Of a stretch of 64,000 nt of DNA, positions 1 to 64,000 are shown in pieces. The stretch lies in sequence record OP744025. One strand, written 5' to 3'. How positions within the stretch are numbered: the stretch's first letter is position 1; the number at the start of each line of letters is the position of its first letter. This DNA is from Escherichia phage A5-4. A program made the position numbers and the translations under genes. The notes below the pieces were generated by a model. That model made no database searches. It was given only the letters and a program-made list of their open reading frames with translations, and was not told where the DNA came from.

Positions 1-214
1 AAACCCACGTATTAAAATGGTCAGAATATACTATACCCTTTACACTATAAGTTTTATTTTCAAACTTAACTGTTGGGTTATTGACCCTCACCACAGTATC
101 ACTTGCAAACTTAGGCATACCGTGCTTTGAAATTGCTTCACGATCAACTTTGTAAACATCCCTCCCAAAGAACTTTTCTAGTGGACAAAGATTATTCTCA
201 AAATCAGTACCCAT
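1..214 (-). CDS. hypothetical protein, 5' portion only (gene runs off window start)
   Basis: minus-strand ATG at 214-212 overlapping stop of upstream gene; frame open to position 1. Confidence 0.35.
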   Translation of the reverse strand, partial: MGTDFENNLCPLEKFFGRDVYKVDREAISKHGMPKFASDTVVRVNNPTVKFENKTYSVKGIVYSDHFNTWV

Positions 215-470
215 AGTCAACATCTCCATTAATTACCGAGGTGCTTTTGTTTGTCTTACCATTTGAAGTCTTGATATGAGTATCTGCATGAGGACAATAC
301 ACCACATTCAGACTCATATCTCCTGGGTTAGCTTTGAGACGATAAATCTTACAACCTGCCTCTTTCATTTCTTGCGGTAAAATGTAATTAGTAGTCTTAT
401 CGACAACGCCCTTTTGATCACAACCGGAAATGAAACATACCATAAAAATCGCAGCAATAATCTTTTTCAT
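204..470 (-). CDS. putative lipoprotein
   Basis: 88 aa; N-terminal signal peptide ending in lipobox-like ISGC. Confidence 0.55.
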   Translation of the reverse strand: MKKIIAAIFMVCFISGCDQKGVVDKTTNYILPQEMKEAGCKIYRLKANPGDMSLNVVYCPHADTHIKTSNGKTNKSTSVINGDVDYGY

Positions 471-817
471 TTTACCTCCATCATAAATACTTTAACTTTT
501 CGTACCTCTAATCTTACTTTATTAGAGCCTTGAAGTCTATTTCTTTTTTCAATTGCGTCATTAATGTCGCCATAGAAGTAGTGATCCTTACCTATTGTTG
601 GTATTCCATTGCCGCCTTGCATAGCCAGTGTATACATTTCTTTTCCACCTTGCAACCCTTTTGATACTTTTTCTTCAAAATATTTATTGAATTGGGTTGG
701 TGAAGTGTCAATTTCTACATCATCTTCCCATCCCATAACTTTATCCCAAAAACGGTCAATCTTGTCAAGAACTTTGTTACTAATCTTTTTAATCTTCTTC
801 AACATAATCTTCCCCAT
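467..817 (-). CDS. hypothetical protein
   Basis: ORF track; 4-nt overlap with downstream gene. Confidence 0.5.
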   Translation of the reverse strand: MGKIMLKKIKKISNKVLDKIDRFWDKVMGWEDDVEIDTSPTQFNKYFEEKVSKGLQGGKEMYTLAMQGGNGIPTIGKDHYFYGDINDAIEKRNRLQGSNKVRLEVRKVKVFMMEVK

Positions 818-1277
818 TATTTATTTGGATACCGAAACGATTTTCGTTAGTGGAAAAGAAACCATTTTCCATGCGGCGAATCTCTTCTTTCATCACTTCC
901 TGCATCGTTAATTTAAGGATTTCTTTGTTTAATTTTGGCTTAACTTCACGGAGCTTGTCAAGAAGTTTTTCCATTTCTTCTTTTACTTTTTCTTCCTCAT
1001 TTTCTACCTCTAATTGGTCCATTGCATCTTTACAAACACAGCAATGGCCCACAACTCTTAAAATATGATTTTGTATAGGTAATGCTTTTCTTCCACAATA
1101 CCCACAAACAATAGACCCACCGGAGGACCGGGCATCTATCGTCAATGTAGGCTTGGCCCCTTCTGCTTGAGAATGCCAAGTCTTTTTACCCTGGTAATCA
1201 TACATAAAGAATTCGTAGGATCTTTCATCAACGTGGTCTTCGAGCATATGTAAAGTTCGTGTATTGAAATGTTTCAT
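789..1277 (-). CDS. hypothetical protein with cysteine cluster
   Basis: 162 aa; CGYCGRK and HCCVCKD motifs, charged C-terminal half; first gene after divergent promoter region. Confidence 0.5.
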   Translation of the reverse strand: MKHFNTRTLHMLEDHVDERSYEFFMYDYQGKKTWHSQAEGAKPTLTIDARSSGGSIVCGYCGRKALPIQNHILRVVGHCCVCKDAMDQLEVENEEEKVKEEMEKLLDKLREVKPKLNKEILKLTMQEVMKEEIRRMENGFFSTNENRFGIQINNGEDYVEED

Positions 1278-1338
1278 TTTTAACTCCTCGTCGTTTGTAT
1301 GTGCTAACTATACGAGAACTTGAGGGGAAGATCAATAC

Positions 1339-1366
1339 TTGATTTGCATTTTATTTTCATTATACT
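1339..1366 (+). promoter_or_regulatory. sigma70-like promoter for HD-domain gene
   Basis: TTGATT, 16-nt spacer, TATACT; in divergent intergenic region. Confidence 0.55.
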
Positions 1367-1397
1367 GTGCACATCTAAAACGAGAAGGAGATGACAA

Positions 1398-1961
1398 ATG
1401 AGTCAAGATAAAGAGTTAGCCATTGCGATATCCGTAGCTGCTTCTGCCCATGTTGACCAAGTAGATAAAGGGGGGAATATCTATATTCTTCATCCTTTGC
1501 AGGTGATGCAAACATTGCAGCAAAAGGGAAGGGAAGATTTAATGGCAGCAGGAGTTTTGCATGATGTGATTGAAGATACTGAAATCACTATGGAACACCT
1601 CTTTAAAAAGGGGATTTCAGAAAGAACCTTAGTGATTGTCGATGCAGTGACAAAGAAACGTAAGCAATCTTCATCTGATTACCTAGAGGGGATTTTAGAG
1701 AGTGAGGGTGCTTGTCATGTTAAGCTTGCGGATCTTAAACACAACTTAGATATTCTGCGAACTTGTAGCACCACAGAAAAAGACTTGCAACGGGTCAGGA
1801 AGTATGTAACAATGCACTTGTTGATTACGGAGATGGTTGATTGGTATGAAAGTATCGGAAGGTATCTCGATTATTGTGATTCTTTTGCCTATTCTAGCTA
1901 TCTCGACGAACGTAAAGAATTTGTTCAGAAACTTATTAAAAAATGGAAGGAGTTTAAATGA
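1398..1961 (+). CDS. HD-domain phosphohydrolase, RelA/SpoT-type (small alarmone hydrolase-like)
   Basis: HPLQVM, LHDVIEDT and KLADLKHNL motifs typical of (p)ppGpp-hydrolase HD domains; promoter and GGAG RBS upstream. Confidence 0.75.
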   Translation: MSQDKELAIAISVAASAHVDQVDKGGNIYILHPLQVMQTLQQKGREDLMAAGVLHDVIEDTEITMEHLFKKGISERTLVIVDAVTKKRKQSSSDYLEGILESEGACHVKLADLKHNLDILRTCSTTEKDLQRVRKYVTMHLLITEMVDWYESIGRYLDYCDSFAYSSYLDERKEFVQKLIKKWKEFK

Positions 1962-2491
1962 AAAAGGTATTGAGTATTGAGCCGTTCACAACAACATACT
2001 TTGACGATTTGGAACGTCATGGTGATTATGGGGTACAAGACGCTGATGGTTGGAAAGAATTCCCTGAAGAAACAAAAGGTGACATTACAAAGCTCGGTTG
2101 TAAGATCAATGGATCTGAACCAAAAGGTGTTTACACCATGTTTTCTTTCCTTGAAGCTATGAACCCAATGTACAAGGGAGATCGGCAATTTGGTTTTTCT
2201 TTTGCATCATTCCTTACTTGTAGCTGTGGTCATGGGGGTTGTGCAGGCTATCATGATAATGTGGTTATTCGACGTAAAAAGAATACCGTGATGGTCATGG
2301 GTAAAAAGGAAGATGGTTATGACGAAGGTGTTGTATTGACAGGTGAATCTGTTGTATACTTCGATAAAAAGCAGTGGGACGGTGTTCTAGAACACTACCT
2401 TAAACTCTTCAAAGAAAATCCTGATGGTGTTTTTGAAGATGCGGGTTTTATGTTTACTGGTCGTTGGGGGACTAAAAATTTTTCAAAATAA
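1958..2491 (+). CDS. hypothetical protein
   Basis: 177 aa; ATGA start/stop overlap with HD gene. Confidence 0.55.
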   Translation: MKKVLSIEPFTTTYFDDLERHGDYGVQDADGWKEFPEETKGDITKLGCKINGSEPKGVYTMFSFLEAMNPMYKGDRQFGFSFASFLTCSCGHGGCAGYHDNVVIRRKKNTVMVMGKKEDGYDEGVVLTGESVVYFDKKQWDGVLEHYLKLFKENPDGVFEDAGFMFTGRWGTKNFSK

Positions 2492-2503
2492 TTTAAAAAC
2501 TTG

Positions 2504-2531
2504 TTGACTTAAGAAATAGAAAAGATATACT
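2504..2531 (+). promoter_or_regulatory. sigma70-like promoter upstream of AAA+ ATPase gene
   Basis: TTGACT, 16-nt spacer, TATACT. Confidence 0.5.
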
Positions 2532-2561
2532 TATCACATCAAAAACAAGAGGAGATATAAA

Positions 2562-3791
2562 ATGCAAGCAACTTATCAACGTATGGACCAAACCATGTTC
2601 AAAAAACGTATCAGTGTTCGTGATATGGAATCACTGATTCGCCTAGGGGCTTCCATCGGAAAGACCGTATTCTTTTTTGGTGGTGCTGGTCTTGGTAAGT
2701 CTGAAAAAGTAAAACAGATCGCTGATTCCATGTTCCCACATCGTGTAGGTAATAACCTTTGTGATGTTCGTCTGTCGGATAAAGAGCCACAAGATATCGC
2801 AGGTATTCCGATTCCGATCTCTTATCCAGATCCGAAAACTGGTAAAGAAGTCACTCGTACCGTATATGCAGTTCCAAACTTTTGGCCTACTGATCCTGAT
2901 TGGGAAGGTATCGTGTTCTTGGATGAACTGCCAAATGCACCATTGGGCACTCAGCACTCTGCATATCAGGTTATTCTTGATCACGTTGCAGGTGAGCATA
3001 AGTTCCCGAAAGGTACTGTGTTTGTAGGTGCAGGTAACCGTGATACTGATGGAGCAGGGACTACTTCTATGCCTGGCCCATTGGTTAACCGTATGATCAT
3101 TGCAGAAGTTGATTATAATCTGGATGTGTGGATCGAAGACTATGCGATTCCGTTCCGTCTGCACCCGAACATTATTGGTTTCTTGAAGCAGTTTCCAGAG
3201 CATTTCTATACTGGTGACGTAGAAAACCGAAGTACTCCGGTTTATTCATCTCCTCGTCAATGGAAAACAGCATCTGACATTCTGTACAAGTATGATGCGG
3301 GTGAGATTAATGAATTTATCGCAGAGGTTGCTCTTGCAGGTACAGTTGGTGAAGGCCTGGAAGTACAGATCCTTGCTTATCATTTACGTGCTAAAGAACT
3401 TCCTCCGATTGAAGATATCTTTAGTGGTGCAGTTGAAGAACATAAACTTGATCGCAGTAAGAACGACCTTGTTTACGTCCTGGCACAAACTGGCCTTCGT
3501 CGCATGGAAGATGAGGTTATGGATAATGACATGACGGATGATAAGTTCCTTGAACGTGCAGGTAACTTCCTTACGTTCATGTACAATAACTATTATGCAA
3601 ACAACAAGGATACAATGATTGCTTTGATCTTGGGCGTGTTCCGTGGTCCAAACGATAAGCCATCTATCCTGACTGTTAACCCGAAACGTCAGAAAATGAT
3701 TCCGCTCATGCGTAAAAGTTGCCCGACTGTTTCTGCCGCAGTTATGGAATACATGACTCGCTATGGTCAACTGATTAAAGAATTCGAATAA
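2562..3791 (+). CDS. MoxR-type AAA+ ATPase (CobS-like)
   Basis: Walker A GGAGLGKS, Walker B VFLDELPNA; 409 aa; paired with VWA protein downstream. Confidence 0.8.
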   Translation: MQATYQRMDQTMFKKRISVRDMESLIRLGASIGKTVFFFGGAGLGKSEKVKQIADSMFPHRVGNNLCDVRLSDKEPQDIAGIPIPISYPDPKTGKEVTRTVYAVPNFWPTDPDWEGIVFLDELPNAPLGTQHSAYQVILDHVAGEHKFPKGTVFVGAGNRDTDGAGTTSMPGPLVNRMIIAEVDYNLDVWIEDYAIPFRLHPNIIGFLKQFPEHFYTGDVENRSTPVYSSPRQWKTASDILYKYDAGEINEFIAEVALAGTVGEGLEVQILAYHLRAKELPPIEDIFSGAVEEHKLDRSKNDLVYVLAQTGLRRMEDEVMDNDMTDDKFLERAGNFLTFMYNNYYANNKDTMIALILGVFRGPNDKPSILTVNPKRQKMIPLMRKSCPTVSAAVMEYMTRYGQLIKEFE

Positions 3792-3795
3792 TCTC

Positions 3796-3824
3796 TTGAC
3801 AACGAAAAACAGTTAACTTAATAT
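3796..3824 (+). promoter_or_regulatory. sigma70-like promoter upstream of HNH gene
   Basis: TTGACA, 17-nt spacer, TAATAT. Confidence 0.55.
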
Positions 3825-3827
3825 AAG

Positions 3828-3854
3828 GGCATCTCGAAAGAGGTGTCCTTTTTT
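3828..3854 (+). terminator. terminator-like hairpin with T6 between promoter and HNH start (possible attenuator)
   Basis: GGGCATCTC-GAAA-GAGGTGTCC stem-loop followed by TTTTTT. Confidence 0.45.
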
Positions 3855-3866
3855 AATTTGGAGAAA

Positions 3867-4361
3867 ATGATGGATTTCATAAAAGAAGGATTTTCTTTCG
3901 ACCCCCTTGCAAAGTTTCTACTAAGGAGAAATGGAAGAGAAGTAGGGAATGTAGTAAAGAATCATAAAGGTTATGATAAAGACTATGTACGTGTAACATG
4001 GTCAAGGGAAAGGAAAAGAAAATCTGCGTATGCTCACAGGATCATTTGGGAATTGCATTATGGCAAGATACCTGATGGTTATTGTATAGACCACATAAAT
4101 GGAGATGGTTTGGATAACAGGATTGAAAACTTAAGATTGGCAACTAAGAGTCAGAATGGTCAAAACAGGAAAAACAACAAGAATAAAAAGGATGGTCTTC
4201 CTAAAGGTGTAGTTATGAATCATGGAAAATACACAGGAAGGGTCTATGTAAATGGAAAAAGGTTACAGAAAATTAGTTCCGACCTTGACGAAATAGTCAA
4301 TTGGTTGGAGAATAAACGTAAAGAAAATCACGGTGTGTTCATGAACAATGGAGAACAATAA
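3867..4361 (+). CDS. HNH homing endonuclease
   Basis: H-x-IDHINGDGLDNRIENLRLAT-x-N HNH signature; sits between the AAA+ and VWA genes; track ORF starts at GTG 3843 inside a hairpin, ATG 3867 with GGAG RBS preferred. Confidence 0.8.
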   Translation: MMDFIKEGFSFDPLAKFLLRRNGREVGNVVKNHKGYDKDYVRVTWSRERKRKSAYAHRIIWELHYGKIPDGYCIDHINGDGLDNRIENLRLATKSQNGQNRKNNKNKKDGLPKGVVMNHGKYTGRVYVNGKRLQKISSDLDEIVNWLENKRKENHGVFMNNGEQ

Positions 4362-5899
4362 TGTCAAAAATTAGTCAAGAAGAAAAAGATATGATCGAAA
4401 TGCAAGTCTTCGAAGCTGAACGTATTATTGAAGCTGCAAGTCTTCAACTTATGCGCTTCAAAGCGTTCTACGGGGTGATGCTTTCGTCTATGCCTGTTAA
4501 AAAGGCGACGGAATGGTGTAGTACAATGGCGACTGATGGACGTAACCTGTATTACCATCCAGAGTTCGTTGCAGGTATGACAGAAGAACGTAAAAAATTG
4601 GTACTTGATCGACTTTCCAAATCTGAGAAAGATCCTAAAAAGCTGAAAGAGGGTATTGAGTTTATCAATGTCTTCTATCGTCGAAAGACTGCTCGTGAGC
4701 TTGCTCTTATTCTTGAGCATGAATGTGATCATGTGATCTCTGATCATGCTTCTCGTGGCAAGGGGTTTAATCACGAACTTTATAATATTGCTGCGGATCA
4801 TCGTATCAATACAACGGCGGTTCTTATTCACCAAAAGGGGGATGAGTTAGGTAAGGCATGGTTCCCTGCCGGAGAAAGAACAGTATTCGATAAGAATGCA
4901 GAATTTGGATTTATGGCCTGGTCTTACTGTGATTTCCGATTCAAAGATATGTATACTGAGCAGATCTATGAAATCCTGAATAAAGAGCAAGATGATAAAG
5001 AAAAATCCAAAGGGAAAGGTTCTGGTTCTGGAAGTGAAGAGGGTGATGGTGAAGAAGGTGGTCAAGGTCGTAAAGGTGTTGATCAGCACATGGATCAGAA
5101 TGGTGATCCAGAAGATTCAGAAGGTGATGGTATCGAAGATGCACTAGGAATCGACCGTAAAGCGAAGCCTAAGCAAACAGCAGAGGAACGCCAGTATAAC
5201 GATGGGGTTATGCGTCGAGCCATTGAGAATGCCGTACAGGCAGCAGGAAGCGGTGCACCGGAAGATGCTCGTCGTTTTGTAGAAGCGGCGGGTAAACCAA
5301 AGATTAATTATCTTCGTTTGTTGCGTAAAACTATTGAACGTCTGTTCAAAGATGATGTATCATATCGTCGTTTGTCACGCCGTAGTCACTCGTTAACTCG
5401 GACTCTTCGTGGCTCGGGTTACTTATCTGGACGACAGACGATTGGTTTACCCTCAAAGAATAAACAGAAGACTATTCGTGCAGGTGTCTTCTTCGACGTA
5501 TCTGGATCATTTAACGATGATCTGTTAAGACCAACAATGCGTGAGATTCGTGGATTGTGTAATCTTTACGATGAGTTTGAAGTTACAATGGCTTGCTGGT
5601 CAACAAAGGTTGGTAACATTGAAACGTATACGAAGAAGAATGTGAATGAGATTGCTAACTACAAGATCAAGACCACATTTGGTACGGATGTTTCTTGTGT
5701 GTTCGAGGCATTAGATGAAATGAAAGACCCTATGGATCAGATCATCATCTACACTGACGGTTACTTTGCTGATGTATCCCAAAAGAAAGATTGGGCCAAA
5801 AAGTATGGTAAGAATGTTCTTTGGATCATCCTGGGTCGTGGGTCTTCGTTCACCCCGCCTTTTGGCAAGGCAATTGATTTTGACAAGTATCTTAAATAA
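4361..5899 (+). CDS. VWA-domain protein with HExxH motif and acidic linker (CobT-like)
   Basis: ILEHECDH zinc-binding-like motif, Gly/Glu/Asp-rich central stretch, C-terminal MIDAS-like FFDVSGSF; TAATG stop/start overlap with HNH gene. Confidence 0.75.
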   Translation: MSKISQEEKDMIEMQVFEAERIIEAASLQLMRFKAFYGVMLSSMPVKKATEWCSTMATDGRNLYYHPEFVAGMTEERKKLVLDRLSKSEKDPKKLKEGIEFINVFYRRKTARELALILEHECDHVISDHASRGKGFNHELYNIAADHRINTTAVLIHQKGDELGKAWFPAGERTVFDKNAEFGFMAWSYCDFRFKDMYTEQIYEILNKEQDDKEKSKGKGSGSGSEEGDGEEGGQGRKGVDQHMDQNGDPEDSEGDGIEDALGIDRKAKPKQTAEERQYNDGVMRRAIENAVQAAGSGAPEDARRFVEAAGKPKINYLRLLRKTIERLFKDDVSYRRLSRRSHSLTRTLRGSGYLSGRQTIGLPSKNKQKTIRAGVFFDVSGSFNDDLLRPTMREIRGLCNLYDEFEVTMACWSTKVGNIETYTKKNVNEIANYKIKTTFGTDVSCVFEALDEMKDPMDQIIIYTDGYFADVSQKKDWAKKYGKNVLWIILGRGSSFTPPFGKAIDFDKYLK

Positions 5900-5908
5900 G
5901 GAGGATCT

Positions 5909-6280
5909 TTGAGCGAGTATACTTACAAGTTGTCAGTCGGTAGGCGTGGAGTGGTTATGACTATCAACATGATTAATGAAAGTGCGGAGGCTGTGAAATG
6001 GTGGGCCTCCACCTTTAACGGGAAAGGTTTTACTTTATCTCGTCATAAGGTTGGATCAGGAAAGCCAATAGATCTTGTCAAGGAGGACACTTTCTTGTAT
6101 CCTGATCGTATTGCTGATGAAGATATTGATTTCCTATCTGCTACGGTTGGTAGTTTGTTGGATGAGGAGCCAGACATTGTAAGGTTACTCTCTTTACTTA
6201 CAGCAATGTGGTCAGCAGGTCATGATGAGGAAAGTATGCATACGATGGTAAGGAATACGTTGAGACGTTGGTCTAAGTAA
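5909..6280 (+). CDS. hypothetical protein
   Basis: 123 aa; TTG start 4 nt after AAGGAGGA; start uncertain. Confidence 0.45.
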   Translation: MSEYTYKLSVGRRGVVMTINMINESAEAVKWWASTFNGKGFTLSRHKVGSGKPIDLVKEDTFLYPDRIADEDIDFLSATVGSLLDEEPDIVRLLSLLTAMWSAGHDEESMHTMVRNTLRRWSK

Positions 6281-6439
6281 CAACATTTCCTTTATGCCCA
6301 TTTAGGCATACAATACTATATTAGATGATAAACCCCTCAACCTGCTCGGTTGCTTCGACGGGGTTTATATATCTATTAAAAAATTAACCACACTCACATT
6401 CGTTCGGTACTTAATTTTTTAAGTCACCACAAAATTGTG

Positions 6440-6468
6440 TTGACACCACAATGAAACAGATGTAGAGT
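6440..6468 (+). promoter_or_regulatory. sigma70-like promoter
   Basis: TTGACA, 17 nt, TAGAGT. Confidence 0.45.
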
Positions 6469-6600
6469 TAACAAGAGAAGGAAAGTCAATTGGATAAGTT
6501 TTACATATACTGTCTAACATTGGGATTGATCTTCATGATTGTTGGATCAGTGGGTAAAGTTTTACTCAATAGTTTTGGAATTTATTAAGAGGAGATCGTA

Positions 6601-6843
6601 ATGAGAGTACGTCAACATCGTGGTACATTGATCGAAAGTTTGAAAACTGTTAAACAGATTGAAGGTACAAAACAAGCTCTTGTGGATCATATCAACAAAG
6701 AGTTAGGTAAACCGTTTAACTTCTCTGTTGATTCGATCAGTATTGTGGAAAAAGGAGTTGATGAGCGTATCAACTGGAACAACCATCTGATCCTGATTGA
6801 TGGATTTGGTGTATTTGGTTATTGTGATCAACATCCTGTTTAA
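6601..6843 (+). CDS. hypothetical protein
   Basis: 80 aa; AAGAGGAG RBS; promoter near 6440-6468. Confidence 0.55.
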   Translation: MRVRQHRGTLIESLKTVKQIEGTKQALVDHINKELGKPFNFSVDSISIVEKGVDERINWNNHLILIDGFGVFGYCDQHPV

Positions 6844-6852
6844 GAGGTGGTT

Positions 6853-6954
6853 ATGGGTATTAAATGGTGGTTGTTTGTAGTTCCTGCAAATGATAATGCA
6901 GGTGGTGATGGTAAACGTGCAGTCGCACAAACCTATGTCTATGGTCGTCATTAA
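6853..6954 (+). CDS. small hypothetical protein (33 aa)
   Basis: not in >=60 aa track; AAGAGGTGG RBS just upstream of ATG. Confidence 0.3.
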   Translation: MGIKWWLFVVPANDNAGGDGKRAVAQTYVYGRH

Positions 6955-6963
6955 GGGGTTATT

Positions 6964-7371
6964 ATGGATGCTTTTTTGAGTATGGTGTTTGCACTAACAG
7001 TGGTTGATTGGGTATTTATCGGTATCTATTTACTGTGTATTCCTTTTGTGATCTGGTTTTACATTGACCTTTTGGCAGGTACTGGCAAGGTAAGTGGGAT
7101 GGATTACTTCATGTTTATTGTTGTGATCCTGATGGGACCTTTAGCTTTGTTGTCTTTCCTTATTGCAAACATTGTGGTAAGAGGGGGCGCTATCAAACAA
7201 GCCATTCTTTTAAAGGTGAGTGGAACTGATATCGGTAAGAAGATCATTGTCTGGAACATTACACGTAAGCTTAAGAAGACTGATACCAAATGGGTTAATC
7301 CTTTAGAGCGAGCCGTTCAGAAACGTCACAAAGTCTTAATAGGGAGAAAACATGGGAAATGCAATCCGTAA
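6964..7371 (+). CDS. membrane protein
   Basis: 135 aa with hydrophobic helices (VFALTVVDWVFIGIYLL, FMFIVVILMGPLALLSFLIANIVV). Confidence 0.55.
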   Translation: MDAFLSMVFALTVVDWVFIGIYLLCIPFVIWFYIDLLAGTGKVSGMDYFMFIVVILMGPLALLSFLIANIVVRGGAIKQAILLKVSGTDIGKKIIVWNITRKLKKTDTKWVNPLERAVQKRHKVLIGRKHGKCNP

Positions 7372-7516
7372 AATCAAGTGGAAGTTTTGGGAATACGCGC
7401 TGGTTGTTGCTGGATATCTTTTCGGATACGGTCATGAAGTGTACTATGGTGTGAAGCATAATCGAAACATGGCGTACTTCGCGTGGAAGTTTCCAGAGCG
7501 TAAGGAAAAGAAATGA
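7352..7516 (+). CDS. small hypothetical protein (54 aa)
   Basis: GGGAGAA RBS; ATGA overlap with next gene; not in track. Confidence 0.35.
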   Translation: MGNAIRKIKWKFWEYALVVAGYLFGYGHEVYYGVKHNRNMAYFAWKFPERKEKK

Positions 7517-8034
7517 AAGTCACAGAAAGCTTAGTTAAAAAGCTTCGAATAGAAGAACTCCAGGAAGAAAGGCTCGATCCTATCGAGGTTATCATTGAGA
7601 ACTACGAGAATGGTAGAGGTAAGCTTATAGTCACCTCAAGTGGTAAGTCTTGGGTAGGCCAATGGAATGCAATGGGAGGTAGTGTAGAGTCCTTCATCCA
7701 ACGGGTAGATAATGACTACCTTATCGGATGTATGGGGCGAGCGCCTAAATTCATTGAAGACAAGGATGAAGATCCTGTCTTCATTAAGAAGATGATCTTG
7801 AAGCAACGCCGGACCGATTCAATAACTAAAGGGCAGGCGAGATGGGCTTGGGATTATACGGAGACGTTTGCCCCTGACCGTGATCACATCCTTCATGGGG
7901 TTCCTTTTGCGCTTCAACCCCTGAGGGAGTTAGAAGAACCTTGGTATCTGGACTGGCCCACAAAAATCAATACGGATTATGTACACCAAAGTAAGATCCT
8001 GGATGTTGTTCGTAAAGTCATAAAGCCAAATTAA
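7513..8034 (+). CDS. hypothetical protein
   Basis: ORF track, 173 aa. Confidence 0.55.
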   Translation: MKVTESLVKKLRIEELQEERLDPIEVIIENYENGRGKLIVTSSGKSWVGQWNAMGGSVESFIQRVDNDYLIGCMGRAPKFIEDKDEDPVFIKKMILKQRRTDSITKGQARWAWDYTETFAPDRDHILHGVPFALQPLRELEEPWYLDWPTKINTDYVHQSKILDVVRKVIKPN

Positions 8035-8108
8035 TCACAAAAAGGGGTTGACGGGAGTCGCCCCTTAAGTTAGACTTCAGTTATCGAAACAAAGAGGGGA
8101 AACACATA

Positions 8109-8324
8109 ATGACTAAGATTGTAACTTACGTGTTCGAAGGTGATTCTGTACCCAGTGAATTTTTTGAAGATGTTTACAGCAATGATCGTGGAGTGGAACC
8201 TTTAAAGGTTTTACTTGTTGATGTTACCAACTACGGTGATGATATCGAAGTCACAGTGCAAGGAACAACCCGAGAAGTCATTGATGAACGTATGAAGTAT
8301 TGGACACTGTTGCTGAAAAAATAA
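8109..8324 (+). CDS. hypothetical protein
   Basis: ORF track; GAGGGGAAA RBS. Confidence 0.5.
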   Translation: MTKIVTYVFEGDSVPSEFFEDVYSNDRGVEPLKVLLVDVTNYGDDIEVTVQGTTREVIDERMKYWTLLLKK

Positions 8325-8356
8325 AAAAGTTATTTTAAATTACATAGGAGAAAGAA

Positions 8357-8980
8357 ATGGCTATCTATGCAAAACTGAAAGAAAGTAAGAAAAGTTATTT
8401 TATTTCAATGGACCCATCTAACCGACGTATGATTGAAAATCATGGTGATCGATTCATTGTTCGACCTTCTGAGAATAACGATTCTTACTTACGTCCGGTG
8501 GGTCCACGTATTGAGGGTCAGTTCTTAACATCCCGAGATATCGAAGAGTATTTCACATTCTTCCCTAAATGGTCAGCAGAGTCAGCAGAATACATCGTTA
8601 ACCTAGCGGTTCCACGGGGTCAAGTGGCTATCGACAATCAGTATCTGTTAGGGGATGGAAGTGTTAGTGATTACAAAATTAAAACAAGTCATCCGAATAT
8701 GTGGCGACTGTATAACTCTGATAACCCTGACGATTACGTTATGCTCAACCAAAGTAATTTAGAGAAATACTTCACTTTACAGGAAGATAGCTTAAAGAAA
8801 GCATTGGCTAAGTTTGATAATTACACTCCTGCACCTGTAGAAAAAGAACAGGAAGTTGTAGATACGTATGTTTTTGAAGTGAACATTAAGCGCACAGTCA
8901 GAGTTAAGGATGCGGAAGTCACAGAGGACAATCTGGATCAATTCATTGCACAGCTTACTAAACTGGTTAAAGGAGAATAA
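8357..8980 (+). CDS. hypothetical protein
   Basis: ORF track, 207 aa; AGGAGAAAGAA RBS. Confidence 0.6.
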   Translation: MAIYAKLKESKKSYFISMDPSNRRMIENHGDRFIVRPSENNDSYLRPVGPRIEGQFLTSRDIEEYFTFFPKWSAESAEYIVNLAVPRGQVAIDNQYLLGDGSVSDYKIKTSHPNMWRLYNSDNPDDYVMLNQSNLEKYFTLQEDSLKKALAKFDNYTPAPVEKEQEVVDTYVFEVNIKRTVRVKDAEVTEDNLDQFIAQLTKLVKGE

Positions 8981-8983
8981 AAG

Positions 8984-9298
8984 ATGATTATCGATGAAAG
9001 AACGCAAGTAGTTATTGACAAGACTTTCAGTGTACGTAAAAGTATCATTGCAGACATTAGTCTTGAGCGTATCACCGAGGAGGGTATTGATACTTCTGTA
9101 AACTATCCCTTGGTGGAAGAAGACTTCCTACGTAAAATTATGAAGCAGGGTTTTACCGACTACGTTCGGGTAGAAACGAACAAAGACATGTGGTTAGTTT
9201 TTACATTAACTGCGGACACTGATCACGAACAAGAATTCAATGTGGCATTGGCCTGGATTCTTAAATACTGTGATGACAATGATCTGGAGGTGATGTAA
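8984..9298 (+). CDS. hypothetical protein
   Basis: ORF track; tight spacing after previous gene. Confidence 0.55.
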   Translation: MIIDERTQVVIDKTFSVRKSIIADISLERITEEGIDTSVNYPLVEEDFLRKIMKQGFTDYVRVETNKDMWLVFTLTADTDHEQEFNVALAWILKYCDDNDLEVM

Positions 9299-9525
9299 TG
9301 CACAAGCTTCCAAAGAACTTTCGATTCTATCGTGATCTGAAATTAAAGTCTGTACTGTTTGTCGAGAATTTAGAGTTAGAGGAGTTTTATGGTTTTGAAT
9401 GGTACAAAGGGGATATGGGAGAGATGAACTTAGAGAATGTTCTCAAATTTTGGGGAAATGATGATGGGGAAGGATACAGCCCCACACCAAAACACAAGCT
9501 TTCCCTTGTTGAGATTAGACAGTAA
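9298..9525 (+). CDS. hypothetical protein
   Basis: ORF track; start overlaps previous stop. Confidence 0.5.
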   Translation: MHKLPKNFRFYRDLKLKSVLFVENLELEEFYGFEWYKGDMGEMNLENVLKFWGNDDGEGYSPTPKHKLSLVEIRQ

Positions 9526-9630
9526 CAAAAGAAGGGGCCTAAACAGGCCCCTGTAAACATAAACAAGCACAAGACGATAAATAACCTTACCAAAGATAAA
9601 AGGTCCTCACAAACGCATACAGGAGCTTAC

Positions 9631-10449
9631 ATGGCCTACCGTAAATTTGACCCACTGATCATTTATGAAGTTGTCCCAATGAGCGTCACCAATCCTCATG
9701 GTTTGCAATCACCTACTCCACTTGACCATAAGACAATGATCAGGAATGCAGAGTACACCTTAAGAGATCTTGAGAACGAAGAGATTGAAAGTGCTGTGCA
9801 TGGATTGAAAGACCTGATCCGTGAACTTGATACGGATGATTCTGTTCAAGAATATATTGAAAAGTCAGAGGCGCTAATCACGAAGTTTCATGAGTACCGC
9901 ACTAAGGTATCGCGTATTCTTGATGAAGCTTTTGATCCTTCATCAAAAGACCCGATAAATGATGACAAGGCAATAGCCTTACTCAGCCAAATAGCTGACG
10001 CTACTGACAGCATGGACCCTGGTTTTGTAAGGGCTGATCATACCTGTGTAGATCAGTTTCCTTTAGCCTATCTTAAATCCAAAAAAGCATTCGGTAGTCT
10101 GGCTTTTGTCTGGGAGTATGAGAAAGATTCCCTTACTCGTTACATCAATCGGGTAGGTAAGAAAGATACTTCAGTTACGTTAAATATCTTTTGTGATGGT
10201 TCCTTGATGGTCCATAACAACTGGACAAAAGAGAGCATCCTCTTTGGTAAAGAAAGAGATCAGAAATTTAAACTGGTAAACTATATCCGTTTCGCAACAG
10301 AGGATAGTAAAATGGGTAAGTCATTTAAAGAGGAGGACTTTAAAACTTTCTTTGAGGATTGGCTTTCCCCAACAGAAGAAGAGATCCAACTCTTCAAGGC
10401 TGTAAATGGGGATGTTTCGTTCGACCTCTACACACTTTTTAATGAGTGA
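9631..10449 (+). CDS. hypothetical protein
   Basis: 272 aa; AGGAG RBS; last gene of rightward unit before repeat region. Confidence 0.6.
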   Translation: MAYRKFDPLIIYEVVPMSVTNPHGLQSPTPLDHKTMIRNAEYTLRDLENEEIESAVHGLKDLIRELDTDDSVQEYIEKSEALITKFHEYRTKVSRILDEAFDPSSKDPINDDKAIALLSQIADATDSMDPGFVRADHTCVDQFPLAYLKSKKAFGSLAFVWEYEKDSLTRYINRVGKKDTSVTLNIFCDGSLMVHNNWTKESILFGKERDQKFKLVNYIRFATEDSKMGKSFKEEDFKTFFEDWLSPTEEEIQLFKAVNGDVSFDLYTLFNE

Positions 10450-10469
10450 TATTTGTTCGCTGAAACAAA

Positions 10470-10566
10470 TTCAGATTTCAGATCCAAAATCTATTTGAGA
10501 TATTTCCCTGTGATATTTGTTTCATGGGGAATTTTCAGATTTCAATTTGAAATTCTATTTGAGATA
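10470..10566. repeat. imperfect 33-bp direct repeat x2 (TTCAGATTTCA-N9-TCTATTTGAGATA)
   Basis: copies at 10470-10502 and 10534-10566, 64-bp period. Confidence 0.6.
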
Positions 10567-10748
10567 AATTTAAGACTCCTGCCACCGTGCCCCATCCATA
10601 CTGTGTCATTCCTGCATACCTGCACCACTAGATCAACTTAGTTGATGCCCCTCTTACAGACTCACCCTCCAGATTCAATACGTTACTGCTCCACTATACA
10701 TACGATACAAAGCAAACATACGACACTCATGACCAGAATAATTTGAGA

Positions 10749-10912
10749 ACTTGAGAGGTTTTTCATTTTTGAGATCGTAACCTGAAAACTGTGCACGAGA
10801 ACTTGAGAGGTTTTTCGATACAGGGATTAGGAACTTGATAGCTTTTTCATTTTTGAGTTTGCATTTGAACTTGAGAACTTGAGCTACAGGCCAGATACTT
10901 GAGAGGTTTTTC
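10749..10912. repeat. iteron-like 16-bp direct repeats ACTTGAGAGGTTTTTC
   Basis: copies at 10749, 10801, 10897 plus variant ACTTGATAGCTTTTTC at 10834 and partial ACTTGAGA copies at 10868-10883. Confidence 0.7.
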
Positions 10913-11269
10913 AAATTTCAGTTTCATTTCAAAATTGAAAAATTTTTCATAAGCATAAAAGTATAGAGGTTGTCAAGGTCTTTGATAAGAAATTTTTCAG
11001 GGGGTGAGAATTATTCTCATTTGCAAAATAGCGGGCAGGGGTGGTGATTGCCTCGTGAAACCGTCCTCATCACCGTGAATATATAATAGCACCGTTTTTG
11101 ATTCGAAAGCAACAACATTTTAAAAATATTTTTCGGTAAATTTTAGGCGAGCTACCAGCGATTATAGCTATCGATGCCCTTCGGCTATCATCACCCAAGT
11201 TTAACGCCGTTGGTAGGCGATTGTTTTCCTATGTAGGCATTATGGCCCCTGGCGGGGCCGTTGTCAACA

Positions 11270-11551
11270 TTATTTTTTATCTTCTTGCCAGGTAAGAACG
11301 CCTAACCAAAAATACACGTCGCCCTTAGCGTTCGGCGGTATCTTGCTTTCTTTCCCGCCAGCACACGCCCAAAGGTAACCATCGGTAAACGTATCAAGGT
11401 AGTCCATATCTTCCACCTTTCGATCCGCCAGGTTAAGGATAGTATTAACGTCTAAGCCTGTTGCGCTTGCTACCTGGTAGACCGTGCCACCTTGCCAGCC
11501 TAACGAGTGCATAAGATGCAAAGTAGTAGTAGTAGTGGTGATGGTAGTCAT
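11270..11551 (-). CDS. hypothetical protein (orphan leftward ORF)
   Basis: 93 aa, Thr-run at N-terminus; isolated between repeat region and small-gene array; weak support. Confidence 0.3.
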   Translation of the reverse strand: MTTITTTTTTLHLMHSLGWQGGTVYQVASATGLDVNTILNLADRKVEDMDYLDTFTDGYLWACAGGKESKIPPNAKGDVYFWLGVLTWQEDKK

Positions 11552-11662
11552 AGTATCGCCCTTTCTTCTGTTGTGCGCCCTGGTTGGCGCGGTAAAAAGA
11601 CTATAAATGATCTTCCTTTATATGGCAAGGAAAAAGAAAATTAAAAAAGATTGAAAATAATG

Positions 11663-11691
11663 TTGACGTGGTGAATCTGGTAGCGTAGTAT
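11663..11691 (+). promoter_or_regulatory. sigma70-like early promoter (first of array)
   Basis: TTGACG, 17 nt, TAGTAT. Confidence 0.5.
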
Positions 11692-11748
11692 TCATCTCAT
11701 CGAACGGCGACATGCCAACAAGTAAACAAATAAAAGGGCAACAACAAA

Positions 11749-11934
11749 ATGAATAAAAGAATTACAAACGTAAATCCTGGCGAACGTTTCCAACATGAGG
11801 GGCATTTGCACACTGTAGTAAGCAACAAAGAGCATACTGTAAGAGTAAATAGAAATATCTTGCAACTTCGCGATCGTTTTGGTATCGTACAGACTTACAC
11901 TTTCGAAGCAAATAAAACAGTTAAAACTTTCTGA
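11749..11934 (+). CDS. hypothetical small early protein
   Basis: promoter approx 11663-11691 upstream; ORF track. Confidence 0.5.
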   Translation: MNKRITNVNPGERFQHEGHLHTVVSNKEHTVRVNRNILQLRDRFGIVQTYTFEANKTVKTF

Positions 11935-11945
11935 GGATTTTTAAA

Positions 11946-12281
11946 ATGGCACTAGTCACTAAGTATTTCATTGAAGGCCAGCAAGCGGCGCAACAAGGTT
12001 ACAGCCGTGTTACTCGTTACAAGAAAGAAGAAAACAAGATTGAATTTTTCAAGGGTTACGATAGTGTAAACCGTGATGCAATGGTCCTACGCTTCGAATC
12101 CGATCCAGTGGGCAAGCCTGTTACCTCTTACCAGGCATCACCGCAGATTGTTTATGTTGGTACTGTTAAAGAATGTAACGACAAGTTAATCACTTTGAAG
12201 CAGGCCGATCGTGCGGGTTACTTTGTTGTTTACACTGCTGACGGTAAGCCTTACCAGTACGAAAGCAAATATTTTAAATAA
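11946..12281 (+). CDS. hypothetical small early protein
   Basis: ORF track; GAGGA RBS. Confidence 0.55.
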   Translation: MALVTKYFIEGQQAAQQGYSRVTRYKKEENKIEFFKGYDSVNRDAMVLRFESDPVGKPVTSYQASPQIVYVGTVKECNDKLITLKQADRAGYFVVYTADGKPYQYESKYFK

Positions 12282-12287
12282 AAAGTA

Positions 12288-12344
12288 TTGACAGAAAGAA
12301 AGAAGTAAATTAAATTATACCACGTAACGCCGCAATCGTGCGGC
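12288..12344 (+). promoter_or_regulatory. promoter + 5' stem-loop cassette
   Basis: TTGACA ... TAAATT then hairpin GCCGCA-ATCG-TGCGGC. Confidence 0.5.
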
Positions 12345-12371
12345 AATAAAAACTGATAGGAATTGAACAAA

Positions 12372-12584
12372 ATGGCTAAAATCATCATTAAAAAATCCCG
12401 TGTATCTTCTGTTGCTCGCGTCGAAATGGTAAACACTATGCCAGGTTACCGGACTCGCGAGGAAGCCCGAAGCGTTGCAAAACAGATTAAAGCCCGTGGC
12501 TTAACTGTAAGTGCACCGACCAAAACACAAGAAGGATGGAAGGTATCTATTAAATCCGGTACACTGTCAATCAATAAACACTAA
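12372..12584 (+). CDS. hypothetical small early protein
   Basis: track ORF begins at TTG 12363; ATG 12372 preferred; promoter+hairpin cassette upstream. Confidence 0.5.
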   Translation: MAKIIIKKSRVSSVARVEMVNTMPGYRTREEARSVAKQIKARGLTVSAPTKTQEGWKVSIKSGTLSINKH

Positions 12585-12646
12585 TAGCCAAAACATTAAC
12601 GGGGCAACTTTGCCCTCATTAAATAACATTATCCAGGAGTATTAAC

Positions 12647-12805
12647 ATGACTAGCCAAAACACTAACATTGAAAAAATCAACATTACTAAAGAGCGTAAA
12701 GCATGGAATGAAACATTAAATCTCAAAGGTAAGAAGCTGAATAAAACTAAACGCGATCGCAGTACAAAGCGGGCCTTTTGTGAATTTACAGCGGATCAAG
12801 AGTGA
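12647..12805 (+). CDS. small hypothetical protein (52 aa)
   Basis: not in track; hairpin GGGCAACTTTGCCC and GGAG upstream. Confidence 0.35.
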   Translation: MTSQNTNIEKINITKERKAWNETLNLKGKKLNKTKRDRSTKRAFCEFTADQE

Positions 12806-13101
12806 TGATTAAAGTTATTGCACTTACTGCTTTATTGTGTATACCATTTTTGGCGCACGGTACTAAGTTTTACGGTGCTAACTTGATAGATTGTAAAGCT
12901 CATATGCTGGACCATGAAACAGGCAACAAATTTCTTAAGCCTTTCCAGATCAATCCGGCGGCATTTAGTGACGGTGTTTTGTATCAGGAAGGTAAAGCCA
13001 GTACGCTGATAATGCATTACGATCCGGCAACAAAGAAAGGTAGTCTATCAATCCAGGTTGGAGAGGTGGAAGAGTTTTCCGGTGAAATAGTCTGTAATTA
13101 A
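12805..13101 (+). CDS. secreted/periplasmic small protein
   Basis: N-terminal signal peptide MIKVIALTALLCIPFLAHG; track ORF starts at GTG 12802. Confidence 0.5.
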   Translation: MIKVIALTALLCIPFLAHGTKFYGANLIDCKAHMLDHETGNKFLKPFQINPAAFSDGVLYQEGKASTLIMHYDPATKKGSLSIQVGEVEEFSGEIVCN

Positions 13102-13163
13102 TATCTTGAGGCCCGTCATTGTACGGGCCTTTTTCTTTTATGAAAATAATTTTGAAAATGTTG

Positions 13164-13231
13164 TTGACAGTAAAATCGATTCTGTTAAGATGTATCACAT
13201 CAGGACGGGGAACGAAGTAAACACTCCCCGT
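13164..13231 (+). promoter_or_regulatory. promoter + 5' stem-loop cassette without downstream ORF
   Basis: TTGACA, 16 nt, TAAGAT, GTATCACAT, hairpin ACGGGGA-13nt-TCCCCGT; next promoter starts about 60 nt later. Confidence 0.5.
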
Positions 13232-13289
13232 TAAGTAGTCCAGGAGTAAGACATACGAAAAACTCCCCTGATAAAAAGATTTAAAAGTG

Positions 13290-13346
13290 GTTGACACAAA
13301 ATTAAAAACTGTTAAGATGTATCACATACGGCGGCAATAGTGCCGC
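13290..13346 (+). promoter_or_regulatory. promoter + 5' stem-loop cassette
   Basis: TTGACA, 16 nt, TAAGAT, GTATCACAT, hairpin GGCGGCA-ATAG-TGCCGCC. Confidence 0.6.
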
Positions 13347-13367
13347 CTCCAACAAAGAGAAATTATC

Positions 13368-13619
13368 ATGGCTAACAAAACTAAAACCACTAAAACTTAT
13401 AACGGTCACAAAAACAAAAATCATTGGAACGTTTCTCTATGGCTTAACAATGATTCATCACTTTACCAGCTGGCGAAAGAATTTATTAACGCTAACACTA
13501 ATCGTAATGATGCGGCGCGGGATATGATGATTTTTCTGGAACAAACTGGACAATATAAAACTCCAGACGGTTTCAAGTACAGCACTACGGCGATCCGTGC
13601 TGCAATGGTTGGAATGTAA
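13368..13619 (+). CDS. hypothetical small early protein, paralog family A
   Basis: paralog of 15186-15425 (shared HWNVSLW and C-terminal TPDGFKYSTTAIRAAMVGM); cassette upstream. Confidence 0.6.
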   Translation: MANKTKTTKTYNGHKNKNHWNVSLWLNNDSSLYQLAKEFINANTNRNDAARDMMIFLEQTGQYKTPDGFKYSTTAIRAAMVGM

Positions 13620-13675
13620 TATTCAATACTGTAACAATGGCGGGATTAGTTCCCGCCTTTGCGGAGAAATATCTA

Positions 13676-13963
13676 ATGAGCAAAGTAATTGACTGTAAAG
13701 TGTTAACCAAATCATTGTCAATCAGTGAGTGCACCAATGGTTATTGGCTTTATGATGAAACACGCGGCATGAATCTGGCTATGGAAGCTAAAACGGCTGA
13801 GGCGGCGTATGTGCAAGCCCTGGAATACTACCAGAGACGTTTAAAGGAAGTAGAAAACAATTATCAGAATCTCAAAGAGAAAGTAGATCATTTCGTTGGT
13901 CAATTCGTTGACGATGACGAGGAAGACGGGCACTACTGCAACCGCTGCGGATCTTACAGTTAA
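13676..13963 (+). CDS. hypothetical small early protein
   Basis: track ORF starts at 13637 inside hairpin; ATG 13676 after GGAG preferred. Confidence 0.5.
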   Translation: MSKVIDCKVLTKSLSISECTNGYWLYDETRGMNLAMEAKTAEAAYVQALEYYQRRLKEVENNYQNLKEKVDHFVGQFVDDDEEDGHYCNRCGSYS

Positions 13964-13967
13964 GTAC

Positions 13968-14026
13968 TTGCAATTAGTTTTAAGTACTGTATAATGTTTT
14001 ACATCGAGAGCGGGAATAGTTCCCGC
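13968..14026 (+). promoter_or_regulatory. promoter + 5' stem-loop cassette
   Basis: TTGCAA, 16 nt, TATAAT, hairpin GCGGGAA-TAG-TTCCCGC. Confidence 0.6.
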
Positions 14027-14049
14027 CTCACATCAAAGAGATTAAAATT

Positions 14050-14277
14050 ATGGCTATCCTTATTGTTCGTGTATCCGGTACAGTTGGTAACTCCCAGGTT
14101 GTAGCAGTTGTAACAAGCAAAAAGATTAATGAATCTTCTAAAATCTTGAACGAATGGGCCGTTGCTAACTTTGGTCAATGGTCGAGCGTCGAGTATCTCG
14201 AATCTTACCAGGTGCCAACTATTAGCCTAACCGATCTCAATGTTGATCGCCTGTTATGCCTGGATGAATTGATTTAA
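14050..14277 (+). CDS. hypothetical small early protein
   Basis: cassette 13968-14026 upstream; ORF track. Confidence 0.55.
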   Translation: MAILIVRVSGTVGNSQVVAVVTSKKINESSKILNEWAVANFGQWSSVEYLESYQVPTISLTDLNVDRLLCLDELI

Positions 14278-14284
14278 AAAGTAG

Positions 14285-14344
14285 TTGCAAAGTAAAACGA
14301 ATAAAGTATAATACATTACATCAGGGGGAGAAATGATTCTCCCC
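14285..14344 (+). promoter_or_regulatory. promoter + 5' stem-loop cassette
   Basis: TTGCAA, 16 nt, TATAAT, hairpin GGGGAGAA-ATGA-TTCTCCCC. Confidence 0.6.
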
Positions 14345-14361
14345 ACTAAAAGGAAACTAAA

Positions 14362-14505
14362 ATGAAAACTTGTCAGTGTGGTAAAAAGTCTATTGCTGGT
14401 CTGCGTCGCGGTGTTGCTTTATGCCAGTATCATTACAATAGTCAAGTATGGGGTAAAACGTGGGCTGACCAGGTTGAAGCAGCAAAGAAAGCAAAAAGTA
14501 ATTGA
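14362..14505 (+). CDS. small Cys-rich protein (47 aa)
   Basis: CQCGKK-x12-CQYHY; cassette upstream; not in track. Confidence 0.4.
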   Translation: MKTCQCGKKSIAGLRRGVALCQYHYNSQVWGKTWADQVEAAKKAKSN

Positions 14506-14558
14506 CAGCAAGAAGAAAAAGAGTAAACTGTATTACGTAGGGCGGCAATAGCGCCGCC
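14502..14558 (+). promoter_or_regulatory. promoter + 5' stem-loop cassette
   Basis: TTGACA overlapping stop codon of previous ORF; hairpin GGCGGC-AATAGC-GCCGCC. Confidence 0.5.
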
Positions 14559-14582
14559 ACATCAAAGATAGAGAGAATCAAA

Positions 14583-14801
14583 ATGGCCAATATCCGCACT
14601 GTACTGAAAAATGCAAAACAAGTTTTATTTTCTGACGATGAATATTTTAATCGCAATATCAAAGGCGTTCGGAACATTGAGGATGTAAAGGAATTATTTG
14701 GAATCAAAGGTAACGTATATCGTAAAGGATTGCACGGTAATAATTTTGAATATAAGTTGGCTGATAGTGATTATAATTTTACACTGACCACCATTAGTTG
14801 A
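14583..14801 (+). CDS. hypothetical small early protein
   Basis: cassette 14502-14558 upstream. Confidence 0.55.
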   Translation: MANIRTVLKNAKQVLFSDDEYFNRNIKGVRNIEDVKELFGIKGNVYRKGLHGNNFEYKLADSDYNFTLTTIS

Positions 14802-14820
14802 AAGTTTTAATCTAGCGCTA

Positions 14821-14849
14821 TTGACTTAAGCCGATAGTGCTGGCATAAT
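14821..14849 (+). promoter_or_regulatory. sigma70-like early promoter
   Basis: TTGACT, 17 nt, CATAAT; near-duplicate of 15114-15142. Confidence 0.55.
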
Positions 14850-14881
14850 AACTTTTATCAAGAACATCAAAGGAAAGTAAA

Positions 14882-15094
14882 ATGGCTATCATTACTAAAA
14901 TCAAAGTAAACAAAACACTGGTTAAGCTGGAAGAAGTGAAAGCAGGTTATAAAGTATCTTGGTGTGGCATGTATCGGATGTTCACAGATATAGACGATGC
15001 AATCAATTACTACACTAACACGATTAAAAACTTTGTTCGTGCTGATGTGATTATTGCAGTGGAAGCACATAAAGCATCGAAAGAAAGTAAGTAA
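14882..15094 (+). CDS. hypothetical small early protein
   Basis: promoter 14821-14849 upstream; AAGGAAAG RBS. Confidence 0.55.
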   Translation: MAIITKIKVNKTLVKLEEVKAGYKVSWCGMYRMFTDIDDAINYYTNTIKNFVRADVIIAVEAHKASKESK

Positions 15095-15113
15095 AATTAT
15101 TACCACAGTACTA

Positions 15114-15142
15114 TTGACAACTGCTGATAGTACTGACATAAT
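15114..15142 (+). promoter_or_regulatory. sigma70-like early promoter
   Basis: TTGACA, 17 nt, CATAAT, then AACTTTTATCAAG as in 14821 copy. Confidence 0.55.
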
Positions 15143-15185
15143 AACTTTTATCAAGTAGTACAAATCAAAAAGAGAGAATATCATC

Positions 15186-15425
15186 ATGGCTAAATCTAAA
15201 ACTTTCAACGATCACAAAAACAAAACTCATTGGAATGTTTCCTTGTGGATTAATAATGGTGAAGCACTGTATCGGCTTGCTCAAAATTGCATTGCACAAA
15301 GTAAAACTAAAGATATTGCTGCGGAATGTATGTACCGCAGATTAAAAGCGAACGGCACTACAACAACGCCGGACGGATTTAAGTATAGCACCACTGCGAT
15401 CCGTGCCGCGATGGTTGGAATGTAA
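15186..15425 (+). CDS. hypothetical small early protein, paralog family A
   Basis: paralog of 13368-13619; promoter 15114-15142. Confidence 0.6.
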   Translation: MAKSKTFNDHKNKTHWNVSLWINNGEALYRLAQNCIAQSKTKDIAAECMYRRLKANGTTTTPDGFKYSTTAIRAAMVGM

Positions 15426-15444
15426 AAAGAAAAAGTAAAAGTAG

Positions 15445-15501
15445 TTGACACAAAGAAACAAAACAAGTAAATTAATCACATCAGGCGGGGAATGGCCCCG
15501 C
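15445..15501 (+). promoter_or_regulatory. promoter + 5' stem-loop cassette
   Basis: TTGACA, 17 nt, TAAATT, AATCACATCAGG, hairpin GCGGGG-AATGG-CCCCGC; near-identical to 17565-17621. Confidence 0.6.
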
Positions 15502-15523
15502 TAAAAGAGAAGAGAGAAATCAA

Positions 15524-15856
15524 ATGAGCTTTTTATCTATCGTGCAGACTAACTTTGAAAATGATTTTATTGCTCAAGCTATCAACATTGACAAAGGTAT
15601 CCCAAATATCAATTTTGGTTTTAATAGTGGTGGTTATGAGAGATACCAGTATTTTGTAACTGACGATGGAAGTGTTTTAGGTATCAATACGGTGATGGCT
15701 AATATCCAAAACATTAATTTCAATGATCCCGATGAGCGCTCATTCTATATCGTCGGTGTCCAGGTGAACTACAATGATGACTCTTTAATCGATGATTACA
15801 CTGGCGAGACGTTAGAGAGTGCTTACGGTGACGAATCAGAAGAAGAAGAAGAATAA
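15524..15856 (+). CDS. hypothetical small early protein with acidic C-terminus
   Basis: ends DESEEEEE; cassette 15445-15501 upstream. Confidence 0.55.
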   Translation: MSFLSIVQTNFENDFIAQAINIDKGIPNINFGFNSGGYERYQYFVTDDGSVLGINTVMANIQNINFNDPDERSFYIVGVQVNYNDDSLIDDYTGETLESAYGDESEEEEE

Positions 15857-15870
15857 GATTAAAAAAGTAG

Positions 15871-15930
15871 TTGACTGAAAGACTACAAAGAAGTAAGATA
15901 ATTAACGAATAGGGGGAAACATCTTCCCCC
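15871..15930 (+). promoter_or_regulatory. promoter + 5' stem-loop cassette
   Basis: TTGACT, 17 nt, TAAGAT, hairpin GGGGGAA-ACATC-TTCCCCC. Confidence 0.6.
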
Positions 15931-15956
15931 ATAAACAAAAGAAAGAGAGATTAAAA

Positions 15957-16139
15957 ATGACAGAACTGATTGCAACTACAAAGATCGAAGGCGTTAACGA
16001 TGTTACTTTGTCCTATGATCCTTCTACTCTGGTTTATGTTGTGAAATATGGCAGAATGATCGCAGAACTTGATTGCATTGATGAGGCTTTCGAAAAATAT
16101 TTCGAACTTATCAATATTGCTTATGATGACTACCGTTAA
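15957..16139 (+). CDS. hypothetical small early protein
   Basis: cassette 15871-15930 upstream. Confidence 0.55.
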   Translation: MTELIATTKIEGVNDVTLSYDPSTLVYVVKYGRMIAELDCIDEAFEKYFELINIAYDDYR

Positions 16140-16169
16140 TATACAACGCAAAAATAGAAAGGTGATAAA

Positions 16170-16379
16170 ATGATCAATGAAAAAACAATCAATGACGTTC
16201 GAGAGGAAGTTTTAGCCGTTGCCGTAGAATCTGGCGCACGTCAGGCATTTTGGAAAGCTACTGATCTTTACCCTGAGCAAGCCGAAAATATTCTCAATCA
16301 GGTCAGCGTTAAACTTGAACAAATGGGAAAACTGAAAACAAGTGAGCGCCTCGACCAAATCATTAAAGAAAGTTTTTGA
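16170..16379 (+). CDS. hypothetical small early protein
   Basis: ORF track; AAAGGTGA RBS. Confidence 0.55.
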   Translation: MINEKTINDVREEVLAVAVESGARQAFWKATDLYPEQAENILNQVSVKLEQMGKLKTSERLDQIIKESF

Positions 16380-16416
16380 TTGACTTTTAACATTGCCCCT
16401 ATTAGTATTCAGGGGC
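16380..16416 (+). promoter_or_regulatory. promoter with hairpin overlapping -10
   Basis: TTGACT, 17 nt, TAGTAT inside GCCCCT...AGGGGC inverted repeat. Confidence 0.5.
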
Positions 16417-16443
16417 AAGATTAAAAGAAACAAGGACACGAAG

Positions 16444-16755
16444 ATGAATGATATTGTTAGCATCATAGGTTTACTCGGCATAGGTTACATCGCCACATCA
16501 ATTACAATGAGTTACTTCAATAAAAGGCGTGATAAAATGTTTTGTTACTTTGAGTATCGTTACCGTGGTAAGGTTGGATCATCCCGTGACTATGGTCCGA
16601 TGTTAGAGATTGATGCGGTTGGCGCTATGCAGTATCGCCAGTCACTAGGGGCTGAAATAATTTTTGAAGTGTACCGCAGTACAGAAGAAGAGATCCACGA
16701 CATTATTGATGAGCGTCAATATTATCACGAACAACAAACTAAACGCAGGGCTTAA
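16444..16755 (+). CDS. hypothetical small early protein with N-terminal TM helix
   Basis: track ORF starts 16393 inside promoter; ATG 16444 preferred. Confidence 0.5.
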   Translation: MNDIVSIIGLLGIGYIATSITMSYFNKRRDKMFCYFEYRYRGKVGSSRDYGPMLEIDAVGAMQYRQSLGAEIIFEVYRSTEEEIHDIIDERQYYHEQQTKRRA

Positions 16756-16758
16756 GAT

Positions 16759-16896
16759 ATGACTAATACAAACCGACAAAAAATCATCAAAACTAAAAAG
16801 CTTGATTTCAATACTTATCAAGAATGCAAGAAGAAAGTAAAAGATAAGCGAGAGAACAAGCGGCATGAATGGATCACTAATACAATCGATCTTTAA
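16759..16896 (+). CDS. small basic protein (45 aa)
   Basis: not in track; followed by terminator 16904-16930. Confidence 0.35.
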   Translation: MTNTNRQKIIKTKKLDFNTYQECKKKVKDKRENKRHEWITNTIDL

Positions 16897-16903
16897 CAAT
16901 CAA

Positions 16904-16930
16904 GGCCCGCTATGATGTGGGCCTTTCTTT
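16904..16930 (+). terminator. rho-independent terminator
   Basis: GGCCC-GCTATGATGT-GGGCC followed by TTTCTTT. Confidence 0.6.
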
Positions 16931-16943
16931 ATGGAGAACAGAC

Positions 16944-17171
16944 ATGATTAATATTCTTTCACTTACAGAAGTGATCCGCTTCCTCAAAAACAACGCCCTG
17001 GGAACGTCTATAGCGTATCTAATCCCTCAAGGTAAAGATTATGCCAGCGTTACACGTTCAATCACTGCTACGGCCTCCAGAGAAGAAATAAAGGTCAGTG
17101 TAAGCCAATTGCTCATCGTTGATCCTTCCTCCTGTGAAACAACCCAGGCTGTAAAGATAATTAGAAAATAA
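16944..17171 (+). CDS. hypothetical small early protein
   Basis: track ORF starts inside terminator; ATG 16944 after GGAG preferred. Confidence 0.5.
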   Translation: MINILSLTEVIRFLKNNALGTSIAYLIPQGKDYASVTRSITATASREEIKVSVSQLLIVDPSSCETTQAVKIIRK

Positions 17172-17256
17172 TTTAAAAAACTTCTTGCATCCATTATCGA
17201 GAAGATGTACATTAGTTTCATCAAGACGAGATGAAGATAACCCAAAGGTGATTACT

Positions 17257-17550
17257 ATGTTATACGAAGTTTTTGCAGGTTTCTGTTTTTATGGTGCTGC
17301 CGCCGTTCGCCAGTGTGATGACTATGTAGTTGAGTCATTCGATGATCCTTTGGCGTGTGAGATTGTTACTACAACTTATGAGCAAGATCGCCGTTGGATT
17401 AATCCGGCCTGTATTGCATCGCCTGAGGTTGAAGCTATGCCGGAAGGTGAGGAATTGACAGAAGAAGACTTGCAAGAAGTAAAAGAAGTTATGAGTTACA
17501 TGATTGATAATCTGGACGCTGAAAACTTGCAACGTGCCTTACAAAAATAA
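17257..17550 (+). CDS. hypothetical small early protein
   Basis: track start 17185; ATG 17257 after AAAGGTGA preferred. Confidence 0.5.
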   Translation: MLYEVFAGFCFYGAAAVRQCDDYVVESFDDPLACEIVTTTYEQDRRWINPACIASPEVEAMPEGEELTEEDLQEVKEVMSYMIDNLDAENLQRALQK

Positions 17551-17564
17551 TTTTAAAAAAGTAG

Positions 17565-17621
17565 TTGACTCGAAGAAACAAAACAAGTAAATTAATCACA
17601 TGAGGCGGGGAATGGCCCCGC
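17565..17621 (+). promoter_or_regulatory. promoter + 5' stem-loop cassette
   Basis: duplicate of 15445-15501 cassette. Confidence 0.6.
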
Positions 17622-17637
17622 TGAACAAAAAGAGATT

Positions 17638-18018
17638 ATGAAAATGGCTAAAAATACTAACGTTTGTGATTACGCTGATCTGGTTACTCTGAATGCAGAT
17701 TCTAAAATCAACCTGTCAAACGTGGAAGCGGTGCACGTCCTGGCCCGCCGCTGGTTCCAAAAGTTATATGGTAATACTTATTTCTCTTTAAGTGTGGATG
17801 TGGAGATCGCTGGTAAATTGGTAGAAGTAGTTAACGTCCCGTTTAAATATGGTTATGGTGATCATTTCGATACCGTGGCACTGGAAGAATTTAGCAAGGT
17901 TATCAACATGGAAGGAAAAGAGTTTTCAGAGTATAGTTACCTTTCCCGTTTTTGCCGTGACAATAACATCCCTGTTTATTCGAACGCTGTTGATGTTAAA
18001 CGCAAAAAAGATATGTAA
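17638..18018 (+). CDS. hypothetical small early protein
   Basis: cassette 17565-17621 upstream. Confidence 0.55.
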   Translation: MKMAKNTNVCDYADLVTLNADSKINLSNVEAVHVLARRWFQKLYGNTYFSLSVDVEIAGKLVEVVNVPFKYGYGDHFDTVALEEFSKVINMEGKEFSEYSYLSRFCRDNNIPVYSNAVDVKRKKDM

Positions 18019-18024
18019 TTATTA

Positions 18025-18084
18025 TTGACAGTACATAGAAAACAAGTAAACTGTATTACATAGAAAGCGGGAACACTTCCCGCT
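18025..18084 (+). promoter_or_regulatory. promoter + 5' stem-loop cassette
   Basis: TTGACA ... TAAACT, hairpin AGCGGGAA-CAC-TTCCCGCT. Confidence 0.5.
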
Positions 18085-18105
18085 TATATTTCAGGAATAA
18101 GAGAA

Positions 18106-18357
18106 ATGATCGAACAAATCAAAACTACGACGGCTAACGTAACGGGTACAATATCGCACTTTATTAGTGATGAATCGCGGGGCGTTCCTTATTGTGCAGT
18201 ACATGTAAACAAAAATGGCGACTACTGGTTAACGGCGTATGGATCTTATTCTTTCGGACGTAGTGCACACCAAAAGATCCTGGATAAAGTACAACCAACG
18301 GGTAAAAATATTACCGCTGAGATGTTTAATAAATCACTTGCAAAGTTAAAAGCGTAA
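18106..18357 (+). CDS. hypothetical small early protein
   Basis: cassette 18025-18084 upstream. Confidence 0.55.
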   Translation: MIEQIKTTTANVTGTISHFISDESRGVPYCAVHVNKNGDYWLTAYGSYSFGRSAHQKILDKVQPTGKNITAEMFNKSLAKLKA

Positions 18358-18397
18358 AGTATAATACATCACATCAGGCGGGGAGTGTTTCCCCGCC
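18338..18397 (+). promoter_or_regulatory. promoter + 5' stem-loop cassette
   Basis: TTGCAA, 16 nt, TATAAT, ACATCACATCAGG, hairpin GGCGGGGA-GTGT-TCCCCGCC. Confidence 0.6.
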
Positions 18398-18418
18398 ACA
18401 AAATGAAAGGCCAACAAA

Positions 18419-18598
18419 ATGAAATCAAGCATGATGGTAGCGACTGTAAACATTATCATTGGTAACGGAACTGGACACCACGAAATCATAAAAAACAAGG
18501 CTTACTCTATTAGCTCCCTCAAAAACGACATGCGTTTATCTTTGGGCCAAATCCGCGCTTACTTTCGTGAAGGCTATCAGAAAAAAGTAGCAAATTAA
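18419..18598 (+). CDS. small hypothetical protein (59 aa)
   Basis: cassette 18338-18397 upstream; not in track. Confidence 0.4.
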   Translation: MKSSMMVATVNIIIGNGTGHHEIIKNKAYSISSLKNDMRLSLGQIRAYFREGYQKKVAN

Positions 18599-18601
18599 TA
18601 G

Positions 18602-18630
18602 TTGACGCAAAGGTCATTTTAATTTAATCT
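18602..18630 (+). promoter_or_regulatory. sigma70-like early promoter
   Basis: TTGACG, 17 nt, TAATCT. Confidence 0.45.
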
Positions 18631-18658
18631 ATAACAAATCGACAAATGAGGCATAATC

Positions 18659-18961
18659 ATGTTTACCAAAGCAAATGAGTATTTCTTTTTAGATTTACTT
18701 GATGAAAGTATCTTTGTAGCTATGGGCAAAAAGTCAATGGTCTTTAAACGCAAAAAAGATAATGGTGACTTTGAAGATAGCGAAGCCGTGCTAACAGTCA
18801 AGGAAGGTAGAGATCCTGCTACGTCTGTTTTAATCTACACCTTGACCAACGGCGGTGAAGTTATCGCATCAGGTAGTAGCCATCCGATCCCAAAATCGGA
18901 AGTGAACACTGTAATTATTGGTTTTGTTGTAGCTTGTTTCTACGAGGAAAAAAGCAAATGA
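18659..18961 (+). CDS. hypothetical small early protein
   Basis: promoter 18602-18630; GAGG RBS. Confidence 0.55.
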   Translation: MFTKANEYFFLDLLDESIFVAMGKKSMVFKRKKDNGDFEDSEAVLTVKEGRDPATSVLIYTLTNGGEVIASGSSHPIPKSEVNTVIIGFVVACFYEEKSK

Positions 18962-19122
18962 ATCCGCAAAATTTATCTTATGTAAACTGGCCCAATAAGG
19001 CTGAGAAGAAAGAAAACTTGAAACGTCTGGTTAACTTTTATCGTGAAGCTGGTCATAGTAAAGTAACAGCGGTTAAAATGGCAAAGCGCCACCTTAACAA
19101 GCCAAGTACTAAACTAATTTAA
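18958..19122 (+). CDS. small basic protein
   Basis: ATGA overlap with upstream gene; track ORF start 18934. Confidence 0.45.
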   Translation: MNPQNLSYVNWPNKAEKKENLKRLVNFYREAGHSKVTAVKMAKRHLNKPSTKLI

Positions 19123-19129
19123 AAACTTG

Positions 19130-19165
19130 TTGACGTTGGCTTGTGCCGTACCTATAATGGACGGC
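19130..19165 (+). promoter_or_regulatory. promoter with hairpin overlapping -10
   Basis: TTGACG, 17 nt, TATAAT inside GCCGT...ACGGC inverted repeat. Confidence 0.55.
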
Positions 19166-19193
19166 ATAGGCAAACGAAATAGGATTTATAGAA

Positions 19194-19400
19194 ATGAAAA
19201 AGAAAATTGTATATAATATTATTAGCTTTATCGCAACTATCCTCCTGGCTATTGCTGGTCTATCTTTGATTGTTGCAGTAGGATCTCTGTTTCCTGGGGC
19301 AATAAGTATTAGCATAGCTTTCGCCGCATTGTCTGTTTTTACAGGGTATGCAGGGATTAAAGTTACTTATTGGTCAGAAGATTACAAATATTCAAACTGA
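19194..19400 (+). CDS. small membrane protein
   Basis: two hydrophobic helices; cassette 19130-19165 upstream. Confidence 0.55.
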   Translation: MKKKIVYNIISFIATILLAIAGLSLIVAVGSLFPGAISISIAFAALSVFTGYAGIKVTYWSEDYKYSN

Positions 19401-19413
19401 ATTGAGGTGTAAG

Positions 19414-19563
19414 ATGTACAAGCTATTAACCTGGGAAACAGAATCATCGTCACCGATCAGCCGGACCTTTTTTGATTTGTGCACGGCTTACAGGCTGGCA
19501 AAGGGAGGGTATCATAAGGCCCAAATCATTGATGAATTTAATGTTATCCTTTATGAATTTTAA
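19414..19563 (+). CDS. small hypothetical protein
   Basis: track start 19348; ATG 19414 after GAGGTG preferred. Confidence 0.4.
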   Translation: MYKLLTWETESSSPISRTFFDLCTAYRLAKGGYHKAQIIDEFNVILYEF

Positions 19564-19610
19564 TCAATTCATATACTTAAAAGAAAGTTAGAAAAAGTTT
19601 TAAAAAGTGG

Positions 19611-19639
19611 TTGCAACAGGTATTGGATAGTAGTATAGT
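19611..19639 (+). promoter_or_regulatory. sigma70-like early promoter
   Basis: TTGCAA, 17 nt, TATAGT. Confidence 0.5.
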
Positions 19640-19692
19640 ACTTTCAACGGGGCGAGATGGCCCAAAACGAAAAAACTTGAAAGGTGATTATC

Positions 19693-19785
19693 ATGATGGC
19701 AATTTTCTTAATTTCTCTTCTGGTCGCTGTATGTTCTGCCACTGCTGCCGCTGTACTTTATGACACCCGCTACAATGAGGAATAA
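19693..19785 (+). CDS. small hydrophobic peptide (30 aa)
   Basis: promoter 19611-19639; AAGGTGA RBS; not in track. Confidence 0.3.
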   Translation: MMAIFLISLLVAVCSATAAAVLYDTRYNEE

Positions 19786-19790
19786 TAAAA

Positions 19791-20009
19791 ATGAATATTG
19801 TCAACATTACAGGTAAGACCGAGATCCTTAAGAATCTTGCGCCAGGTGAGTCCACCGTATGGATCTGCAAAGATGGCGAAGTAGAAAAACAAATGAGATT
19901 GTTTACCGCTATTTGTTGTCGGTTAAATATGAAAGTTACACAAATCCGATCGATGATTGTTAGTGTGGGAAACATTCCGACTGAATGCATAATTCTTACA
20001 AAGATTTAA
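19791..20009 (+). CDS. hypothetical small early protein
   Basis: ORF track; GAGGAA RBS. Confidence 0.5.
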   Translation: MNIVNITGKTEILKNLAPGESTVWICKDGEVEKQMRLFTAICCRLNMKVTQIRSMIVSVGNIPTECIILTKI

Positions 20010-20085
20010 AAATAGCTTTACAACAACGATAAAATCAGTACAATACAAATCAGGCAATAAAGCCAACTAAAGAAAGGTAAAGACC

Positions 20086-20325
20086 ATGCAAACTATTATC
20101 ACTAAATTTCTTCCTCCTACGAATACCCGTGGCGCTCGCATCAAAGCAAAATGTTGGTTGACAGATATCACTATCGCCTATCCGGTAGCCGAGATCAACG
20201 AAGCCCATAAACTGGCGGCAGAAGTGTTAATTACAAAATTGAAGATGACAACAGATATTGATTGGAAAATTGTTGCAAGTGGTGAAACACCGGACGGATC
20301 AGGTTATGCATTTATCATCAAATAA
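20086..20325 (+). CDS. hypothetical small early protein
   Basis: ORF track; AAAGGTAAAG RBS. Confidence 0.55.
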   Translation: MQTIITKFLPPTNTRGARIKAKCWLTDITIAYPVAEINEAHKLAAEVLITKLKMTTDIDWKIVASGETPDGSGYAFIIK

Positions 20326-20328
20326 TTG

Positions 20329-20384
20329 TTGACAACAGCAAAGTAAGCGCGTAGTATTCATTTTACAGGGGCGACAAGCGCCCC
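20329..20384 (+). promoter_or_regulatory. promoter + 5' stem-loop cassette
   Basis: TTGACA, 17 nt, TAGTAT, hairpin GGGGCG-ACAAG-CGCCCC. Confidence 0.6.
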
Positions 20385-20393
20385 GCTTATCAG

Positions 20394-20675
20394 ATGAGAC
20401 AAATCATGAAAATATCATTGGACGTTGCAATCAAGGCCATCGAATCCGGTTACACTCTGGTTAAGGACGATAAGGCTAAAATCGTGCATCACGTTAACAA
20501 GGAAACAGGCGAAAGCATGATCACATATAAAGCCGCCTACTTTCTCCAATCAGTAGCAGATCCGCGCCTGCAACGCCAGGTTACGGCGGCTATCGCTAAA
20601 AAATTATGTGCTTTACAGGGTACAAGTTTTAACGAGATCGCCCCGTGTTTTGATTGGTCAAGCTTGAAAAAATAG
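20394..20675 (+). CDS. hypothetical small early protein
   Basis: cassette 20329-20384 upstream; start 20394 or 20406 uncertain. Confidence 0.5.
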   Translation: MRQIMKISLDVAIKAIESGYTLVKDDKAKIVHHVNKETGESMITYKAAYFLQSVADPRLQRQVTAAIAKKLCALQGTSFNEIAPCFDWSSLKK

Positions 20676-20676
20676 T

Positions 20677-20733
20677 TTGACAATACGCAGTTATCTGGTA
20701 AAGTGTACTACATAGCGCGGAAATACTTCCCGC
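20677..20733 (+). promoter_or_regulatory. promoter + 5' stem-loop cassette
   Basis: TTGACA then imperfect hairpin GCGGAAATACTTCCCGC. Confidence 0.45.
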
Positions 20734-20752
20734 CATTAATGAGGATAATTTA

Positions 20753-20890
20753 ATGAAAACTTTCAACGCAACAGCCTCGACAATTGGTTATATTATTACA
20801 GTGCAAGCCGTAGATCTGGTAGCAGCAGCAAACAAGATTAAAAGAATGATCCCGCTAGGTAGTGAATTTTCCGTTTGGGAAGTAAAATAA
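20753..20890 (+). CDS. small hypothetical protein (45 aa)
   Basis: cassette 20677-20733 upstream; GAGGA RBS; not in track. Confidence 0.4.
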   Translation: MKTFNATASTIGYIITVQAVDLVAAANKIKRMIPLGSEFSVWEVK

Positions 20891-20893
20891 TTC

Positions 20894-20955
20894 TTGACAA
20901 TAGTTTGTTACTTGATAGAATGTATTTCGTAGGGCGGGGCAATGGAGCAACGCCC
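20894..20955 (+). promoter_or_regulatory. promoter + 5' stem-loop cassette
   Basis: TTGACA, 16 nt, TAGAAT, GTATTTCGTAGGGCGGGG...CGCCC. Confidence 0.55.
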
Positions 20956-20973
20956 ATTAATGAGGCTAGCATC

Positions 20974-21078
20974 ATGTTAGAGAAAATTTTCACGGTTGCA
21001 GTGGTTGGCCTGGCGTTATCGGTTGGAGTGGTTGCAACTATGGCTAATATGATCCTATCTTCCCACGGTATCGGTTAA
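20974..21078 (+). CDS. small membrane peptide (34 aa)
   Basis: track start 20875 inside promoter; ATG 20974 preferred. Confidence 0.35.
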   Translation: MLEKIFTVAVVGLALSVGVVATMANMILSSHGIG

Positions 21079-21090
21079 GAGAGACACATC

Positions 21091-21477
21091 ATGAAAACAG
21101 AAATCATTATTGAAATCATCAACGGTTACAAAGAGGCTTTTATCTTTGCTGAATCAGCCAGGAATCACGAAGGTGATTTTATAGATGACATGACTGATTA
21201 TGATTTTTCAGATCAAGCCCAGCAACGGATCATTCGTGACGTGGCGGCTTTTTGTGACGCCAATGATGCCGCTATCTCTGAGGCAATGAGCGACGGCGCA
21301 ACAGCCAACCAGATCGGGAATGATTTACATTTTACCCGTAACGGTCACAGCGTAGGCTTTTGGGATCGCCCTGAGATATACACTACTAACACGGCTAACC
21401 GTTTGACCAATGCCGCTAAATTTATGCCAAACGTGTCAGCCTACATTGGGAAAGATAATCTGATTTATATTGAATAA
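21091..21477 (+). CDS. hypothetical early protein
   Basis: 128 aa; AAGAGAGA RBS. Confidence 0.55.
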   Translation: MKTEIIIEIINGYKEAFIFAESARNHEGDFIDDMTDYDFSDQAQQRIIRDVAAFCDANDAAISEAMSDGATANQIGNDLHFTRNGHSVGFWDRPEIYTTNTANRLTNAAKFMPNVSAYIGKDNLIYIE

Positions 21478-21483
21478 AAAGTA

Positions 21484-21538
21484 TTGACAAGCTGAATCAA
21501 CCTGACAAGATGTATCACATAGGGGCGATAAACGCCCC
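21484..21538 (+). promoter_or_regulatory. promoter + 5' stem-loop cassette
   Basis: TTGACA ... CAAGAT GTATCACAT, hairpin GGGGCG-ATAAA-CGCCCC. Confidence 0.55.
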
Positions 21539-21558
21539 ATAACAGAAAGGGTAATCTT

Positions 21559-21753
21559 ATGACGTTAGCAACATGTACCGGATCAAAAATTGCTTGCTTT
21601 GAGTTTATGGAAGACTACCACACGACCGCAATCACTGACCAATATATTACAGTGATCACGCGTGACGGTATCGCCTGGCATGTTCCGGTTTATGATGGGG
21701 ATACCTATGAAGTCACCGACAGCGACGGCAATACAGCTATCTTTGTTGTCTAA
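21559..21753 (+). CDS. hypothetical small early protein
   Basis: cassette 21484-21538 upstream. Confidence 0.55.
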   Translation: MTLATCTGSKIACFEFMEDYHTTAITDQYITVITRDGIAWHVPVYDGDTYEVTDSDGNTAIFVV

Positions 21754-21765
21754 GGGGGAAACACT

Positions 21766-21993
21766 ATGCACAATAACATCATTACCGATCGTGCCGCCAC
21801 TATGCGCCCTGGCGATCGGGCACGTTTACAGGTTGGCGCTTATCCGTTCCCTACTTATGACTTTTGCAAGGTGACGGCAGTCGAAAACAATCCCTTTGAT
21901 CCTGATACCGTGATCATCTGGTACGAAGGAAGGGGAAATAAGTATGAAGATGTTTTATGGCGGGATGAGCATATCAACATTATTCGTTACTAA
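21766..21993 (+). CDS. hypothetical small early protein
   Basis: GGGGGAA RBS; ORF track. Confidence 0.55.
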   Translation: MHNNIITDRAATMRPGDRARLQVGAYPFPTYDFCKVTAVENNPFDPDTVIIWYEGRGNKYEDVLWRDEHINIIRY

Positions 21994-22111
21994 TCGCCAC
22001 CTAACAGCCTAAATAGTAGGAGGTAATGCAATCCCCTACTCAATGAGAATGGAGCGCCCTGGCTTATGCTGGGGCGTTTTATGTTGTATGGAAATAATTT
22101 AGAAAATAAGC

Positions 22112-22168
22112 TTGACGCCGGGAATGTTAGCGCGTATAGTTTATCACATAGGGCGGCAATAGTGCCGC
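22112..22168 (+). promoter_or_regulatory. promoter + 5' stem-loop cassette
   Basis: TTGACG, 17 nt, TATAGT, TTATCACAT, hairpin GCGGCA-ATAG-TGCCGC. Confidence 0.6.
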
Positions 22169-22188
22169 TCATAATTGGAGTAGAGATC

Positions 22189-22362
22189 ATGGCAATTCTG
22201 GCGAAAGATGTAAAAGTAGGTATGACCTTTAATGATTGTGAAGTTGTCTATGTTGCCGCGCACGGCGACGGTATCATTACCATTGAAACAGAACACTTTG
22301 ATCGAGATTGTGGCGAGATGGAATATTTTTCTTGCGAGTATCATGAAAACGATGAGTTTTAA
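22189..22362 (+). CDS. small acidic protein (57 aa)
   Basis: track start 22066 spans promoter; ATG 22189 after GGAG preferred. Confidence 0.45.
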   Translation: MAILAKDVKVGMTFNDCEVVYVAAHGDGIITIETEHFDRDCGEMEYFSCEYHENDEF

Positions 22363-22366
22363 ACTA

Positions 22367-22421
22367 TTGACACTGTAAGTAATTGTGTTAATATTTTTGT
22401 GTAGGGCGGCAATGTTGCCGC
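22367..22421 (+). promoter_or_regulatory. promoter + 5' stem-loop cassette
   Basis: TTGACA, 16 nt, TAATAT, hairpin GCGGCAA-TG-TTGCCGC. Confidence 0.6.
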
Positions 22422-22442
22422 TCACTGACTGGAGCTATCACC

Positions 22443-22844
22443 ATGACCTTTACAATCACCTCTTACACTGACGTTGCCAGCATTGCTAAAACTTTCGGCC
22501 CTGAAGCCCTTAAATATGCGGTATCCAATGGTAATCTGACAAAAGAGGAATGTTATCTGATTGGAAGCTGTAAACGTTGGGCGGTATCTCGTAACATCGA
22601 GATTGAAAACGTAAATGATGGCAACATCGAATATAGCGTTGATGCAGTATTCCAAGTTGTTGATTTAGGTGGTATCTATAATACCAATCTTAATGATGTG
22701 CGTATCGTTCGCACTGGCTTTGGGGCTTATGATGTTCCAGTTCGTGAAGCTATGGAAAAAGGTTATATTAATCCAGCCATTTTAAGCATGATCATGACTG
22801 AGGCCAAACAACGTAACGAGATACGGGCTATCCTGGGCCTGTAA
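22443..22844 (+). CDS. hypothetical early protein
   Basis: cassette 22367-22421 upstream; GGAG RBS. Confidence 0.6.
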   Translation: MTFTITSYTDVASIAKTFGPEALKYAVSNGNLTKEECYLIGSCKRWAVSRNIEIENVNDGNIEYSVDAVFQVVDLGGIYNTNLNDVRIVRTGFGAYDVPVREAMEKGYINPAILSMIMTEAKQRNEIRAILGL

Positions 22845-22865
22845 TGAAATATTAATGGAAAACTA

Positions 22866-22917
22866 TTGACACGGATCGTCAATATGCTAATATTTATCAC
22901 GTAGGGCGGCAACGCCC
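22866..22917 (+). promoter_or_regulatory. promoter + 5' stem-loop cassette
   Basis: TTGACA, 16 nt, TAATAT, TTATCACGTAGGGCGGCAACGCCC. Confidence 0.55.
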
Positions 22918-22943
22918 CAGATTAATAAAAATAGGAAATAAAT

Positions 22944-23150
22944 ATGACTACTTCAATGATCAGATCTTCCGACATTAAAAAGGCTTTATCTGCATTGCGT
23001 TATCATCATAGAATGAAAGTAATCAACGATGAGAGCTATCTAGATTCATCGTTAGAAAGCGATACGTTGGAAGCCATTTCAAAATTATCTGATTTGCATA
23101 AACGCATGACCGAAAGCAACCGATCCGACTTCATAGGGGGCGAAATATGA
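22944..23150 (+). CDS. hypothetical small early protein
   Basis: cassette 22866-22917 upstream. Confidence 0.55.
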   Translation: MTTSMIRSSDIKKALSALRYHHRMKVINDESYLDSSLESDTLEAISKLSDLHKRMTESNRSDFIGGEI

Positions 23151-23407
23151 GCATTGCAATGTTAATCAATACCGTAGAAGAGGCGAAAGCATTAAAGTTA
23201 CGTGTTGAACTGATTGATCAGCCAGGTGGAGATCTCCTTGTACAAATCTATCCCCCAAAGGATGATTCTGGCGCTTATGATTGGTGCTACTCTGACACGT
23301 TCGAACAAGTAGACATTAAAGCAATAACATCATTTATCAATAGGGCTATACTTGAGCAAACGATAGAACTTAACGGGATGTTAAAAACACCCTGGCACAT
23401 TTACTGA
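23147..23407 (+). CDS. hypothetical small early protein
   Basis: ATGA overlap; followed by terminator 23419-23444. Confidence 0.55.
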   Translation: MSIAMLINTVEEAKALKLRVELIDQPGGDLLVQIYPPKDDSGAYDWCYSDTFEQVDIKAITSFINRAILEQTIELNGMLKTPWHIY

Positions 23408-23418
23408 GTTCGACAAAA

Positions 23419-23444
23419 GGGCTTGACTTGTTCAGCCCTTTTTT
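23419..23444 (+). terminator. rho-independent terminator
   Basis: GGGCTTGACTTGTTCAGCCC followed by TTTTTT. Confidence 0.7.
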
Positions 23445-23584
23445 GCTATTCTTATCAAACGGGCGGCACCTGGGAACAGGGGGGAGGTAATCACTGGACG
23501 ACTCCGCTATATAGTGATAGTAAATAGCTATCAATAATCTCCAAAAATAAAATAAAACCTATCGAGTCTTTACAATTCTTTCTA

Positions 23585-23613
23585 TTGACACAACAACCGC
23601 ATTACAGTATTAT
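23585..23613 (+). promoter_or_regulatory. strong sigma70-like promoter with no ORF downstream
   Basis: TTGACA, 17 nt, TATTAT, then ATCTCGTAGGGCAGCG start region; no ORF of 60 aa or more for about 350 nt. Confidence 0.55.
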
Positions 23614-23886
23614 TTATCTCGTAGGGCAGCGAAGCAGTGATGTAAAGTAGTTACTCTATGATGTAAGTTCTGAGAAGTCGAATCCGATAAAGTATCAGAA
23701 AGTTTCTAAGTTTTCGAATCGTCCAGATGAAAAAGGCTGGCAAGTGTTGAGAAAGGGCACGTTGAGTAAGTCCTGAACAGGGGCGCTCCTAGACACCTTC
23801 TACTGAGATTGCGATCGAAGTGTTAAACTGTGAGAAACGATAAAGAGTACCAGGAAAGAAAGAAGTAAAAGAAGTGAAAAAGATTG
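23614..23886 (+). ncRNA. candidate non-coding transcript (promoter-driven, ORF-free)
   Basis: lies between terminator 23419-23444/promoter 23585 and next promoter 23887; only stop-rich frames; no structure or homology evidence. Confidence 0.25.
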
Positions 23887-23916
23887 TTGACACGAAGGTA
23901 AGTTTTGTACTATTAT
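23887..23916 (+). promoter_or_regulatory. sigma70-like early promoter
   Basis: TTGACA, 18 nt, TATTAT, ATCTTGTAGGGCA. Confidence 0.5.
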
Positions 23917-23960
23917 CTATCTTGTAGGGCAAACTTCAAGAACATTAAAAAGGGTACAAA

Positions 23961-24236
23961 ATGTTACAGCTTAACGCCAAATTAGACAAAGAAATCACTG
24001 AGTTTTGGGATATGGTAGTGGCTACAGATGTTGACGGTGTAGCAAGTCCTTACCTCAATAACATTGAGTATCATAATGTTGCAGCTATGAATGCAGAATA
24101 CGCAGAAGAAGGCGGCGCGGATAAGTTTGCTAAAAGCAACGGTTTCACTGATGCTAACGACATGATGCAATCAGTTTTGTGGCAAGCCCAGGAAGATTTT
24201 GAAGAAAAAACTCTTGAATTCGCCAGACGTTCATAA
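23961..24236 (+). CDS. hypothetical small early protein
   Basis: promoter 23887-23916 upstream. Confidence 0.55.
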   Translation: MLQLNAKLDKEITEFWDMVVATDVDGVASPYLNNIEYHNVAAMNAEYAEEGGADKFAKSNGFTDANDMMQSVLWQAQEDFEEKTLEFARRS

Positions 24237-24291
24237 TAGAATAATCAAACGGGCCGAAAGGCCCACTAATTGACCTAACAGGATTAACATC

Positions 24292-24561
24292 ATGAATCGC
24301 ATCGACCAGCTTAAAGTAGTTCAGCATATGGCTTACCGTATCCTTGAAGTTCAGAAAGGGAGCAAAAAAGAAGTATGTGAGAAGGCTTATAAGGTATTCA
24401 GCCACAAAGCTGATGATTGGAAGTTGCAGAAAGTAAAAAAGGCCGATATCCTGGGATACCTTGAAGAAGAGATCCGCATTGCAGACCAAAAACAGATTCG
24501 TCGTGATGAAGCAGAACATAACCAGGCCTGGCAAGAATGGTTTAAAGGCTACACTAAGTAA
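24292..24561 (+). CDS. hypothetical small early protein
   Basis: ORF track; hairpin 24251-24264 upstream. Confidence 0.5.
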   Translation: MNRIDQLKVVQHMAYRILEVQKGSKKEVCEKAYKVFSHKADDWKLQKVKKADILGYLEEEIRIADQKQIRRDEAEHNQAWQEWFKGYTK

Positions 24562-24624
24562 AATTGAAAACGGGGGGCCATATGGTCCCTTTGTAAATAT
24601 TCCATTAATTTACAATTCTCCCTA

Positions 24625-24654
24625 TTGACAAGAAAGTCAATTTTGCAGTATAGT
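24625..24654 (+). promoter_or_regulatory. sigma70-like early promoter
   Basis: TTGACA, 18 nt, TATAGT. Confidence 0.5.
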
Positions 24655-24694
24655 TATATCTCTAGCAGCAAACAACAAAACAAAGGACAACGAC

Positions 24695-25114
24695 ATGAAC
24701 ATCAAATCAACTAATCCGGCTTACTCTTTCGATAACGCTTTTTGTCACGGTAGCGCCGCCAAAGGTTTTGAAATTGATGGTAAACTGGTTATCGTCAATG
24801 TTGATGGGGAAGAGGTTGCAGTTTATCCAGTGGCAGACGTTAAAAGCCGTTTACAATGTCGCATGGACGTTAATGAATACCGCCTTGATCCGGTTCGTGT
24901 CGTTGCCCTGGTCCTGGAAGAAGAAATTAAAGCAATGCAGCACGGTAATAAGTTTATTGGTGATGCACAGGACAACATGAAAGTAAGCCGCCACAAAGTT
25001 AATGAAGCACTGAAAGATTTTGGCTTTAAAGACCTGATTATCAAACGTGATGAAAAATTCCGCTTTCGTAATGATCTGGCAAATCGCTACTATGAAATCT
25101 ATGAAGCACTTTAA
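24695..25114 (+). CDS. hypothetical early protein
   Basis: 139 aa; promoter 24625-24654; followed by terminator. Confidence 0.6.
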   Translation: MNIKSTNPAYSFDNAFCHGSAAKGFEIDGKLVIVNVDGEEVAVYPVADVKSRLQCRMDVNEYRLDPVRVVALVLEEEIKAMQHGNKFIGDAQDNMKVSRHKVNEALKDFGFKDLIIKRDEKFRFRNDLANRYYEIYEAL

Positions 25115-25131
25115 GAGGTAAGACAACAAGG

Positions 25132-25153
25132 GGCCGCAATAGCGGCCTTTTCT
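25132..25153 (+). terminator. rho-independent terminator
   Basis: GGCCGC-AATA-GCGGCC followed by TTTTCT. Confidence 0.7.
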
Positions 25154-25154
25154 A

Positions 25155-25183
25155 TTGACACCTGCTAACCATTCCTTTAATAT
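25155..25183 (+). promoter_or_regulatory. sigma70-like early promoter
   Basis: TTGACA, 17 nt, TAATAT, GCATCTTGTAGGGCA. Confidence 0.55.
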
Positions 25184-25234
25184 GCATCTTGTAGGGCAAG
25201 CAATAACGCAAGCCCACAAATAGGACAAACCATC

Positions 25235-25432
25235 ATGACCATCGCTAATCAACTGATCGCCGTATTGAATGAAGCCAAATCTAATGAAATCGATGTACAG
25301 ATCAAAGAATTGCCCAATGGCCTGATCGGTTGCACTTGCACCTGCTTCGGAAGTGACTACACAGAGGTAAGCTCTCTAGAATCTCTCATTCGTCACTTGA
25401 AATCAATAGTTGAAGATTGGAGAATCATCTAA
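25235..25432 (+). CDS. hypothetical small early protein
   Basis: promoter 25155-25183; last rightward gene before repeat region. Confidence 0.55.
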   Translation: MTIANQLIAVLNEAKSNEIDVQIKELPNGLIGCTCTCFGSDYTEVSSLESLIRHLKSIVEDWRII

Positions 25433-25442
25433 TCAACCAGGG

Positions 25443-25460
25443 GCCGCAATAGTGGCCCTT
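25443..25460 (+). terminator. terminator-like hairpin ending rightward small-gene array
   Basis: GGGCC-GCAATAGT-GGCCC then TTGTC; weak U-tract. Confidence 0.4.
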
Positions 25461-25664
25461 GTCATGTCCATCGGTGCGACTCTCCCAACTCTATTAATCC
25501 CTTCCCCATTTGGATCATCATAACTTATCTCATCTAATCATTAATCTAATCCCCTTTGGAATCTCTCCCCCACAAATCTAAACTAATCTGATAGCTTACC
25601 ATAACATAATCCACAAAGAAAGAACTATTTTGCCCACAAAGAAAGGCAGTTTTAAAGAGATACC

Positions 25665-26085
25665 ATTGCCAGAGTATGGAGGTGGCGCGACCGTAGGGAG
25701 CGACACTATAAAACGAGTATACCCCTCCTACCGCCCTGCGGTCATCGGTGATAACCGATAACATACTGTTATCTGTTCTCTTCGTTTCCTCGTTTTATAG
25801 TGTCTATATGTAGTAATCTTTTATTCTTTGTCAACAGATTAATTGGCTTATAGACAATTATTTATAGTGATTTATTATGCATAGTTATTGATTATGTATG
25901 CAATAAGGATACAATAAGGATACAGTAGCGGTAGTGTAGCGACGCTGTAAATATCAACAAAGAGAGGCCGTATTTGCCCACAGAATGAACAAGTAAGCAG
26001 GGCGGTACGCCCTTTTGCTAGGTAAAACTCTCTTCTCTCTTCTTTCCCAAATAAATTTTTTCTTGCTTTTATTGCCAGAGTATGG
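25665..26085. repeat. dispersed direct repeats ATTGCCAGAGTATGG (x2) and TTTGCCCACA(A/G)A (x2)
   Basis: copies at 25665 and 26071; TTTGCCCACA motif near 25630 and 25973. Confidence 0.55.
26000..26016 (+). terminator. terminator-like hairpin inside non-coding region
   Basis: GGGCG-GTA-CGCCC followed by TTTT. Confidence 0.45.
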
Positions 26086-26447
26086 CGGGCGCTCAGGCTA
26101 TTGATGGCCCTGATGGAGTCGCTCCTGCACAGTTGGGATAGTTCATCGTTGGATAGTCACAAGTTGGTATTATTCTTCCCACTAGTTGGAACAGGCCAGG
26201 CCTGGCAAGGCTTAGAGTCGCCTCACTTGTTGGACGGAAGGAGGGCGCTTGCGGTGCGTATAAGTTGTATTATGTTAAATGCAGATCGAAATTGGTATTC
26301 TAAACCAGATTCAGAAGTCAAGGGAAATCTTTAACTTTATTGTTGGAGTAGCACAACATTTTTCTTGACAAGTCGAATCAAAGATGTATTGTGGATTGAA
26401 AATAAATGAAGATAATGCTTGACTTCTTGGATATTTTGAAAACATCG

Positions 26448-35396: not shown

Positions 35397-35636
35397 TCAA
35401 TCCTTAATCACGTAGAATCCTGATTCGTTCATCAGGACAAAGGACTTGCCGAAGAAATCCTTACGATTATCCAAAACAAGGTAGAATCTTCGCTCAGACG
35501 AGAGGTGATGTGGGTCAGCCATATAGCTTACCCTCGCCGTCATGCCCTTATTCTTGCCCCTCGTGATCCTTACCCTTGTACCATTCTCATATTTAATAGA
35601 CACCGAACCTCCCTTGCAACTCTTTATGAACCGCAT
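35397..35636 (-). CDS. hypothetical protein
   Basis: ORF track. Confidence 0.5.
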   Translation of the reverse strand: MRFIKSCKGGSVSIKYENGTRVRITRGKNKGMTARVSYMADPHHLSSERRFYLVLDNRKDFFGKSFVLMNESGFYVIKD

Positions 35637-36096
35637 CTAATCCTGGCTTCAGTTTTGGAAGATCTCTTATAAACTCAGGGTATAGGATATTAACGAACTC
35701 AATCTCATCATCAGTAGGCTTTTGGGTATCTTCAAAATACTCGTCAAGATTGAATATCTGCCAATCCTTATGCCTTGCCTTTCGTATAGCTATGAAGATT
35801 TCATTGTTGCAGGTAGCCATCCAGGAAATCCTAGAACCTTCACCTTTACCACTTGGTAGTGTGGAAACACAGAAGCGTGGTACTTCCCGAACCTTAAAAC
35901 CCTCGTCATAGTATCCACGACCACGTTGAAATTTAAACTTGGTCTTCCCCACTCTCTGACTAATCTTCATGTCACGACGAAAGCTGTGGTCAGAAGTATA
36001 AATAAGTGGCCTAATGTATCCCGTATGACGGATCTTTTTCCAATTCCAATCTCGAATCAGTATCTCATAAACTTCCTTAAATGCTTCATACGCCAT
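35593..36096 (-). CDS. hypothetical protein
   Basis: 167 aa ORF track. Confidence 0.55.
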   Translation of the reverse strand: MAYEAFKEVYEILIRDWNWKKIRHTGYIRPLIYTSDHSFRRDMKISQRVGKTKFKFQRGRGYYDEGFKVREVPRFCVSTLPSGKGEGSRISWMATCNNEIFIAIRKARHKDWQIFNLDEYFEDTQKPTDDEIEFVNILYPEFIRDLPKLKPGLDAVHKELQGRFGVY

Positions 36097-36325
36097 CGAA
36101 CGATTCCTTATCTAGAGCACCAACAATCTCGAACTTTGCTACGCCTAAAACAACCACATGACCCAAGGATTGTACACCTGTCCACGGAGTACCATTCCTC
36201 TTAGGTCGCTTACCAGTTACATCGCAGAAATCATTCCGCATTTCTGTTGCATCAAACAACTCGCCTTTCGGAAAAACATCTTTGAAGTCAGCGATCACGT
36301 TAAGACATTTCAGTTTCATATTCAA
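36086..36325 (-). CDS. hypothetical protein
   Basis: ORF track. Confidence 0.5.
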   Translation of the reverse strand: MNMKLKCLNVIADFKDVFPKGELFDATEMRNDFCDVTGKRPKRNGTPWTGVQSLGHVVVLGVAKFEIVGALDKESFDGV

Positions 36326-36644
36326 ACACTCCTCTCTCTAATCTTTGTTTGGCAAGTAACTCCCTTTGTGCTCTAAGTGGCATCCTGAAAAATATCACAA
36401 CATTCTCCAAATCTGCCGCCCGTTTTTTAAGCTCTTTGGTGAATTTACCTTCCCGCTTAATTGCATCGTATATCTCTCTATACTCATATTCGATAGAGTT
36501 GTCTTCAAATATCCGGTTGGCGACCATATTATCAATCTCCATACCGATAGCTTCAAAGCTATACCAGTCTACATGTTCTTCTGTAACAGGACCTCTTTCT
36601 TTGTACACTTGTCCAGTTATTTCATTAACTACGATCGTTGTCAT
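36300..36644 (-). CDS. hypothetical protein, paralog family C
   Basis: start moved to ATG 36644 with AAGGAG RBS; shares FFRMP motif with 36625-36933. Confidence 0.5.
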   Translation of the reverse strand: MTTIVVNEITGQVYKERGPVTEEHVDWYSFEAIGMEIDNMVANRIFEDNSIEYEYREIYDAIKREGKFTKELKKRAADLENVVIFFRMPLRAQRELLAKQRLERGVFEYETEMS

Positions 36645-36933
36645 TGGAGTATCTCCTTGCATTATACGGCATCCTGAAAAAGTTTAAAAGGTTGTAGATA
36701 GCAGCAACCCTCTCTCTTACCTTTTCGTCAGAGAAACAATCAGGACCTTCGCTGCAAAGTTTAAAATCTATATCTTCCCACTCAGCGACCACAGATTCGT
36801 CTTCGAAAACTCCCTTTTCAAACATCATTCGAATCTCCATCTCCATACCCTTGAAGATTGTAAAAGTAACATCTTCAGGATCAAGGTATGATACATTGTC
36901 TATAAAGAGGCCCCTTTCGGGATAAATGACCAT
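36625..36933 (-). CDS. hypothetical protein, paralog family C
   Basis: track start is GTG 36969; ATG 36933 after AGGAGG preferred. Confidence 0.5.
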   Translation of the reverse strand: MVIYPERGLFIDNVSYLDPEDVTFTIFKGMEMEIRMMFEKGVFEDESVVAEWEDIDFKLCSEGPDCFSDEKVRERVAAIYNLLNFFRMPYNARRYSNDNDRS

Positions 36934-37057
36934 ATGCAAAATAATCCTCCTGTGTCCAATATAATCCACCCAGAAGCGATTTTGACGAGGTTTTCTTAAG
37001 ATAATGATAAATCACCTTACCTCGTCGTAGACCTCGTTAGAATCGTTCTGAGAGCGT

Positions 37058-37309
37058 TTAAGCCATACCGAGCAAATTCATCTCTTTTAACAGGCCTTCC
37101 AAGGTAGCATTAAACAACACTGGCTTGCCTTCCTCCAGCTTATTGAAGAAGATTTCATGAGTTTCATTATCTATCTTCTCCATCTCTTTTACCACTTCCT
37201 CTGACAAAAAGATATCACTACCTTTTAAACCAGGAAACATCAAGAGAATTGCAGTTTTTGCATTTGTTGCCCAACCCTGACCACCATTCAGACTGAATAT
37301 CTTAATCAT
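37058..37309 (-). CDS. hypothetical protein
   Basis: start moved to ATG after GGAGG (track start 37390 overlaps upstream gene by 89 nt). Confidence 0.45.
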   Translation of the reverse strand: MIKIFSLNGGQGWATNAKTAILLMFPGLKGSDIFLSEEVVKEMEKIDNETHEIFFNKLEEGKPVLFNATLEGLLKEMNLLGMA

Positions 37310-37610
37310 CATTTTCCTCCAAATTAACCAGTGCAGTTCGGACTTCAAGAAGAGTTGCTGCCCTTGCCTCGTTTCTCTCTGAGAAATCACGAATCATCAT
37401 CTTGTACTTCATTTCTTCTTCAGTACGAAGAATTTTCTGTTCGATCAGTTTGTAAACTTGGCCTGCTCTTTCTGGAAACAACGCTGCAAAGAGATTCCAA
37501 TCTTCCAATCTACCTTCGTAAGACTCTCCAGAAGTAAAGTACCGATCTCTTTCGATACTGTCAACAAAATAGTAGCCGAATTCACCATAACGCCAAGTTT
37601 CATTTTTCAT
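37302..37610 (-). CDS. hypothetical protein, paralog family D
   Basis: paralog of 37772-38011 (YFTS-x-EGR-EDW motif). Confidence 0.55.
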   Translation of the reverse strand: MKNETWRYGEFGYYFVDSIERDRYFTSGESYEGRLEDWNLFAALFPERAGQVYKLIEQKILRTEEEMKYKMMIRDFSERNEARAATLLEVRTALVNLEENDD

Positions 37611-37768
37611 TTGATGTACCGAGCAGCAGCCGTACCGATAAGGAAGCCAGCAGGAACTGCGACAATGATAGCTTCAATCATTTTAAGATCTGCTGCAACA
37701 CATGCTGCACCAACAACAACAGAACCAGCCCAGATAGCAATTACACGTTTCAAAAATTTAGTATTCAT
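37607..37768 (-). CDS. small membrane protein (53 aa)
   Basis: not in track; hydrophobic (AIWAGSVVVGAACVAA, IVAVPAGFLIGTAAA); ATGA overlap with next gene. Confidence 0.4.
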   Translation of the reverse strand: MNTKFLKRVIAIWAGSVVVGAACVAADLKMIEAIIVAVPAGFLIGTAAARYIK

Positions 37769-37771
37769 TCG

Positions 37772-38011
37772 TTAGTCTCCTGATTTTGTTAAGTTTTCTT
37801 TTATTTTTACGTACTCGATTAAAGATTTTGCGAGATCACCATCGATTTTCTCACAAACCATGAGTATCTCTCTTACCTTTTCGGGATGAACAGATTCATA
37901 AAATTTCCAATCCTCTGTTCTCCCCTCTGTGGTTTGGGAAGTGAAGTATTCTTCTCTGTCTCGCTCCGGTAAGAGATAATATACAAGACTTAGCTTCCTC
38001 TCGTCAAGCAT
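37772..38011 (-). CDS. hypothetical protein, paralog family D
   Basis: ORF track. Confidence 0.55.
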   Translation of the reverse strand: MLDERKLSLVYYLLPERDREEYFTSQTTEGRTEDWKFYESVHPEKVREILMVCEKIDGDLAKSLIEYVKIKENLTKSGD

Positions 38012-38020
38012 TTTATCACC

Positions 38021-38392
38021 TTATTCGTAAAAAACCTTATCCGCTTGTTCTTTTAACCAACCCCGTCGGAAAGCACTCTTAAGTATTTCTGCCCACTTCG
38101 GATTTGCTGCCTCTAAGAGAAGTACCTCTTCTTTCTCTATGTTCATAGGATCAGCAAAGAAATCCAAAATCTCCTCATTGAAGACACCCTCTATCAAGAT
38201 CCCTTTATATTTCAACGTCAAAAGTTTTGCCATAAAACCTTGAGATATTGCTCCCTCTCTATCAATTGTCGTAGTTGGGGGATTTGGAAAAGGGAAACCC
38301 TGCATCGGTGTTGGTGATGCACCTGTCTTCACAAAAGTGTTCCCGCCAGTGTTATTGAAGAAACCTTTCATATTTTTATCGTACAATGACAT
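38021..38392 (-). CDS. hypothetical protein
   Basis: ORF track. Confidence 0.5.
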   Translation of the reverse strand: MSLYDKNMKGFFNNTGGNTFVKTGASPTPMQGFPFPNPPTTTIDREGAISQGFMAKLLTLKYKGILIEGVFNEEILDFFADPMNIEKEEVLLLEAANPKWAEILKSAFRRGWLKEQADKVFYE

Positions 38393-38831
38393 TTTCTACC
38401 CTCTCTTGAATTTTTATCTCTGCCTCATCTAAAGCTTCCCCCATTGCAAGGATATACCTTGAAATTTCAGGGAACAACGCTTCAAACATCTCTATCTCCT
38501 CTTCAAGTATATCTGTTGGATCGAAGAAATACTCTTCAAGGACTATTCGCTTTGTCACGATCTTGTTGCCGTAAGTAACAAAAACGAAACGATCAGGTTT
38601 CCCAATAGAATCTTTGGAGGTTCTCCATTGGAAAAGATGCCTGTTTGAACTTATGTTTATCCTTTTGTCAGCCTTGTCCAGCGGGATTCTAAAACTTACG
38701 GATGCTGACATTCCTTCGGATTGAGTCCATTTTTCACTCTTCTTAAAAATATTGTTCCGGTATCTGTTTTTACCTAAGGCATTAAAAGTCCACTGCCTGC
38801 TCAATCTCTCGATTATCTCTTTAGTTTTCAA
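38376..38831 (-). CDS. hypothetical protein
   Basis: ORF track. Confidence 0.5.
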   Translation of the reverse strand: MKTKEIIERLSRQWTFNALGKNRYRNNIFKKSEKWTQSEGMSASVSFRIPLDKADKRINISSNRHLFQWRTSKDSIGKPDRFVFVTYGNKIVTKRIVLEEYFFDPTDILEEEIEMFEALFPEISRYILAMGEALDEAEIKIQERVENVIVR

Positions 38832-39379
38832 AACGGTATGTCCTCGTCAACAATAAATTTTATAGCATTCTTTACAGCCGCTTTATTCAGATGTTGAACA
38901 CGCTGGAAGAACATTAGGTTCAAGTCAAGAAGAATATCATCATCTCCGTACAACGCCGTGAAAAGATCAAGCTCTTCATCTGTCGGATGCGTGGGATTCT
39001 CAAATAAGCCCTCAAACACCACCTGGGCCTCATTTCTTTTAGCCAGCGTGGTTGAGTCTCGATAGATATTTAATACCGTGTGTACATCATCTACGCTTAG
39101 GATTTTGACACATTCCAGATCTCCTGTGTCACCATCGAGATAAAGAGTGATCGCAGGAGTTGACCAATTTGATTCACTTATTGCATAAACGTAGATGCTT
39201 TTGCGATTACCAACTGCAATAGACTCTTCAATTTTCTTTTCTGCCGCCTTAAAGAAAGGTTGGTGTTTGATCCAATGCTCCCAACCAATCCAACGAGCAC
39301 CCTTACCATACGCATTCAGCACATGATTCTCAATGTTACGTTTACTCTTTAAAACCTCCATAAAAGAAAAGCCAGCCAC
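38828..39379 (-). CDS. hypothetical protein
   Basis: 183 aa; 4-nt overlap. Confidence 0.55.
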   Translation of the reverse strand: MAGFSFMEVLKSKRNIENHVLNAYGKGARWIGWEHWIKHQPFFKAAEKKIEESIAVGNRKSIYVYAISESNWSTPAITLYLDGDTGDLECVKILSVDDVHTVLNIYRDSTTLAKRNEAQVVFEGLFENPTHPTDEELDLFTALYGDDDILLDLNLMFFQRVQHLNKAAVKNAIKFIVDEDIPF

Positions 39380-39400
39380 CTTTCGGTGACTGGCCTAGAG

Positions 39401-39868
39401 TTAGCTACTAATCACCACGAATGCAGTAACTATAGCATACAGAAATCCAATTGCAACAAAAATTATCATAATGGGGTCAGAGGTTACTCGCTTAAGTTTT
39501 CCTAAGAAAGTTGATCGGTATTTGTGTTCCTTCTCCATTTTGTTTATCAAAATGATGAAAGAGTTGATATGAATATCTTCAGCACTCTCTGCAAAAGGTG
39601 TGTACTTGAACGTACCTTCTGTATTTGCAACAAAGCTGCGATGATACTTTTTACCGTCATAACTTTCTATAAGAAGACCATCCTTTGTCACCCGATAACT
39701 AACTGAACGGAACTTGTCATAAAAAACGTATGCCCTGAATCCATCTTGATCGGGAACAGCCTTTCTGACGTAGCCGTCAAAAAACTCCAATCTCTTTCCA
39801 GAATTCAGTTCCAAGTTGTCAGCTAACATAGGGAGTTGACTTACGTATGTAAAGTACATAATGATCAT
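39401..39868 (-). CDS. hypothetical protein with C-terminal TM helix
   Basis: ends IMIIFVAIGFLYAIVTAFVVISS; first gene after intergenic hairpin 40014-40039. Confidence 0.55.
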   Translation of the reverse strand: MIIMYFTYVSQLPMLADNLELNSGKRLEFFDGYVRKAVPDQDGFRAYVFYDKFRSVSYRVTKDGLLIESYDGKKYHRSFVANTEGTFKYTPFAESAEDIHINSFIILINKMEKEHKYRSTFLGKLKRVTSDPIMIIFVAIGFLYAIVTAFVVISS

Positions 39869-40013
39869 CCTTCCACTAAGCTGAAATCATTTTATCATAT
39901 TATGAAAAAATACAACAGCGAAGATCGGTCATGAACACTATGTTGTTAATTTTTACAACAGGACTCCAAAAAAGTATTTAAATCACTTAAATCGATTTTA
40001 ATACATAGAAAAT

Positions 40014-40039
40014 ACCTATGGACCAGATCTGACCCATAG
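40014..40039 (-). terminator. terminator-like hairpin
   Basis: CCTATGG-12nt-CCATAGG inverted repeat just downstream of gene ending at 40061; moderate T-richness. Confidence 0.35.
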
Positions 40040-40060
40040 GCTATACCTTAATGTGAAATT

Positions 40061-40639
40061 TTATTCATTTCCCCGATATTTTTGAATTGCGATCGAAGTC
40101 CTTGGTTCAGCCAGTCCAGTTCCATATGCATACCATTTGCCAGTGAGTGTTTTTCGAGCACCGTAGGACCCAATCTCCATGTCGTCACAATAAACATCGT
40201 AACCGATCGGGGTCTTAACTAAAAAGAGTACATTACGAGGAATCCCTAAGAGGGTAAACATCGATATGGCATCTTTTGCGATCTCGTGAGAAATCTTCTC
40301 TGCATTCTTTTTACTGGTTGCACTTCTAAACAGTTCCATCTTTAAGAAGATATTGAAATGAATATCATCAAGAACCATCTCATCACGGAAGCATGGGGTC
40401 ACAGCCATCCAACTGCCATCTTCCAACTTCCCTTCTTTGTCGAGTTGGAGGAATGATTGCTCTGCGGAAGCCACTGCATATTTCCCGTTCTGGACAATTC
40501 GAAGATCAGTAACATCTTCGGGGCATGTATGATCCATAGCATCATCATCCACATAGCTTGGGACAACCTTATCATTGAAACCTTTACATTTCCACCAACT
40601 GTGGGCATCAATAAACAATGTGAAGTCGATGTTTGACAT
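40061..40639 (-). CDS. class-II aminoacyl-tRNA-synthetase-like (AsnA/AspRS motif-2-like) protein
   Basis: TPCFRDE resembles the GPCFRNE motif of class IIb aaRS/AsnA catalytic core; only about 190 aa; start moved to ATG 40639 (GAGG RBS). Confidence 0.35.
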   Translation of the reverse strand: MSNIDFTLFIDAHSWWKCKGFNDKVVPSYVDDDAMDHTCPEDVTDLRIVQNGKYAVASAEQSFLQLDKEGKLEDGSWMAVTPCFRDEMVLDDIHFNIFLKMELFRSATSKKNAEKISHEIAKDAISMFTLLGIPRNVLFLVKTPIGYDVYCDDMEIGSYGARKTLTGKWYAYGTGLAEPRTSIAIQKYRGNE

Positions 40640-40640
40640 T

Positions 40641-41144
40641 TTAGCCTCGCTTACCATTCTGGAATGCACGTTTAGTAATTTTTGACATAACCATCAGGTC
40701 TTCTATTGAAGTGCTTGGATGATACTTATTCAGGTAGGCTTCCATAGCGCCGACCAGATCAGAAAGCTCTACCAACTCCATGATCTTACATTTTTGTTTA
40801 GCTGCATCCTTGAGTTCATCAAGTTCTTCTTGAATCTTAGTGATCTCTCCAAGCTCTCCGCGAGGGAAAGTATCCAGATGATAACCAGGTTTTTGTTCTT
40901 CAATGCCCTCATGTCCGACAACACGAAATTTTCCGGCAGCGAAACGCCAAACACCTTCAAAATACACAATGTAATGTTCCGACTCTGCAATGAAGATAGT
41001 GTCGAAATTTTTAAATTTAAAAAATCCTTCGATAAGATTATCTTCTGTACTGAAACTTCCTAAGAAGTTGAGTTCTTGCTCCGTATGAAATTCCATAACC
41101 ATATTTTCGTTCTGGAGTTTCGTCAGCAATTTTAAAATTTTCAT
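40641..41144 (-). CDS. hypothetical protein, possible MazG-like all-alpha NTP pyrophosphohydrolase
   Basis: EELDELKDA ... ELVELSDLVGAMEAYL pattern; start moved to ATG 41144 with AAGAGGAGAG RBS. Confidence 0.3.
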   Translation of the reverse strand: MKILKLLTKLQNENMVMEFHTEQELNFLGSFSTEDNLIEGFFKFKNFDTIFIAESEHYIVYFEGVWRFAAGKFRVVGHEGIEEQKPGYHLDTFPRGELGEITKIQEELDELKDAAKQKCKIMELVELSDLVGAMEAYLNKYHPSTSIEDLMVMSKITKRAFQNGKRG

Positions 41145-41155
41145 TTTCTCTCCTC

Positions 41156-41644
41156 TTATGGGCAACACCGTGGAGATCTTCCACAGAAGAATTGCCAATT
41201 GGTTTCTGAGTCTTTGTAATTTACAAACCCTATCCTTCCGCACCCTTTCCCACTACAAACCGCTTCACGAGGATGATAGTCTATACTGCAAGAGTGGGGA
41301 TGATCAAACGCTTCTCGTATTTCAACACAGAGTCTACTTAACCAAGCGAACATTTTTGGCATAGAAGCTTCAAGGAGTTTAAGTTCATCGACCGTAGGTT
41401 TGTCTTTCTCCATGAAGAAGTCATTTATCTCGGAAAACAAAATCACGTTTTGAACTATACCGCTGCTTACCTTGTAAGAGAACTCCTCAGTAAGTCTCAC
41501 AGTAACTTCCTCTATCAATTCTTTTTCATTATCTTGATCTTTTGCTAATCTTTCTTCAATCCATCGGATAACGAAGAATCTTTCTCTCTGAACATCCATG
41601 TTCAAAGTATTGATTATTTTTTCATAGATTAGGTTTCCTTCCAT
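41156..41644 (-). CDS. hypothetical protein with C-terminal Cys/His cluster
   Basis: HPHSCS...CSGKGCGRIG...CGRSPRCC. Confidence 0.5.
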   Translation of the reverse strand: MEGNLIYEKIINTLNMDVQRERFFVIRWIEERLAKDQDNEKELIEEVTVRLTEEFSYKVSSGIVQNVILFSEINDFFMEKDKPTVDELKLLEASMPKMFAWLSRLCVEIREAFDHPHSCSIDYHPREAVCSGKGCGRIGFVNYKDSETNWQFFCGRSPRCCP

Positions 41645-42756
41645 ACCTTGTCTTGTGCCTCCAGGATAAGTTTTTCAACAATCTTCAGATCTGTTTTCTT
41701 TGGTAAGCTCGATTGCTTATAAAGAACATCTGTGATCATTTTATCTTTTTCTTCAGCCCAGTCAACAATTTCTTCATAGCGGTATTCACCATTTCGGATT
41801 GCGAGGAGTTCTTCAGCGTCTGGTCGATTAACTAAAACTTTACCTTCTGTGAGGATTTCTTCACCCATCCGAAGAAGCCGGACCAAATGCATAGCATGTT
41901 TAGTGTCGTAACCGAACTTCTCTTCCAGTTCATGACGCTTCTCGTTACGATTCTTAACCCATTCCCAATAGTTGTGGTGTTTCTCCTTGGCCCATTTATG
42001 ATCGTCAGCACAATACTTAACAATCATCAGTGTCTTACCTCTTTTAACTTCATCTGGGATTTCTTCATAGTCCAGCTTACGGATAGAACCATCTTTGTTA
42101 AACATAGGTTCAACATTTTCACGACGATCCTCTACAACGCCGTAAATGTTACTGCCGTAATGAACCAAAGTACAGAAGCCTTCCATGTTTTTAAATTTAC
42201 GAACAAAGTCTTCGTACTTCAACTCACCTTCTCCGAGATAGCTCTGCACCAGACGGAAATAGTCAAATTGAGTTGGTGGCTCTTTTGGTTGCGGATTATT
42301 AATGTGTTTGTTGTGACCCTTGATCCGCTTTAACTGAGACATTGCATAACCACTGAAGCGAAATGCAACTTCACGAGACAGTAAGGAGTAGAAATGTTCT
42401 TTCATCTCTTTCCAAGCTTCGTGCTCGTACAATGTGGCTTTCGGATCAGTAAAACCCAGTTCAATGATATTTGGGTTCATCTTCGAAAACAGTTGAAGGA
42501 AAGTTCCCAATTCGTAGATCTTGGCATCCTCTTCACCAGGGATGTTTAATTCAGTAACCTCTTTGAATGGGGTACGAACCACATTTGGGGTTGCAACAAA
42601 AACCCCACGGATATCAATATCACTACCTTCGTTATTCGTACCATACGCATGAGATCCTGCCAGACTCAACATCAGTACCTTCGCCACGTCTGGATGATTT
42701 TCCATCTTCTCTACGATACTTTTTACCTTTCCAGCACTCACAACTGAATTTTCCAT
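41629..42756 (-). CDS. Pol-beta superfamily nucleotidyltransferase
   Basis: LAGSHAYGTNNEGSDIDIRGV = G-S-x10-D-x-D NTase signature; 375 aa. Confidence 0.65.
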   Translation of the reverse strand: MENSVVSAGKVKSIVEKMENHPDVAKVLMLSLAGSHAYGTNNEGSDIDIRGVFVATPNVVRTPFKEVTELNIPGEEDAKIYELGTFLQLFSKMNPNIIELGFTDPKATLYEHEAWKEMKEHFYSLLSREVAFRFSGYAMSQLKRIKGHNKHINNPQPKEPPTQFDYFRLVQSYLGEGELKYEDFVRKFKNMEGFCTLVHYGSNIYGVVEDRRENVEPMFNKDGSIRKLDYEEIPDEVKRGKTLMIVKYCADDHKWAKEKHHNYWEWVKNRNEKRHELEEKFGYDTKHAMHLVRLLRMGEEILTEGKVLVNRPDAEELLAIRNGEYRYEEIVDWAEEKDKMITDVLYKQSSLPKKTDLKIVEKLILEAQDKVWKET

Positions 42757-42846
42757 TTATCCTCCAATCATGTAAGTCACACAAGCCAACCCAGTTGGCC
42801 TGTTTAATCTTTATAAAGTTTACGCAGCTTGTGCAGTCTTTTTTAT

Positions 42847-43242
42847 TTATAGGCATTTCACACCATAAATGATCATCAATACAACAAGTGTCAGTGTATA
42901 GATCAAACTCCCATAAAGTCCATGACTGGTGATTTTAAGCTTTTTCTTAAAGCACATCATTGTACTATAAATTACACCAGTCCAGTGAATCACTAAAATC
43001 GCGGTGGCAATATCTGAAACATTACCCGCCCAAAGCATCAAAGAGTATGAGAGGTACATTGCAAAACCTGATAGTAGGAATGTAAACAAATAACCAATTA
43101 CACTTTTCTTTTTCTGATCTACGATTTTATTTTTCATGGTATCGATGTTCAGATTGTAATAGGCAACTGCCACTATCTGGATAATCAGCCCCAAAATAAA
43201 GAAAGAGATCAGTGTAACGTATTCAAAAATTGGTGCAGTCAT
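42847..43242 (-). CDS. membrane protein (about 4 TM helices)
   Basis: 131 aa with four hydrophobic segments. Confidence 0.55.
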   Translation of the reverse strand: MTAPIFEYVTLISFFILGLIIQIVAVAYYNLNIDTMKNKIVDQKKKSVIGYLFTFLLSGFAMYLSYSLMLWAGNVSDIATAILVIHWTGVIYSTMMCFKKKLKITSHGLYGSLIYTLTLVVLMIIYGVKCL

Positions 43243-43640
43243 TATAATTTCTCCTCAATAATTTCAGAAATGAGATTCGAGATCTCGAAAGTTTCTAACT
43301 CTTCGACGTGTGACAAGCGCTGGAGGCGCTCGATAACAAAGTCTTTCTTCACAAACACATCCGACAGATGCTCAATGTCCTGCTTACCACGCATTCCGCT
43401 AACCAACTGCTTGTATCGGATGAGTTCAATATACTCCTCTTTAGACATTACTGTCAAGCGTTCATCTGCACAAATATGCAAAAATACTTGCTTGCTGTCC
43501 CAGTCAAATCCTCTGTACACTGCCTCTACTTCACGGCGTGGTGTCCCGCCCAGTGTTACATGACCAACCTCAACAGGGATAGATACCTGATCATCAGGTC
43601 GGCACTGCTGCAACTCCTCAATCAATTCAGATACTTTCAT
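43242..43640 (-). CDS. hypothetical protein
   Basis: ORF track. Confidence 0.5.
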   Translation of the reverse strand: MKVSELIEELQQCRPDDQVSIPVEVGHVTLGGTPRREVEAVYRGFDWDSKQVFLHICADERLTVMSKEEYIELIRYKQLVSGMRGKQDIEHLSDVFVKKDFVIERLQRLSHVEELETFEISNLISEIIEEKL

Positions 43641-43642
43641 AG

Positions 43643-44098
43643 TTACCCCTGTTTAAGCTTAAAAGATTTAAAGGCTTCGATAAAGTCCATTTCTTTTTGC
43701 GTGTATTTGTGGTCAATTGTATCAGAGAAAAGAGGGCAACGACCATCAACCAACTTCACATCCCACAGATGTTGAGGGAGAATAAATGCAATGGCTGTAA
43801 GTGCACCATTCAAAGAATCATTCTCCTCGCAGAAAAATGCGTAAGGAATCTTCTCTATGTTTGGAGCTAAAAATCCTTCTGCAAAATTAAGCATCTTCGA
43901 TTGATAGCCTCCGTTCAACAAGATCATTGTTTGGTCTTTGCTTTGCCACTGATCTACAAGGTTGTATCTGTCATCATATCGATCGGCATAGGCAAATCCA
44001 TAATGACCTACAAGGTTTGCTGCTGCATGTGCTGCTTGGATACCTGCTTGGATTCCCATCATGTAGCTGTTTACCAATACGTACATCCGAGTTTTCAA
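43643..44098 (-). CDS. peptidyl-tRNA hydrolase PTH2-like protein
   Basis: VLVNSYMMGIQAGIQAAHAAANL and NGALTAIAFILP resemble PTH2 core motifs; motif-level only. Confidence 0.45.
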   Translation of the reverse strand: MKTRMYVLVNSYMMGIQAGIQAAHAAANLVGHYGFAYADRYDDRYNLVDQWQSKDQTMILLNGGYQSKMLNFAEGFLAPNIEKIPYAFFCEENDSLNGALTAIAFILPQHLWDVKLVDGRCPLFSDTIDHKYTQKEMDFIEAFKSFKLKQG

Positions 44099-44415
44099 TT
44101 CTTACCTCCAAAAATTCGTTTTGCAAACTTTTCATTACCAATCGTTAGATTATAAACAACCATAGTTGAATAAACAATCCACGCAAGAGCATAAAACAAA
44201 ATCAAGAAAGGCCACCCTACAAACCAGAATACAGTCATTATTAACCAACCTAGCATCAGGAGTTTATAATTAACATTTCCGTGATTTAAAGGGTCGAGTA
44301 AGTTACTGTTTTCTGGCAAAGGGATACGAAACCCGCCCTGGCGAAGCTTGATTAACAAGAACCAAGCGGCAGAACTTATAATGCAACATAAAATATACGT
44401 TAATAAACTTGTCAT
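44095..44415 (-). CDS. membrane protein, paralog family E
   Basis: tandem paralog of 44412-44741 (WFLLIKLRQ-GF-IP-P, TIGN-K). Confidence 0.55.
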   Translation of the reverse strand: MTSLLTYILCCIISSAAWFLLIKLRQGGFRIPLPENSNLLDPLNHGNVNYKLLMLGWLIMTVFWFVGWPFLILFYALAWIVYSTMVVYNLTIGNEKFAKRIFGGKN

Positions 44416-44741
44416 TTTTTAACCCCAAAGATCTTAGTTAGTAATTTATCATTCCCTATAGTAAGGCCACATAAACTTTTTATACCGAACACCAAGTACG
44501 ACCCAATTGTAACACAGATAATAATTGGGTAAACAAGATACCAGAAGAATGTTGCACATAGCCAACCAACCATGACCATACGTAAATTTACATTTTCATT
44601 GTTCAGGGGTTCTAGGATATACAGGTCTTCACTATCCTTGGGGAAGGGGATGTTGAACCCCTTCTGCCGTAATTTGATCAATAAGAACCAAAGTGGACAA
44701 CTGATCAAACAACCTATTAAATAACCTTCAACCATTTTCAC
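44412..44741 (-). CDS. membrane protein, paralog family E
   Basis: ORF track; 4-nt overlap. Confidence 0.55.
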   Translation of the reverse strand: MKMVEGYLIGCLISCPLWFLLIKLRQKGFNIPFPKDSEDLYILEPLNNENVNLRMVMVGWLCATFFWYLVYPIIICVTIGSYLVFGIKSLCGLTIGNDKLLTKIFGVKK

Positions 44742-45978
44742 TCTCCTTCAACTTGTCAAGGTATTGTGTAACGTATCTTACTTTTACATTTCGGATTCTG
44801 CTCTTGATCTCATTTGGACGTCCCGCGAATTTTTCAGAAATCTCTTTACTTTCTTTTGAGATTGCAACACTGTTCTGGATAATCCCTGCCAGTGCTGAGA
44901 ATAATACCAAAGGCTGAGTGTAACTGTCAAACATTTTTTCAGGACCACGACCACGAGAATCACAGATGCAAGCATCAATGAATTCAGAAAGGAATGCTTG
45001 GTCCTTTTCACCACGTAAGGCTACTAACAAGTCATAAACTTTCTTCGGCTTCATTTCTTTGATACGGTGGAGTCGCGTATGATGCTCAGTCACAGCTAAA
45101 GCCAACTTCTTCCAACTATTGGGGACACCAAAGCGATCACAAACTTGTTCAGTTAACTTGATACCGTGCTCTTCGTGACCGTGCAGTTTACCCGTTACCC
45201 AGTAAATACATTTACCTAAGTCGTGACACAGAACTGCCCACTTCACAGCTTCACTTGCACGAGTCGCCTGGGCATAATCCATGCAAAGTAAAGTGTGAAC
45301 AAATGCATCACCTTCAGGATGGTGCTCCTTGGGTTGAACAACATCGTATAAATCCACAAGCTCAGGAAATTCTCCCAGTTGAGTCAACATACGGATCATT
45401 ACCGAAGGTTTATTCATTTCTGACTGATCACTAAAGCATTTCTTAATCTCTGCAAATTTACGCTCTTTTGGAAGTGCACTTAAGTCTACATTTTGGCACA
45501 TTCCCCAAGTGTCATGATCAATTGTAAACTCACCGCCGTATCGGGCGTGTAGTCTGGCTAATCGGTATACACGTAAAGGGTCTTCGATAAATGCTTTAGT
45601 GGATACACAACGTAACCGACTATTTTCAATATCAAGTACACCACCACAAGGGTCAATAATTTCACCCGTGGAAAGATCCTTGGCAATAGCATTAATGGTC
45701 AAATCTCTTCGCATCAGATCTTGTTCGATTGTAACGTCTGGAGAGAACACAACCTCGAAGTCGTGATAACCAGGGCCTGTTGATCTTTCTGTCCGAGCAA
45801 GAGCGTACTCTTCTTTGGTGTCTGGTTCAAGGTACACAGGGAAAGCTGCACCAACCTTAGTGAATCCTTTTTCAATCATCTCTTCGTGGGTCGCACCAAC
45901 AACCACGTAGTCTCGATCCTTACTTTCAACGCCCATTAGTTCATCACGAACTGCTCCACCTACCAAGTAAACTTTCAT
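44728..45978 (-). CDS. cca: tRNA nucleotidyltransferase (CCA-adding enzyme) with C-terminal HD domain
   Basis: MKVYLVGGAVRDELMG N-terminal head motif, later HDLGK; start moved to ATG 45978 with AAGAGGAGAAAG RBS. Confidence 0.8.
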   Translation of the reverse strand: MKVYLVGGAVRDELMGVESKDRDYVVVGATHEEMIEKGFTKVGAAFPVYLEPDTKEEYALARTERSTGPGYHDFEVVFSPDVTIEQDLMRRDLTINAIAKDLSTGEIIDPCGGVLDIENSRLRCVSTKAFIEDPLRVYRLARLHARYGGEFTIDHDTWGMCQNVDLSALPKERKFAEIKKCFSDQSEMNKPSVMIRMLTQLGEFPELVDLYDVVQPKEHHPEGDAFVHTLLCMDYAQATRASEAVKWAVLCHDLGKCIYWVTGKLHGHEEHGIKLTEQVCDRFGVPNSWKKLALAVTEHHTRLHRIKEMKPKKVYDLLVALRGEKDQAFLSEFIDACICDSRGRGPEKMFDSYTQPLVLFSALAGIIQNSVAISKESKEISEKFAGRPNEIKSRIRNVKVRYVTQYLDKLKESENG

Positions 45979-46238
45979 ACTCTTTCTCCTCTTAAGTTTA
46001 AAGACCAATCTTTTATTTCTTCTTTCCAGTTTGTATTTCTCTCAATGTCTTGCTTTTGACCACGAAGATAGTTGATGATCTCAAGCGGGTCTTGCTTAAC
46101 AAAAGAAATATTATCGATCGGACACTCAACTAACTTAAGCATCCTTTCAAAACGATTATACTCATCTTCTGACTTTGATGCAACAGGAATAACATCGTAA
46201 TCTTCAAGATTATTGAGAGTTTCAAGAGTGACCTTCAT
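45975..46238 (-). CDS. hypothetical protein
   Basis: start moved to ATG 46238 (GAAGG RBS); ATGA overlap with cca. Confidence 0.45.
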   Translation of the reverse strand: MKVTLETLNNLEDYDVIPVASKSEDEYNRFERMLKLVECPIDNISFVKQDPLEIINYLRGQKQDIERNTNWKEEIKDWSLNLRGERV

Positions 46239-46357
46239 CTCGTAACCTTCTAATTTCTTTGTCTTGATACCAAACACTCTTCGAAAGTAAATGTAATATT
46301 TCATTATGTTCTCCTAGTTGATGACTATCATTATACACATCTATGAATTCAAGTCAA

Positions 46358-46393
46358 TAAAAAAAAAAAAAAAAAGGCCACCCGAAGGTGACC
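46358..46393 (-). terminator. strong rho-independent terminator after methyltransferase gene
   Basis: minus strand hairpin GGTCACCTTCGGGTGGCC followed by T18. Confidence 0.75.
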
Positions 46394-46400
46394 TTTAAAT

Positions 46401-46910
46401 TTAAGGGTGAATCCAGTAAAAAGGTTTTGTTAAACCAAGTTTACCTTTTTTATCCCAAATAAAATAACCATATGCTGCACCATCTGTTTTACCATCGTCA
46501 GTAAAAGAAGGTCGCTTAGATAAAGTAACTAAGTGATCAACAGGGTATTGCTTCCAGAACTCAACACGTTTGGTACTCTCAAGGAAACCTAAACGAAGAA
46601 GCATGATCACTACATCAGCATCCTTGTGCGCTTTTTCTACAAACTCTTGAGCTAAATTGTAAGGTGGATTAGTTAACACACAATCTACCTTATTGTATTT
46701 AGTTGCAAGATAATCAACACCTTCTTGAATCTCTCCCCAGGCTGAACCAATTGGCATTTCATTATAAAAACTTCCAGAGGCTCTGCAAGGTTCCAGATAA
46801 GTCCAATCCTGACGGATTGGAACTAAATTCAAGAAAGCATCTACTGCCCATTTCGGAGTTTCATAGCGATCATTTTCACGGCGCTCTGCTTTAGGTTTCA
46901 ATGCTGCCAC
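46401..46910 (-). CDS. phage-type DNA N6-adenine methyltransferase
   Basis: EPCRASGSF (motif I-like) and TNPPY (motif IV); 169 aa. Confidence 0.7.
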   Translation of the reverse strand: MAALKPKAERRENDRYETPKWAVDAFLNLVPIRQDWTYLEPCRASGSFYNEMPIGSAWGEIQEGVDYLATKYNKVDCVLTNPPYNLAQEFVEKAHKDADVVIMLLRLGFLESTKRVEFWKQYPVDHLVTLSKRPSFTDDGKTDGAAYGYFIWDKKGKLGLTKPFYWIHP

Positions 46911-46912
46911 TC

Positions 46913-47758
46913 TTATTTGCCCCCTTCTTTCGCCGCAGTGATGATCTGTTCAATTAACTCGTCACGATAATAAACGTACTGTTCAACACCGAAACATTCC
47001 GCAATCTCGTCTAGTTCGTCGAGGTTGTACTCGTCAAAGTCTCGTGGGTTAAGAGTAAAGATGTTGAATTTTTTGGCGTAGCCTTCGTCGAGGACGATTT
47101 CAAATTCTCCCTCTCCGATTTCCTTCGCATCATCAACATCACTCGATTCGATTGACCCTTCAACCTTAATCCCCCCTGTATTTTGTTGATCGGCTTCCAT
47201 TTGCTTTTTAATTGCTTCATCTTCAGCGGTCAAACGGGCTTGCATCTGAGAGGAAGTGAAGTAAATTTCGCCAGCACGATCAAACAGTTCAACGAGTTCA
47301 TCTTCTGTCATAACACCCTTGTACAGATCGTAGTATTTCTCTTTGAACAGGTCTTTGTAGAAATCGCTACGTTTAAATACCAGCGCCGAGTCACCACCCA
47401 TACTCATCTGAACGTTGTGGAACATATAATGAGAACCTGGACGACAAATTCGAACATGACCAGATAAGAAGATCATTGTTGCAGCACTTGCCACTTCACC
47501 AATGCCGTGTGTCACAACAGTCGCCTTAGCTTCAGAGATCGCTGTCATGTACATATCTGCGATATCACAATAACCACCGCAAGAAGTAATGTATAGATTT
47601 ACAATATCACCTTCTGGTGCTGAACGAATCAGATCAACAGCCTCAATATGTGCTTCAGGTGAGTTGTGCAGATCGGTAACATAGATACGCCAATCGTTAG
47701 AAGTTACTGGAGATACCCAAATGTTTTTTGCTGGACCATTCATTACGATTTCTTCCAT
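46913..47758 (-). CDS. ClpP-family serine peptidase with C-terminal extension
   Basis: ITSCGG, GEVASAAT and MFHNV align with ClpP catalytic regions; 281 aa. Confidence 0.65.
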   Translation of the reverse strand: MEEIVMNGPAKNIWVSPVTSNDWRIYVTDLHNSPEAHIEAVDLIRSAPEGDIVNLYITSCGGYCDIADMYMTAISEAKATVVTHGIGEVASAATMIFLSGHVRICRPGSHYMFHNVQMSMGGDSALVFKRSDFYKDLFKEKYYDLYKGVMTEDELVELFDRAGEIYFTSSQMQARLTAEDEAIKKQMEADQQNTGGIKVEGSIESSDVDDAKEIGEGEFEIVLDEGYAKKFNIFTLNPRDFDEYNLDELDEIAECFGVEQYVYYRDELIEQIITAAKEGGK

Positions 47759-47770
47759 ATTAATTCCCCC

Positions 47771-48241
47771 TTAGCTGATTAAAGTACGGATGCGGGTAGC
47801 GTTTTGCAGAACCCAGTCTACTACGATAGAATGGTCAGAGTCAACAATTACTTCATGATGACGTTTGAACATATCAAGAATCTTTGCTGCTTCGGCAGTA
47901 TAAAGTGCCGCACGATCTAAAAAGATAATCTGCTCTTTAAGTTCTTCTGTAATCGGACATAACTTACTTGGGACCTTGATGGCTGACAAATGTTCTACCA
48001 ACTCTTTTCGAGTAGAGAACATAATATCAACCTCCTGATCGATACTAAGAGAGCCTAAGAATAAGCGAGAAAACCATCCACGATACTCATCGTTGTTTTT
48101 ACGCAAAGTCTTAATTCCAAATATTAACTCTTCGAACAGGGCTGTTGCAATTTCTTCAATACGATCAGGAACAATAGCCCCACAATTTTTCAATTCCATC
48201 AGTTTACGATGATCAACTGTTGCGTACATACCCTTATCCAT
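47771..48241 (-). CDS. hypothetical protein
   Basis: ORF track. Confidence 0.5.
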   Translation of the reverse strand: MDKGMYATVDHRKLMELKNCGAIVPDRIEEIATALFEELIFGIKTLRKNNDEYRGWFSRLFLGSLSIDQEVDIMFSTRKELVEHLSAIKVPSKLCPITEELKEQIIFLDRAALYTAEAAKILDMFKRHHEVIVDSDHSIVVDWVLQNATRIRTLIS

Positions 48242-48249
48242 ATCACCCC

Positions 48250-48567
48250 TTAAATTCCGATTAAATATTTAAACTTCCCGTCGTTCTCTGCGATCTTGTG
48301 GATTACATAGAACCAATTTTCAATTCCGTCTTCATCTTCCTCTTTCACACGATCACCAGTTTTCAACTCAACCTCGGAAACGTACTCCTTACTTTCAAGA
48401 AAATACTTCCACTGAACCATGTCTTTAAAATTACAGATTAGTTTATTTTTGCCATCTGTCGTCCAAAGGTCCTGATTGACCCACATACCAACAACGAAAT
48501 TCTTTTCTTTTTTAGGACGACCAAGTGCATAAGTGTTGTTTAACATCTTTGCTTTATCTAAGACCAC
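48250..48567 (-). CDS. hypothetical protein
   Basis: ORF track. Confidence 0.5.
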   Translation of the reverse strand: MVLDKAKMLNNTYALGRPKKEKNFVVGMWVNQDLWTTDGKNKLICNFKDMVQWKYFLESKEYVSEVELKTGDRVKEEDEDGIENWFYVIHKIAENDGKFKYLIGI

Positions 48568-49171
48568 GTTTTGACTCCAAGTTAACTAAGAAATTCTCAA
48601 GCACTGTGATGTTGTCTTCTTTCCAAAGATTAAGTGTTCTTACTCCACTCTTCTTTGCAAGATTGACTGCTGTAGCAGTGCCGCCCTTGGGATTGCCCGT
48701 TCTTGTTTCCTTTGCGTAGTATATCACAAACTTACTTTGCATCAAGTATGCATTTGAAAGATTTTTACCAAAAATCTGGTGTACGTTTCTTTCGTGCAAC
48801 TTCCTTGCCCCCTGACTCAACTTATCCCAACCACCATGAACTTCCTTTATCCATTCCCACCTCATTTCCTTATGTTCTGGAAATTCTATATCAATCGCGT
48901 TTAGTGAGATATTATACAGATCTTTAAGTCCCTGTCCACCTTTAAAGTTGTCCCAAGGAACATATACCTCTGCAAGTTTGCTCGGCGATTGAGCCATATT
49001 ACAATCTTCATGAAACCTCTGCATACCCCTTTGGAAGGCTGCATCTGCACCACCTGCACCACCAGATCGTAATGTGTACCCAACCCTTGCTAATCTCCAA
49101 CCTGCATCTTCCATAATTTTTAATATTTCTTCAGGAGTCTCCCTTGAACCTATTCCTGTATAAGCTGGCAC
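48554..49171 (-). CDS. DprA/Smf-like Rossmann-fold (SLOG) protein
   Basis: GIGSRETP and SGGAGGADAAFQRG match DprA core motifs; start moved to GTG 49171 with AAGGAGG RBS (track start overlaps nrdG by 100 nt). Confidence 0.55.
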   Translation of the reverse strand: MPAYTGIGSRETPEEILKIMEDAGWRLARVGYTLRSGGAGGADAAFQRGMQRFHEDCNMAQSPSKLAEVYVPWDNFKGGQGLKDLYNISLNAIDIEFPEHKEMRWEWIKEVHGGWDKLSQGARKLHERNVHQIFGKNLSNAYLMQSKFVIYYAKETRTGNPKGGTATAVNLAKKSGVRTLNLWKEDNITVLENFLVNLESKRGLR

Positions 49172-49172
49172 T

Positions 49173-49655
49173 TTAACCTCCTTCATCTTCAGTTGACCAG
49201 TACCCATTAACTTTTTTCCAAAGCCTTTGGTTATCTGATCCCCTGAATCTTTTAGTTGTAGGTTTGTTTTCATTATACTTACCGTCCATGATTAAGTCAA
49301 CGTGTTTCTTTATTTCCTCATCCAAGTCTTCAAAAAGATACCCTGTCCACACCATGATATCTTTACTCTCACCAAAGCACAACTTTACTTCCTTGATGAT
49401 TCTTTTTACAATATCAATATTCTCAGGGTCAAGAGGTTCTCCACCCATAATTGACAATCCACTGATAAAGTTTCGAGAAAGATCTTTTTTCAATCTCTCC
49501 ATATCTTCATCTGTGAATTCTTTTCCATACCTGTATGACCAAGCCTTTTGGTTAAAACAGCCTTTGCACTTATGGCTGCATCCACTAACCCACAGGGAGG
49601 TTCTTACACCCTCCCCGTTGATGAAGTCTGTGCTTTCATACCCGCAGATGTTCAA
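49173..49655 (-). CDS. nrdG: anaerobic ribonucleotide reductase activating protein
   Basis: radical-SAM CSHKCKGC near N-terminus; directly downstream of nrdD with 4-nt overlap. Confidence 0.85.
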   Translation of the reverse strand: MNICGYESTDFINGEGVRTSLWVSGCSHKCKGCFNQKAWSYRYGKEFTDEDMERLKKDLSRNFISGLSIMGGEPLDPENIDIVKRIIKEVKLCFGESKDIMVWTGYLFEDLDEEIKKHVDLIMDGKYNENKPTTKRFRGSDNQRLWKKVNGYWSTEDEGG

Positions 49656-51730
49656 ACGTGTTTTTCCCTTTGTAAGACCTCCTGCATCTTACCCTTATTA
49701 TAAGGTCTTGCATTCGGAGCCGATAAATAACCAGAAACCCGTCGGATTACTGAAATTGTTCCTTCTTCTTTATTCCCGCAACAAGGGCATTCAAAACCTT
49801 TTGCTGTTGCATGGAATTCACCACTAAAGTTACACTTAAAGCACTGGTCCACAGGTTGATTGACACCAAAGTAAGGTATCATTTTATAACCGTAATCGAT
49901 CAATGTTTCAAGTGCCTTCATATTATTTTTCAAGTTTGGCGTTTCAACATAACCAATATTACCGCCTGAACTTATTGTTGCGAAACCGGATTCATACTTC
50001 CACTTAGCGAAAGGATCTGAATGTTCCCAAACAGGTACATGAAAAGAGTTTGTAAGGTAGTCTCGCTTAATGGCTTCTGGATATTTTTCCTTCAGCTTTG
50101 TGGCGAAACGATAGCACAGACTCTCCGCAGGTGTTCCATAAAGACTGAAAGAAAGGTGTGAACGATCTCTGAACTCGTCACACTTAAGTTTCATATGATT
50201 AAGGATCATTATCGCTAAACCCTTATGCTTTTGCCCCAAGATAATATCAACTGCTTCCGATAAGCCTACATATCCAATACTGATCGATGCGTACCCGTCA
50301 TAGAATAACTTACTAATCTTTTCATCAGCGCCCAACCTTGCTAAAGCACCCTCCATAAACAGGGTTGGGTTTTGAGATGCTTTCACATTCTTGAGTCTAT
50401 TGACACGAACCATGTGAGATTCGTATGCCTTTTCCATATGCTCGTCAAGGAAAGCGTAAAAATCACCACCTTTTGCTTTGTACTCTGCTGCAATCAGCGG
50501 TAAATTTATAGAGACAACACCTAAATTGAATCTACCATCATACTTCTCTCCATGTTCTGTCGTAAATTTGGAAAGGAAGCTCCTACAACCCATACTTGTA
50601 ACTTTCCCATCTGAAGATCCAGTAACCTCTTTATTTAATGGCACAGAGATGAAGTCAGGATAGATCCTTTCAACACAGCACTGCATTGCCATTTGTTTAA
50701 GGTCATAATTAACATCACCAGGTTTCAGGTTTACACCATCTTGCAAAAAGAAGACAACCTTCGGAAAAACTGGAGTTACCTTATCCTTGCCAAGCCCCTC
50801 AGTATGGACCTTTAGATAGTTTTTGGTAATCATTCTACCAAACTCTGAAGTTTCAAGACCCATACTGATCGTAATGAAAGGCGATTGACCGTTAACACTC
50901 ATTAAAGTATTAACCTGATAAACCAGAGTCTGCATTGCATCATACACATCTCGGTCTGTCATTTCCATTGCTAAAGATTCATTAGGTTTTCCGATCTTTT
51001 CTAAAAACTCGATATTCTTTTTGTGACTCATCTCAACATATGTTTTCAAACCCTCATCGATATGAGCACATGTTTGTCCTCCGTATTGACTGGATGCTAC
51101 AGCCTGAATGATTTGAGTCAGAACTGTTGTTGCAACACCAATCGACTTAGGTTTTTCGATCTTTGCATTTCCAATCTTAAAACCATTTTCAAGCATGTCC
51201 CGATAGTTAACAAGACAACAGTTAGTTAATGGACTAACCAAATAATCCAAGTCGTGAATGTGACCATAACCTTCATTGTGCCAAGCAGCGAGGTCTTTTG
51301 GCAAGATCTGATTAATACTGACATGCTTGCTTAAAATACCTGCCAGCAAGTCCCGATGAGTATTTACCAAATTGCTAGGTTTGTTTGCATTCTCACGAGT
51401 AAATTCTTCAGCCGTTTGATCCAAAAATCCGCTAATATCTGAATAAAGTTTACCTTTGCCTTCACGAACTGAATCCCGATCATGACGGTATTCAATATAG
51501 CATCTGGCAGCATCTTGAAGATTTTTCTGACTCATTAAGGTATTCTCAACAACCTTATGAATCTCTTCTACAGATATACGATCTTTATCTTCAATCTGAC
51601 TAACGACTTCAGTAATGAGTTTATCAACATCGGCTTTAGTGCCTGCGGATAAAAGAGCGCCCCGAAGGGCTGCTCCGATCTTATCCGTGCACAAGGTTTC
51701 TTCACGCCCGTCACGTTTTGCAATAATCAA
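49652..51730 (-). CDS. nrdD: anaerobic ribonucleoside-triphosphate reductase
   Basis: 692 aa; C-terminal Zn ribbon CFKCNFSG...CPCCGN and glycyl-radical motif RRVSGY. Confidence 0.9.
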   Translation of the reverse strand: MIIAKRDGREETLCTDKIGAALRGALLSAGTKADVDKLITEVVSQIEDKDRISVEEIHKVVENTLMSQKNLQDAARCYIEYRHDRDSVREGKGKLYSDISGFLDQTAEEFTRENANKPSNLVNTHRDLLAGILSKHVSINQILPKDLAAWHNEGYGHIHDLDYLVSPLTNCCLVNYRDMLENGFKIGNAKIEKPKSIGVATTVLTQIIQAVASSQYGGQTCAHIDEGLKTYVEMSHKKNIEFLEKIGKPNESLAMEMTDRDVYDAMQTLVYQVNTLMSVNGQSPFITISMGLETSEFGRMITKNYLKVHTEGLGKDKVTPVFPKVVFFLQDGVNLKPGDVNYDLKQMAMQCCVERIYPDFISVPLNKEVTGSSDGKVTSMGCRSFLSKFTTEHGEKYDGRFNLGVVSINLPLIAAEYKAKGGDFYAFLDEHMEKAYESHMVRVNRLKNVKASQNPTLFMEGALARLGADEKISKLFYDGYASISIGYVGLSEAVDIILGQKHKGLAIMILNHMKLKCDEFRDRSHLSFSLYGTPAESLCYRFATKLKEKYPEAIKRDYLTNSFHVPVWEHSDPFAKWKYESGFATISSGGNIGYVETPNLKNNMKALETLIDYGYKMIPYFGVNQPVDQCFKCNFSGEFHATAKGFECPCCGNKEEGTISVIRRVSGYLSAPNARPYNKGKMQEVLQREKHV

Positions 51731-51732
51731 CC

Positions 51733-52479
51733 TTAATTACCTCCTTTAAGATCCTTTTCACGAGCCTTGACAACTGCCTTACAGAATGGACTACGAACGA
51801 TTTCTTCACTAGTCGCTTCAACATAATCGGCAAAGTCGTAAAGTTCATGACGATCAATGAATTCGATTGCCCATTCTAATCCAGTTTCACGATTACGCAT
51901 ATCGTTCTGTGTGATATCGCCTAAGCAGAACAGCTTAGAACTTTCACCTTTACGAGTCATGATCGTGTAAGCCGTATCTTCATCTGTGTTCTGAAACTCA
52001 TCGACAATAACAACCGCATTATCGAAAGAACGCCCACGGATATATTCCAGAGGAACAAATTCAATGTTACCACAACCCAACTGAGTTTCAAAGAAACCGT
52101 GACCGTAGCGTTGCTGAATAACCTGAATAAGTGCCTGAAGGAAAGGCTCGAATTTCTCACGGATAGTCCCAGGTAGTAACCCGAGGCTGTTCCCCATTCC
52201 CAATGTTGGTCGAGTAAGGACGATCTTTTCAATCTTACCTTGCTTCAGCCAATCAATAACGGTACTCATAATGACAAATGTCTTACCTGTACCCGCCGGA
52301 GCGTTAACGAAAACAACTTCCTTCTCGTTAACCAGAGATAACAATTCCTTTTGGAATCGGTTCTTTGGAGTAATAGGTTTTTTCAACTCTTCATAGGCTT
52401 TAGGTGTTACCTGACGGCCTTTTGAACGCTTCTCTTCACGACGATCCTGACGAGATTTACGATTAGTATGACGTTGCAT
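51733..52479 (-). CDS. phoH: PhoH-like ATPase
   Basis: P-loop APAGTGKTF, 248 aa. Confidence 0.8.
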   Translation of the reverse strand: MQRHTNRKSRQDRREEKRSKGRQVTPKAYEELKKPITPKNRFQKELLSLVNEKEVVFVNAPAGTGKTFVIMSTVIDWLKQGKIEKIVLTRPTLGMGNSLGLLPGTIREKFEPFLQALIQVIQQRYGHGFFETQLGCGNIEFVPLEYIRGRSFDNAVVIVDEFQNTDEDTAYTIMTRKGESSKLFCLGDITQNDMRNRETGLEWAIEFIDRHELYDFADYVEATSEEIVRSPFCKAVVKAREKDLKGGN

Positions 52480-52494
52480 AGAGTACCTCGCTTC

Positions 52495-52878
52495 TTAAGG
52501 GTAGAGTTTATGAGGGAGTTGGAAATGAGGACCATCTTTAAATGAAGTCCAATCACCGCCCCACTCAATCGGGATGTTTAATTCTTTTGCTGCATCCTTA
52601 ACAGCTTCTGCCATCGGGTAATAATATTTCCAGTCCCAAGTAACCGATCCGTTAACCAAAGGCCACAAATCTACAGCATGTCCGGTCAGATGACGACTGT
52701 TCATCGTCTTACTCTTACCTTCTGCAACATACTTACGTTGGGTTTCTATTGTACGTAGACCTTCACCAACAGTAAAGTCAATCGTACTCTTTTTGATTGC
52801 CAGTTTCACAACTTCAACCAAGTCGGGATGAACGCCCTTAAGACGTTCAATACTCCGTTTACCTAATACAAATCCCAT
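52495..52878 (-). CDS. M15-family peptidase (L-alanyl-D-glutamate peptidase-like, probable endolysin)
   Basis: HLTGHAVDL and GGDW motifs of VanY/M15 zinc peptidases; 127 aa. Confidence 0.7.
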   Translation of the reverse strand: MGFVLGKRSIERLKGVHPDLVEVVKLAIKKSTIDFTVGEGLRTIETQRKYVAEGKSKTMNSRHLTGHAVDLWPLVNGSVTWDWKYYYPMAEAVKDAAKELNIPIEWGGDWTSFKDGPHFQLPHKLYP

Positions 52879-52886
52879 TAAGTCTC

Positions 52887-53297
52887 CTAGTGAGTAACTT
52901 CAGTTTTTACATACCCCAAGATCAAATCATCTTGGATCTCTTTCATCGCCACAGACATTTTCAACTGAACTTCAGCGATAGCTTCTGAATATTCAATTTC
53001 GTCTACAAAGCGTTGAAGATGTTCAGTGGATAACGAATCCATATTTTCCACGATCGCATTCTGCATTACCTTTTCGTAATTTTCAGAAGTCATCGCTTCA
53101 ACGATCTTCTGTTGATTTCGGACCTTAATGATATCTTCTTCTGTCTTATCTTCAATACCTTTCAGGAAGTCCAGCGTCATCACTGCCACTTCAAGGTTTG
53201 CGTCAATTGCCTTACCAACAACGTACTTTGCAATTTTATGAAGCAGACGCTCACGATCAGTCAGTTCTTTTTCAATTTTATCAACGGTATTAGTCAT
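52887..53297 (-). CDS. hypothetical protein
   Basis: ORF track. Confidence 0.5.
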   Translation of the reverse strand: MTNTVDKIEKELTDRERLLHKIAKYVVGKAIDANLEVAVMTLDFLKGIEDKTEEDIIKVRNQQKIVEAMTSENYEKVMQNAIVENMDSLSTEHLQRFVDEIEYSEAIAEVQLKMSVAMKEIQDDLILGYVKTEVTH

Positions 53298-53590
53298 TAC
53301 AGATCTCCCAGGTCATCGTTATTGAAGTCAAGTTCTACTTTGCTCGGCAAATTCTTTGCTACCAGTTCAGTGTAGCCTCCAACGTACTCGCTGTCAATAA
53401 AAATCTGAGGAACTGTACGTGGAACATAACCAACAGCATCGCTTACCTTTTTAACCATCTCTTGCAGATTGCCAGAGTTTGCACCCACGTCAATATACTC
53501 ATACTCATAACCTTTCTGATCAAGGAGGGTTTTTGCATTGTCACAGAATGGGCAGTTTACTTTACCATAAATCACATTACTCATTATCAA
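53297..53590 (-). CDS. glutaredoxin-like protein (NrdH/Grx family)
   Basis: CPFC active-site motif near N-terminus; located in nrd cluster. Confidence 0.75.
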   Translation of the reverse strand: MIMSNVIYGKVNCPFCDNAKTLLDQKGYEYEYIDVGANSGNLQEMVKKVSDAVGYVPRTVPQIFIDSEYVGGYTELVAKNLPSKVELDFNNDDLGDL

Positions 53591-53621
53591 TCTCCTTTAT
53601 CCAGAAAACAAAACTATTTAA

Positions 53622-53885
53622 TCACACTTCTTTGAACGTTGCAAGCACTGTTGATTCAATTTCGTAATAATTTTCACGAACTTTGATATCTTCATTCAAT
53701 GCCCAAGGTACACCAAGGTCAGTGCTTACATATTGGAGATCATCTGATCCATCATAAACAGAATTCTGTTCAAACACAAAACCTTCCACTGCAAAAGTAC
53801 AAATAAGTTTTTTCACTTTTAGAATCTCCAGGTTAAGGGCCTTTCGGCCCAGCTTATTAAAGTTCGAAATCGAAGTCAGATGCAC
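53622..53885 (-). CDS. hypothetical protein
   Basis: ORF track. Confidence 0.5.
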
Positions 53886-54954
53886 TTACTGAAGAGTCAA
53901 CCTGACCAGACAGATATTGACCATTTTCTAGTTCCTGTGGAGTCACCTGGACGTTTTTAGTATTCAGGTGGCTATTGATCCAAGGGATCGGGTTCTTCAG
54001 TGGCTTACCGATGAAACTATCTAAACCAACTGCTCGCATACGTTGGTCAGCCATATAATCTACGTATTGCCACAGGATCTCTTTATTCAGTCCAACCATC
54101 GAACCATCTTTGAACAGGTATTCTGCCCAATCACGTTCTTGCTGTCGTGCCTGTAAGAACAACTCACGGGCTTCATCTTTACAATCTTCTGCGACTCGTG
54201 CAATAAGGTCACCTTCACGACCACTCTGCATTTCGTTCAGAATATACTGAGTACCCGACAAATGCAATGCTTCATCACGAGCGATCAGTTCGATAATGTT
54301 GGTGTTGCCAGTCATGATACTACGCTCACCAAATGCAAACGAACATGCAAAACTCACATAGAAGCGGATTGCTTCCAAAGCATTAATACTGTGCATACAC
54401 AGATACAGTGCTCGTGCATGTGCATAACGATCGACTGGCAAGTTCAAAGCGTAACGACTGTTCAACTGGAATAAATCGTCATACAGCTTCGTAACTGCAT
54501 CTGCACGTTCCAGAATTTCTGGAGTTTTCATGATCTCATCAAGAATTGCAGAAGGATCACTAAATACATTTCGAATAATGTGTGTATATGAACGGCTGTG
54601 GATTGTTTCACTGAAACCCCAAGTCTCAATCCAAGTTTCCAAAGCTGGGTCAGAAACAATTGGAAGTAATACTGCATTCGGGCCACGCCCTTGAACTGAA
54701 TCAAGCAATGTTTGATACTTAAGGTTACTAATGAAAATATGTTTTTCATGATCAGGTAATCCCATAAAGTCAATTCGGTCACGGGTCACATCGATTTCTT
54801 CCGGTCGCCAGAAGAATGCCAACTGCTTTTCTGTCAGCTTTTCAAATTTGTTGTGTTTTTGCTTGTCGTAACGAGAAACGTTAACAGACTCACCAAAGAA
54901 CATCGGTTGTTCCATGAAATCAAACTGGTTTTTATTAAAAGTCGTGTAGCTCAC
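53857..54954 (-). CDS. nrdB: ribonucleotide reductase class Ia beta subunit
   Basis: [31 protein letters not shown] closely resemble E. coli NrdB. Confidence 0.9.
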
Positions 54955-55009
54955 TTATTATCTCCTCTTCGTTAATCTGAAAACCATTATACCTGAACTT
55001 ACCAAGAAA

Positions 55010-55351
55010 TCAATAGTTATTTCTTAAAATTTCAATTCCGTATCGCTTAAAAACTTCCTTCGCTGCCATAAACTTCTGTGCTGCACTTGGATTTGAAGTA
55101 TGAACAAACAGAACAGCAGGATACAGGATCGGCTTCCCAAATACAAGCTTTTCTTCTAACATTTCTAAACAACGGTAGCCTTCTTTTGAATCTTCACCAA
55201 GGTCATTGTCGAAGTGCCATTCTGTTACCCGACGATACATTTTATTGGGGTCATCAAGGAACTCGATAAACTGGTCAGAATTTTTAAACCAGATGGCATC
55301 ATCATGCCCGTAATCTTTTGGATCTCTCAAATCATCAAGCCAAATCTTCAT
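55010..55351 (-). CDS. hypothetical protein (inserted between nrdA and nrdB)
   Basis: own promoter at 55381-55408 and AGGAGG RBS. Confidence 0.55.
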   Translation of the reverse strand: MKIWLDDLRDPKDYGHDDAIWFKNSDQFIEFLDDPNKMYRRVTEWHFDNDLGEDSKEGYRCLEMLEEKLVFGKPILYPAVLFVHTSNPSAAQKFMAAKEVFKRYGIEILRNNY

Positions 55352-55380
55352 CTTTTCCTCCTGTCTCGTTTATGTGGTTT

Positions 55381-55408
55381 ATTATACGGATTACCTTACC
55401 GAAGTCAA
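55381..55408 (-). promoter_or_regulatory. sigma70-like promoter inside nrdA-nrdB insert
   Basis: minus strand TTGACT, 16 nt, TATAAT, then AGGAGG RBS and ATG at 55351. Confidence 0.55.
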
Positions 55409-55413
55409 TAAAA

Positions 55414-55433
55414 AACCGCCCCGAAGGGCGGTT
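55414..55433 (-). terminator. terminator hairpin AACCGCCCCGAAGGGCGGTT (copy 1)
   Basis: perfect 8-bp stem, CGAA loop, T-run on minus strand; identical copies at 55639 and 61459. Confidence 0.65.
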
Positions 55434-55437
55434 AATT

Positions 55438-55626
55438 TTAATTGTACTTGTTGAGAATGTTAAACATATCTTTTGCAATATATTTATTGTCTCGACAACC
55501 AGCAAGGTTGTTACGAAGTGCAGCCATATAGATCTCTGTGCCGCAACCTGGGTAGGATGTGCCGAATCTTTTTGCCTGTCGTTTAAATGTCCAACGATCA
55601 ATAAAGAACCACGAGATAAATTTCAT
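55438..55626 (-). CDS. hypothetical small protein (inserted between nrdA and nrdB)
   Basis: 62 aa; flanked by identical hairpins AACCGCCCCGAAGGGCGGTT; GAGGAGG RBS. Confidence 0.5.
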   Translation of the reverse strand: MKFISWFFIDRWTFKRQAKRFGTSYPGCGTEIYMAALRNNLAGCRDNKYIAKDMFNILNKYN

Positions 55627-55638
55627 ATTCCTCCTCAG

Positions 55639-55658
55639 AACCGCCCCGAAGGGCGGTT
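55639..55658 (-). promoter_or_regulatory. hairpin AACCGCCCCGAAGGGCGGTT (copy 2) in 5' leader of small ORF
   Basis: identical hairpin directly upstream of GAGGAGG RBS; no T-run on minus strand. Confidence 0.5.
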
Positions 55659-55666
55659 ATTTATTG

Positions 55667-57925
55667 TCACAGTTTACAAGCACCTGATTCGCAGCCTTCA
55701 TCCTCTTCATCTTCACCATCACGAGTTTCTTGATAGTAAACAGTCTTCAGGCCAATCTTGTAAGCATACATCAGGTCACGCAGTACAATCTTAATCGGCA
55801 GTTTGCCACCTGGATAATCCCAAGGTTTGTAGAAGGTATTGGTCGAGATCGACTGGTCAATAAACTTCTGGATGATAGCCATCAGGTTAAGATAAGCTGT
55901 CGGTCCGTTCATATCCCATTTGTACTCGTATACCACACCTTCCTCACCAACACCAGGAACCAGCGTCGGAAGCATACCCGCAGGTGACTTCTTAAACGTC
56001 ACTGGACCACGAGGAGGTTCAATGCCGTTGGTAGAGTTAGTGATCTGGCTCGATGTTTCACAAGGCATCATTGTGGACAACGTTGAGTTACGTAATCCGT
56101 GCAATGCGATATCCAGACGCAAACTTTCCCAATCTTGTTGCAATTCTGCGGTATGCAACTGATCAACTTCTTTCTTGTAGCGATCGATAGGTAAGATGCC
56201 ACGAGAATAAGATGTTTGATCGTACCACTCACAAGCACCACGCTCTTTCGCCAACTGAACAGAAGCTTTCAGCAGGTAGAACTGGAATGCTTCCGCGAGT
56301 TTATGAACTTCATTGGCAGCTTCCGGCGAACTATATTTAAGTCCACGTTTAGCCAAGTAATACGCCAAGTTAGTCCAGCCAATACCTAAAGTACGACGCA
56401 GTAACGTTTTCTCTGCTGCAAGAACAGGGTAGTTCTGATAATCAAGCAGGTTATCAAGAGCACGTACCGTGATCATAACAGGTTCTTCTAAATCTTCAAG
56501 CTTCTCGATCTTTCCGAGGTTGATTGCTGATAAAGTACACAGTGCAACTTCACCAGAATCTTTCGGGTCCTTAATGTTATTGATCGGAGCCGTAGGTAAT
56601 GCAATTTCCATACACAGGTTAGACTGCTTAATCGGAGCCACTTCAGGAAGGAACGGACTGTTGCTATTGCAATGGTCAACGTTCTGAATATAAATACGAC
56701 CCGTCTGGCTACGTTCTTGAGCTAAACGAGTGAAAGCATCAGTCGCTTCAAGCTCTTTGCGAGGAATGGAAGGATCTGCTTCCAATTTCTCATACAGTTC
56801 TGCAAATGCTTCTTGATCCGAGAAGAAGTATTTATACAGATCACCGTTTGCTACGTTTGGATGGAAGAAACTGATCTTGCCACCTTTCTGTAAGCGAGTA
56901 TAGAAGAACTTGTTGATCTGAACACCATAATCAACATGTCGTGCACGGGTGCTTTCAGTACCACGGTTGTTCTTCATTACGATCAGGTTTTCAAAGTCCC
57001 AGTGCCAAATCGGGTAGAAGTAGTTAGCTGAAGCTTTACGCAGACCACCTTGAGATGCCCAACCTAAAGATTCTTGATACATTCGAACAATGCCAACCGT
57101 ACCTGCATGTTTAACTTCCCCGCCGCGAATAGGAGCGTCCTGTCCACGAATAGCACCAAAGTTCAAACCGATACCTGCTCGCTGTGCTGCATACTTACCT
57201 TGTGCTTCAACTGCTGCAAAGATCTGGTTAATATCATCACCGGACTCAATCAGTACACAAGAACTGAATTGTCGAGTCGGGGTTCGTACCCCACCCATAA
57301 TCGGAGTAGGCAGAGAAACCTTCATGGTAGAAACCATATTGTACAGATCAATCACTTTTTGTAAACGCTTCTTAGGATCTTCTTTACTCATCAAACACAT
57401 TGCGATCAGCATCAGTGCTGTCTGAGGGGATTCAAAGATTTCACCTGTTACACGATCCTTGACCAAATACTTATCTTCATACTGACGCATAGCTGCGTAA
57501 GTGTAATCAAAATCACGGTCATGATCGATAACTGTATCTAAGAATTCAATCTCTTCCTTCGTATAATCTGAAATCAGATGTTCATCGTATTTACCGCGAG
57601 CCACAGTCATAAGAATGTGAGCATACAGTGGACGAGGTTCAAAACCACCATAAGCCTGCTTACGCAGTTTAAACAGAAGCAGACGTGCTGCTGGATACTG
57701 ATAGTTTGGACTTTCTACACTAATTAGGTCCGCTGCGGACTTGATCAGGGTATCGTGGATCGCGTCTGTTTCTACACCATCATACATCTGAATCTGAGAT
57801 TTCATCAGGATATCAGAAGGACTTACATCATTAACCCCTTCACAAGACCAAACTACAACACGGTTTATTTTCTCAGCTTCGAATTTCTCTACAGAACCAT
57901 TACGCTTACGAACAGTAATACCCAA
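55667..57925 (-). CDS. nrdA: ribonucleotide reductase class Ia alpha subunit
   Basis: 752 aa; N-terminal ATP-cone-like region, C-terminal CESGACKL tail; strong resemblance to E. coli NrdA. Confidence 0.9.
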   Translation of the reverse strand: MGITVRKRNGSVEKFEAEKINRVVVWSCEGVNDVSPSDILMKSQIQMYDGVETDAIHDTLIKSAADLISVESPNYQYPAARLLLFKLRKQAYGGFEPRPLYAHILMTVARGKYDEHLISDYTKEEIEFLDTVIDHDRDFDYTYAAMRQYEDKYLVKDRVTGEIFESPQTALMLIAMCLMSKEDPKKRLQKVIDLYNMVSTMKVSLPTPIMGGVRTPTRQFSSCVLIESGDDINQIFAAVEAQGKYAAQRAGIGLNFGAIRGQDAPIRGGEVKHAGTVGIVRMYQESLGWASQGGLRKASANYFYPIWHWDFENLIVMKNNRGTESTRARHVDYGVQINKFFYTRLQKGGKISFFHPNVANGDLYKYFFSDQEAFAELYEKLEADPSIPRKELEATDAFTRLAQERSQTGRIYIQNVDHCNSNSPFLPEVAPIKQSNLCMEIALPTAPINNIKDPKDSGEVALCTLSAINLGKIEKLEDLEEPVMITVRALDNLLDYQNYPVLAAEKTLLRRTLGIGWTNLAYYLAKRGLKYSSPEAANEVHKLAEAFQFYLLKASVQLAKERGACEWYDQTSYSRGILPIDRYKKEVDQLHTAELQQDWESLRLDIALHGLRNSTLSTMMPCETSSQITNSTNGIEPPRGPVTFKKSPAGMLPTLVPGVGEEGVVYEYKWDMNGPTAYLNLMAIIQKFIDQSISTNTFYKPWDYPGGKLPIKIVLRDLMYAYKIGLKTVYYQETRDGEDEEDEGCESGACKL

Positions 57926-57936
57926 TTTATTTCTCC

Positions 57937-58185
57937 TTATTTAGTTTCAGTTTTAGTTGCAGACTTGTTGATCAGGGTATCATATTTATCGACATTTTCA
58001 AGTGTCGGTTCACCTAATCGAACAGTTAATCCAGAATATTGATCGTGGTAAGTGTCGTCATAACCAAACGAGTCATCAACCAGATCATTAAACTGCAACC
58101 AACCTAAGTATTCATGCTTACTTGCAAAACCACGCTGGAACCATTTAGTTTGTTCAACCGGAACTGTTAATTTAGATTTACCCAT
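57937..58185 (-). CDS. hypothetical protein
   Basis: ORF track. Confidence 0.5.
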   Translation of the reverse strand: MGKSKLTVPVEQTKWFQRGFASKHEYLGWLQFNDLVDDSFGYDDTYHDQYSGLTVRLGEPTLENVDKYDTLINKSATKTETK

Positions 58186-58199
58186 AATATCTCTCCTTA

Positions 58200-58673
58200 T
58201 TATTTAATCAGTGTTTCAGAAAACTCAGGAAGATCCATAACGATTGTTTCGGAACGATCTTCTTTTCGTGTGTACTTACGGGTATTCACCTTTTCAACAA
58301 CCGGAATATCAAAATCTAAAGAGTTAACAAAAGCTGTTGCTTTTGAACTTCTAACATCCAGAATGTCCATCTTTTCATAGATATCTACCAGCGGGAATTC
58401 TGATTTGTCACGTAGACGTCCAGAAAACACTGTTGTTTCACGGCAAAGGTACGGCTTGTCGATACAACGCACATTCACTCGGTTAATTCGGTCAATCTGG
58501 CAAGGTTTATATTCACCAGTCTCTTCATTCAGAATTGAAACTTGGAAACCGATCAGGTGAAGGACTTTACGAAGAGTTTTGTCATCCTTCGGGTCGAAGT
58601 TCATGATTTTTGCACATTCCAAAATGAAATCCAGAGTTACTGCACCGTATTTAACTTCTTTCTTAAAACCCAT
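58200..58673 (-). CDS. hypothetical protein
   Basis: start moved to ATG 58673 with GAGGAG RBS. Confidence 0.5.
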   Translation of the reverse strand: MGFKKEVKYGAVTLDFILECAKIMNFDPKDDKTLRKVLHLIGFQVSILNEETGEYKPCQIDRINRVNVRCIDKPYLCRETTVFSGRLRDKSEFPLVDIYEKMDILDVRSSKATAFVNSLDFDIPVVEKVNTRKYTRKEDRSETIVMDLPEFSETLIK

Positions 58674-58760
58674 TTTAATCTCCTCGTACAACATTTTAAA
58701 AGTGGGGCAACATGCCCCAGCGCCGATAATGATATAAAATTAACTAACCAATGTCAATAA

Positions 58761-59783
58761 TTATTTTGCAACATGTCCAGGAATTAACTGACGATGTTGA
58801 ACAAACCCTTTCAGGTTACCACTCCAGAAGTTACCGTCGCGATCTACGTGAGTAATGCCTTCTTCCCAAGATTCTGGACACCACGGCACGTTCACCATGC
58901 TCTGCCCTTCTTCAACATCCTCACACGTTTCCTGGATCTCCTTCGCCTGATGCTCGAATGGAGAAGCGTGAACCTTTTTACCCGATACAAGCTTGGCATA
59001 AATATCCAGAGCCTTATCTTTCGTATTGTTAAGACGACGATAACTTACCTGCCCACAACAAGAGGAAGAGATAGACAAAGCTTCTTCTTCAGACAGCATA
59101 ATATGATTACCATCTTCATCCTGTACACAATACCCTGCGAAAATATGTCCATCGCCCAAAGGTCCAGAGTCGAAGCAATGATCTACGTAAGGAGTATGCC
59201 ACACCCCAGGCTGTAACCATTCTGGAGTAGAAGCTTTATAAGCTTCGTGCATTTTCTTAGCCAATACTTCGATCGTTGGATCTGCATCTGCATCAACACG
59301 TAGCCAGAAGAAGTTTTCAAATTCCGTTGCTGTAACGATAGTCTTCATCATCTGGAACGGTTCGATCAATCGGTTAGCAATCTGCTTATGGAACCCTGCC
59401 GTCTCGAAACGTTCTGCCCATTCACAGGCATTTTCCGCAGCCTTGGCCCAAGCTTCTCGTCCGGTACAGTACAGTTCATGACACACGCCACTTGTATCTT
59501 CCACCCAATCATACCATACTTTACCATCATGTTCTGTTCCTTTATCCTGCATACCAGGTTGGTTAGCACCAAATCGAACAGGCATTGCCATATTTTCACG
59601 GATCAGTTTAACCATTGTCTTGATCGGCACTGCACGAGAAGACATTGCATTTCGGCTAAACAGTCGGTGCGTCATAAGTTCTGAGTGAATGAATCGAGGA
59701 TAGGTCAATTCAAACGTGGTGATACGAGCTTTACTACGATAGCCAACAGAATCTGCAATAATACGGGCTTCAATCATGGACAT
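58761..59783 (-). CDS. thyX: ThyX-family (flavin-dependent thymidylate synthase-like) protein, atypical
   Basis: THRLFSRNAMSSR matches ThyX signature RHR-x7-S except first Arg is Thr; FFW motif; 340 aa, longer than canonical ThyX. Confidence 0.55.
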   Translation of the reverse strand: MSMIEARIIADSVGYRSKARITTFELTYPRFIHSELMTHRLFSRNAMSSRAVPIKTMVKLIRENMAMPVRFGANQPGMQDKGTEHDGKVWYDWVEDTSGVCHELYCTGREAWAKAAENACEWAERFETAGFHKQIANRLIEPFQMMKTIVTATEFENFFWLRVDADADPTIEVLAKKMHEAYKASTPEWLQPGVWHTPYVDHCFDSGPLGDGHIFAGYCVQDEDGNHIMLSEEEALSISSSCCGQVSYRRLNNTKDKALDIYAKLVSGKKVHASPFEHQAKEIQETCEDVEEGQSMVNVPWCPESWEEGITHVDRDGNFWSGNLKGFVQHRQLIPGHVAK

Positions 59784-59799
59784 TCAAATCTCCTCTCTA

Positions 59800-60006
59800 T
59801 TAATTTAAATCTTCAACAAATTGTGGCAAGTAATCTTCAATTGGGCTACTCAAATCATTTTCTCTTACAATTTCCAAGTTAGCAAGTCTTTTCTTTGCCA
59901 AGTAAGAAATAAATTCCTTAGTATCTACCCTGTGTCCTTCTAGTGCCAACTTACCGTCAATATAAACACCTTCCCAATCTTCACCTTCGAAAAATACTAT
60001 TTTCAT
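59800..60006 (-). CDS. hypothetical protein
   Basis: ORF track. Confidence 0.5.
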   Translation of the reverse strand: MKIVFFEGEDWEGVYIDGKLALEGHRVDTKEFISYLAKKRLANLEIVRENDLSSPIEDYLPQFVEDLN

Positions 60007-60188
60007 TTTATTTTCCTGATTTTGTAATCAACACGAACATCATACATAACGTGAAGATACATGTCAAACATTTCTTTGCACATATCGCTTTTTACTTTGA
60101 AGGAAGCCAAAAGGCTTCCATTTTCTTTAGAAAGGATCTCTACATAATCCCCTTCCCTAACTACCCACCTTCCTTTACCACATCTCAA
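60003..60188 (-). CDS. hypothetical protein
   Basis: ORF track; 4-nt overlaps both sides. Confidence 0.5.
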   Translation of the reverse strand: MRCGKGRWVVREGDYVEILSKENGSLLASFKVKSDMCKEMFDMYLHVMYDVRVDYKIRKIK

Positions 60189-60790
60189 GATTCTCTCTCC
60201 AAAATAAATTCAGCAATCGATGCCCAATCGCTAGTTACCAAGTCGTAACATCCGATCTCTTCTTCATCTTGACTGAAGGGTGTATCATACTTGATTTTTA
60301 CTACCTTGTCACTAAATTGATTCAAAAATTTATTACGATCATCAATGATGTAATCACCCGAAACTCCAGCCTTGTACTTTGTAGCATAAAAACCACACCC
60401 GTCTGTTCCATTTTCAAGGTCCAGGTTAGGGAAGTGTCGCTTCAAGAAACGAACCTTACTGCTAAAATGACCTTTCTTGCAATAAGAAACAAACCGAATA
60501 GGGAATCCTGCGGCATGTAACTTGTTGATTGCATCTACCGCTCCCGCAATAGGGAACATCTTATCATACAAGAAAGGATCTTCCCAATAATCATACGGAG
60601 GGATAGCCTTCTTACAGCGATCAGGGAAGTACCGAGAAAGATTGTAATCAAAATACCCATTCTCGCTAATGTCCTTTTCCATAAGGTCAGAATCAGCCTC
60701 CATATTATAGATGCTTTCCATCCAGTGCAACCAAGGCCATCCAGAATCAACGATAGTTAAGTCAACATCCACAATGATCGCTTTTTTCAT
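60185..60790 (-). CDS. HAD-superfamily phosphatase (5'-nucleotidase-like)
   Basis: N-terminal DVDLT (DxDxT) motif; adjacent to dNMP kinase. Confidence 0.6.
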   Translation of the reverse strand: MKKAIIVDVDLTIVDSGWPWLHWMESIYNMEADSDLMEKDISENGYFDYNLSRYFPDRCKKAIPPYDYWEDPFLYDKMFPIAGAVDAINKLHAAGFPIRFVSYCKKGHFSSKVRFLKRHFPNLDLENGTDGCGFYATKYKAGVSGDYIIDDRNKFLNQFSDKVVKIKYDTPFSQDEEEIGCYDLVTSDWASIAEFILERES

Positions 60791-61429
60791 TTACTCTTTC
60801 CCCTCTGAGAGTTTGATAATTAATTTTGCAGTTTCAGTTAGCTTACCATTAACGTTTTCAACGTCGAAATCTCTAGGTCGTGCACTTTCAGGGAAATTCT
60901 CAGAGTAAATATAATTACGAGAATCACCTTCAAAAGTTAATTTATTACCTGTTCGTGGATCAGTACGATGTAAACGGATCAGGGTGTAATCACCATTTAC
61001 CGCTTTAACTACCGGAACACTTTCATGAATAAATCCACCATCAGAGCTAATAAATGTACAAGTATAACCATCCATTTCCATACTTTTCGCAATATCTTTA
61101 ACACGCTTGGCAAGAGCAACACCGAAGTATTCTTCCCCGAAGAGAGGCTTCGCAACATTCTCCGAGATGTGGATCAGCCAGTTACGTGGGGACACTTGTT
61201 TACCTGCAACATTAAAATATGGTTGAGGTACTTCTTTATAATCACGGTGGTAAAGTGCATCCCACAGTTCACGATTAATACCTGCAATACGAATAGCTAG
61301 ATCGATAAGGGAACCTTTAAACTCCACATGAATACCCACGTTGTTGCCTACGGTAACTAACTGAGCGATCTCACCAGCAAGAGCATCTTTACCAGAAAAA
61401 GCAGGACCATTCAAATTGATAAATTTCAT
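60791..61429 (-). CDS. deoxynucleoside monophosphate kinase-like P-loop kinase
   Basis: NGPAFSGKD P-loop at N-terminus; 212 aa. Confidence 0.6.
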   Translation of the reverse strand: MKFINLNGPAFSGKDALAGEIAQLVTVGNNVGIHVEFKGSLIDLAIRIAGINRELWDALYHRDYKEVPQPYFNVAGKQVSPRNWLIHISENVAKPLFGEEYFGVALAKRVKDIAKSMEMDGYTCTFISSDGGFIHESVPVVKAVNGDYTLIRLHRTDPRTGNKLTFEGDSRNYIYSENFPESARPRDFDVENVNGKLTETAKLIIKLSEGKE

Positions 61430-61458
61430 ATTAATCTCCTCTCAGTTTCACAATAAAA

Positions 61459-61478
61459 AACCGCCCCGAAGGGCGGTT
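61459..61478 (-). terminator. terminator hairpin AACCGCCCCGAAGGGCGGTT (copy 3)
   Basis: followed by T6 on minus strand, 30 nt upstream of dNMP kinase start. Confidence 0.65.
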
Positions 61479-61487
61479 AAATCAAAA

Positions 61488-62582
61488 TTACAGAATGTTT
61501 GCCAGCGTTTTCTTCATCGCTGCCTTCTCGCGAACATTCTGACGATCTCGTGCACAAGAACCACATTCTTGACAACGATAAATCTTGAACTTAGACAAGA
61601 ACGTTACTGCTGACTTACCTTCCTCAATAACCAAGTCGTCACTACCACAACGAACACAACGCATTGCCGTCTGATCTTTGTGGAACAATGCAATGTTCGG
61701 ATGTTTACGCATGAAAGGTCGTACAGTCAGATACAGTTCTTCCAGCGTTGGAATATCACCAATGTTATATTCTTCCATCTCTTCAAATGCGGTTGGGTCA
61801 CCTTCAACACAACGTCGCCACAGACTGAAACCTTCGTGCGACAGCTTACGACTATCAAGTTCAAAATAGTTACATGCTGCTTCAAGTGCATTTGAAGGAA
61901 GAGAGAAAGCTTCTTTCAGTGCAGCCAATGTATCGATCGTAATGTAAGGACTTGGTGGTTGCATACCGTAATATGCGAAACGCTGATTTGCCCAACCACG
62001 GTCAAAGCGAGCATTATGTGCGATGAAGATATCACATTCATCCAGAACTTTCCACAGGTCTTCGATCAACTTACGATCTGACTGGTGATCTCGTGCAAAC
62101 TCTTCTGGATAATCCGTCAGCTTACGGCTGAAGATCGACGGGTTGTGCAACCACTTACCAGCAAATGTCAGCATGTACGGTTCCATAATTACCTGCTTCG
62201 GTGCAATGAACTGTTTAAATCGTCCAAACGAATATGCAACAGAAGGAGATGTTTCAACGTCACCAAGGAAAACTTTAGCACCTGGGTTCTGCTCTTTGAT
62301 CTTTTCAATGAAATCTTTTTGAATCTTAGCAACAGGTTCACCACCCGACTCTTTCTGCTGCATATATTCTGCATAGTTTTCGTAATCTTCATACGCCGGA
62401 GTGATTTCAAGGAGTTCTTTAACGCTTGAAACATCATTCTTTTCAATTTCACGACGGATCATATTACGAACCGTGGATTCCTGAGACTCTTTACCCAATT
62501 GGCGAGCTACTTCGCGCTGAGACAGACCGTGTTTCATCAGTTGCAGAACTTGTTCAACAGTAAAAGTTACTTTATTAGTCAC
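61488..62582 (-). CDS. DEDD-type 3'-5' exonuclease (RNase H-like fold) with N-terminal HTH
   Basis: GDVETS (Exo I-like) and FIAHNARFD (Exo II-like); N-terminal LSQREVARQLG helix-turn-helix. Confidence 0.6.
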   Translation of the reverse strand: MTNKVTFTVEQVLQLMKHGLSQREVARQLGKESQESTVRNMIRREIEKNDVSSVKELLEITPAYEDYENYAEYMQQKESGGEPVAKIQKDFIEKIKEQNPGAKVFLGDVETSPSVAYSFGRFKQFIAPKQVIMEPYMLTFAGKWLHNPSIFSRKLTDYPEEFARDHQSDRKLIEDLWKVLDECDIFIAHNARFDRGWANQRFAYYGMQPPSPYITIDTLAALKEAFSLPSNALEAACNYFELDSRKLSHEGFSLWRRCVEGDPTAFEEMEEYNIGDIPTLEELYLTVRPFMRKHPNIALFHKDQTAMRCVRCGSDDLVIEEGKSAVTFLSKFKIYRCQECGSCARDRQNVREKAAMKKTLANIL

Positions 62583-62592
62583 TAAAAACTCC

Positions 62593-62838
62593 TTATTTAA
62601 AAAATTCGATTACATCGGCAACAGCAAAGTCACGGATATCTTGTTTATCTACATCATACGCTTTCATAAACCACTGTTCGCCACGATGATACGGCGATTC
62701 ACCATACCACATCACTGGCGTTCCAGTTACAGTACGATAACCACACTCACCTTTCCAATTGCGGTAATAAAACCGCAAGGTTGGTAAACCGTAGGTGTTA
62801 TGGTCAACTTCTTGACTCATACAAATAACCCTCCTCAA
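62593..62838 (-). CDS. hypothetical protein
   Basis: ORF track. Confidence 0.5.
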   Translation of the reverse strand: MRRVICMSQEVDHNTYGLPTLRFYYRNWKGECGYRTVTGTPVMWYGESPYHRGEQWFMKAYDVDKQDIRDFAVADVIEFFK

Positions 62839-63382
62839 GTTTATCGATAAACGCTTTCACATAAAGAGTTATCATCTCTCCTTTATCCAAACCCTCATCG
62901 ATAACTACATTGTACCTCAATAAAGCGTTCGTTGCAATTGTTTCTTTCTTTAATCTCTTCAAATATTTTTTCAGGTCAGCAACAATCTCACCATGAAACT
63001 TTCTTGAAGAGTAATCCCTTTCGAGATAGTCAGCCATTCTACGCAGAACTTCACTCATTGTCAAGTCTGTTTTATCTTCCATGTGCTTAGACCAAAGTTT
63101 TTGTACACCACCTTCGAAAAGGTTCAGTGTGCTTCCAATAACACCTCTGACCTTTCCGTCAAAGTGATCATGGTCTAAACAAGGCTTCTCCATAACTTCA
63201 CCCAGTATAGCACAAACTCCTTGTTGGTCAAGCAATATTTCATCACGATATTTTGCTATTTCTTTTGACCCACTTACCCAAAGATCCTTATTTAGTTTCA
63301 CACGGATAGGTGTAGTCGCCTTATCCTTTGCTGTGAATAGAGGCTTCTTTGACCGCCGCTTCCTCACTCTCGGTACTCGCAT
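62804..63382 (-). CDS. recombination endonuclease VII-like Holliday junction resolvase
   Basis: CLDHDHFDGKVRGVIGSTLNLFEGG closely resembles the T4 gp49 active-site region; GGAGGGAG RBS. Confidence 0.75.
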   Translation of the reverse strand: MRVPRVRKRRSKKPLFTAKDKATTPIRVKLNKDLWVSGSKEIAKYRDEILLDQQGVCAILGEVMEKPCLDHDHFDGKVRGVIGSTLNLFEGGVQKLWSKHMEDKTDLTMSEVLRRMADYLERDYSSRKFHGEIVADLKKYLKRLKKETIATNALLRYNVVIDEGLDKGEMITLYVKAFIDKLEEGYLYESRS

Positions 63383-63989
63383 GTACTCCCTCCAAGGCTA
63401 AAGCCATTAAGAACTCACCATGTGTTGGTTCAAGAGGGTTTTCAAAATACTCTTCCATTCCGAAACGATAAAGTGACATTGGGAAGTTTATACTACTAAA
63501 CAAGCTGTTGTCAACATTATTTTTAAATTCCGGTGGGACGTTCGTATCAAATTCCCTAAAGAATTCAGATCGACTAGAGTTTATAAAAACCCTTAGAGCA
63601 TTATCAAAAATTGGATTACCTTTTTGCTTAGTCAGATAAAGCAATTCTTTTAGCGAAGCCTTATCAGAAACAGACTTAAAAGAATATCCACTAATAATGA
63701 TCTCGTCAAAACACATACCTCTAACTTTTTGCCAAAAAGACCACTGTGCAGAACTGATCGTCTGAATGTGCATGTTCAGCTTAGACCGTTCATTAAACAG
63801 GTTTATATCGTAACCACTACGATCTTTCTGATAAGAACCAAACCCCAAGCTATTTGCAGTGTGCTTCAGTTTAGCAATGAAATCCCCCCTTTCGAGGGTA
63901 TTCCAACAGATCACTAATTTCTTACTTTGGTAAAACTCTTCCGATTCGTATCGTTCAATAACCGTTTCGTTCAAGGTAGCATCTCCCAA
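63321..63989 (-). CDS. hypothetical protein
   Basis: 222 aa; track start is TTG next to window end, true start uncertain. Confidence 0.45.
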   Translation of the reverse strand: MGDATLNETVIERYESEEFYQSKKLVICWNTLERGDFIAKLKHTANSLGFGSYQKDRSGYDINLFNERSKLNMHIQTISSAQWSFWQKVRGMCFDEIIISGYSFKSVSDKASLKELLYLTKQKGNPIFDNALRVFINSSRSEFFREFDTNVPPEFKNNVDNSLFSSINFPMSLYRFGMEEYFENPLEPTHGEFLMALALEGVHASTESEEAAVKEASIHSKG

Positions 63990-64000
63990 TTAAGTAGGCA

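Follow-up and report, generated by a model that had tools for sequence, protein, structure and literature searches.

An HNH homing endonuclease gene inserted between the ATPase and zincin–VWA genes of a conserved pair in Escherichia phage A5-4

Within a 64,000-nt stretch of the genome of Escherichia phage A5-4 (record OP744025; hereafter the window), an HNH gene lies ahead of the second member of a conserved phage ATPase/protease-adaptor pair, and that member is not silenced. How did the HNH gene come to be there, and what might the genes around it do? The source is a Vequintavirinae coliphage, a non-jumbo myovirus of ~140 kb, with 99.1% identity to phage A7_1 across the 4.5 kb of interest. 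Gene order is HD hydrolase, a 177-aa ORF, AAA+ ATPase, HNH gene, and zincin–VWA gene, and the ORF listing returned every frame that an earlier note on this DNA had named, with the same boundaries (Table 1). The locus genes are not chance ORFs, because ATPase homologs occur in 323 phage records and both partners occur together in 31 (both E <= 1e-150). The pair is relevant because it was recently linked, in a preprint and through a homolog at 37% identity in phage Bas54, to overcoming a bacterial immune system (DS-28). We consider a reading in two layers probable: a homing HNH gene identified as inserted by comparison, and host genes that appear to serve counter-defense.

Table 1. Features of the locus, with positions in the window and the basis for each assignment.
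Feature	Position	Strand	Basis
Sigma70-like promoter candidate upstream of HD gene, TTGATT-16-TATACT	1339..1366	+	consensus scan, 9/12 matches
HD-domain small alarmone hydrolase, Aph1-like, predicted (p)ppApp hydrolase, 187 aa	1398..1961	+	Pfam HD_4 8.6e-8
Conserved ORF of unknown function, 177 aa, phrog_8242	1958..2491	+	phrog_8242 match 9e-57
Sigma70-like promoter candidate upstream of ATPase gene, TTGACT-16-TATACT	2504..2531	+	consensus scan, 10/12 matches
MoxR-class AAA+ ATPase, 409 aa, ~130-aa helical C-terminal extension	2562..3791	+	30-sequence profile, AF2 model, Foldseek
Sigma70-like promoter in ATPase–VWA spacer, TTGACA-17-TAATAT	3796..3824	+	consensus scan, 10/12 matches
Intrinsic-terminator-like hairpin (11 bp, GAAA loop) and T-run	3825..3854	+	terminator scan
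GGAG Shine-Dalgarno, of VWA gene in HNH-free alleles, of HNH gene here	3860..3863	+	HNH+/HNH- junction alignment, sequence reading
Free-standing HNH (HNH_3) homing endonuclease gene, 164 aa	3867..4361	+	HNH_3 3.6e-23; phrog_99 1.4e-44
Insertion, 489 bp, relative to phages A73, UPEC06, LTH01, W70	3871..4359	+	allele alignment
Replacement GGAG Shine-Dalgarno within last HNH codons, 7 nt before VWA ATG	4350..4353	+	sequence reading
DUF2201 protein, 512 aa, with putative zincin domain (HExxH) at the N-terminus, acidic low-complexity linker, and VWA domain (MIDAS) at the C-terminus	4361..5899	+	Pfam
HNH-linked diverged tract (co-conversion or immunity tract), first 105 nt of VWA gene	4364..4465	+	allele comparison
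Conserved ORF of unknown function, 123 aa, phrog_12385	5909..6280	+	phrog_12385 match 3.6e-27

Close relatives were compared at the point where the HNH gene stands. Four phages with 94–97% nucleotide identity (A73, UPEC06, LTH01, and W70) lack exactly 489 bp there, and the insertion that the earlier note had proposed, to be checked against relatives lacking the insert, was thereby borne out as a scarless indel. The empty allele reads GGAGAAAATGA joined to AATGGC, and the insertion is clean, placed between the ribosome-binding site and the ATG of the VWA gene. The HNH start codon is the ATG at 3867 or 3870; the ORF list also holds an upstream GTG (3843), and the A7_1 annotation and junction analysis favor ATG. 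Numbered from the GTG, the HNH_3 match covers residues 63–106 and its motif, IDHINGDGLDNRIENL, is intact. Purifying selection acts on the intact copies, with a dN/dS of 0.08 between this gene and that of L094. This is a textbook free-standing selfish homing endonuclease gene with a putative cleavage activity, and the insertion itself is ordinary.

The T4 MobE gene, in a large lytic phage, codes for a free-standing HNH homing endonuclease and lies between nrdA and nrdB. The A5-4 gene resembles those of the MobE type as a small HNH ORF in an intergenic spacer flanked by two conserved partners, sporadic among close relatives, with a co-converted flank and preserved expression of the host gene. 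Unlike them, it lies exactly between Shine-Dalgarno and ATG, carries a replacement Shine-Dalgarno, and belongs to the HNH_3 type. Its C-terminus, as read from the sequence, probably forms an AP2-like DNA-binding region, which has no Pfam match.

The arrangement of the spacer bears on what was preserved. In HNH-free alleles, the ATPase and VWA genes lie 80 nt apart, with a sigma70-like promoter and a terminator hairpin in the intervening sequence. CR8, P7_Pc, and L095 have the TTGACA and a -10-like hexamer in the matching position; in CB7 the -10 is weaker. The hairpin directly adjoins the -10 hexamer in A5-4 (RNA fold of -16.5 kcal/mol, z of -5.9), and equivalent hairpins with different stem sequences are present in CR8, CB7, and L095. 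With promoter and hairpin between them, the ATPase and VWA genes are not translationally coupled and, contrary to the part of the earlier note that had the insertion preserve such coupling, never were. What does hold is that the VWA gene can still be translated. Its ATG (4361–4363) overlaps the HNH stop codon (4359–4361) in the TAATG that the earlier note had described, and the last HNH codons, N-G-E-Q, encode a new GGAG; given this GGAG 7 nt before the ATG and the overlap, the VWA gene stays translatable. The replacement site is arranged likewise in CB7 (GGAGGTTGAAATG) and L095 (GAGGGTTAATAAATG). The HNH gene itself is translated from the Shine-Dalgarno that formerly served the VWA gene.

A diverged tract accompanies the HNH gene. 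Both HNH+ genomes share 23 substitutions that none of the four HNH- genomes has; every one falls at positions 4–105 of the VWA gene, with none at positions 106–300, and the 304 nt upstream have only 1–5 differing sites. The tract alters eight residues of the VWA protein and also accompanies the HNH gene in L094, which has an A73-like ATPase allele. Background divergence in Certrevirus is high for this comparison. HNH relatives occur at the same site, directly upstream of the VWA ATG, in CB7, phiTE, PcCB7V, L094, and L095 (63–68% amino acid identity, L094 aside), and the locus holds an insert in 7 of 26 distinct close phages. These patterns are consistent with homing, in which the enzyme would cut HNH-free genomes near the insertion site during mixed infection and repair from the HNH+ genome would copy in the gene and, along with it, the neighboring ~105 nt of VWA sequence. 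With its many substitutions, the tract probably also shields the carrier from self-cleavage.

An alternative history, in which the site held the HNH gene ancestrally and the relatives without it lost it by deletion, is rather unlikely as a replacement for recent homing, although the same-site relatives differ by 32–37% in protein, about as much as flanking genes do between lineages, which suggests long residence. Since the HNH genes are about as diverged as their flanks, long vertical residence with repeated recombinational loss fits as well as repeated homing. Against an ancestral gene, the empty alleles are scarless and their functional Shine-Dalgarno–ATG layout is shared with HNH-free Certrevirus phages; moreover, the HNH gene and its 105-nt tract are combined with two or more distinct ATPase and HD backgrounds, a distribution that calls for lateral transfer through recombination. 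The choice between the two histories is a matter of degree, because both processes belong to the normal cycle of homing endonucleases. It is very improbable that the HNH gene has been domesticated, for example to control VWA expression or as a needed nuclease of the module. The strong purifying selection and the present reliance of VWA translation on the HNH 3' end would fit such a role, but an actively homing element is also expected to be under purifying selection, 19 of the 26 close phages keep the pair without the HNH gene, the copy in DU_PP_I/IV has decayed through a 107-bp frameshifting deletion while the VWA gene is intact, and P7_Pc carries a different HNH gene at a neighboring site.

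The ATPase had no match to curated families (Pfam at E <= 0.01, NCBIfam at E <= 0.1), and none of 79 homologs has a precomputed Pfam domain. A profile of 30 sequences matches the AAA domains of midasin at 1.7e-15, and ten positions are invariant across these sequences, namely G40, G43, G45, K46, and S47 of Walker A (G40–S47), D121 and E122 of Walker B, and N159, R177, and R232 (sensor and arginine positions). The AF2 model (pLDDT of 88) has NorQ (1.9e-8) and CbbQ2 as its best Foldseek matches. The protein is thus, as modeled, a MoxR-class ATPase with a NorQ/CbbQ-like fold, which agrees with the MoxR assignment in the earlier note and replaces its comparison to CobS. The likeness to CobT was likewise abandoned: the partner belongs to DUF2201_N (3.5e-25) and DUF2201 (8e-8) and has no match to CobT families in Pfam or NCBIfam. 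The HExxH (H120-E-C-D-H124) and acidic linker noted earlier were both found, and the HExxH and MIDAS (D379xSGS383) motifs are invariant. The linker is rich in G/S/D/E, with low model confidence. A CobS/CobT aerobic cobaltochelatase was considered and rejected, as there is no CobT domain, no CobN-sized ORF in the locus, and the structures are closest to NorQ/NorD. The VWA domain resembles the MIDAS domains of NorD and midasin. The N-terminal domain is a putative zincin: around the HExxH it has weak profile matches to M48/BepA (E of 0.06), and the fold searches, dominated by the VWA domain, ranked VWA matches alone.

NorQ/NorD and CbbQ/CbbO, also encoded by adjacent genes, are the best structural matches for both proteins and share with them a MIDAS-containing VWA domain and a flexible linker that the ATPase presumably pulls. 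Unlike NorD and CbbO, the phage VWA protein bears an HExxH domain at its N-terminus in place of a metal-insertion role; unlike NorQ and CbbQ, the phage ATPase is extended by a long helical domain at the C-terminus and is missed by Pfam AAA models. By analogy with NorQ acting on NorD, the targets of the ATPase within the DUF2201 protein may be the linker and the VWA/MIDAS domain, and this action might deliver or activate the putative HExxH peptidase of that protein against an immune protein of the host.

Experimental evidence comes from Bas54 (Escherichia phage MaxBurger), in which a knockout of the ATPase gene bas54_0063 is sensitive to the DS-28 defense system (HIDEN-SEQ preprint, 10.1101/2025.11.20.689424). 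In the transposon comparison of K-12 and CFE311 from the same preprint, log2 fold changes were -7.23 for bas54_0063 (adjusted P value of 0) and -2.20 for the zincin–VWA homolog bas54_0055 (adjusted P value of 0.009), the latter a modest depletion on the DS-28-carrying strain, and both genes are non-essential on E. coli K-12. The A5-4 ATPase has 36.7% identity to bas54_0063 over 98% of its length (E of 5e-85, locus tag confirmed), and the VWA protein has 37% identity to bas54_0055, a putative metallopeptidase, over its full length (E of 3e-116). Bas54 belongs to the same subfamily and its proteins have the same domain content; its two genes differ in lying eight genes apart on opposite strands with no HNH gene. 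The anti-DS-28 role is shown in Bas54 only, with knockout validation for the ATPase only. The statement that such pairs have no established function is therefore partly outdated, in that an anti-defense role has been reported for the ATPase homolog in Bas54.

The HD protein exceeds the family cutoff for HD_4 and matches NCBIfam spoT_relA at 2.7e-15 in its HD part only. Its top PDB match is Aph1 of Bacteroides caccae (7SMG, chain A; E of 6e-22), compared with 5e-12 to 5e-7 for Rel/SpoT/Mesh1 chains. Five of the six Aph signature residues (Aph1 D24, R96, D116, R119, K133, and Y134) are kept, as D23, D118, R121, K135, and Y136, including both adenine-specificity residues defined by mutagenesis; the signature D, D, R, and Y are invariant among phage homologs. 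The exception, R96 (G98 here), is the sole signature residue away from the active site. Both proteins have a single HD domain and a phage-borne gene, and they differ in that Aph1 provides immunity to a (p)ppApp synthetase fused to MuF in a prophage (PMC10083569) and lacks the extra ~45-aa C-terminus seen here. PaSpo, a small alarmone hydrolase (SAH) of Salmonella phage SSU5, is also phage-borne, with a single HD domain and the Aph signature residues. A longer HD protein in CB7 has an N-terminal domain with no counterpart in the window by tblastn. We therefore predict an Aph1-type (p)ppApp hydrolase. Phage and other SAHs neutralize toxSAS toxins and toxic alarmone synthetases and can reverse tRNA pyrophosphorylation, and the A5-4 enzyme may hydrolyze (p)ppApp or 3'-pyrophosphorylated tRNA produced by toxic alarmone-synthetase-type defenses.

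Two other functional assignments have to be weighed. The earlier note had read the HD protein as SpoT-like, a possible (p)ppGpp hydrolase able to dampen the stringent response of the host. The RelA/SpoT hydrolase domain, the intact catalytic H55-D56 and E59-D60, and the modest ppGpp activity of 2 of 12 assayed Aph homologs fit that reading, which nonetheless seems unlikely given that the guanine-binding R43, R44, and S45 of TtRel are D23, K24, and G25 here (D24, K25, and A26 in Aph1), that R121 corresponds to Aph1 R119, that Aph1 gained ppGpp activity only as a D24R/R119A double mutant, and that Aph1 is far ahead as the closest solved relative. The ATPase and zincin–VWA protein could instead be a virion-assembly chaperone with a maturation protease, a role we judge improbable. 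It was proposed, by analogy with p618/p892 of Acidianus two-tailed virus, for group 2.2 jumbo phages, which have a MoxR and metallopeptidase-vWA pair (Iyer et al. 2021, PMC7824862); that pair, described there by sequence analysis only, has the same two-gene architecture with the zincin fused N-terminal to vWA. The ATPase query matches the jumbo phages RaK2, 121Q, and GAP32, and conservation of the pair in hundreds of large myoviruses also fits assembly. However, both Bas54 homologs tolerate transposons on K-12 and are yet depleted on the defense-carrying isolate, the A5-4 genes have small ORFs of early type and sigma70-like promoters around them rather than a structural module, and neighbors of the pair in distant contigs are nuclease and nucleotide-metabolism genes. 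Counter-defense, rather than a metabolic or chelatase unit, is most likely what the host genes provide. More tentatively, the pair could be an ATP-driven counter-defense protease for recognizing and inactivating an immune protein of the host (DS-28 or a relative), with the Aph1-like hydrolase as a second counter-defense enzyme of the island and the HNH gene shuttling alternative N-terminal VWA alleles between co-infecting phages besides spreading itself.

Association of the HD gene with the pair, presented in the earlier note as one unit, turned out to be lineage-specific. In 80 distant viral contigs there are 65 ATPase–VWA pairs, 47 of them adjacent (gap of < 200 nt), and an HD gene is near the pair in two of the 80 loci. 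The promoter upstream of the HD gene is only a candidate, because the regional total of such sites does not exceed shuffled expectation. Two conserved ORFs were missing from the first reading. The start of the 177-aa ORF overlaps the HD stop codon (ATGA); it had no match in Pfam, NCBIfam, PADLOC, or PDB. The 123-aa ORF is immediately downstream of the VWA gene. Judged by size and position, counterparts of both occur in Certrevirus phages, as ORFs of 531 nt and 378–381 nt, respectively.

The region belongs to a Vequintavirinae coliphage and contains six ORFs, all of which were assigned to phage families (PHROGs). The gene order in the earlier note was confirmed, including an HNH gene between the ATPase and VWA genes and a TAATG overlap (stop at 4359-4361, ATG at 4361-4363). 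The phrog_8242 ORF had been left out of that note. This ORF and the phrog_12385 ORF flank the ATPase-VWA pair, and size-matched ORFs occupy the flanking places in Certrevirus phages. Neither had a match in Pfam, NCBIfam, PADLOC, or PDB. PADLOC defence-system models gave no meaningful match for any of five proteins, and neither tRNA genes nor HNH paralogues were found in the 64-kb window. A 4.5-kb region has 99.1% identity with Escherichia phage A7_1. Identity with phages A73, LTH01, UPEC06, and W70 is 94-97%, with alignments in two pieces and ~0.5 kb missing. The locus is made of known kinds of element, and the finding itself is genuine and clearly bounded.

Features of the HD-ATPase-HNH-VWA locus and of related loci (positions without a prefix are in the window; L-prefixed positions are in related loci)
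Feature	Position	Strand	Description
HD ORF	1398-1961	+	187 aa; Pfam HD_4
Unknown ORF, phrog_8242	1958-2491	+	177 aa; overlaps HD gene translationally (ATGA)
ATPase ORF	2562-3791	+	409 aa; without Pfam match
Sigma70-like promoter-like site	3796-3824	+	TTGACA-17-TAATAT; in ATPase-VWA spacer
Hairpin and T-run	3825-3854	+	11 bp; directly 3' of promoter-like site
HNH ORF	3843/3867-4361	+	Pfam HNH_3, 3.6e-23
VWA-protein ORF	4361-5899	+	512 aa; Pfam DUF2201_N and DUF2201
Unknown ORF, phrog_12385	5909-6280	+	123 aa
Promoter-hairpin layout	3796-3854; L009:5756-5812; L006 (CB7):4943-4990; L008 (P7_Pc):6247-6300; L095 (contig):2425-2485
ORF of 218-253 aa in distant viral contigs	L061:1939-2598; L073:2490-3146; L076:6969-7625; L082:5045-5806		starts MATVRMS.../MKTVRLS.../MSTVRMS...

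Alignment of the junction against the HNH-free phages revealed a clean insertion of 489 bp at 3871-4359, bearing out the proposal that the HNH gene is an insertion. The empty-allele junction reads ...TTTGGAGAAAATGA|AATGGCAAAAC..., with a GGAG followed by the VWA ATG 8 nt on. In the occupied allele, the unchanged GGAG (3860-3863) precedes the HNH start, an ATG at 3867 or 3870, and the final HNH codons (AAT GGA GAA CAA TAA TG) contain a new GGAG (4350-4353) with the VWA ATG 7 nt downstream. The HNH element thus captures the ribosome-binding site of the host gene and supplies a substitute. This internal Shine-Dalgarno (SD) design is also present in the diverged relatives CB7 (…AACGGAGGTTGAAATG) and contig L095 (…GAGGGTTAATAAATG). 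What is conserved among relatives is the internal SD and its close spacing, not the 1-nt overlap itself.

In the empty alleles, 80 nt separate the ATPase gene from the VWA gene. The spacer hairpin has a folding energy of -16.5 kcal/mol (z -5.9). CR8, CB7, and L095 have equivalent hairpins built from different stem sequences, and the promoter and hairpin layout is kept in P7_Pc too. Because the promoter abuts the hairpin, a transcript begun there would start within the 5' arm of the stem, at a predicted position of about 3830. The full terminator would be formed only by read-through from the ATPase gene, whose transcript is predicted to end at 3850-3854, and this layout is conserved across genera. 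The HNH gene lies downstream of both elements. The earlier note proposed that the insertion had preserved coupling between the partners, but an 80-nt spacer with a promoter-like site and a hairpin indicates that translation of the two is not coupled. Each may even form a transcription unit of its own.

The central element of the locus is an ordinary homing endonuclease; the A7_1 copy is already annotated as such. The window and A7_1 share 23 substitutions that none of the four HNH-free phages has. All fall within positions 4-105 of the VWA gene; the 195 nt that follow contain none, and only 1-5 sites differ in the 304 nt upstream. The HNH gene is also present in a third genome, the metagenome scaffold L094, where the ATPase allele is of the A73 type and the HD region is diverged. 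The L094 HNH gene has 93-97% nucleotide identity, and the 105-nt tract of this scaffold matches the window at 97% and A73 at 74%. The occurrence of both on this different background indicates that the HNH gene and the tract move jointly between backgrounds. Three Pectobacterium phages (CB7, phiTE, and PcCB7V) and contig L095 also have an HNH relative (63-68% aa identity) at this same site. In a set of 26 distinct close phages, the spacer is empty in 19, holds an intact HNH gene in four, a decayed copy in two, and a different HNH gene in one. Intact copies have a dN/dS of 0.08 and are under purifying selection. A 107-bp frameshifting deletion was found in the copies of DU_PP_I (L092:377-782, annotated as two small ORFs) and DU_PP_IV. 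In P7_Pc, another HNH_3 gene (L008:5752-6249, 39% identity over the core) is inserted ~70 nt upstream of the HNH site, and it overlaps the stop codon of the ATPase gene. The proximity of this distantly related gene marks the ATPase-VWA spacer as a repeated homing-endonuclease target. Background divergence in the Certrevirus comparison of co-conversion tracts was 70-90%. Viral contigs scanned with the single HNH protein yielded one partial match, and A7_1 was the sole match in an exact HNH sequence lookup. The pattern is the standard cycle of invasion, spread, and decay of a free-standing homing endonuclease, with a predicted cleavage site. The insertion itself is routine phage biology. The clean natural allele series (empty, occupied, decayed, and second-HNH-occupied) could be used to map the homing site and the co-conversion tract.

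Other endonuclease traces were identified in related and distant loci. The HD protein of CB7 (L006:1520-2224, CB7_104) and phiTE (phiTE_055) is 413 aa long, with an HNH/AP2-like homing-endonuclease module (phrog_953, 8.8e-74) fused in frame at the N-terminus. This fusion is a third endonuclease invasion of one gene cluster. A 335-aa ORF between the ATPase and VWA genes of a distant contig (L015:1284-2291) has repeated K/R-[YF]-G-[VT]-[DE]-N motifs and a nuclease-like C-terminal region; it may be a homing endonuclease of another kind.

The ATPase was not recognized by Pfam or NCBIfam. It keeps the Walker A, Walker B, sensor, and arginine residues, a 30-sequence profile matches midasin AAA domains (1.7e-15), and NorQ and CbbQ2 are the nearest structural matches to its confident model (pLDDT 88). 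Conserved residues, profile, and model identify it as MoxR-class, in agreement with the earlier note. The description of its partner as a 512-aa VWA protein with an acidic linker and an HExxH motif was also correct. An N-terminal HExxH domain (a putative zincin, with H120, E121, H124, and H129 invariant) is followed by a disordered acidic linker and a VWA domain whose MIDAS motif is complete. Best structural matches for the VWA domain include NorD of the NorQ-NorD complex and midasin MIDAS domains. No test run supports the label CobT-like, and the Pfam family is DUF2201_N plus DUF2201. A CobS/CobT reading of the pair was rejected, with no family matches in Pfam or NCBIfam and folds that resemble NorQ/NorD. 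A literature search for "DUF2201" returned incidental mentions only and no function.

Hundreds of large phages share the conserved MoxR and zincin-VWA pair, whose role was previously speculative. Both genes were found in 65 of 80 distant viral loci, 47 of the 65 with a gap below 200 nt, and the pairing is ancient. Neighbours in the 80 loci include nuclease, QueE-like, and FolE-like genes (by sequence reading alone), with no decisive functional clue. An ORF of 218-253 aa between the two genes is conserved in one sub-lineage of the distant contigs and could be a third component there.

A virion-assembly role has been proposed for the same pair of MoxR and metallopeptidase-vWA proteins in jumbo phages (Iyer et al. 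2021, PMC7824862). The HIDEN-SEQ preprint reports that Bas54 needs the MoxR ATPase bas54_0063 to overcome DS-28, a predicted two-gene defence system of E. coli CFE311 (10.1101/2025.11.20.689424). In Bas54 (phage MaxBurger), the window ATPase has its homologue in bas54_0063 (36.7% identity, 98% coverage, E 5e-85). The "putative metallopeptidase" bas54_0055 is a full-length homologue of the VWA protein (37% identity, 3e-116). The supplementary tables list the two genes as non-essential on K-12; comparison of K-12 with CFE311 gives a log2FC of -7.23 (adjusted p 0) for bas54_0063 and -2.20 (p 0.0009, adjusted p 0.009) for bas54_0055 (10.1101/2025.11.20.689424). The two genes are adjacent in the window, whereas in Bas54/Vequintavirus they are eight genes apart on opposite strands, indicating that the pair needs no adjacency. 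The MaxBurger/Bas54 region (L096 and L097, record positions 52121-58418) is near an anti-sigma factor gene and rIIA/rIIB. To the limited extent that 37%-identical homologues, one preprint, and a gene pair split apart in Bas54 allow, the Bas54 data favour a counter-defence role for the pair over an assembly role. The statement that such pairs have no established function is now partly outdated, with one preprint tying an ATPase homologue to overcoming DS-28. By analogy with NorQ/NorD, the ATPase would engage the VWA domain and pull on the linker, and this pulling could position or activate the putative peptidase domain on a host target. With this first experimental tie to counter-defence, the host genes are a more valuable point than the HNH gene, and the locus, as a compact adjacent form of the pair, offers a tractable system for a phage AAA+/VWA/peptidase machine acting against immunity.

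The best solved relative of the HD protein is Aph1 from Bacteroides caccae (7SMG, E 6e-22), versus 5e-12 to 5e-7 for Rel/SpoT/Mesh1 hydrolase chains. The Aph1 signature comprises D24, R96, D116, R119, K133, and Y134, with (p)ppApp specificity set by D24 and R119 (PMC10083569). An HMMER alignment places D23, G98, D118, R121, K135, and Y136 of the HD protein at these positions, and the signature D, D, R, and Y are invariant across phage homologues. The guanine-binding R43 and R44 of TtRel are replaced by D23 and K24. Given the relatedness to Aph1, the signature residues, and D23/K24, the HD protein is more likely a (p)ppApp hydrolase than the ppGpp hydrolase originally suggested, a reading that changes the host pathway worth testing. 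It might also hydrolyse 3'-pyrophosphorylated tRNA, as shown for some small alarmone hydrolases (SAHs). PaSpo, a phage SAH, is a known neutraliser of toxic alarmone synthetases. A functional link between the HD protein and the pair beyond the subfamily was unsupported, with an HD gene near the pair in two of the 80 distant loci, and the association is lineage-specific.

Annotation errors for the ATPase, VWA, and HD proteins are propagating among records. The zincin-VWA protein is mislabelled "HNH endonuclease" in phrog_1314 and in RefSeq entries for CR3, CR8, CR9, PBES 02, and phiTE, the SSBI34 (MZ520832) ATPase "ribosomal protein uS19", and the UPEC06 (MW250786) HD protein "GTP pyrophosphokinase".

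Follow-up and report, generated by a model that had tools for sequence, protein, structure and literature searches.

The short gap between a MoxR-type ATPase gene and a VWA/DUF2201 gene in the rV5-like coliphage A5-4 probably carries a composite terminator-promoter element. In the stretch of DNA that we analyzed, a 64,000-nucleotide portion of sequence record OP744025 hereafter called the window, a sigma70-type promoter lies just upstream of a terminator hairpin and its -10 hexamer abuts that hairpin, so that initiation would occur at about A3831, within the 5' arm of the stem. With Escherichia phage A7_1, an unclassified phage of the Vequintavirinae (rV5-like myoviruses), the window shares 99% identity. 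The features of the region are given below in window coordinates, together with the evidence for each.

2562-3791, plus strand: MoxR-type ATPase gene, 409 aa, stop codon TAA at 3789-3791 (open reading frame; phrog_1297, E = 2.8e-100).
3796-3801, plus strand: -35 hexamer TTGACA (sequence and consensus scan).
3819-3824, plus strand: -10 hexamer TAATAT, adjoining the hairpin (sequence and consensus scan).
3825-3850, plus strand: terminator hairpin AAGGGCATCTC-GAAA-GAGGTGTCCTT (folding and covariation).
3829-3833, plus strand: predicted transcription start, most likely A3831, within the 5' arm (sigma70 spacing rule).
3849-3859, plus strand: T-tract TTTTTTAATTT, where the 3' ends of upstream transcripts would be expected (sequence).
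3860-3863, plus strand: Shine-Dalgarno sequence GGAG, apparently the resident one of the VWA gene and now serving the HNH gene (identical in relatives that lack the HNH gene).
3867-4361, plus strand: HNH homing endonuclease gene, apparently a later insertion (Pfam HNH_3, E = 3.2e-23; phrog_99, E = 6e-44).
4350-4353, plus strand: putative replacement Shine-Dalgarno sequence GGAG for the VWA gene, inside the 3' end of the HNH gene (sequence).
4361-5899, plus strand: VWA/DUF2201 gene, conserved and apparently the original target of the promoter (Pfam DUF2201_N and DUF2201).
4361-4460, plus strand: diverged flank, a homing scar or probable target region (alignment with relatives that lack the HNH gene).

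A preliminary description of this DNA had listed a promoter, a hairpin with a GAAA loop, a run of six T, a GGAG and an ATG, and we recovered all of them at the positions it gave. The two hexamers are separated by a spacer of 17 nt, and the resulting promoter, TTGACA-N17-TAATAT, matches the consensus at 10 of 12 positions, with the A at position 2 and the T at position 6 of the -10 hexamer in place. The hairpin consists of the 5' arm AAGGGCATCTC (3825-3835), the loop GAAA (3836-3839) and the 3' arm GAGGTGTCCTT (3840-3850), which pair at 11 positions, two of these being G.U (3829.3846 and 3832.3843); both the hairpin and the promoter were found by a scan tool. The T6 run occupies 3849-3854 and is followed by AATTT before the GGAG, and the ATG at 3867 is followed by a second ATG at 3870. 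On the minus strand, the stem has no T-tract behind it. Between the end of the -10 hexamer (3824) and the start of the hairpin (3825) the gap is 0 nt, and no alternative promoter register with a start upstream of 3825 was found, the TAACTT at 3814-3819 having no accompanying -35 hexamer. A search of the window against Rfam returned no family that reached its threshold; the best match below threshold, SIB_RNA on 3796-3853, reached 20 bits where 56 were required and was dismissed.

In sigma70 promoters the start site lies some 7 nt beyond the end of the -10 hexamer, preferably at a purine preceded by a pyrimidine. Because the hairpin begins directly after the -10 hexamer, a start about 7 nt downstream falls within its 5' arm, and this position has a marked effect on what the transcript can fold into. 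The full hairpin folded at -16.5 kcal/mol (z = -5.8), which none of 200 shuffled sequences equalled, whereas the RNA beginning at A3831 folded at -7.3 kcal/mol (z = -0.7), like shuffled sequence. The shortened RNA retains just a 5-bp stub, AUCUC/GAGGU, which is parted from the U-tract by the 4 nt GUCC. Using a terminator d-score of the d'Aubenton-Carafa type, we obtained 27.5 for the full hairpin versus -65.7 for the stub left by a start at A3831. Values of 18 to 33 are typical of terminators, and the other lineages that bear the promoter scored within this range, except phage 24-2-1 (-13.9 as scored), in which one A parts the stem from the T-run. A start inside the stem thus means that transcripts reading in from upstream can terminate, while those of the promoter itself should read through. 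Two possible roles for the remaining 5' end were rejected: as a stabilizing hairpin at the 5' terminus of the promoter's own RNAs, the 5-bp stub of the window shrinks to 3 bp in Certrevirus and is not conserved, and pairing of the 5' UCUC with the Shine-Dalgarno sequence in the truncated RNA was not significant (z = -0.7).

These observations suggest a stop-and-restart arrangement. Host RNA polymerase that started farther upstream, such as at the promoter TTGACT-N16-TATACT at 2504, would transcribe 3825-3850 and the U-tract and terminate there, whereas transcripts begun at the abutting promoter would lack the 5' arm, form no terminator and continue through the Shine-Dalgarno sequence into the downstream genes. 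In this way, a stretch of 75 nt would free the expression of the downstream genes from transcription that arrives from upstream. Those polymerases that terminate, some 20 nt past the start site, would probably also occlude the promoter, or be recycled onto it. We infer the start site, the termination and the read-through of the promoter's own transcripts from the sequence; a literature search for transcript mapping in Vequintavirinae found nothing relevant.

Promoter-like sites occurred 28 times in 12 kb, compared with 31.4 expected from shuffled sequence, and a match at chance frequency cannot by itself carry the promoter call. What makes the element significant is the conservation of the combination of promoter and hairpin in six phage lineages. 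With a stricter pattern, TTGACA (at least 5 of 6 matching)-N16-18-TAnnnT, applied to the plus strand of the early region (1-27,100), 27 of the 34 matches were intergenic although about 62% of that region is coding, and at least two of the seven "coding" matches were artefacts of rough open reading frame calls. TAATAT is also the -10 hexamer of three further intergenic promoters in the window (22367, 22866 and 25155). Sigma70-like early promoters have been described in Certrevirus and rV5 genome papers (PMC7344957, PMC3606486).

We compared the regions upstream of the VWA gene in representatives of several genera and in IMG/VR contigs. One layout was common to 13 phages from six lineages: the clade of the window, Certrevirus (CR8, CR9, F4M1E and L013), Seunavirus (PVP-SE1, GAP31, 4MG and L014), Henunavirus, Mydovirus (Mydo and KPP-1) and Avunavirus (24-2-1). 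In each, a -35 hexamer is followed after 16-17 nt by a -10 hexamer, after 0-1 nt by a hairpin with its T-tract, and then by a Shine-Dalgarno sequence and an ATG. The -35 hexamers read TTGACA, TTGCAA, TTGCAT, TTGATC or TTTACA and the -10 hexamers TATAAT, TAAAAT, TATACT, TAGAAT, TATAGT or TAATAT; the spacers and loops differ in sequence among the 13 phages. When the sequences were anchored on the -10 hexamer, information was highest at the two hexamers and low in the spacer, and positions T1, A2 and T6 of the -10 were invariant across the 11 aligned lineages. Hairpins in the shared layout have stems of 7-10 bp, and loops range from 3 to 6 nt across the phages compared. Among the 13 lineages that bear the promoter, 10 have four to six T directly behind the stem, L013 and 24-2-1 have them after one A, and F4M1E is ambiguous. 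The predicted start is conserved as well: in 11 of 13 lineages a conserved CATC in the 5' arm has its A at the seventh nucleotide after the -10, the exceptions being L013, in which this A is the sixth base, and 24-2-1, in which the sixth base is a G.

Pairing within the stem has been maintained. In an alignment of the 13 hairpins, 96.6% of cells were paired, and four of the nine stem pairs had changed on both sides, a count reached by just 3 of 500 shuffles. The covariation score was 0.315 versus 0.166 in shuffles, none of 500 reaching the observed value, and slid controls gave at most 0.127. The covariation is modest because the primary sequence of the stem is itself fairly conserved (GGYCATC...GATGRCC), with the exception of 24-2-1, whose stem has a different sequence, retains its pairing and includes G.U pairs. 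At one position of the stem some sequences have U.G and others C-G; this variation, together with the two G.U pairs of the window, fits only an RNA structure of the plus strand.

Some relatives depart from the layout. The rV5-type phages (Murica and L015-L017) carry a hairpin before the VWA gene with just TTCT or TTT behind the stem, no recognizable promoter was found at this hairpin, and the d-scores of these promoterless hairpins were -2.3 and 6.0. In this correlation, drawn from just a few lineages, a missing restart promoter goes with a weak terminator, which would let read-through feed the VWA gene. In the Pectobacterium phages CB7 and phiTE the hairpin-abutting -10 is gone, and a weaker GATCAT remains within the 5' arm, giving TTGACA-N17-GATCAT within AAGGATCATC. 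The annotators of Murica and of phiTE independently marked a terminator at this position.

The departures bear on the strongest competing explanation, namely that the hairpin is a terminator and nothing else, which sets the ratio of ATPase to VWA expression, while the promoter match is fortuitous and inactive and the downstream genes depend on read-through. It would account for the chance-level frequency of promoter-like matches, for the rV5-type hairpins without a recognizable promoter and for CB7 and phiTE, which lack the abutting -10. We nevertheless consider it improbable: both hexamers hold a fixed spacing in the 13 phages of six lineages despite diverging spacers, strong T-tracts belong to the lineages that bear the promoter, and the same types of hexamer recur at about 27 further intergenic promoters in the early region of this phage.

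The preliminary description had assigned the promoter to the HNH gene, and had proposed as one possibility that the hairpin ends the ATPase transcript while transcription restarts downstream. The latter part is supported by the geometry and conservation described above, but the ownership had to be revised, as the same promoter precedes the VWA gene where no HNH gene is present. The HNH gene is missing from four close relatives (LTH01, A73, W70 and UPEC06), in which the element opens directly onto the VWA gene with the GGAG 8 nt before its ATG; the six aligned genomes show 100% identity over promoter, hairpin, T-tract and GGAG. In distant genera, too, an equivalent element precedes the VWA gene, relatives of which occur in 335 phage records. 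Since the identical element stands before the VWA gene in relatives without the HNH gene, it is the resident signal of the ATPase/VWA pair. Promoter and hairpin together are an old, conserved intergenic signal behind which the HNH gene was later inserted. The junction between hairpin and VWA gene is kept in all lineages compared, and the HNH gene, downstream of the Shine-Dalgarno sequence, is the sole insertion seen there. The upstream side is more variable: the ATPase gene, annotated as a MoxR ATPase in UPEC06, CB7 and phiTE, lies directly upstream in the window clade and in Certrevirus, and in other genera one or two small open reading frames lie between.

Alignment with LTH01, A73, W70 and UPEC06 placed the start of the HNH block precisely after GGAGAAAATGA. 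At its other end, the HNH stop codon overlaps the VWA start codon by one base (TAATG). The closest HNH homologues, with 68% amino acid identity, occupy the same ATPase-terminator-HNH-VWA site in CB7 (CB7_109) and phiTE (phiTE_059), both of which have GGAGG at the position equivalent to the replacement Shine-Dalgarno sequence. PcCB7V has a homologue with 67% identity, its site being placed by DNA position, and degraded copies are found at the same site in DU_PP_I and DU_PP_IV. Between relatives with and without the HNH gene, identity is 72-82% over the initial 100 nt of the VWA gene, compared with mostly 86-100% per 50-nt bin elsewhere in the region, and no difference is seen in the 131 nt aligned upstream of the insertion. 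This is the pattern that a homing endonuclease commonly leaves when its target adjoins the point of insertion. From the alignments, the HNH gene appears to be a free-standing, site-specific homing endonuclease inserted between the resident Shine-Dalgarno sequence and the VWA start codon, which would borrow the resident promoter and Shine-Dalgarno sequence and bring a new Shine-Dalgarno sequence for the VWA gene. A promoter-like TTGACG-N17-GAGAAT in the 3' end of the HNH gene (4285-4313, 9 of 12 matches) was rejected as a separate signal, being at chance level and not conserved in CB7.

The other possibility raised in the preliminary description was that the hairpin attenuates HNH expression, and this we could not uphold. 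As a promoter-proximal attenuator, the element would yield transcripts from TTGACA/TAATAT that hold the whole hairpin and mostly stop at the T-tract, keeping expression of the HNH gene, and of the VWA gene behind it, low. Promoter, hairpin and T-tract do lie next to each other on one strand, and homing endonucleases are often held at low expression. However, with 0 nt between the -10 and the hairpin, a normal start falls within the 5' arm, and the RNA from 3831 has neither significant structure (z = -0.7) nor a terminator-like d-score (-65.7). Folding of 3792-3872 gave a single hairpin with no alternative fold, so that the attenuator would have no antiterminator conformation; it would likewise have no leader, no leader peptide and no matching Rfam family. 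The element also appears to predate the HNH insertion and to serve the VWA gene in phages without it. Collectively, these points make attenuation very unlikely.

About equally unlikely, in our estimate, is that the hairpin serves mainly in RNA processing or stability, either as a boundary for RNase III or RNase E or as a protector of the 3' end of the ATPase mRNA. Its retention in rV5-type phages, whose T-tract is too weak for efficient termination, would fit such a role, as would the GC-rich hairpins without T-tracts on many other early transcripts of this phage. A stem followed directly by T4-T6 in 10 of 13 promoter-bearing lineages and after one A in two more, with terminator-typical d-scores of 18-33, argues against it, and any such function would be compatible with termination and secondary to it. 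The least credible alternative, a DNA operator whose inverted repeat around the start site binds a dimeric phage or host repressor, the RNA hairpin being incidental, would explain the fairly conserved half-sites GGYCATC and GATGRCC at -6 to +20, a typical repressor position, but was rejected given that the spacing of the half-sites varies with the loop (3-6 nt), that the G.U pairs of the window and 24-2-1 and the U.G/C-G variation keep RNA pairing while breaking DNA symmetry, that the 24-2-1 stem differs in sequence yet still pairs, and that nearly every lineage has a T-tract behind the stem, either at once or past a single A.

The terminator-promoter reading can also be viewed genome-wide. 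Of the 36 terminators of this phage, 3 are abutted by a -10 hexamer, as are 2 of the 48 in CR9, versus about 0.1 expected, an excess that we regard as only suggestive. One match, at 55433 on the minus strand, was rejected as a further instance: in the window and in the homologous spacer of CR9 an ordinary promoter lies downstream, and the upstream match is in coding sequence; as it is not conserved in CR9, it is probably due to chance. A candidate for this layout was also noted in A7_1 at about 59922 on the minus strand.

A broader interpretation would treat the layout as a selected design principle and not as plain compaction, in which a terminator carries a restart promoter with its start buried in the 5' arm, the released polymerase is recaptured (termination-coupled re-initiation) and the block from promoter to Shine-Dalgarno sequence provides a safe landing site for a dedicated HNH family across genera. 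We hold this to be doubtful; were it true, downstream expression would be buffered against upstream transcription.

The more restricted reading, a composite element in the ATPase/VWA gap, has several consequences. It corrects the logic of annotation, in that the signals belong to the conserved ATPase/VWA pair and not to the mobile HNH gene, and it offers a testable phage example of an overlapping terminator and promoter that at least six Vequintavirinae lineages have kept. A prediction from it is that the position of the start site relative to the stem, with no extra factor, decides which transcripts terminate. It also points to a route by which a homing endonuclease may insert without disrupting host-gene expression, through a borrowed promoter and Shine-Dalgarno sequence and a replacement of the latter. 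The biology itself is unsurprising; of practical value would be a compact natural insulator part of 60 nt for E. coli.

The region was compared with several known systems. The insertion resembles the free-standing HNH genes of large phages, of which Pectobacterium phage CB7 has 21 (PMC7344957): it encodes an HNH_3 protein, is present or absent at a precise intergenic site in near-identical genomes, fills the same site in distant relatives, and is accompanied by a diverged target flank and a replacement Shine-Dalgarno sequence. With attenuators, the A5-4 element shares a promoter and an intrinsic terminator before the first gene; attenuators, however, have a leader that contains the whole terminator and a competing structure or sensor, whereas the A5-4 element has neither leader nor alternative fold. 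The canonical arrangement of phage early regions, a terminator and then a promoter, has the same function of ending one transcript and starting the next, and is found in the window at 13108/13164, 25130/25155 and, on the minus strand, 55433/55400. There the promoter lies downstream of the terminator and its transcripts never meet the hairpin, whereas in the A5-4 element the order is reversed and the two overlap, so that immunity to the terminator would depend on a start inside the stem.

The closest counterpart is the overlap of terminator and promoter between tufB and secE in enterobacteria (Brandis et al., PMC6735719). In E. coli K-12, the tufB-secE spacer consists of the TAA stop, 13 nt and TTGACG-N18-CATCAT; the hairpin AAAAGGGCATCATTTGATGCCCTTTTT (-21.1 kcal/mol) contains the -10. 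In both systems the terminator of one unit and the sigma70 promoter of the unit that follows overlap on one strand within a very short spacer, and the hairpins share AAGGGCATC. In both, the -35 precedes the hairpin and the start site would lie inside it, so that transcripts reading in could terminate and those of the promoter itself could not. Gene order is conserved in both, and the sole insertion in the phages, the HNH gene, lies downstream of the promoter, where neutral insertions have been predicted (PMC6735719). The two differ in that the A5-4 element belongs to a phage and the other to a chromosomal ribosomal/translation supercluster, and in that the -10 abuts the hairpin in A5-4 instead of lying inside it; the CB7/phiTE variant, with its -10 inside the hairpin, matches tufB-secE even more closely. 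At tufB-secE, experiments showed that initiation at the overlapping promoter falls as the polymerase load on the terminator rises (PMC6735719), a form of promoter occlusion, whereas the phage element is known from its sequence. Combined terminator-promoters and polymerase recycling are also treated in a recent preprint. Collectively, these likenesses suggest that the phage element belongs to the already known class of terminator-promoter overlaps.

Besides the main element, in which a TTGACA-N17-TAATAT promoter abuts the terminator hairpin at 3825-3850 (plus strand), two sites in the window carry a -35 hexamer inside a hairpin, and a candidate second copy of the main element's design lies outside the window, in the 99% identical Escherichia phage A7_1.

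Promoter, hairpin and repeat features (window coordinates unless stated)
8044-8068, plus: hairpin AAGGGGTTGACGGGAGTCGCCCCTT containing the -35 of TTGACG-N17-TAGACT; T-tract on the minus strand
23417-23445, plus: hairpin AAAAGGGCTTGACTTGTTCAGCCCTTTTTT containing the -35 of TTGACT-N18-TATTCT
A7_1 ~59890-59960 (9880-9945 of the fetched part, L101), minus: candidate second copy of the main element's design
13291-13345, 15445-15500, 17565-17615 and 22367-22420, plus: examples of a promoter with a GC-rich hairpin (sequence example GGCGGGGAATGGCCCCGC)
14815-14850, plus: promoter with an 11-bp inverted repeat across the -35, TAGCGCTATTGAC...GATAGTGCTGGCATAAT
15110-15145, plus: promoter with an 11-bp inverted repeat across the -35, CAGTACTATTGAC...GATAGTACTGACATAAT
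~10750-10960, plus: GAACTTGAGAGGTTTTTC and variants of it as direct repeats, four to five in all, inside a 1.1-kb non-coding stretch
61478 and 55433 (hairpin starts) and ~55655, minus: hairpin AACCGCCCTTCGGGGCGGTT
46395 (T17) and 30194 (T12), minus: terminators with unusually long T-runs

The hairpins at 8044-8068 and 23417-23445 represent further putative terminator-promoter overlaps, in a register differing from that of the main element. In A7_1, TTGACT-N17-TAATAT abuts ACCCCTATC-CTAACC-GATGGGGGT, followed by TTTACTTT and an ATG; as in the main element, the seventh base past the -10 is A. The -35 and spacer of this possible second copy lie within coding sequence.

A different arrangement was observed at approximately 15-18 early promoters (TTGACA-N16/17-TAnnnT; 12282-25234, plus strand), each of which is followed by a GC-rich hairpin beginning 10-12 nt past the -10 (at about transcript positions +4 to +6), with no T-tract but with an A-rich leader and then a Shine-Dalgarno sequence (SD). 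This combination is much rarer in the Certrevirus phage CR9 than in the window. These hairpins look like 5'-terminal stem-loops of early mRNAs, perhaps serving as stabilisers or as processing or regulatory sites. In the same region, the two inverted repeats across -35 elements are candidate operator sites. The iteron-like GAACTTGAGAGGTTTTTC repeats could indicate either an origin or a regulatory array.

On the minus strand, the three copies of AACCGCCCTTCGGGGCGGTT, located in the nrdA/nrdB (nucleotide-metabolism) region, are identical; two are followed by T6, the third stands immediately ahead of an SD, and the hairpin is present in CR9 too.

Downstream of the HNH gene, the VWA gene is diverged over its first 100 nt (4361-4460, plus strand), with 72-82% identity to HNH-less relatives versus mostly 86-100% per 50-nt bin elsewhere, and the encoded N-terminus reads MSKISQEEKD versus MAKLTIEESN in those relatives. 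This flank probably represents the region targeted in homing, or else a co-conversion tract left by the HNH element. At the same site in Pectobacterium phage DU_PP_IV (L009, 1179-1584), the homologous HNH gene is split into two small ORFs, as it is in DU_PP_I; both are decaying homing endonucleases.

In the RefSeq records of PVP-SE1, pEp_SNUABM_01, GAP31 and 4MG (L011, L092-L094), the VWA/DUF2201 gene is itself named 'HNH endonuclease', a label also borne by a farther-upstream gene annotated 'similar to rV5 anti-sigma factor' and by PHROG phrog_1314, while small neighbours of both genes are named 'tail protein'. Because Pfam gives only DUF2201_N and DUF2201 for the VWA gene, its HNH label looks like a propagated mis-annotation, a claim that we limit to this gene.

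Among known systems, the tufB terminator of E. coli K-12, AAAAGGGCATCATTTGATGCCCTTTTT (tufB-secE spacer, L106 93-140), shares AAGGGCATC with the phage hairpin at 3825-3850, and both have an A/T-closed stem and a T-tract, a likeness that could have arisen because the two converged on CATC as a start or -10 motif, or by chance.

Follow-up and report, generated by a model that had tools for sequence, protein, structure and literature searches.

The window analyzed here comprises 64,000 nucleotides of Escherichia phage A5-4 (sequence record OP744025), a Septuagintavirus with 99.9% identity to phage A7_1. Between a rightward operon and a leftward gene, where a promoter at 11628 (-) diverges from one at 11663 (+), lies a stretch of about 820 bp that had been described in a sequence-only reading as a repeat-bearing island devoid of credible open reading frames. 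This description holds. The predicted ORFs 10453-10641 (+) and 10675-10914 (-) as well as the small ORFs 11017-11118 (-) and 11070-11198 (-) are interrupted by in-frame stops in one or more of four sister phages, the ORF 10642-10746 (+) is frameshifted in UPEC06, and no third-codon-position bias was detected in the substitutions. At least five 'hypothetical protein' CDSs placed across the island in GenBank records, among them ORF198 of rV5, are almost certainly not genes, so the non-coding result corrects the GenBank annotation. In the window, ARAGORN detected neither a tRNA nor a tmRNA, a search of Rfam 15 returned only a sub-threshold match to SNORD45 (23 bits, E = 0.27; gathering score 42), and no similarity to plasmid replicons was found. 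The GC skew in the window tracks gene orientation only. The features of the locus are compiled in Table 1; the 7-1-7 palindrome, the G-poor tract, two of the leftward promoters and the promoter role of the GC hairpin go beyond those listed in the sequence-only reading.

Table 1. Features of the non-coding island and its left flank (positions refer to the window).
Feature	Position	Strand	Description
272-aa gene	9631-10449	+	flanks the island; fast-evolving, other genera have an orthologue immediately before the island
L-module	10446-10566	+	two 57-nt units, 64-nt period
G-poor, C-rich tract	10567-10740	+	G 21, C 57, A 53, T 43 of 174 nt
Iteron array	10747-10950	+	(G)AACTTGAGAGGTTTTTC at 10749, 10801, 10833 and 10897; degenerate fifth copy at 10932-10950
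P_L, candidate sigma70 promoter	10960-10988	-	-35 TTATCA (10988-10983), -10 TATACT (10965-10960); directed into the iterons
Fur-box palindrome GGTGAGAATTATTCTCATT	11003-11021		perfect 7-1-7 core TGAGAAT-T-ATTCTCA at 11005-11019
Module C, conserved block after the Fur box (CAAAATAGCGGGCAGGGGTGGTGATTGCCTCG...)	11020-11092		conserved more widely than any other part of the island
P_M, candidate promoter	11083-11112	-	-35 TTGCTT (11112-11107), 18-nt spacer, extended -10 TG-n-TATTAT (11088-11083)
Module D, ~75-nt structured element	11146-11219	-	conserved arms, CGGCG/CGCCG closing helix, internal hairpin
P_D, predicted sigma70 promoter	11239-11267	-	TTGACA (11267-11262), 17-nt spacer, CATAAT (11244-11239); 11/12 match

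Sequence comparison identifies the island as the Septuagintavirus version of NCR1, a modular non-coding locus common to the rV5-like (Vequintavirinae) and the phi92/phAPEC8-like (Stephanstirmvirinae) phages. By direct inspection, the full module order was found in nine genera of the two subfamilies, and the core reaching from the Fur box to module D has matches in 361 phage records. From left to right, the copy in the window consists of GATATTTG repeats together with phased A/T repeats, a G-poor tract, four iterons, the Fur-box palindrome, the conserved block, the ~75-nt structured element and a sigma70 promoter. The homologue in rV5 is located at ~116,805-117,364 of DQ832317, where it is annotated as ORF198. 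The sequence-only reading had named a lack of conservation in related phages as the finding that would speak against it; the repeats are conserved there, and all elements that it had listed are in place. The gene-free stretch of 820 bp can be described as the putative control region of an rV5-like E. coli phage that is kept in hundreds of relatives, and a replication or regulatory locus is most likely, in preference to junk DNA.

The island opens with the L-module, the start of which coincides with the stop codon of the 272-aa gene. Its units (10446-10502 and 10510-10566) are 75% identical, and each begins with GTGATATTTG (10446, 10510) followed by TTCAGATTTCA-N9-TCTATTTGAGATA. The latter 33-bp unit, previously noted as duplicated, occurs exactly twice in the 64 kb (10470-10502 and 10534-10566), with none expected in shuffles. 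In CR3, PVP-SE1, pEa_55, Ro1, P7_Pc and FKP3 the island likewise opens with GATATTTG repeats, which are followed by A/T repeats with a period of ~11 nt.

For the iteron motif ACTTGAGAGGTTTTTC, at least four copies had been claimed. Three are exact (10749, 10801, 10897), that at 10833 has two mismatches and the fifth is degenerate, with spacings of 52, 32, 64 and 36 nt. No other site within three mismatches is present in the window (1.19 such sites expected across 64 kb), so that within the 64 kb the repeats are confined to the island, with four iterons and one degenerate copy inside 204 bp. The last unit contains the A/T palindrome TGAAAAATTTTTCA (10936-10949). The A/T-rich stretches noted before were confirmed as well (10900-10960, 73-78% A+T; 11080-11140, 68-75%; genome average ~60%); A/T-rich and A-tract elements flank the iterons, and no 13-mer-type repeats were identified in the A/T-rich stretches of the island. 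Homologous units of 65-78 bp (GKWCTYGAKMGGTTTTTC - AAAATCGAAAAYGKATTTT - CGAAAAAATTTTTY) are present in three copies in PVP-SE1, pEa_55, Ro1/KPP-1, CR3/P7_Pc and rV5, and the copy number is 3-4 in every genus having this unit type; phi92-like phages carry a different three-copy repeat at the iteron position. Within each genome the iteron core is uniform, namely TTGAGAGG in Septuagintavirus and Henunavirus and TCGATC(G/T) in Seunavirus, Mydovirus, Certrevirus and rV5. This concerted switch of the core argues for co-evolution with a cognate DNA-binding protein, as in iteron-initiator pairs. The proposal of a putative binding-site array for a regulatory protein is thus well supported by the conservation across genera and the concerted core change.

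As binding partner of the iterons, the flanking 272-aa protein is a candidate only. It corresponds to phrog_12463 and phrog_12959 and carries a C-terminal FKTFFxDWxxPTxEE motif. No match was obtained in Pfam, among PDB sequences or among PDB folds with Foldseek (AF2 model, pLDDT 67), and no loci were found in IMG/VR. By tblastn the protein was detected only in the five sister phages, while a word-indexed protein search gave one cluster and a full HMMER search nine matches.

The right half of the island contains three promoter-like sites at conserved positions, all of which would direct candidate transcription leftward across the island. The GC hairpin GGCCCCTGGCGGGGCC, already seen by the earlier reading, is present at 11245-11260 and forms the spacer of P_D. 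This promoter with its GC-rich spacer is kept in all genera, the hairpin being preserved via compensatory changes (GGCCCC/GGGGCC, GCGCCC/GGGCGC, GCCCCA/TGGGGC). The hairpin promoter was also considered as a motif specific to the island and rejected as such, since a pattern scan of IMG/VR and metagenomes showed it to be a promoter class that serves ordinary genes on large contigs from unrelated phages. Counterparts of P_M were found in eight of the nine phages scanned (all except FKP3), e.g. TTGCAA-17-TATATT in Ro1 and CR3 or TTGATC-16-TATTAT in PVP-SE1 and P7_Pc; measured rightward from the left edge of the last palindrome, their -10 element ends after 73-80 nt (in cardinal after 95 nt). Counterparts of P_L, likewise on the minus strand and with the -10 element ending 44-50 nt to the left of the first palindrome, are present in UPEC06, Ro1, PVP-SE1 (10/12 with extended -10), pEa_55 and FKP3. 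No conserved antisense promoter was found in the island, and the searched literature contained nothing relevant on Vequintavirinae transcriptomes.

Module C matched 361 phage records; when PVP-SE1 is compared to Vequintavirus, 58-72 nt of it align at 83-88% identity. The internal hairpin of module D exists as allele A (present in the source window), B or C. Across the alignment, 97.4% of cells pair, and the covariation score of 0.498 (0.223 in shuffles) was reached by none of 500 shuffles. G.U pairs are tolerated in the minus sense only. Since the plus-sense consensus fold shows no covariation and was discarded, the minus sense is preferred, and the comparative data support the view that module D would behave as a structured RNA in the leftward sense only. 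When modules C and D were folded as single RNA sequences, the z-scores (-0.1 to -2.1, both strands) were uninformative. That the high identity of module D across genera is due only to horizontal spread with an adjacent HNH gene is partly plausible: allele A adjoins such a gene in Ro1, cardinal and P7_Pc, and does not do so in the window, KP12 and FKP3.

The perfect 7-1-7 palindrome TGAGAATTATTCTCA at 11005-11019 is the sole exact site in the 64 kb. Orthologous boxes were found in all genera, with one to four copies per NCR1 and one in the source phage. Their consensus AATGAGAATCATTCTCATT equals the Fur box published for Xanthomonas, AATGAgAATcATTctCATT (PMC1790865). Compared to AATGATAATNATTATCATT, the window box scores 14/18, its orthologues 15-17/18 and all phage boxes 14-17/18. 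Taken alone, the window box is not above chance, as two sites at 14/18 occur in the 64 kb with 1.5 +/- 1.1 expected from Markov-1 random sequences; it is the orthologous boxes, not the score in the window, that make it credible. The rV5 copy contains GATAATGATAATCGTTCTC, which matches the E. coli consensus at 16/19 in its own frame (counted by eye). In the ent-fep cluster of E. coli K-12, matches of at least 14/18 were found only in three intergenic regions between divergent iron-uptake operons (14-15/18), which we take to be classical Fur-controlled promoters. Furthermore, the exact 19-mer AATGAGAATNATTCTCATT is present in more than 120 bacterial contigs. Two of ten proteins adjoining it are iron transporters (the Fe2+ transporter FeoB and a PF10634 protein), five belong to uptake-type families (two ECF sigma factors, Peripla_BP_2, an ABC ATPase and a periplasmic SBP) and three are uninformative. 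We regard the palindrome as a Fur box, i.e. a predicted operator. Nothing relevant on Fur boxes in virulent phages was found in the searched literature, and conserved boxes of this kind appear to be undescribed.

The box is centered at about -59 from the start of P_L and at +57 to +71 from that of P_M. It overlaps neither the -35 nor the -10 element of these promoters, an unusual arrangement if either were simply repressed by Fur. This placement might mean that position relative to promoters does not matter and that the replicated boxes act as a decoy, titrating Fur and derepressing host iron uptake and Fur-controlled functions, with the rest of the island being unrelated regulatory DNA. The box number also varies freely, from one to four per NCR1 and to more in the terminus region of KPP-1. 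Fur is abundant in E. coli, so that the single box of the source phage would make a weak sponge, and the last box occupies a fixed position relative to module C in all genera, which points to a local function in cis. We therefore consider titration very improbable.

Taken together, we favor, with a probability of roughly 0.35, the reading of the island as an iteron-type, transcription-activated replication origin or replication-control locus that is coupled to host Fur. Host RNA polymerase would enter from the right at the tandem promoters P_D (11267), P_M (~11112-11083) and P_L (10988-10960) and transcribe leftward, the P_D transcript starting with the ~75-nt structured domain of module D. 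Transcription would then pass the Fur operator at 11005-11019, through which origin use would be coupled to the iron status of the host, reach the four iterons and the phased A/T-tract repeats, to which a sequence-specific phage-encoded protein may bind, and finally enter a tract giving a G-rich RNA. Promoter firing, binding of Fur and of the phage protein, and replication start are inferred here. The earlier suggestion of an origin of replication stands insofar as the anatomy is compatible with it (iterons, A/T tracts, inward transcription, host-factor site); at least three clustered direct repeats of ~17-22 bp in non-coding DNA are present, as expected for an iteron-type origin. Against an origin, no DnaA box occurs in the island within one mismatch, none of the adjoining genes resembles a known initiator, and the iteron spacings are not helically phased.

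The main rival explanation assumes no role in replication. The island would be a Fur-controlled region of transcription control and a termination buffer between convergent units, in which a Rho-dependent terminator, formed by the C-rich, G-poor tract, halts the rightward operon (end at 10449) with the help of weak hairpin-plus-T elements of the iteron units, and a short leftward early unit (promoter at 11628, a 93-aa gene, then P_D, P_M and P_L) runs out. The position of the island between a plus-strand operon and a minus-strand gene with divergent promoters fits this explanation, as does the G-poor tract (G 21, C 57), which begins ~120 nt past the stop codon, has the classic composition of a rut site and could resemble such a site for the rightward operon. 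In the rV5 homologue a comparable tract lies ahead of the iterons, but the tract is weak or absent in other genera and is not conserved beyond E. coli phages. Read leftward, the same tract, located 500-700 nt downstream of P_D, would give the G-rich RNA of the origin reading. In PVP-SE1, each iteron unit can fold into an A/U-rich hairpin followed by GTATTTTTTC, as read from the sequences; such hairpins are, however, too A/U-rich for efficient termination. The iterons and the Fur box would serve as operators tuning the promoters of the island, including a Fur-repressed rightward promoter making an iron-responsive non-coding RNA. A site of this kind, TTGAAT-18-CAGAAT with the box covering -35 and spacer in canonical Fur-repression geometry, exists in PVP-SE1, CR3, P7_Pc and rV5, but its -35 element is missing in the window (GGGGGT in its place). 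The behavior of module D as a structured RNA also speaks for this explanation, whereas neither an Rfam family match nor an intrinsic terminator bounding an sRNA was found. A regulator with three to four sites over 250 bp and yet no gene to regulate would also be odd. Overall, this explanation appears possible, with a probability only slightly below that of the origin reading.

A second non-coding region at 25.4-27.0 kb, which contains DnaA-box-like repeats, is an alternative origin candidate. It also bears on the position of the genome terminus. The rV5 map shows a 'non-coding' box (PMC3606486), and a transposon-free intergenic region of ~2 kb has been reported for Bas54 (bioRxiv 10.1101/2025.11.20.689424). 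An equation of the island with either was dropped, since the true NCR1 homologue of rV5 is located at ~117 kb; both correspond to the terminus-bearing second region instead, which in the case of Bas54 is a further point against an origin in the island. They belong to the same subfamily and have motif families in common with the island (Fur-like palindromes, GTGATATTTG, the TTGACA promoter), but they carry the terminal repeat, and the island does not correspond to them. The EdH4 record has identical ends of 459 bp (direct terminal repeat) that start 11 nt before a Fur-like palindrome, after CCTGAAGAG... repeats. The motif TTGACAAAGA of the terminal-repeat end occurs once in the window, at 25834 (-), and a 28-nt piece conserved in the terminal repeats of EdH4 and KPP-1 is found at 26253-26281. 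Because these homologues map to 25.8-26.3 kb, the island is probably not the genome terminus. The starts of the LTH01 and R7 records had suggested the opposite, and this was rejected, as LTH01 is contiguous across its ends and R7 shows an 80-bp end overlap.

The island might nevertheless be an accessory site for packaging or concatemer processing, in which the iterons bind the small terminase and the palindrome marks or assists the cut, as in lambda cosB/cosN or the repeat arrays beside the T7 terminal repeat. The motif families of the island do occur at the real genome ends of relatives, such as the 459-bp ends of EdH4, and the region holding the terminal repeat of KPP-1, reported as 514 bp (PMC9862379), contains five or more Fur-frame boxes of up to 17/18. 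Motifs related to those of the island are thus found next to true terminal repeats of both Vequintavirus and Mydovirus. The layout of cosB, three to four protein-binding repeats and a host-factor site, resembles the repeated putative protein-binding motifs and the host-factor site of the island. In contrast to the lambda and T7 arrays, the island is 8-14 kb away from the mapped terminal-repeat homologues. The termini of KPP-1 and rV5/EdH4 lie 8-10 kb from NCR1, the terminal-repeat motif and the 28-nt piece are both outside the island, and the breaks of the LTH01 and R7 records near it look like assembly overlaps. A packaging role is thus improbable.

With regard to Fur, we tentatively suggest, while considering it rather doubtful, that the virulent enterobacterial phages of the rV5/phi92/phAPEC8 supergroup have wired this host protein into conserved cis-acting non-coding loci, i.e. 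the island and in some genera also the terminal-repeat region. Iron status would then gate replication, early transcription or genome processing, or Fur might serve as an architectural factor, as IHF does in lambda. No use of Fur in such a way by a lytic phage was found in the searched literature. If Fur binds, phage development would be tied to the availability of iron, which both in the gut and in infected tissue is the dominant stress imposed by the host, and iron could influence therapeutic efficacy; rV5-like, phi92-like and phAPEC8-like phages are frequent in therapy collections. NCR1 offers a compact, universally conserved locus with separately mutable parts, namely the iterons, the Fur box, the structured RNA element and three promoters.

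When compared to enterobacterial Fur operators (fepA-fes, fepB-entC, iucA) and the Xanthomonas box, the island has the same 19-bp 9-1-9 palindrome, identical in sequence; phage boxes score equal to or higher than the ent-fep operators by the same count, and several phages possess arrays of overlapping or adjacent boxes as known from such operators. The box of the island differs from them in being located in a gene-free region of a virulent phage, off the -10 and -35 elements of the two best-conserved promoters and with no iron gene downstream. With iteron origins (lambda ori with its O-protein repeats, P4 ori/crr, RepA-iteron plasmids), the island has in common a non-coding stretch in which 3-5 direct repeats of ~16-20 bp adjoin A/T-rich or bent DNA, predicted transcription directed into the repeats and a repeat sequence that co-varies per genome. 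Its units, however, are long (52-78 bp period) and composite, no recognizable rep gene lies within or next to it, and consensus sites for DnaA or IHF are absent. ColE1 RNA II and T4 ori(uvsY)/ori(34) represent transcript-primed (R-loop) origins, as does the primary origin of T7 downstream of promoters. Unlike ColE1, the island has no antisense RNA I-like promoter that we could find, its G-poor tract is lineage-specific, and no site for RNase H or processing is apparent in it. It resembles the origins of ColE1, T4 and T7 in its predicted constitutive host-type promoters 0.2-0.7 kb upstream, its structured 5' domain and a downstream tract whose leftward transcript would be G-rich, with a C-rich template; the placement of this tract 500-700 nt past P_D recalls the geometry of the ColE1 and T4 R-loop origins.

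The gene-free island NCR1 (about 10450-11270) had been described in the sequence-only reading as a stretch without credible ORFs, and comparison with its sister phages bears this out. Five island ORFs were tested in a five-genome alignment. Four, among them the two named in that reading, are interrupted by stop codons in one or more sister phages, the remaining one has a frameshift in UPEC06, and variable sites are distributed evenly across the codon positions. The 'hypothetical proteins' deposited across the island in GenBank are differing and mutually inconsistent calls. We conclude that the island is non-coding.

Over 10300-11400, phage A7_1 is 99.9% identical to the window, and UPEC06, A73, W70 and vB_EcoM-LTH01 are 90-96% identical. 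These phages, all Vequintavirinae, have been described as Septuagintavirus without mention of the region (PMC11370258). Furthermore, different genera were matched by separate pieces of the island in sensitive blastn searches. Syntenic regions were compared from Seunavirus PVP-SE1, Certrevirus CR3 and P7_Pc, Mydovirus Ro1, KP12 and KPP-1, Henunavirus pEa_SNUABM_55 (pEa_55), Justusliebigvirus cardinal and FKP3, and Vequintavirus rV5. All these regions contain a gene-free stretch of 0.6-1.0 kb with the same order of elements. A PVP-SE1 query spanning the palindrome to past module D matches 361 phage records, among them phAPEC8-like phages and over 100 Vequintavirus genomes. In the rV5 homologue of the island there are three Fur boxes and three iterons of the form GTACTCGATCT..TTTTC; module C is duplicated, a promoter of the P_D type is present, and module D is apparently absent. 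As judged from these alignments, the island is a conserved, modular locus.

Features of the island, numbered in their conserved order, and of related regions
Feature	Position	Strand	Description
1. GATATTTG repeats, then ~11-nt periodic A/T repeats			begin at stop codon of upstream gene
2. Variable middle			G-poor in E. coli phages
3. Composite iteron units			3 or 4 units; phi92-like phages have a different 3-copy repeat at that place
4. Palindrome TGAGAAT-N-ATTCTCA	11005-11019		1-4 copies across phages; single occurrence in window
5. Module C	11020-11092		conserved block
6. Module D	11146-11219		74-81 nt across phages; conserved arms around an internal segment in three unrelated versions; not found in rV5
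7. P_D, candidate sigma70 promoter	11267-11239	minus	GC-rich spacer
P_L, candidate promoter	10988-10960	minus	TTATCA-17-TATACT; -10 ends 44-50 nt left of first Fur box across phages
P_M, candidate promoter	11088-11083 (-10)	minus	extended -10 TATTAT; -10 ends 73-80 nt right of left edge of last box
rV5 island homologue	DQ832317 ~116,805-117,364 (comparison sequence L163, 1001-1560)		annotated as protein-coding ORF198
Second non-coding region	~25,440-27,050		+ and - gene blocks converge there

The gene of a 272-aa protein (9631-10449) adjoins the island upstream and has the same placement in six phages of five genera. The protein is a member of a rapidly evolving family (phrog_12463 and phrog_12959) with a conserved C-terminal FKTFFxDWxxPTxEE motif; it has no PDB match, and its AF2 model reaches a pLDDT of 67. 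Salmonella phage R7, a relative of PVP-SE1, has a database record that places it in Demerecviridae and labels an 80-bp assembly overlap as attL/attR.

The repeats that had drawn attention to the island were recovered. The 33-bp pattern occurs exactly twice in 64 kb, with no occurrence expected by chance, and sits within a duplicated 57-nt unit of 64-nt period, each unit being opened by GTGATATTTG. The ACTTGAGAGGTTTTTC repeats comprise three exact copies, a fourth that differs at two positions and a degenerate fifth, and all of them fall within 10749-10950; elsewhere in the 64-kb window no site lies within three mismatches. Likewise confirmed were the positions given for the A/T-rich stretches and for the GC hairpin. 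Conservation of the repeats in relatives, proposed as a check, was found as well, since three or four composite iteron units recur across genera. The unit is clearest in PVP-SE1 and pEa_55, where GKWCTYGAKMGGTTTTTC is followed by AAAATCGAAAAYGKATTTT and CGAAAAAATTTTTY with a period of 65-78 bp. The array of the window is a compacted version that retains all three parts only in its last unit (10895-10950). In the first part, every Septuagintavirus copy has TTGAGAGG as its core, as do two of the three pEa_55 copies; in PVP-SE1, Ro1/KPP-1, CR3/P7_Pc and rV5 the core reads TCGATC(G/T) throughout. Such a concerted change of the core within a genome would be expected for sites co-evolving with one sequence-specific protein; gene conversion among the repeats would produce the identical pattern.

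By its sequence, the palindrome of the island is a Fur box. In other genera its extended form reads AATGAGAATCATTCTCATT, letter-for-letter identical to the Fur-box consensus of Xanthomonas campestris; shifting the frame by 3 bp brings the classical E. coli consensus into agreement with it (PMC1790865); Acinetobacter Fur sites also contain AATGAGAATCATT (PMC3055841). Bacterial genomes frequently contain the exact 19-mer (at least 120 matches). Among ten sampled neighbouring genes, two encode iron transporters, namely FeoB and an Fe2+ transporter of family PF10634. The products of five more belong to families that Fur regulons typically contain: two ECF sigma factors, a Peripla_BP_2 protein, an ABC ATPase and a periplasmic SBP. 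When 19-mers were scored against the frame-shifted consensus with a threshold of 14/18, the 24-kb ent-fep region of E. coli K-12 gave matches only between the genes fepA and fes, fepD and entS, and fepB and entC, where the classical Fur-controlled promoters lie. These sites score 14-15/18, the phage boxes from 14 (window) to 17, and the rV5 copy contains GATAATGATAATCGTTCTC, which, counted by eye, agrees with the unshifted E. coli consensus at 16/19. Taken alone, a 14/18 site in the 64 kb of A/T-rich DNA of the window is not above chance; the case for the box of the window lies in its perfect symmetry and its orthologous position.

The GC hairpin (11245-11260) turned out to be the 17-nt spacer of P_D, a minus-strand TTGACA...CATAAT. 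P_D is present in every genus examined, with conserved hexamers and a spacer that is GC-rich throughout and usually self-complementary via compensatory changes. The same TTGACAA-GC hairpin-CATAAT architecture precedes ordinary genes in unrelated IMG/VR and metagenome contigs (comparison sequences L015-L033), which include large phage contigs (~150 kb) as well as contigs from soil. It therefore represents a promoter class rather than an island-specific device, and this class, with its self-complementary GC-rich spacer, appears to be widespread. A relaxed scan of nine phages yielded two further minus-strand promoter-like sites at conserved positions, P_L and P_M, the exceptions for P_M being cardinal, with the -10 at 95 nt, and FKP3, where it was not found. 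All three remain candidate promoters whose consensus matches are backed by positional conservation, and all point leftward, toward the iterons and against the rightward operon ending at 10449.

Outside the island, strong sigma70 promoters (10-11/12) at 14821, 15114, 19130, 20894, 22112, 23585, 23887 and 24625 (+) precede the small-gene array. At 20894, 22112, 23585 and 23887 a YRTAGGGC-type motif starts a few nucleotides downstream of the -10; it also occurs, in weaker form, after P_D and in the metagenomic relatives. The sole further 14/18 Fur-frame site in the window, GCTGATAGTGATTATAATT at 14760-14778, lies about 45 nt upstream of the 14821 promoter.

Module D occurs as allele A in the window and A7_1, Ro1, KP12, cardinal, FKP3 and P7_Pc, as allele B in the other four Septuagintaviruses, KPP-1, CR3 and PVP-SE1, and as allele C in pEa_55. 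The alleles ignore genus boundaries, A7_1 and the window carrying A whereas their four sister phages carry B, and each forms a hairpin at the identical position. In the minus-sense consensus structure, 97.4% of cells are paired. The covariation score of this structure, 0.498 against 0.223 for shuffles, was reached by none of 500 shuffles of the minus-sense alignment and is far above every slid control, the alleles representing only two or three independent events. G.U pairs of the minus sense would be C.A mismatches in the plus sense, for which no consensus fold was found. The structure fits an RNA that would be made from P_D, about 13 nt upstream. In Ro1, cardinal and P7_Pc, allele A adjoins an HNH endonuclease gene, so part of the cross-genus identity may stem from homing-associated transfer. 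The discrete alleles point to a specificity module or, alternatively, to co-conversion with a homing endonuclease.

In rV5, a 2.6-kb 'non-coding' box has been marked without interpretation (PMC3606486), and in the related Bas54 a ~2-kb intergenic region flanked by opposed genes took no insertions in a transposon screen (bioRxiv 10.1101/2025.11.20.689424). The rV5-type region is 90-95% conserved in 122 Vequintavirus records, several of which start or end inside it. EdH4 (MK327930.1, L159/L160) has identical 459-bp ends, a direct terminal repeat mapping to 960-1418 of the rV5 box (comparison sequence L014, 5974-6432), which offers an obvious reason for the missing Bas54 insertions. The repeat starts after CCTGAAGAG repeats, with a Fur-like palindrome 11 nt further on, and its positions coincide with the start of the bov22_2 record and the end of the HdK5 record. 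About 20 'Campylobacter phage' records with 93% identity to the rV5 region are probably mislabelled coliphages.

The published 514-bp terminal repeat of KPP-1 (PMC9862379) lies in a convergent non-coding region of that phage (MT438396.1 115300-117800, L162), 8 kb from its NCR1. This region contains at least five Fur-frame boxes of up to 17/18 (AATGATAAGGATTATCATT), and the repeat ends resemble those of EdH4 (GRCGGACRG ... TTGACAARGAG). In this phage group, Fur-like boxes are found repeatedly in non-coding regions of either kind. In the window, the second non-coding region contains the most G-poor tract (from 25467), CCCCCTCCCCCTCCCCC at about 26451-26467, minus-strand CTGAAGAG repeats, the only TTGACAAAGA of the window (25834, minus strand), and a conserved 28-nt piece (26253-26281). 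Between 26811 and 27003 it also has four DnaA-box-like sites (8/9), among them a 21-nt ACTCTGTGGACAAT repeat in tandem. Judged from the homologous motifs of EdH4 and KPP-1, this region is the probable location of the direct terminal repeat. As these motifs lie there and the true rV5 homologue of the island lies elsewhere, the island is probably not a terminus, and its equation with the rV5 box and the Bas54 region was ruled out. The Bas54 region being of the terminus type, the transposon result has no direct bearing on the island.

The island is conserved universally among the compared phages without coding capacity. Its layout is consistent with a transcription-activated, iteron-type origin or replication-control region for which Fur would be the host input; we assign this reading a probability of roughly 0.35. 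The array of co-evolving protein sites and the bent, A/T-rich DNA would be components of this region, inward transcription from several constitutive promoters would activate it, the transcript would carry module D as a structured leader, and the Fur box would provide a host-factor site at a fixed position. The main rival, only slightly less probable, is a purely transcriptional device: a C-rich tract would act as Rho-type terminator of the rightward operon, a short leftward early unit would run off in the island, and Fur would repress a rightward promoter. The required TTGAAT-18-CAGAAT promoter is well formed in PVP-SE1, CR3, P7_Pc and rV5, but its -35 is absent in the window. A packaging-accessory role and a role as Fur decoy are less likely. 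Iteron arrays and Fur operators are each already well known. A defined, universally conserved non-coding locus with canonical Fur boxes in a large group of virulent enterobacterial phages was not found described in the searchable literature, which yielded only a Fur box upstream of a prophage sitABCD operon (PMC6969025).

Follow-up and report, generated by a model that had tools for sequence, protein, structure and literature searches.

We show that an rV5-type E. coli phage carries, over 13.5 kb, a tandem array of homologous promoter cassettes, many of which carry a GC-rich hairpin without a U tract 10-15 nt past the -10 element, followed by an RBS and an ORF of 23-139 codons. This architecture is genuine and far exceeds chance expectation. 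On balance we favour the view that this is the 'hyperplastic' early-gene region of a coliphage of the Septuagintavirus type (Vequintavirinae), made of tandem expression cassettes, and we consider it somewhat probable that these combine promoter, small ORF and, in 19-20 of them, 5' leader hairpin, and recombine by shared homology. The array is a PeSL-like system outside T4-like phages. All products of its ORFs either fall into PHROG 'unknown function' groups or have no match.

Between 11663 and 25183 we identified about 32 promoter-like units of the sigma-70 type on the + strand (Table 1); 30 promoters match the -35 consensus in at least 5/6 and both elements together in at least 9/12 positions, and four more have TTGCAA as -35 element. 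The cassettes open with an A-rich UP-like tract of the form aaaaagtaG ahead of the near-consensus promoter, the 22 nt 5' of the -35 element being 47% A and 76% A+T. We infer that these units very likely function as promoters. The preliminary description had assigned one architecture to at least 25 units, which is exceeded by the promoters but over-counts the downstream GC hairpin, present in only 19-20 units. In the 19-20 cassettes the predicted transcript start is a conserved CA(C/T)AT motif 7-8 nt past the -10 element. The conserved leader motif tATCACATaGGgcGG described before was recovered in our check of the units; a conserved leader sequence, ATCACATAGGG, lies immediately 5' of the hairpin, and the GTAGGGC leader is kept even by cassettes without hairpin. 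In the remaining promoters, about 12, a hairpin occupies the spacer or surrounds the -10 element, a U-tract terminator lies just upstream, or there is nothing of the kind.

Table 1. Features of the array, all on the + strand. Promoters are given as -35 element, spacer length and -10 element; ORFs are those following the promoter and putatively driven by it.
Position	Feature	Promoter	Hairpin	ORF or remark
11663-25216	whole array			~32 promoter cassettes, 43 small ORFs (23-139 codons)
11663-11691	first promoter	TTGACG-17-TAGTAT	none	11749-11934, 11946-12281
12288-12344	cassette	TTGACA-17-TAAATT	GCCGCAatcgTGCGGC (12329-12344)	12372-12584; covariance-model match
13108-13141	canonical intrinsic terminator		9-bp stem + TTTCTTTTAT	5' of cassette 13164
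13164-13232	orphan cassette	TTGACA-16-TAAGAT	13204-13232, 13-nt loop	no ORF ahead of following cassette
13291-13347	cassette	TTGACA-16-TAAGAT	GGCGGCAatagTGCCGCC (13330-13347)	13368-13619
13968-14026	cassette	TTGCAA-16-TATAAT	GCGGGAAtagTTCCCGC (14010-14026)	14050-14277
14285-14344	cassette	TTGCAA-16-TATAAT	GGGGAGAAatgaTTCTCCCC (14325-14344)	14362-14505
14502-14558	cassette	TTGACA-16-TAAACT	GGCGGCaatagcGCCGCC (14541-14558)	14583-14801
14812-14849	promoter (14821-14849)	TTGACT-17-CATAAT	12 bp, across -35 and spacer (14812-14843)	g11
14882-15094	g11, gene module			repeated cassette on either side; not present in A73, LTH01, UPEC06
15107-15142	promoter (15114-15142)	TTGACA-17-CATAAT	spacer (15107-15134)	15186-15425
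15445-15502	cassette	TTGACA-17-TAAATT	GGCGGGGaatggCCCCGCT (15484-15502)	15524-15856
15871-15930	cassette	TTGACT-17-TAAGAT	GGGGGAAacatcTTCCCCC (15912-15930)	15957-16139, 16170-16379
16380-16416	promoter-like	TTGACT-17-TAGTAT	around -10 (16395-16416)	
16902-16932	canonical intrinsic terminator		9-bp stem + TCTTTAT	
17565-17622	cassette	TTGACT-17-TAAATT	17604-17622	17638-18018
18025-18085	cassette	TTGACA-16-TAAACT	AAGCGGGAAcacTTCCCGCTT (18065-18085)	18106-18357
18338-18397	cassette	TTGCAA-16-TATAAT	GGCGGGGAgtgttTCCCCGCC (18377-18397)	18419-18598
18602-18630	promoter	TTGACG-17-TAATCT	none	
19130-19165	promoter	TTGACG-17-TATAAT	around -10 (19145-19165)	19194-19400, 19414-19563
19611-19663	cassette	TTGCAA-17-TATAGT	weak, 19649-19663 (-7 kcal/mol)	19693-19763 (23 codons)
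20017-20044	promoter	TTTACA-16-TACAAT	none stable	
20329-20384	cassette	TTGACA-17-TAGTAT	GGGGCGacaagCGCCCC (20368-20384)	20407-20675
20677-20734	cassette	TTGACA-16-TAAAGT	imperfect (bulged), 20715-20734	20753-20890
20894-20955	cassette	TTGACA-16-TAGAAT	20932-20955 (5-bp stem, 14-nt loop)	20974-21078
21484-21538	cassette	TTGACA-16-CAAGAT	GGGGCGataaaCGCCCC (21522-21538)	21559-21753, 21766-21993
22051-22086	terminator-like		-19 kcal/mol, T-rich tail	5' of cassette 22112
22112-22170	cassette	TTGACG-17-TATAGT	GGGCGGCAatagTGCCGCTC (22151-22170, one G.U pair)	g36
22189-22362	g36, gene module			hairpin cassette on either side; missing from A73
22367-22423	cassette	TTGACA-16-TAATAT	GGGCGGCAatgtTGCCGCTC (22404-22423)	22443-22844
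22866-22917	cassette	TTGACA-16-TAATAT	shortened, GGGCGgcaaCGCCC (22904-22917)	22944-23150, 23147-23407
23416-23447	terminator-like		T tract	3' of ORF 23147-23407
23585-23613	promoter	TTGACA-17-TATTAT	none	leader motif GTAGGGC; followed by ~260 nt without ORF
23887-23916	promoter	TTGACA-18-TATTAT	none	leader GTAGGGC; 23961-24236
24571-24597	terminator-like		+ TTTG	3' of ORF 24292-24561, 5' of promoter 24625
24625-24654	promoter	TTGACA-18-TATAGT	none	24695-25114
25130-25153	terminator		GGGGCCGCaataGCGGCC + TTTTCT	directly 5' of promoter 25155; hairpin recurs at 25440-25458
25155-25215	cassette	TTGACA-17-TAATAT	interrupted, GGGCaagc..gcaaGCCC (25194-25215)	25235-25432

Applying a strict definition (perfect Watson-Crick stem of 5 bp or more, with four or more GC pairs, that begins 10-14 nt past the -10 element), we count 14 hairpins, whereas 500 dinucleotide shuffles gave 0.22 on average and never more than 2. 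A covariance model covering -10 element, leader and hairpin, run with filters off over the window, i.e. the whole 64-kb stretch of DNA analysed, returned 19 + strand matches, all in 12311-25216, and one marginal match on the - strand; in the closest complete genome, A7_1 (145-kb), 19/19 matches lie on the + strand in the same stretch. The hairpins have a median energy of -11.6 kcal/mol, and 3-5, once 7, unpaired nucleotides are predicted between transcript 5' end and hairpin. Their 3' end lies 15-29 nt (median 20) from the start codon, leaving about 5-15 nt to the RBS instead of the 20-40 nt given earlier. A single register relative to the -10 element is common to 19 of about 25 hairpins. A fixed register could partly come from cassette duplication and not from selection.

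The stems covary. Across 52 distinct hairpin copies from 6 phages, 80% of the cells are paired versus 72% in shuffles (reached by 0/500), and double-change cells number 38 versus 18.7 +/- 3 (0/500), falling to at most 8 with partners slid; one pair occurs as CG:23/GC:22, another as GU:22/GC:21/AU:2. Individual cassettes show the same: the 18025 hairpin has a compensatory A-T to G-C change in LTH01, the closing pair of cassette 15445 is G.U here and G-C or A-U in relatives, the 15871 hairpin has a paired A/T deletion in UPEC06, and the 13968 ortholog in LTH01/UPEC06 reads GCGGCAatagTGCCGC. The 5' arms are rich in G (G 260, C 80), the 3' arms in C (C 240, G 75), and wobbles on the + strand comprise 24 G.T and 0 T.G. 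All of these features, the compensatory changes and G.U wobbles as well as the bias of the 5' arm towards G, speak for folding of the + strand RNA. Loops measure between 3 and 14 nt, and the sequence of loops and stems is highly variable with pairing kept; the purine-rich loops repeatedly contain an AAT(A/G)G-like core together with an invariant AA, and this shared core could have a protein partner. The hairpin is predicted to lie inside the transcript near its 5' end, a placement depending on the predicted start site since the searchable literature on this phage group yielded no data on transcription start, half-life or termination.

We propose, as a tentative reading falling a little short of probable, that the hairpin is a 5'-terminal leader structure acting as mRNA stabiliser. 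Host RNA polymerase would fire from the cassette promoters at once upon infection, transcripts would start at CA(C/T)AT, and the GC hairpin would fold after 3-5 unpaired nucleotides, with an A-rich RBS and the small ORF about 20 nt past it. It would thereby shield short early mRNAs against 5'-end-dependent decay (RppH/RNase E), provide an identical 5' end for any swapped-in ORF and, in read-through transcripts, serve as intercistronic barrier. According to ompA work, a hairpin with 3-5 (once 7) unpaired 5' nucleotides is reportedly at the edge of known 5'-end protection. The cassette of about 70-90 bp doubles as portable homology, with recombination between cassettes deleting, inserting or replacing individual ORF modules, a mechanism also put forward for the PeSLs of T4-like phages.

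The published role of the stem-loop in RB49 PeSLs is termination, and it lowered lacZ expression to the same degree as rrnB T1 (PMC2839356). The stem-loops here might be attenuators or terminators limiting read-through, so that expression does not build up from cassette to cassette and the position relative to the start site is incidental; we judge this unlikely, albeit deserving serious weight. RB49 stems, which we examined directly, share the Gn-loop-Cn form, between most cassettes there is no other terminator, and the position of the array's hairpins is not uniform, as some lie in the spacer, around the -10 element or 5' of promoters and can act only on upstream transcripts. At four promoters the spacer or -10 hairpin is outside their own transcript. 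A 5' stabiliser cannot account for these hairpins, which are better matched by a role as generic attenuator or 3' barrier or in recombination. However, intrinsic termination by E. coli RNA polymerase needs a U tract, and 0/20 downstream hairpins have one, their A-rich tails containing some 1.7 T per 10 nt, whereas proper T-tract terminators are used six times in the array (13108, 16902, 22051, 23416, 24571, 25130). None of the downstream hairpins appears in the terminator prediction list, and if a strong terminator were located at about +4 to +30, the transcripts of the cassette itself would be aborted as well. Lack of a U tract and the position inside its own transcription unit thus argue against the hairpin being an efficient terminator, and the narrow register, shared by most hairpins, the missing U tracts and the stem covariation support the previous designation as leader structures rather than terminators. 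The suggested resemblance to PeSLs holds for gene indels with crossovers in cassettes but not for stem-loop position, the RB49 stem-loop lying within the spacer or across the -10 element and the hairpins here mostly downstream of the predicted start site; given this difference and that in termination role, we regard the array as a PeSL variant and not a plain member.

It is rather improbable that leader motif and hairpin are recognised by a protein, of phage or host, coordinating the whole early regulon. The motif ATCACATAGGG adjoins the hairpin, GTAGGGC persists without it, and the loops share their purine-rich core; moreover, the arrangement of a conserved box and then a short GC stem-loop shortly past an early promoter is reminiscent of lambda boxA-boxB. 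Loops of 3 to 14 nt and variable sequences with pairing kept are nevertheless unlike the target of a single sequence-specific binder, an Rfam search gave no family match, no candidate RNA-binding protein was identified, and the array holds few terminators for an antiterminator to overcome. Conceivable binders include an antitermination factor of the nut/boxB-like kind, a regulator of translation or early shutoff, and an enzyme that modifies RNA.

Duplications noted before were reproduced at 87% (15437-15526 and 17557-17646), 72% (14801-14876 and 15094-15169, a direct repeat) and 62% (13156-13220 and 13283-13347), and ORFs 13368-13619 and 15186-15425 are indeed paralogs (59% amino acid identity, E = 4e-32). 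The sister phages A73, UPEC06, LTH01 and W70 show gene-sized indels and replacements relative to this array. Cassette-bounded indels, singled out beforehand for comparison with relatives, were found at the g11 and g36 slots: A73, LTH01 and UPEC06 have one hybrid cassette at the g11 slot with the crossover within shared CATAATAACTTTTATCAAG, A73 has single hybrid cassettes at both slots with crossovers inside the -10/leader or leader/hairpin segment that the cassettes share, and UPEC06 carries a different ORF instead of g36. LTH01 and UPEC06 lack module 25150-25435; W70 has a large deletion from 18353 to 24994 that is not cassette-mediated. Genome comparison shows gain, loss and swap of genes by cassette-mediated shuffling. 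Breakpoint clusters fall into cassettes in 16 of 22 cases, with cassettes making up 18.5% of the region, an enrichment over the region as a whole; against intergenic DNA alone the 16 observed compare to 12.7 expected, which is not significant (p = 0.11).

These crossovers within the leader/hairpin segment would also suit inverted repeats acting at the DNA level only, as operator of an early-shutoff repressor, cruciform or recombination hot spot, and the span +1 to +25 is a classic operator position for repression. In RB49, one crossover mapped to the loop (PMC2839356). We hold a role without RNA function to be quite improbable, as stem sequences differ among cassettes with complementarity kept, the opposite of an operator, and duplex symmetry does not explain the strand-specific wobbles (24 G.T, 0 T.G) and G-rich 5' arm. 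In the hot-spot version, the repeat would be retained for promoting cassette exchange.

The same array is found in Justusliebigvirus Bas62, with shared genes 72-88% identical in different order, and 41 nt of cassette 22112 match Justusliebigvirus genomes at 97.6% identity. That the hairpins are no selected feature, i.e. a by-product of recent tandem promoter duplication or chance consensus matches, would agree with the clear homology of the cassettes (60-87% identity) but is contradicted by the excess over shuffles (14 versus 0.22) and by diverged stems remaining paired through compensatory changes and is hardly credible, the cassette family being conserved across two phage subfamilies.

Reading and scanning of the sequence revealed about 32 promoter-like units on the + strand between 11663 and 25183, of which 30 match the -35 element in at least five of six positions and the consensus overall in at least nine of twelve. 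The usual layout is aaaaagtaG-TTGACA-16/17 nt-TAnnnT, the 22 nt 5' of the -35 element being composed of 47% A and 76% A+T with the core aaaaagta, and the sequence 3' of the -10 element following a consensus leader, tATCACATaGGgcGG. These units are very likely host-polymerase early promoters serving small accessory genes. The array holds 43 ORFs of 23-139 codons, annotated as hypothetical throughout, and the ten ORFs scanned against PHROGs and Pfam matched either PHROGs of unknown function or nothing at all. Its transcription runs rightward and ends at a gene-poor stretch of 2 kb, beyond which lies an opposing leftward nucleotide-metabolism block (NrdA/B, NrdD, thymidylate synthase); tRNAs are absent from the 64-kb window. 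Escherichia phage A7_1 matches the stretch 11663-25183 at 98.5% identity, and A73, UPEC06, LTH01 and W70, which are all Vequintavirinae, are colinear with it in part; the gene content of the array differs among these five close relatives.

In 19-20 of the units a GC hairpin of -7 to -16 kcal/mol starts 10-15 nt after the -10 element and is predicted to span +4 to +30 of the transcript. The preliminary description had counted at least 25 units with the full architecture, but only about 20 units of the array combine a promoter with a downstream hairpin. It had also placed the hairpins 20-40 nt before the RBS; they end 15-29 nt before the start codon, directly upstream of the RBS. Both the cassette duplications and the pair of paralogous ORFs that it reported were recovered. 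Units lacking a downstream hairpin sort into four groups, having a hairpin in the spacer, a hairpin at the -10 element, a terminator upstream or none of these (see table). A strict hairpin, i.e. a perfect stem of at least 5 bp with at least four GC pairs beginning 10-14 nt after the -10 element, follows 14 of 30 promoters; over 500 dinucleotide shuffles of those downstream segments the number averaged 0.22 and never exceeded 2. A covariance model of the -10 element, leader and hairpin (R1), scored without filters over both strands of the full 64-kb window, found 19 + strand matches, all within 12311-25216, and one marginal reverse match; in the complete 145-kb genome of A7_1 it found 19 matches, all within the equivalent stretch.

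Hairpins outside the downstream position, upstream terminators and repeats of the gene-poor stretch (window coordinates)
Feature	Coordinates	Strand	Setting
Hairpin in -35/-10 spacer	14812-14843	+	
Hairpin in -35/-10 spacer	15107-15134	+	
Hairpin around -10	16395-16416	+	
Hairpin around -10	19145-19165	+	
Canonical T-tract terminator	13108		directly upstream of promoter
Canonical T-tract terminator	16902		directly upstream of promoter
Canonical T-tract terminator	22051		directly upstream of promoter
Canonical T-tract terminator	23416		directly upstream of promoter
Canonical T-tract terminator	24571		directly upstream of promoter
Canonical T-tract terminator	25130		directly upstream of promoter
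Inverted repeat	25702-25804		gene-poor stretch
Tandem 21-mers	26842-26883		gene-poor stretch
GT(C/A)AACCAAAATGGTTTA(C/G)AT, two copies	26946-26995		gene-poor stretch

Comparison of the cassettes across phages suggests the stem being under selection. We aligned 67 copies, of which 52 are distinct, to R1; they come from the window, from its relatives A73, LTH01, UPEC06 and W70, and from JohannJBalmer, a Justusliebigvirus. MAFFT alignments of the cassettes (A1, A3) were dropped as their stems slip by one column and are not consistent with the structure. Paired cells amount to 80.3% compared to 72.3% in column shuffles and cells changed on both sides to 38 compared to 18.7 +/- 3.0, neither value being reached in any of 500 shuffles, with the alignment being fitted to the structure and independent support coming from a slid-partner control and from direct ortholog comparison. 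When the 3' partners are shifted by 1-3 columns, no more than eight double-change cells remain. One stem pair occurs as CG in 23 sequences and as GC in 22; a second varies between G.U (22), G-C (21) and A-U (two). Because the R1 alignment is fitted to the model, orthologous cassettes were also compared directly: in cassette 18025 (cassettes being named by start coordinate) A-T is replaced by G-C in LTH01, the closing pair of cassette 15445 is G.U, G-C or A-U depending on the phage, in cassette 13968 GCGGGAA/TTCCCGC becomes GCGGCA/TGCCGC, and in cassette 15871 one A and its partner T are lost together. Read in the + sense, the wobble pairs comprise 24 G.T and no T.G, and the arms differ in composition, the 5' arm holding 260 G and 80 C, the 3' arm 240 C and 75 G. 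This strand-specific wobble bias and arm composition argue for a + sense RNA (or single-strand) structure rather than a duplex operator, and the hairpin is likely an RNA element of the 5' leader. With the two terminal pairs left out, 24 G.T stand against about nine A.C/C.A, some of which are alignment noise, making this asymmetry only suggestive of the RNA strand. Searching 10500-28500 against Rfam 15 returned a single chance-level match (Trp_leader, E = 0.96), and thus no known RNA family.

The hairpins resemble intrinsic terminators in being GC-rich, having energies of -9 to -16 kcal/mol and lying in intergenic DNA, but they differ in position, being located downstream of a promoter rather than upstream, and in the tail. 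None of the 20 tails carries a T run; they are A-rich because the RBS comes next. A terminator scan listed none of the 20. The array also holds six proper terminators, with canonical terminators and U-tract-less hairpins co-occurring. We therefore reject intrinsic termination for the 20 downstream hairpins, in agreement with the initial view of them as leader structures. As each lies 3' of its own promoter, efficient termination there would abort that promoter's own transcripts, and a role as an attenuator of the PeSL (promoter-early stem-loop) type appears rather unlikely.

Transcription in E. coli usually starts at a purine following a pyrimidine 7-8 nt after the -10 element. The start predicted by this rule falls in the conserved CA(C/T)AT, leaving 3-5 unpaired nucleotides before the stem (seven in one unit). 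In 5'-terminal stabiliser hairpins, such as that of the E. coli ompA 5' UTR and the leader stem-loop of T7 gene 10, the stem lies within about 0-4 unpaired nucleotides of the 5' end, 3-5 being the upper limit of the distance known to protect it. The cassettes share with these elements a short stable hairpin a few nucleotides from the (here predicted) 5' end, an unstructured RBS following it and a total leader of about 45-55 nt. They differ in that the ompA and T7 gene 10 elements are single and experimentally proven, whereas here 20 paralogous copies have a predicted 5' end and a borderline distance of 3-5 nt. By this analogy we tentatively favour, at a confidence somewhat short of probable, a model according to which the hairpin stabilises or insulates the mRNA 5' end. 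This model accounts least well for the hairpins inside promoters and for the purine-rich core that the loops share.

Other readings assign the element to a binding partner. In lambda-type nut sites, consisting of boxA and a boxB hairpin, N binds the boxB loop, a pentaloop of conserved sequence. In the cassettes, too, a conserved linear motif close behind an early promoter leads into a GC stem of 5-8 bp whose loop is rich in purines, but they occur in 20 copies and their loops range from 3 to 14 nt and vary in sequence; instead of a loop of constant sequence and size we found only a tendency towards AA/AAT(A/G)G. Neither an N-like protein nor a nut-type arrangement of terminators further downstream was recognised. 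It is conceivable, although we consider it improbable, that leader motif and hairpin form the recognition element of a dedicated phage factor, a regulon-wide "zip code" carried on a promoter-leader unit moving between Vequintavirinae and Stephanstirmvirinae. The factor would mark early transcripts for processivity, for protection from phage-induced host mRNA decay or for timed shutoff, and the promoter-leader unit would itself be mobile between the two subfamilies. The hairpin being simply a protein-binding site is likewise improbable, and so is a DNA-only role, given the strand-specific arms and wobble pairs.

PeSLs have been described only for T4-like phages (RB49/phi1, PST/T4 and nt-1/KVP40), where they combine an AT-rich tract with a sigma-70 early promoter and a terminating stem-loop of the Gn-loop-Cn type; they border indels and give rise to mini-circles (Arbiol et al. 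2010, PMC2839356; Comeau et al. 2014, PMC4122927). The cassettes of A5-4 have the same composition, i.e. an AT-rich tract, a near-consensus sigma-70 early promoter, an adjacent stable stem-loop, typically Gn-loop-Cn, SD and ATG, and, as in those phages, they stand densely packed in tandem within a hyperplastic region whose small ORFs have no known function. Indels and replacements between close relatives are flanked by cassettes in both systems, with crossovers within the cassette. In 26 kb of the RB49 hyperplastic region, which we examined directly, the promoters (aaaaagttgTTGACA) are strikingly similar to those of the array, even the upstream aaaaagt(t/a)gTTGACA and the CAC(A/C)CAT start motif being alike in the two phages. 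In contrast, 13 of the roughly 15 RB49 units with a hairpin have it in the -35/-10 spacer (seven) or over the -10 element (six), and it extends no further than 6 nt past the -10 element; only one or two are downstream, and R1 has a single match. In A5-4, 19-20 of about 25 hairpins are downstream, inside the cassette's own (predicted) transcript, and not upstream of or inside the promoter or just before the start, where they would act on upstream transcription; only about four units (14812, 15107, 16395, 19145) and about five upstream terminators occupy classical PeSL positions. The systems also differ in lineage, Vequintavirinae/Stephanstirmvirinae rather than Straboviridae, and in the stem-loop, for which the published function is termination and which here lacks a U tract. 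For rV5, belonging to the same subfamily, 33 sigma-70 consensus promoters and 20 T-tract terminators have been catalogued, with only 7 nt given after the -10 element and promoter-proximal hairpins, cassettes and shuffling being unmentioned (Kropinski et al. 2013, PMC3606486, Table S4). In the "Septuagintavirus" paper, which covers W70, A73 and A7_1, the words promoter, terminator, stem-loop and hairpin do not occur, and in the literature on rV5-, phi92- and Septuagintavirus-type phages we found neither promoter-proximal hairpins nor PeSL-like cassettes nor maps of transcription starts. The proposed resemblance to PeSLs stands for composition, clustering and indel association and falls for hairpin position and, judged by sequence, probably also for terminator function. 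Composition, clustering and indels agreeing, position disagreeing and the rV5 paper being silent, we class the cassettes as a variant of the PeSL kind.

Cassette-bounded indels, defined beforehand as a check, were found in the relatives. Aligned by BLAST to four relatives, the window yields blocks whose ends fall at 35 breakpoint coordinates in 22 clusters, 16 of which touch a cassette, although cassettes make up 18.5% of the region and random placement predicts 4.0 (p < 5e-5). Restricted to intergenic DNA, the null expectation rises to 12.7 (p = 0.11), so that position alone cannot tell recombination from selection against broken genes, and we do not take the enrichment as proof of recombination at cassettes. 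The junctions at base level do distinguish the two, the proof being supplied by hybrid cassettes. The gene module g11 (14882-15094) lies between two cassettes of 72% identity; A73, UPEC06 and LTH01 lack g11 and have one cassette instead, the left part corresponding to the upstream and the right part to the downstream copy, with the switch within the shared CATAATAACTTTTATCAAG. Module g36 (22189-22362) also sits between two hairpin cassettes, and at its slot A73 has one hybrid cassette switching within TAGGGCGGCAAT..TGCCGCTCA, UPEC06 an unrelated ORF. A copy of a GGGGCCGCaata(G)(C/T)GGCC hairpin lies on either side of the ORF g43 (25235-25432), which LTH01 and UPEC06 lack. W70 provides a counter-example, a 6.6-kb deletion joining 18353 to 24994 inside an ORF and not mediated by a cassette; at about 7129-7482 of W70 lies a chimeric ORF of 354 nt (W70_1), in which the start of ORF 18106-18357 runs into the end of ORF 24695-25114. 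This comparison shows the cassettes to be seams of modular gene exchange.

The element spreads beyond the closest relatives. The -10 element, leader and hairpin of cassette 22112 recur at 85-100% identity in 133 phage records, including Justusliebigvirus and Phapecoctavirus (Stephanstirmvirinae). JohannJBalmer has an equivalent array of about 17 promoter-plus-downstream-hairpin units and several ORFs in common with the window at 72-88% nucleotide identity, the order of common genes being g20-g12-g8 compared to g8-g12-g20 in the window. The PeSL idea, according to which repeated regulatory cassettes are seams for accessory-gene shuffling, thereby comes to cover, besides T4-like phages, two further large groups of coliphages of which therapy collections make wide use, the rV5-like Vequintavirinae and the phi92/phAPEC8-like Stephanstirmvirinae, with crossover points now exemplified at base level. 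The compact, strongly conserved unit of UP, promoter, leader hairpin and RBS, defined here together with its natural covariation, offers a testable model of how 5' structure affects the fate of early phage mRNA as well as a ready-made expression part. For annotators the array marks where early genes, likely for host takeover or anti-defence, begin, and it shows where engineered insertions would be tolerated.

Several further features were observed. Outside the array, the promoter TTGACT-16-TATACT at 2504-2531 (+) has the leader motif tatcacatc without a hairpin, the start-site motif thus being a general feature of A5-4 early promoters. The sole similar unit outside the array, at 58757 (-) directly downstream of the thymidylate synthase gene, consists of TTGACA-17-TATCAT followed by GGGGCAtgtTGCCCC from 10 nt after the -10 element and then ACTTTTAAAA. 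Within the array, a consensus promoter (TTGACA-17-TATTAT) in 23585-23886 precedes about 260 nt lacking a plausible + strand ORF, of which 23615-23840 (about 225 nt) is about 99% identical in A73, LTH01 and UPEC06, the flanks being about 92% identical. The region has no Rfam match and folds no better than its shuffles (z = +1.4), and the A7_1 annotation of its equivalent is a minus-strand ORF, which is probably spurious; the region may represent a conserved element, acting either as a non-coding transcript or as DNA. The cassette at 13164-13290 is an orphan with promoter and hairpin, the next cassette following 127 nt on with no ORF between; it is an orphan also in A73 and W70 and has a second small hairpin (GGAGT...ACTCC) downstream. 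It could be what is left after a module was deleted, or it could give rise to a short RNA of about 100 nt. Between the ORFs 13368-13619 and 13676-13963, a cassette-type hairpin of -13.6 kcal/mol (GGCGGGAttagTTCCCGCC, 13639-13657) with no recognisable promoter ahead could be a degraded cassette. The gene-poor stretch between the array and the nucleotide-metabolism block (25480-27300) contains short repeats; it may be the counterpart of the "non-coding" box on the genome map of rV5, and it could serve as an origin or be related to packaging. Two very short hydrophobic ORFs, 19693-19763 (23 codons; not annotated in A7_1) and 20974-21078 (34 codons), each with its own cassette and RBS, are candidate membrane peptides.
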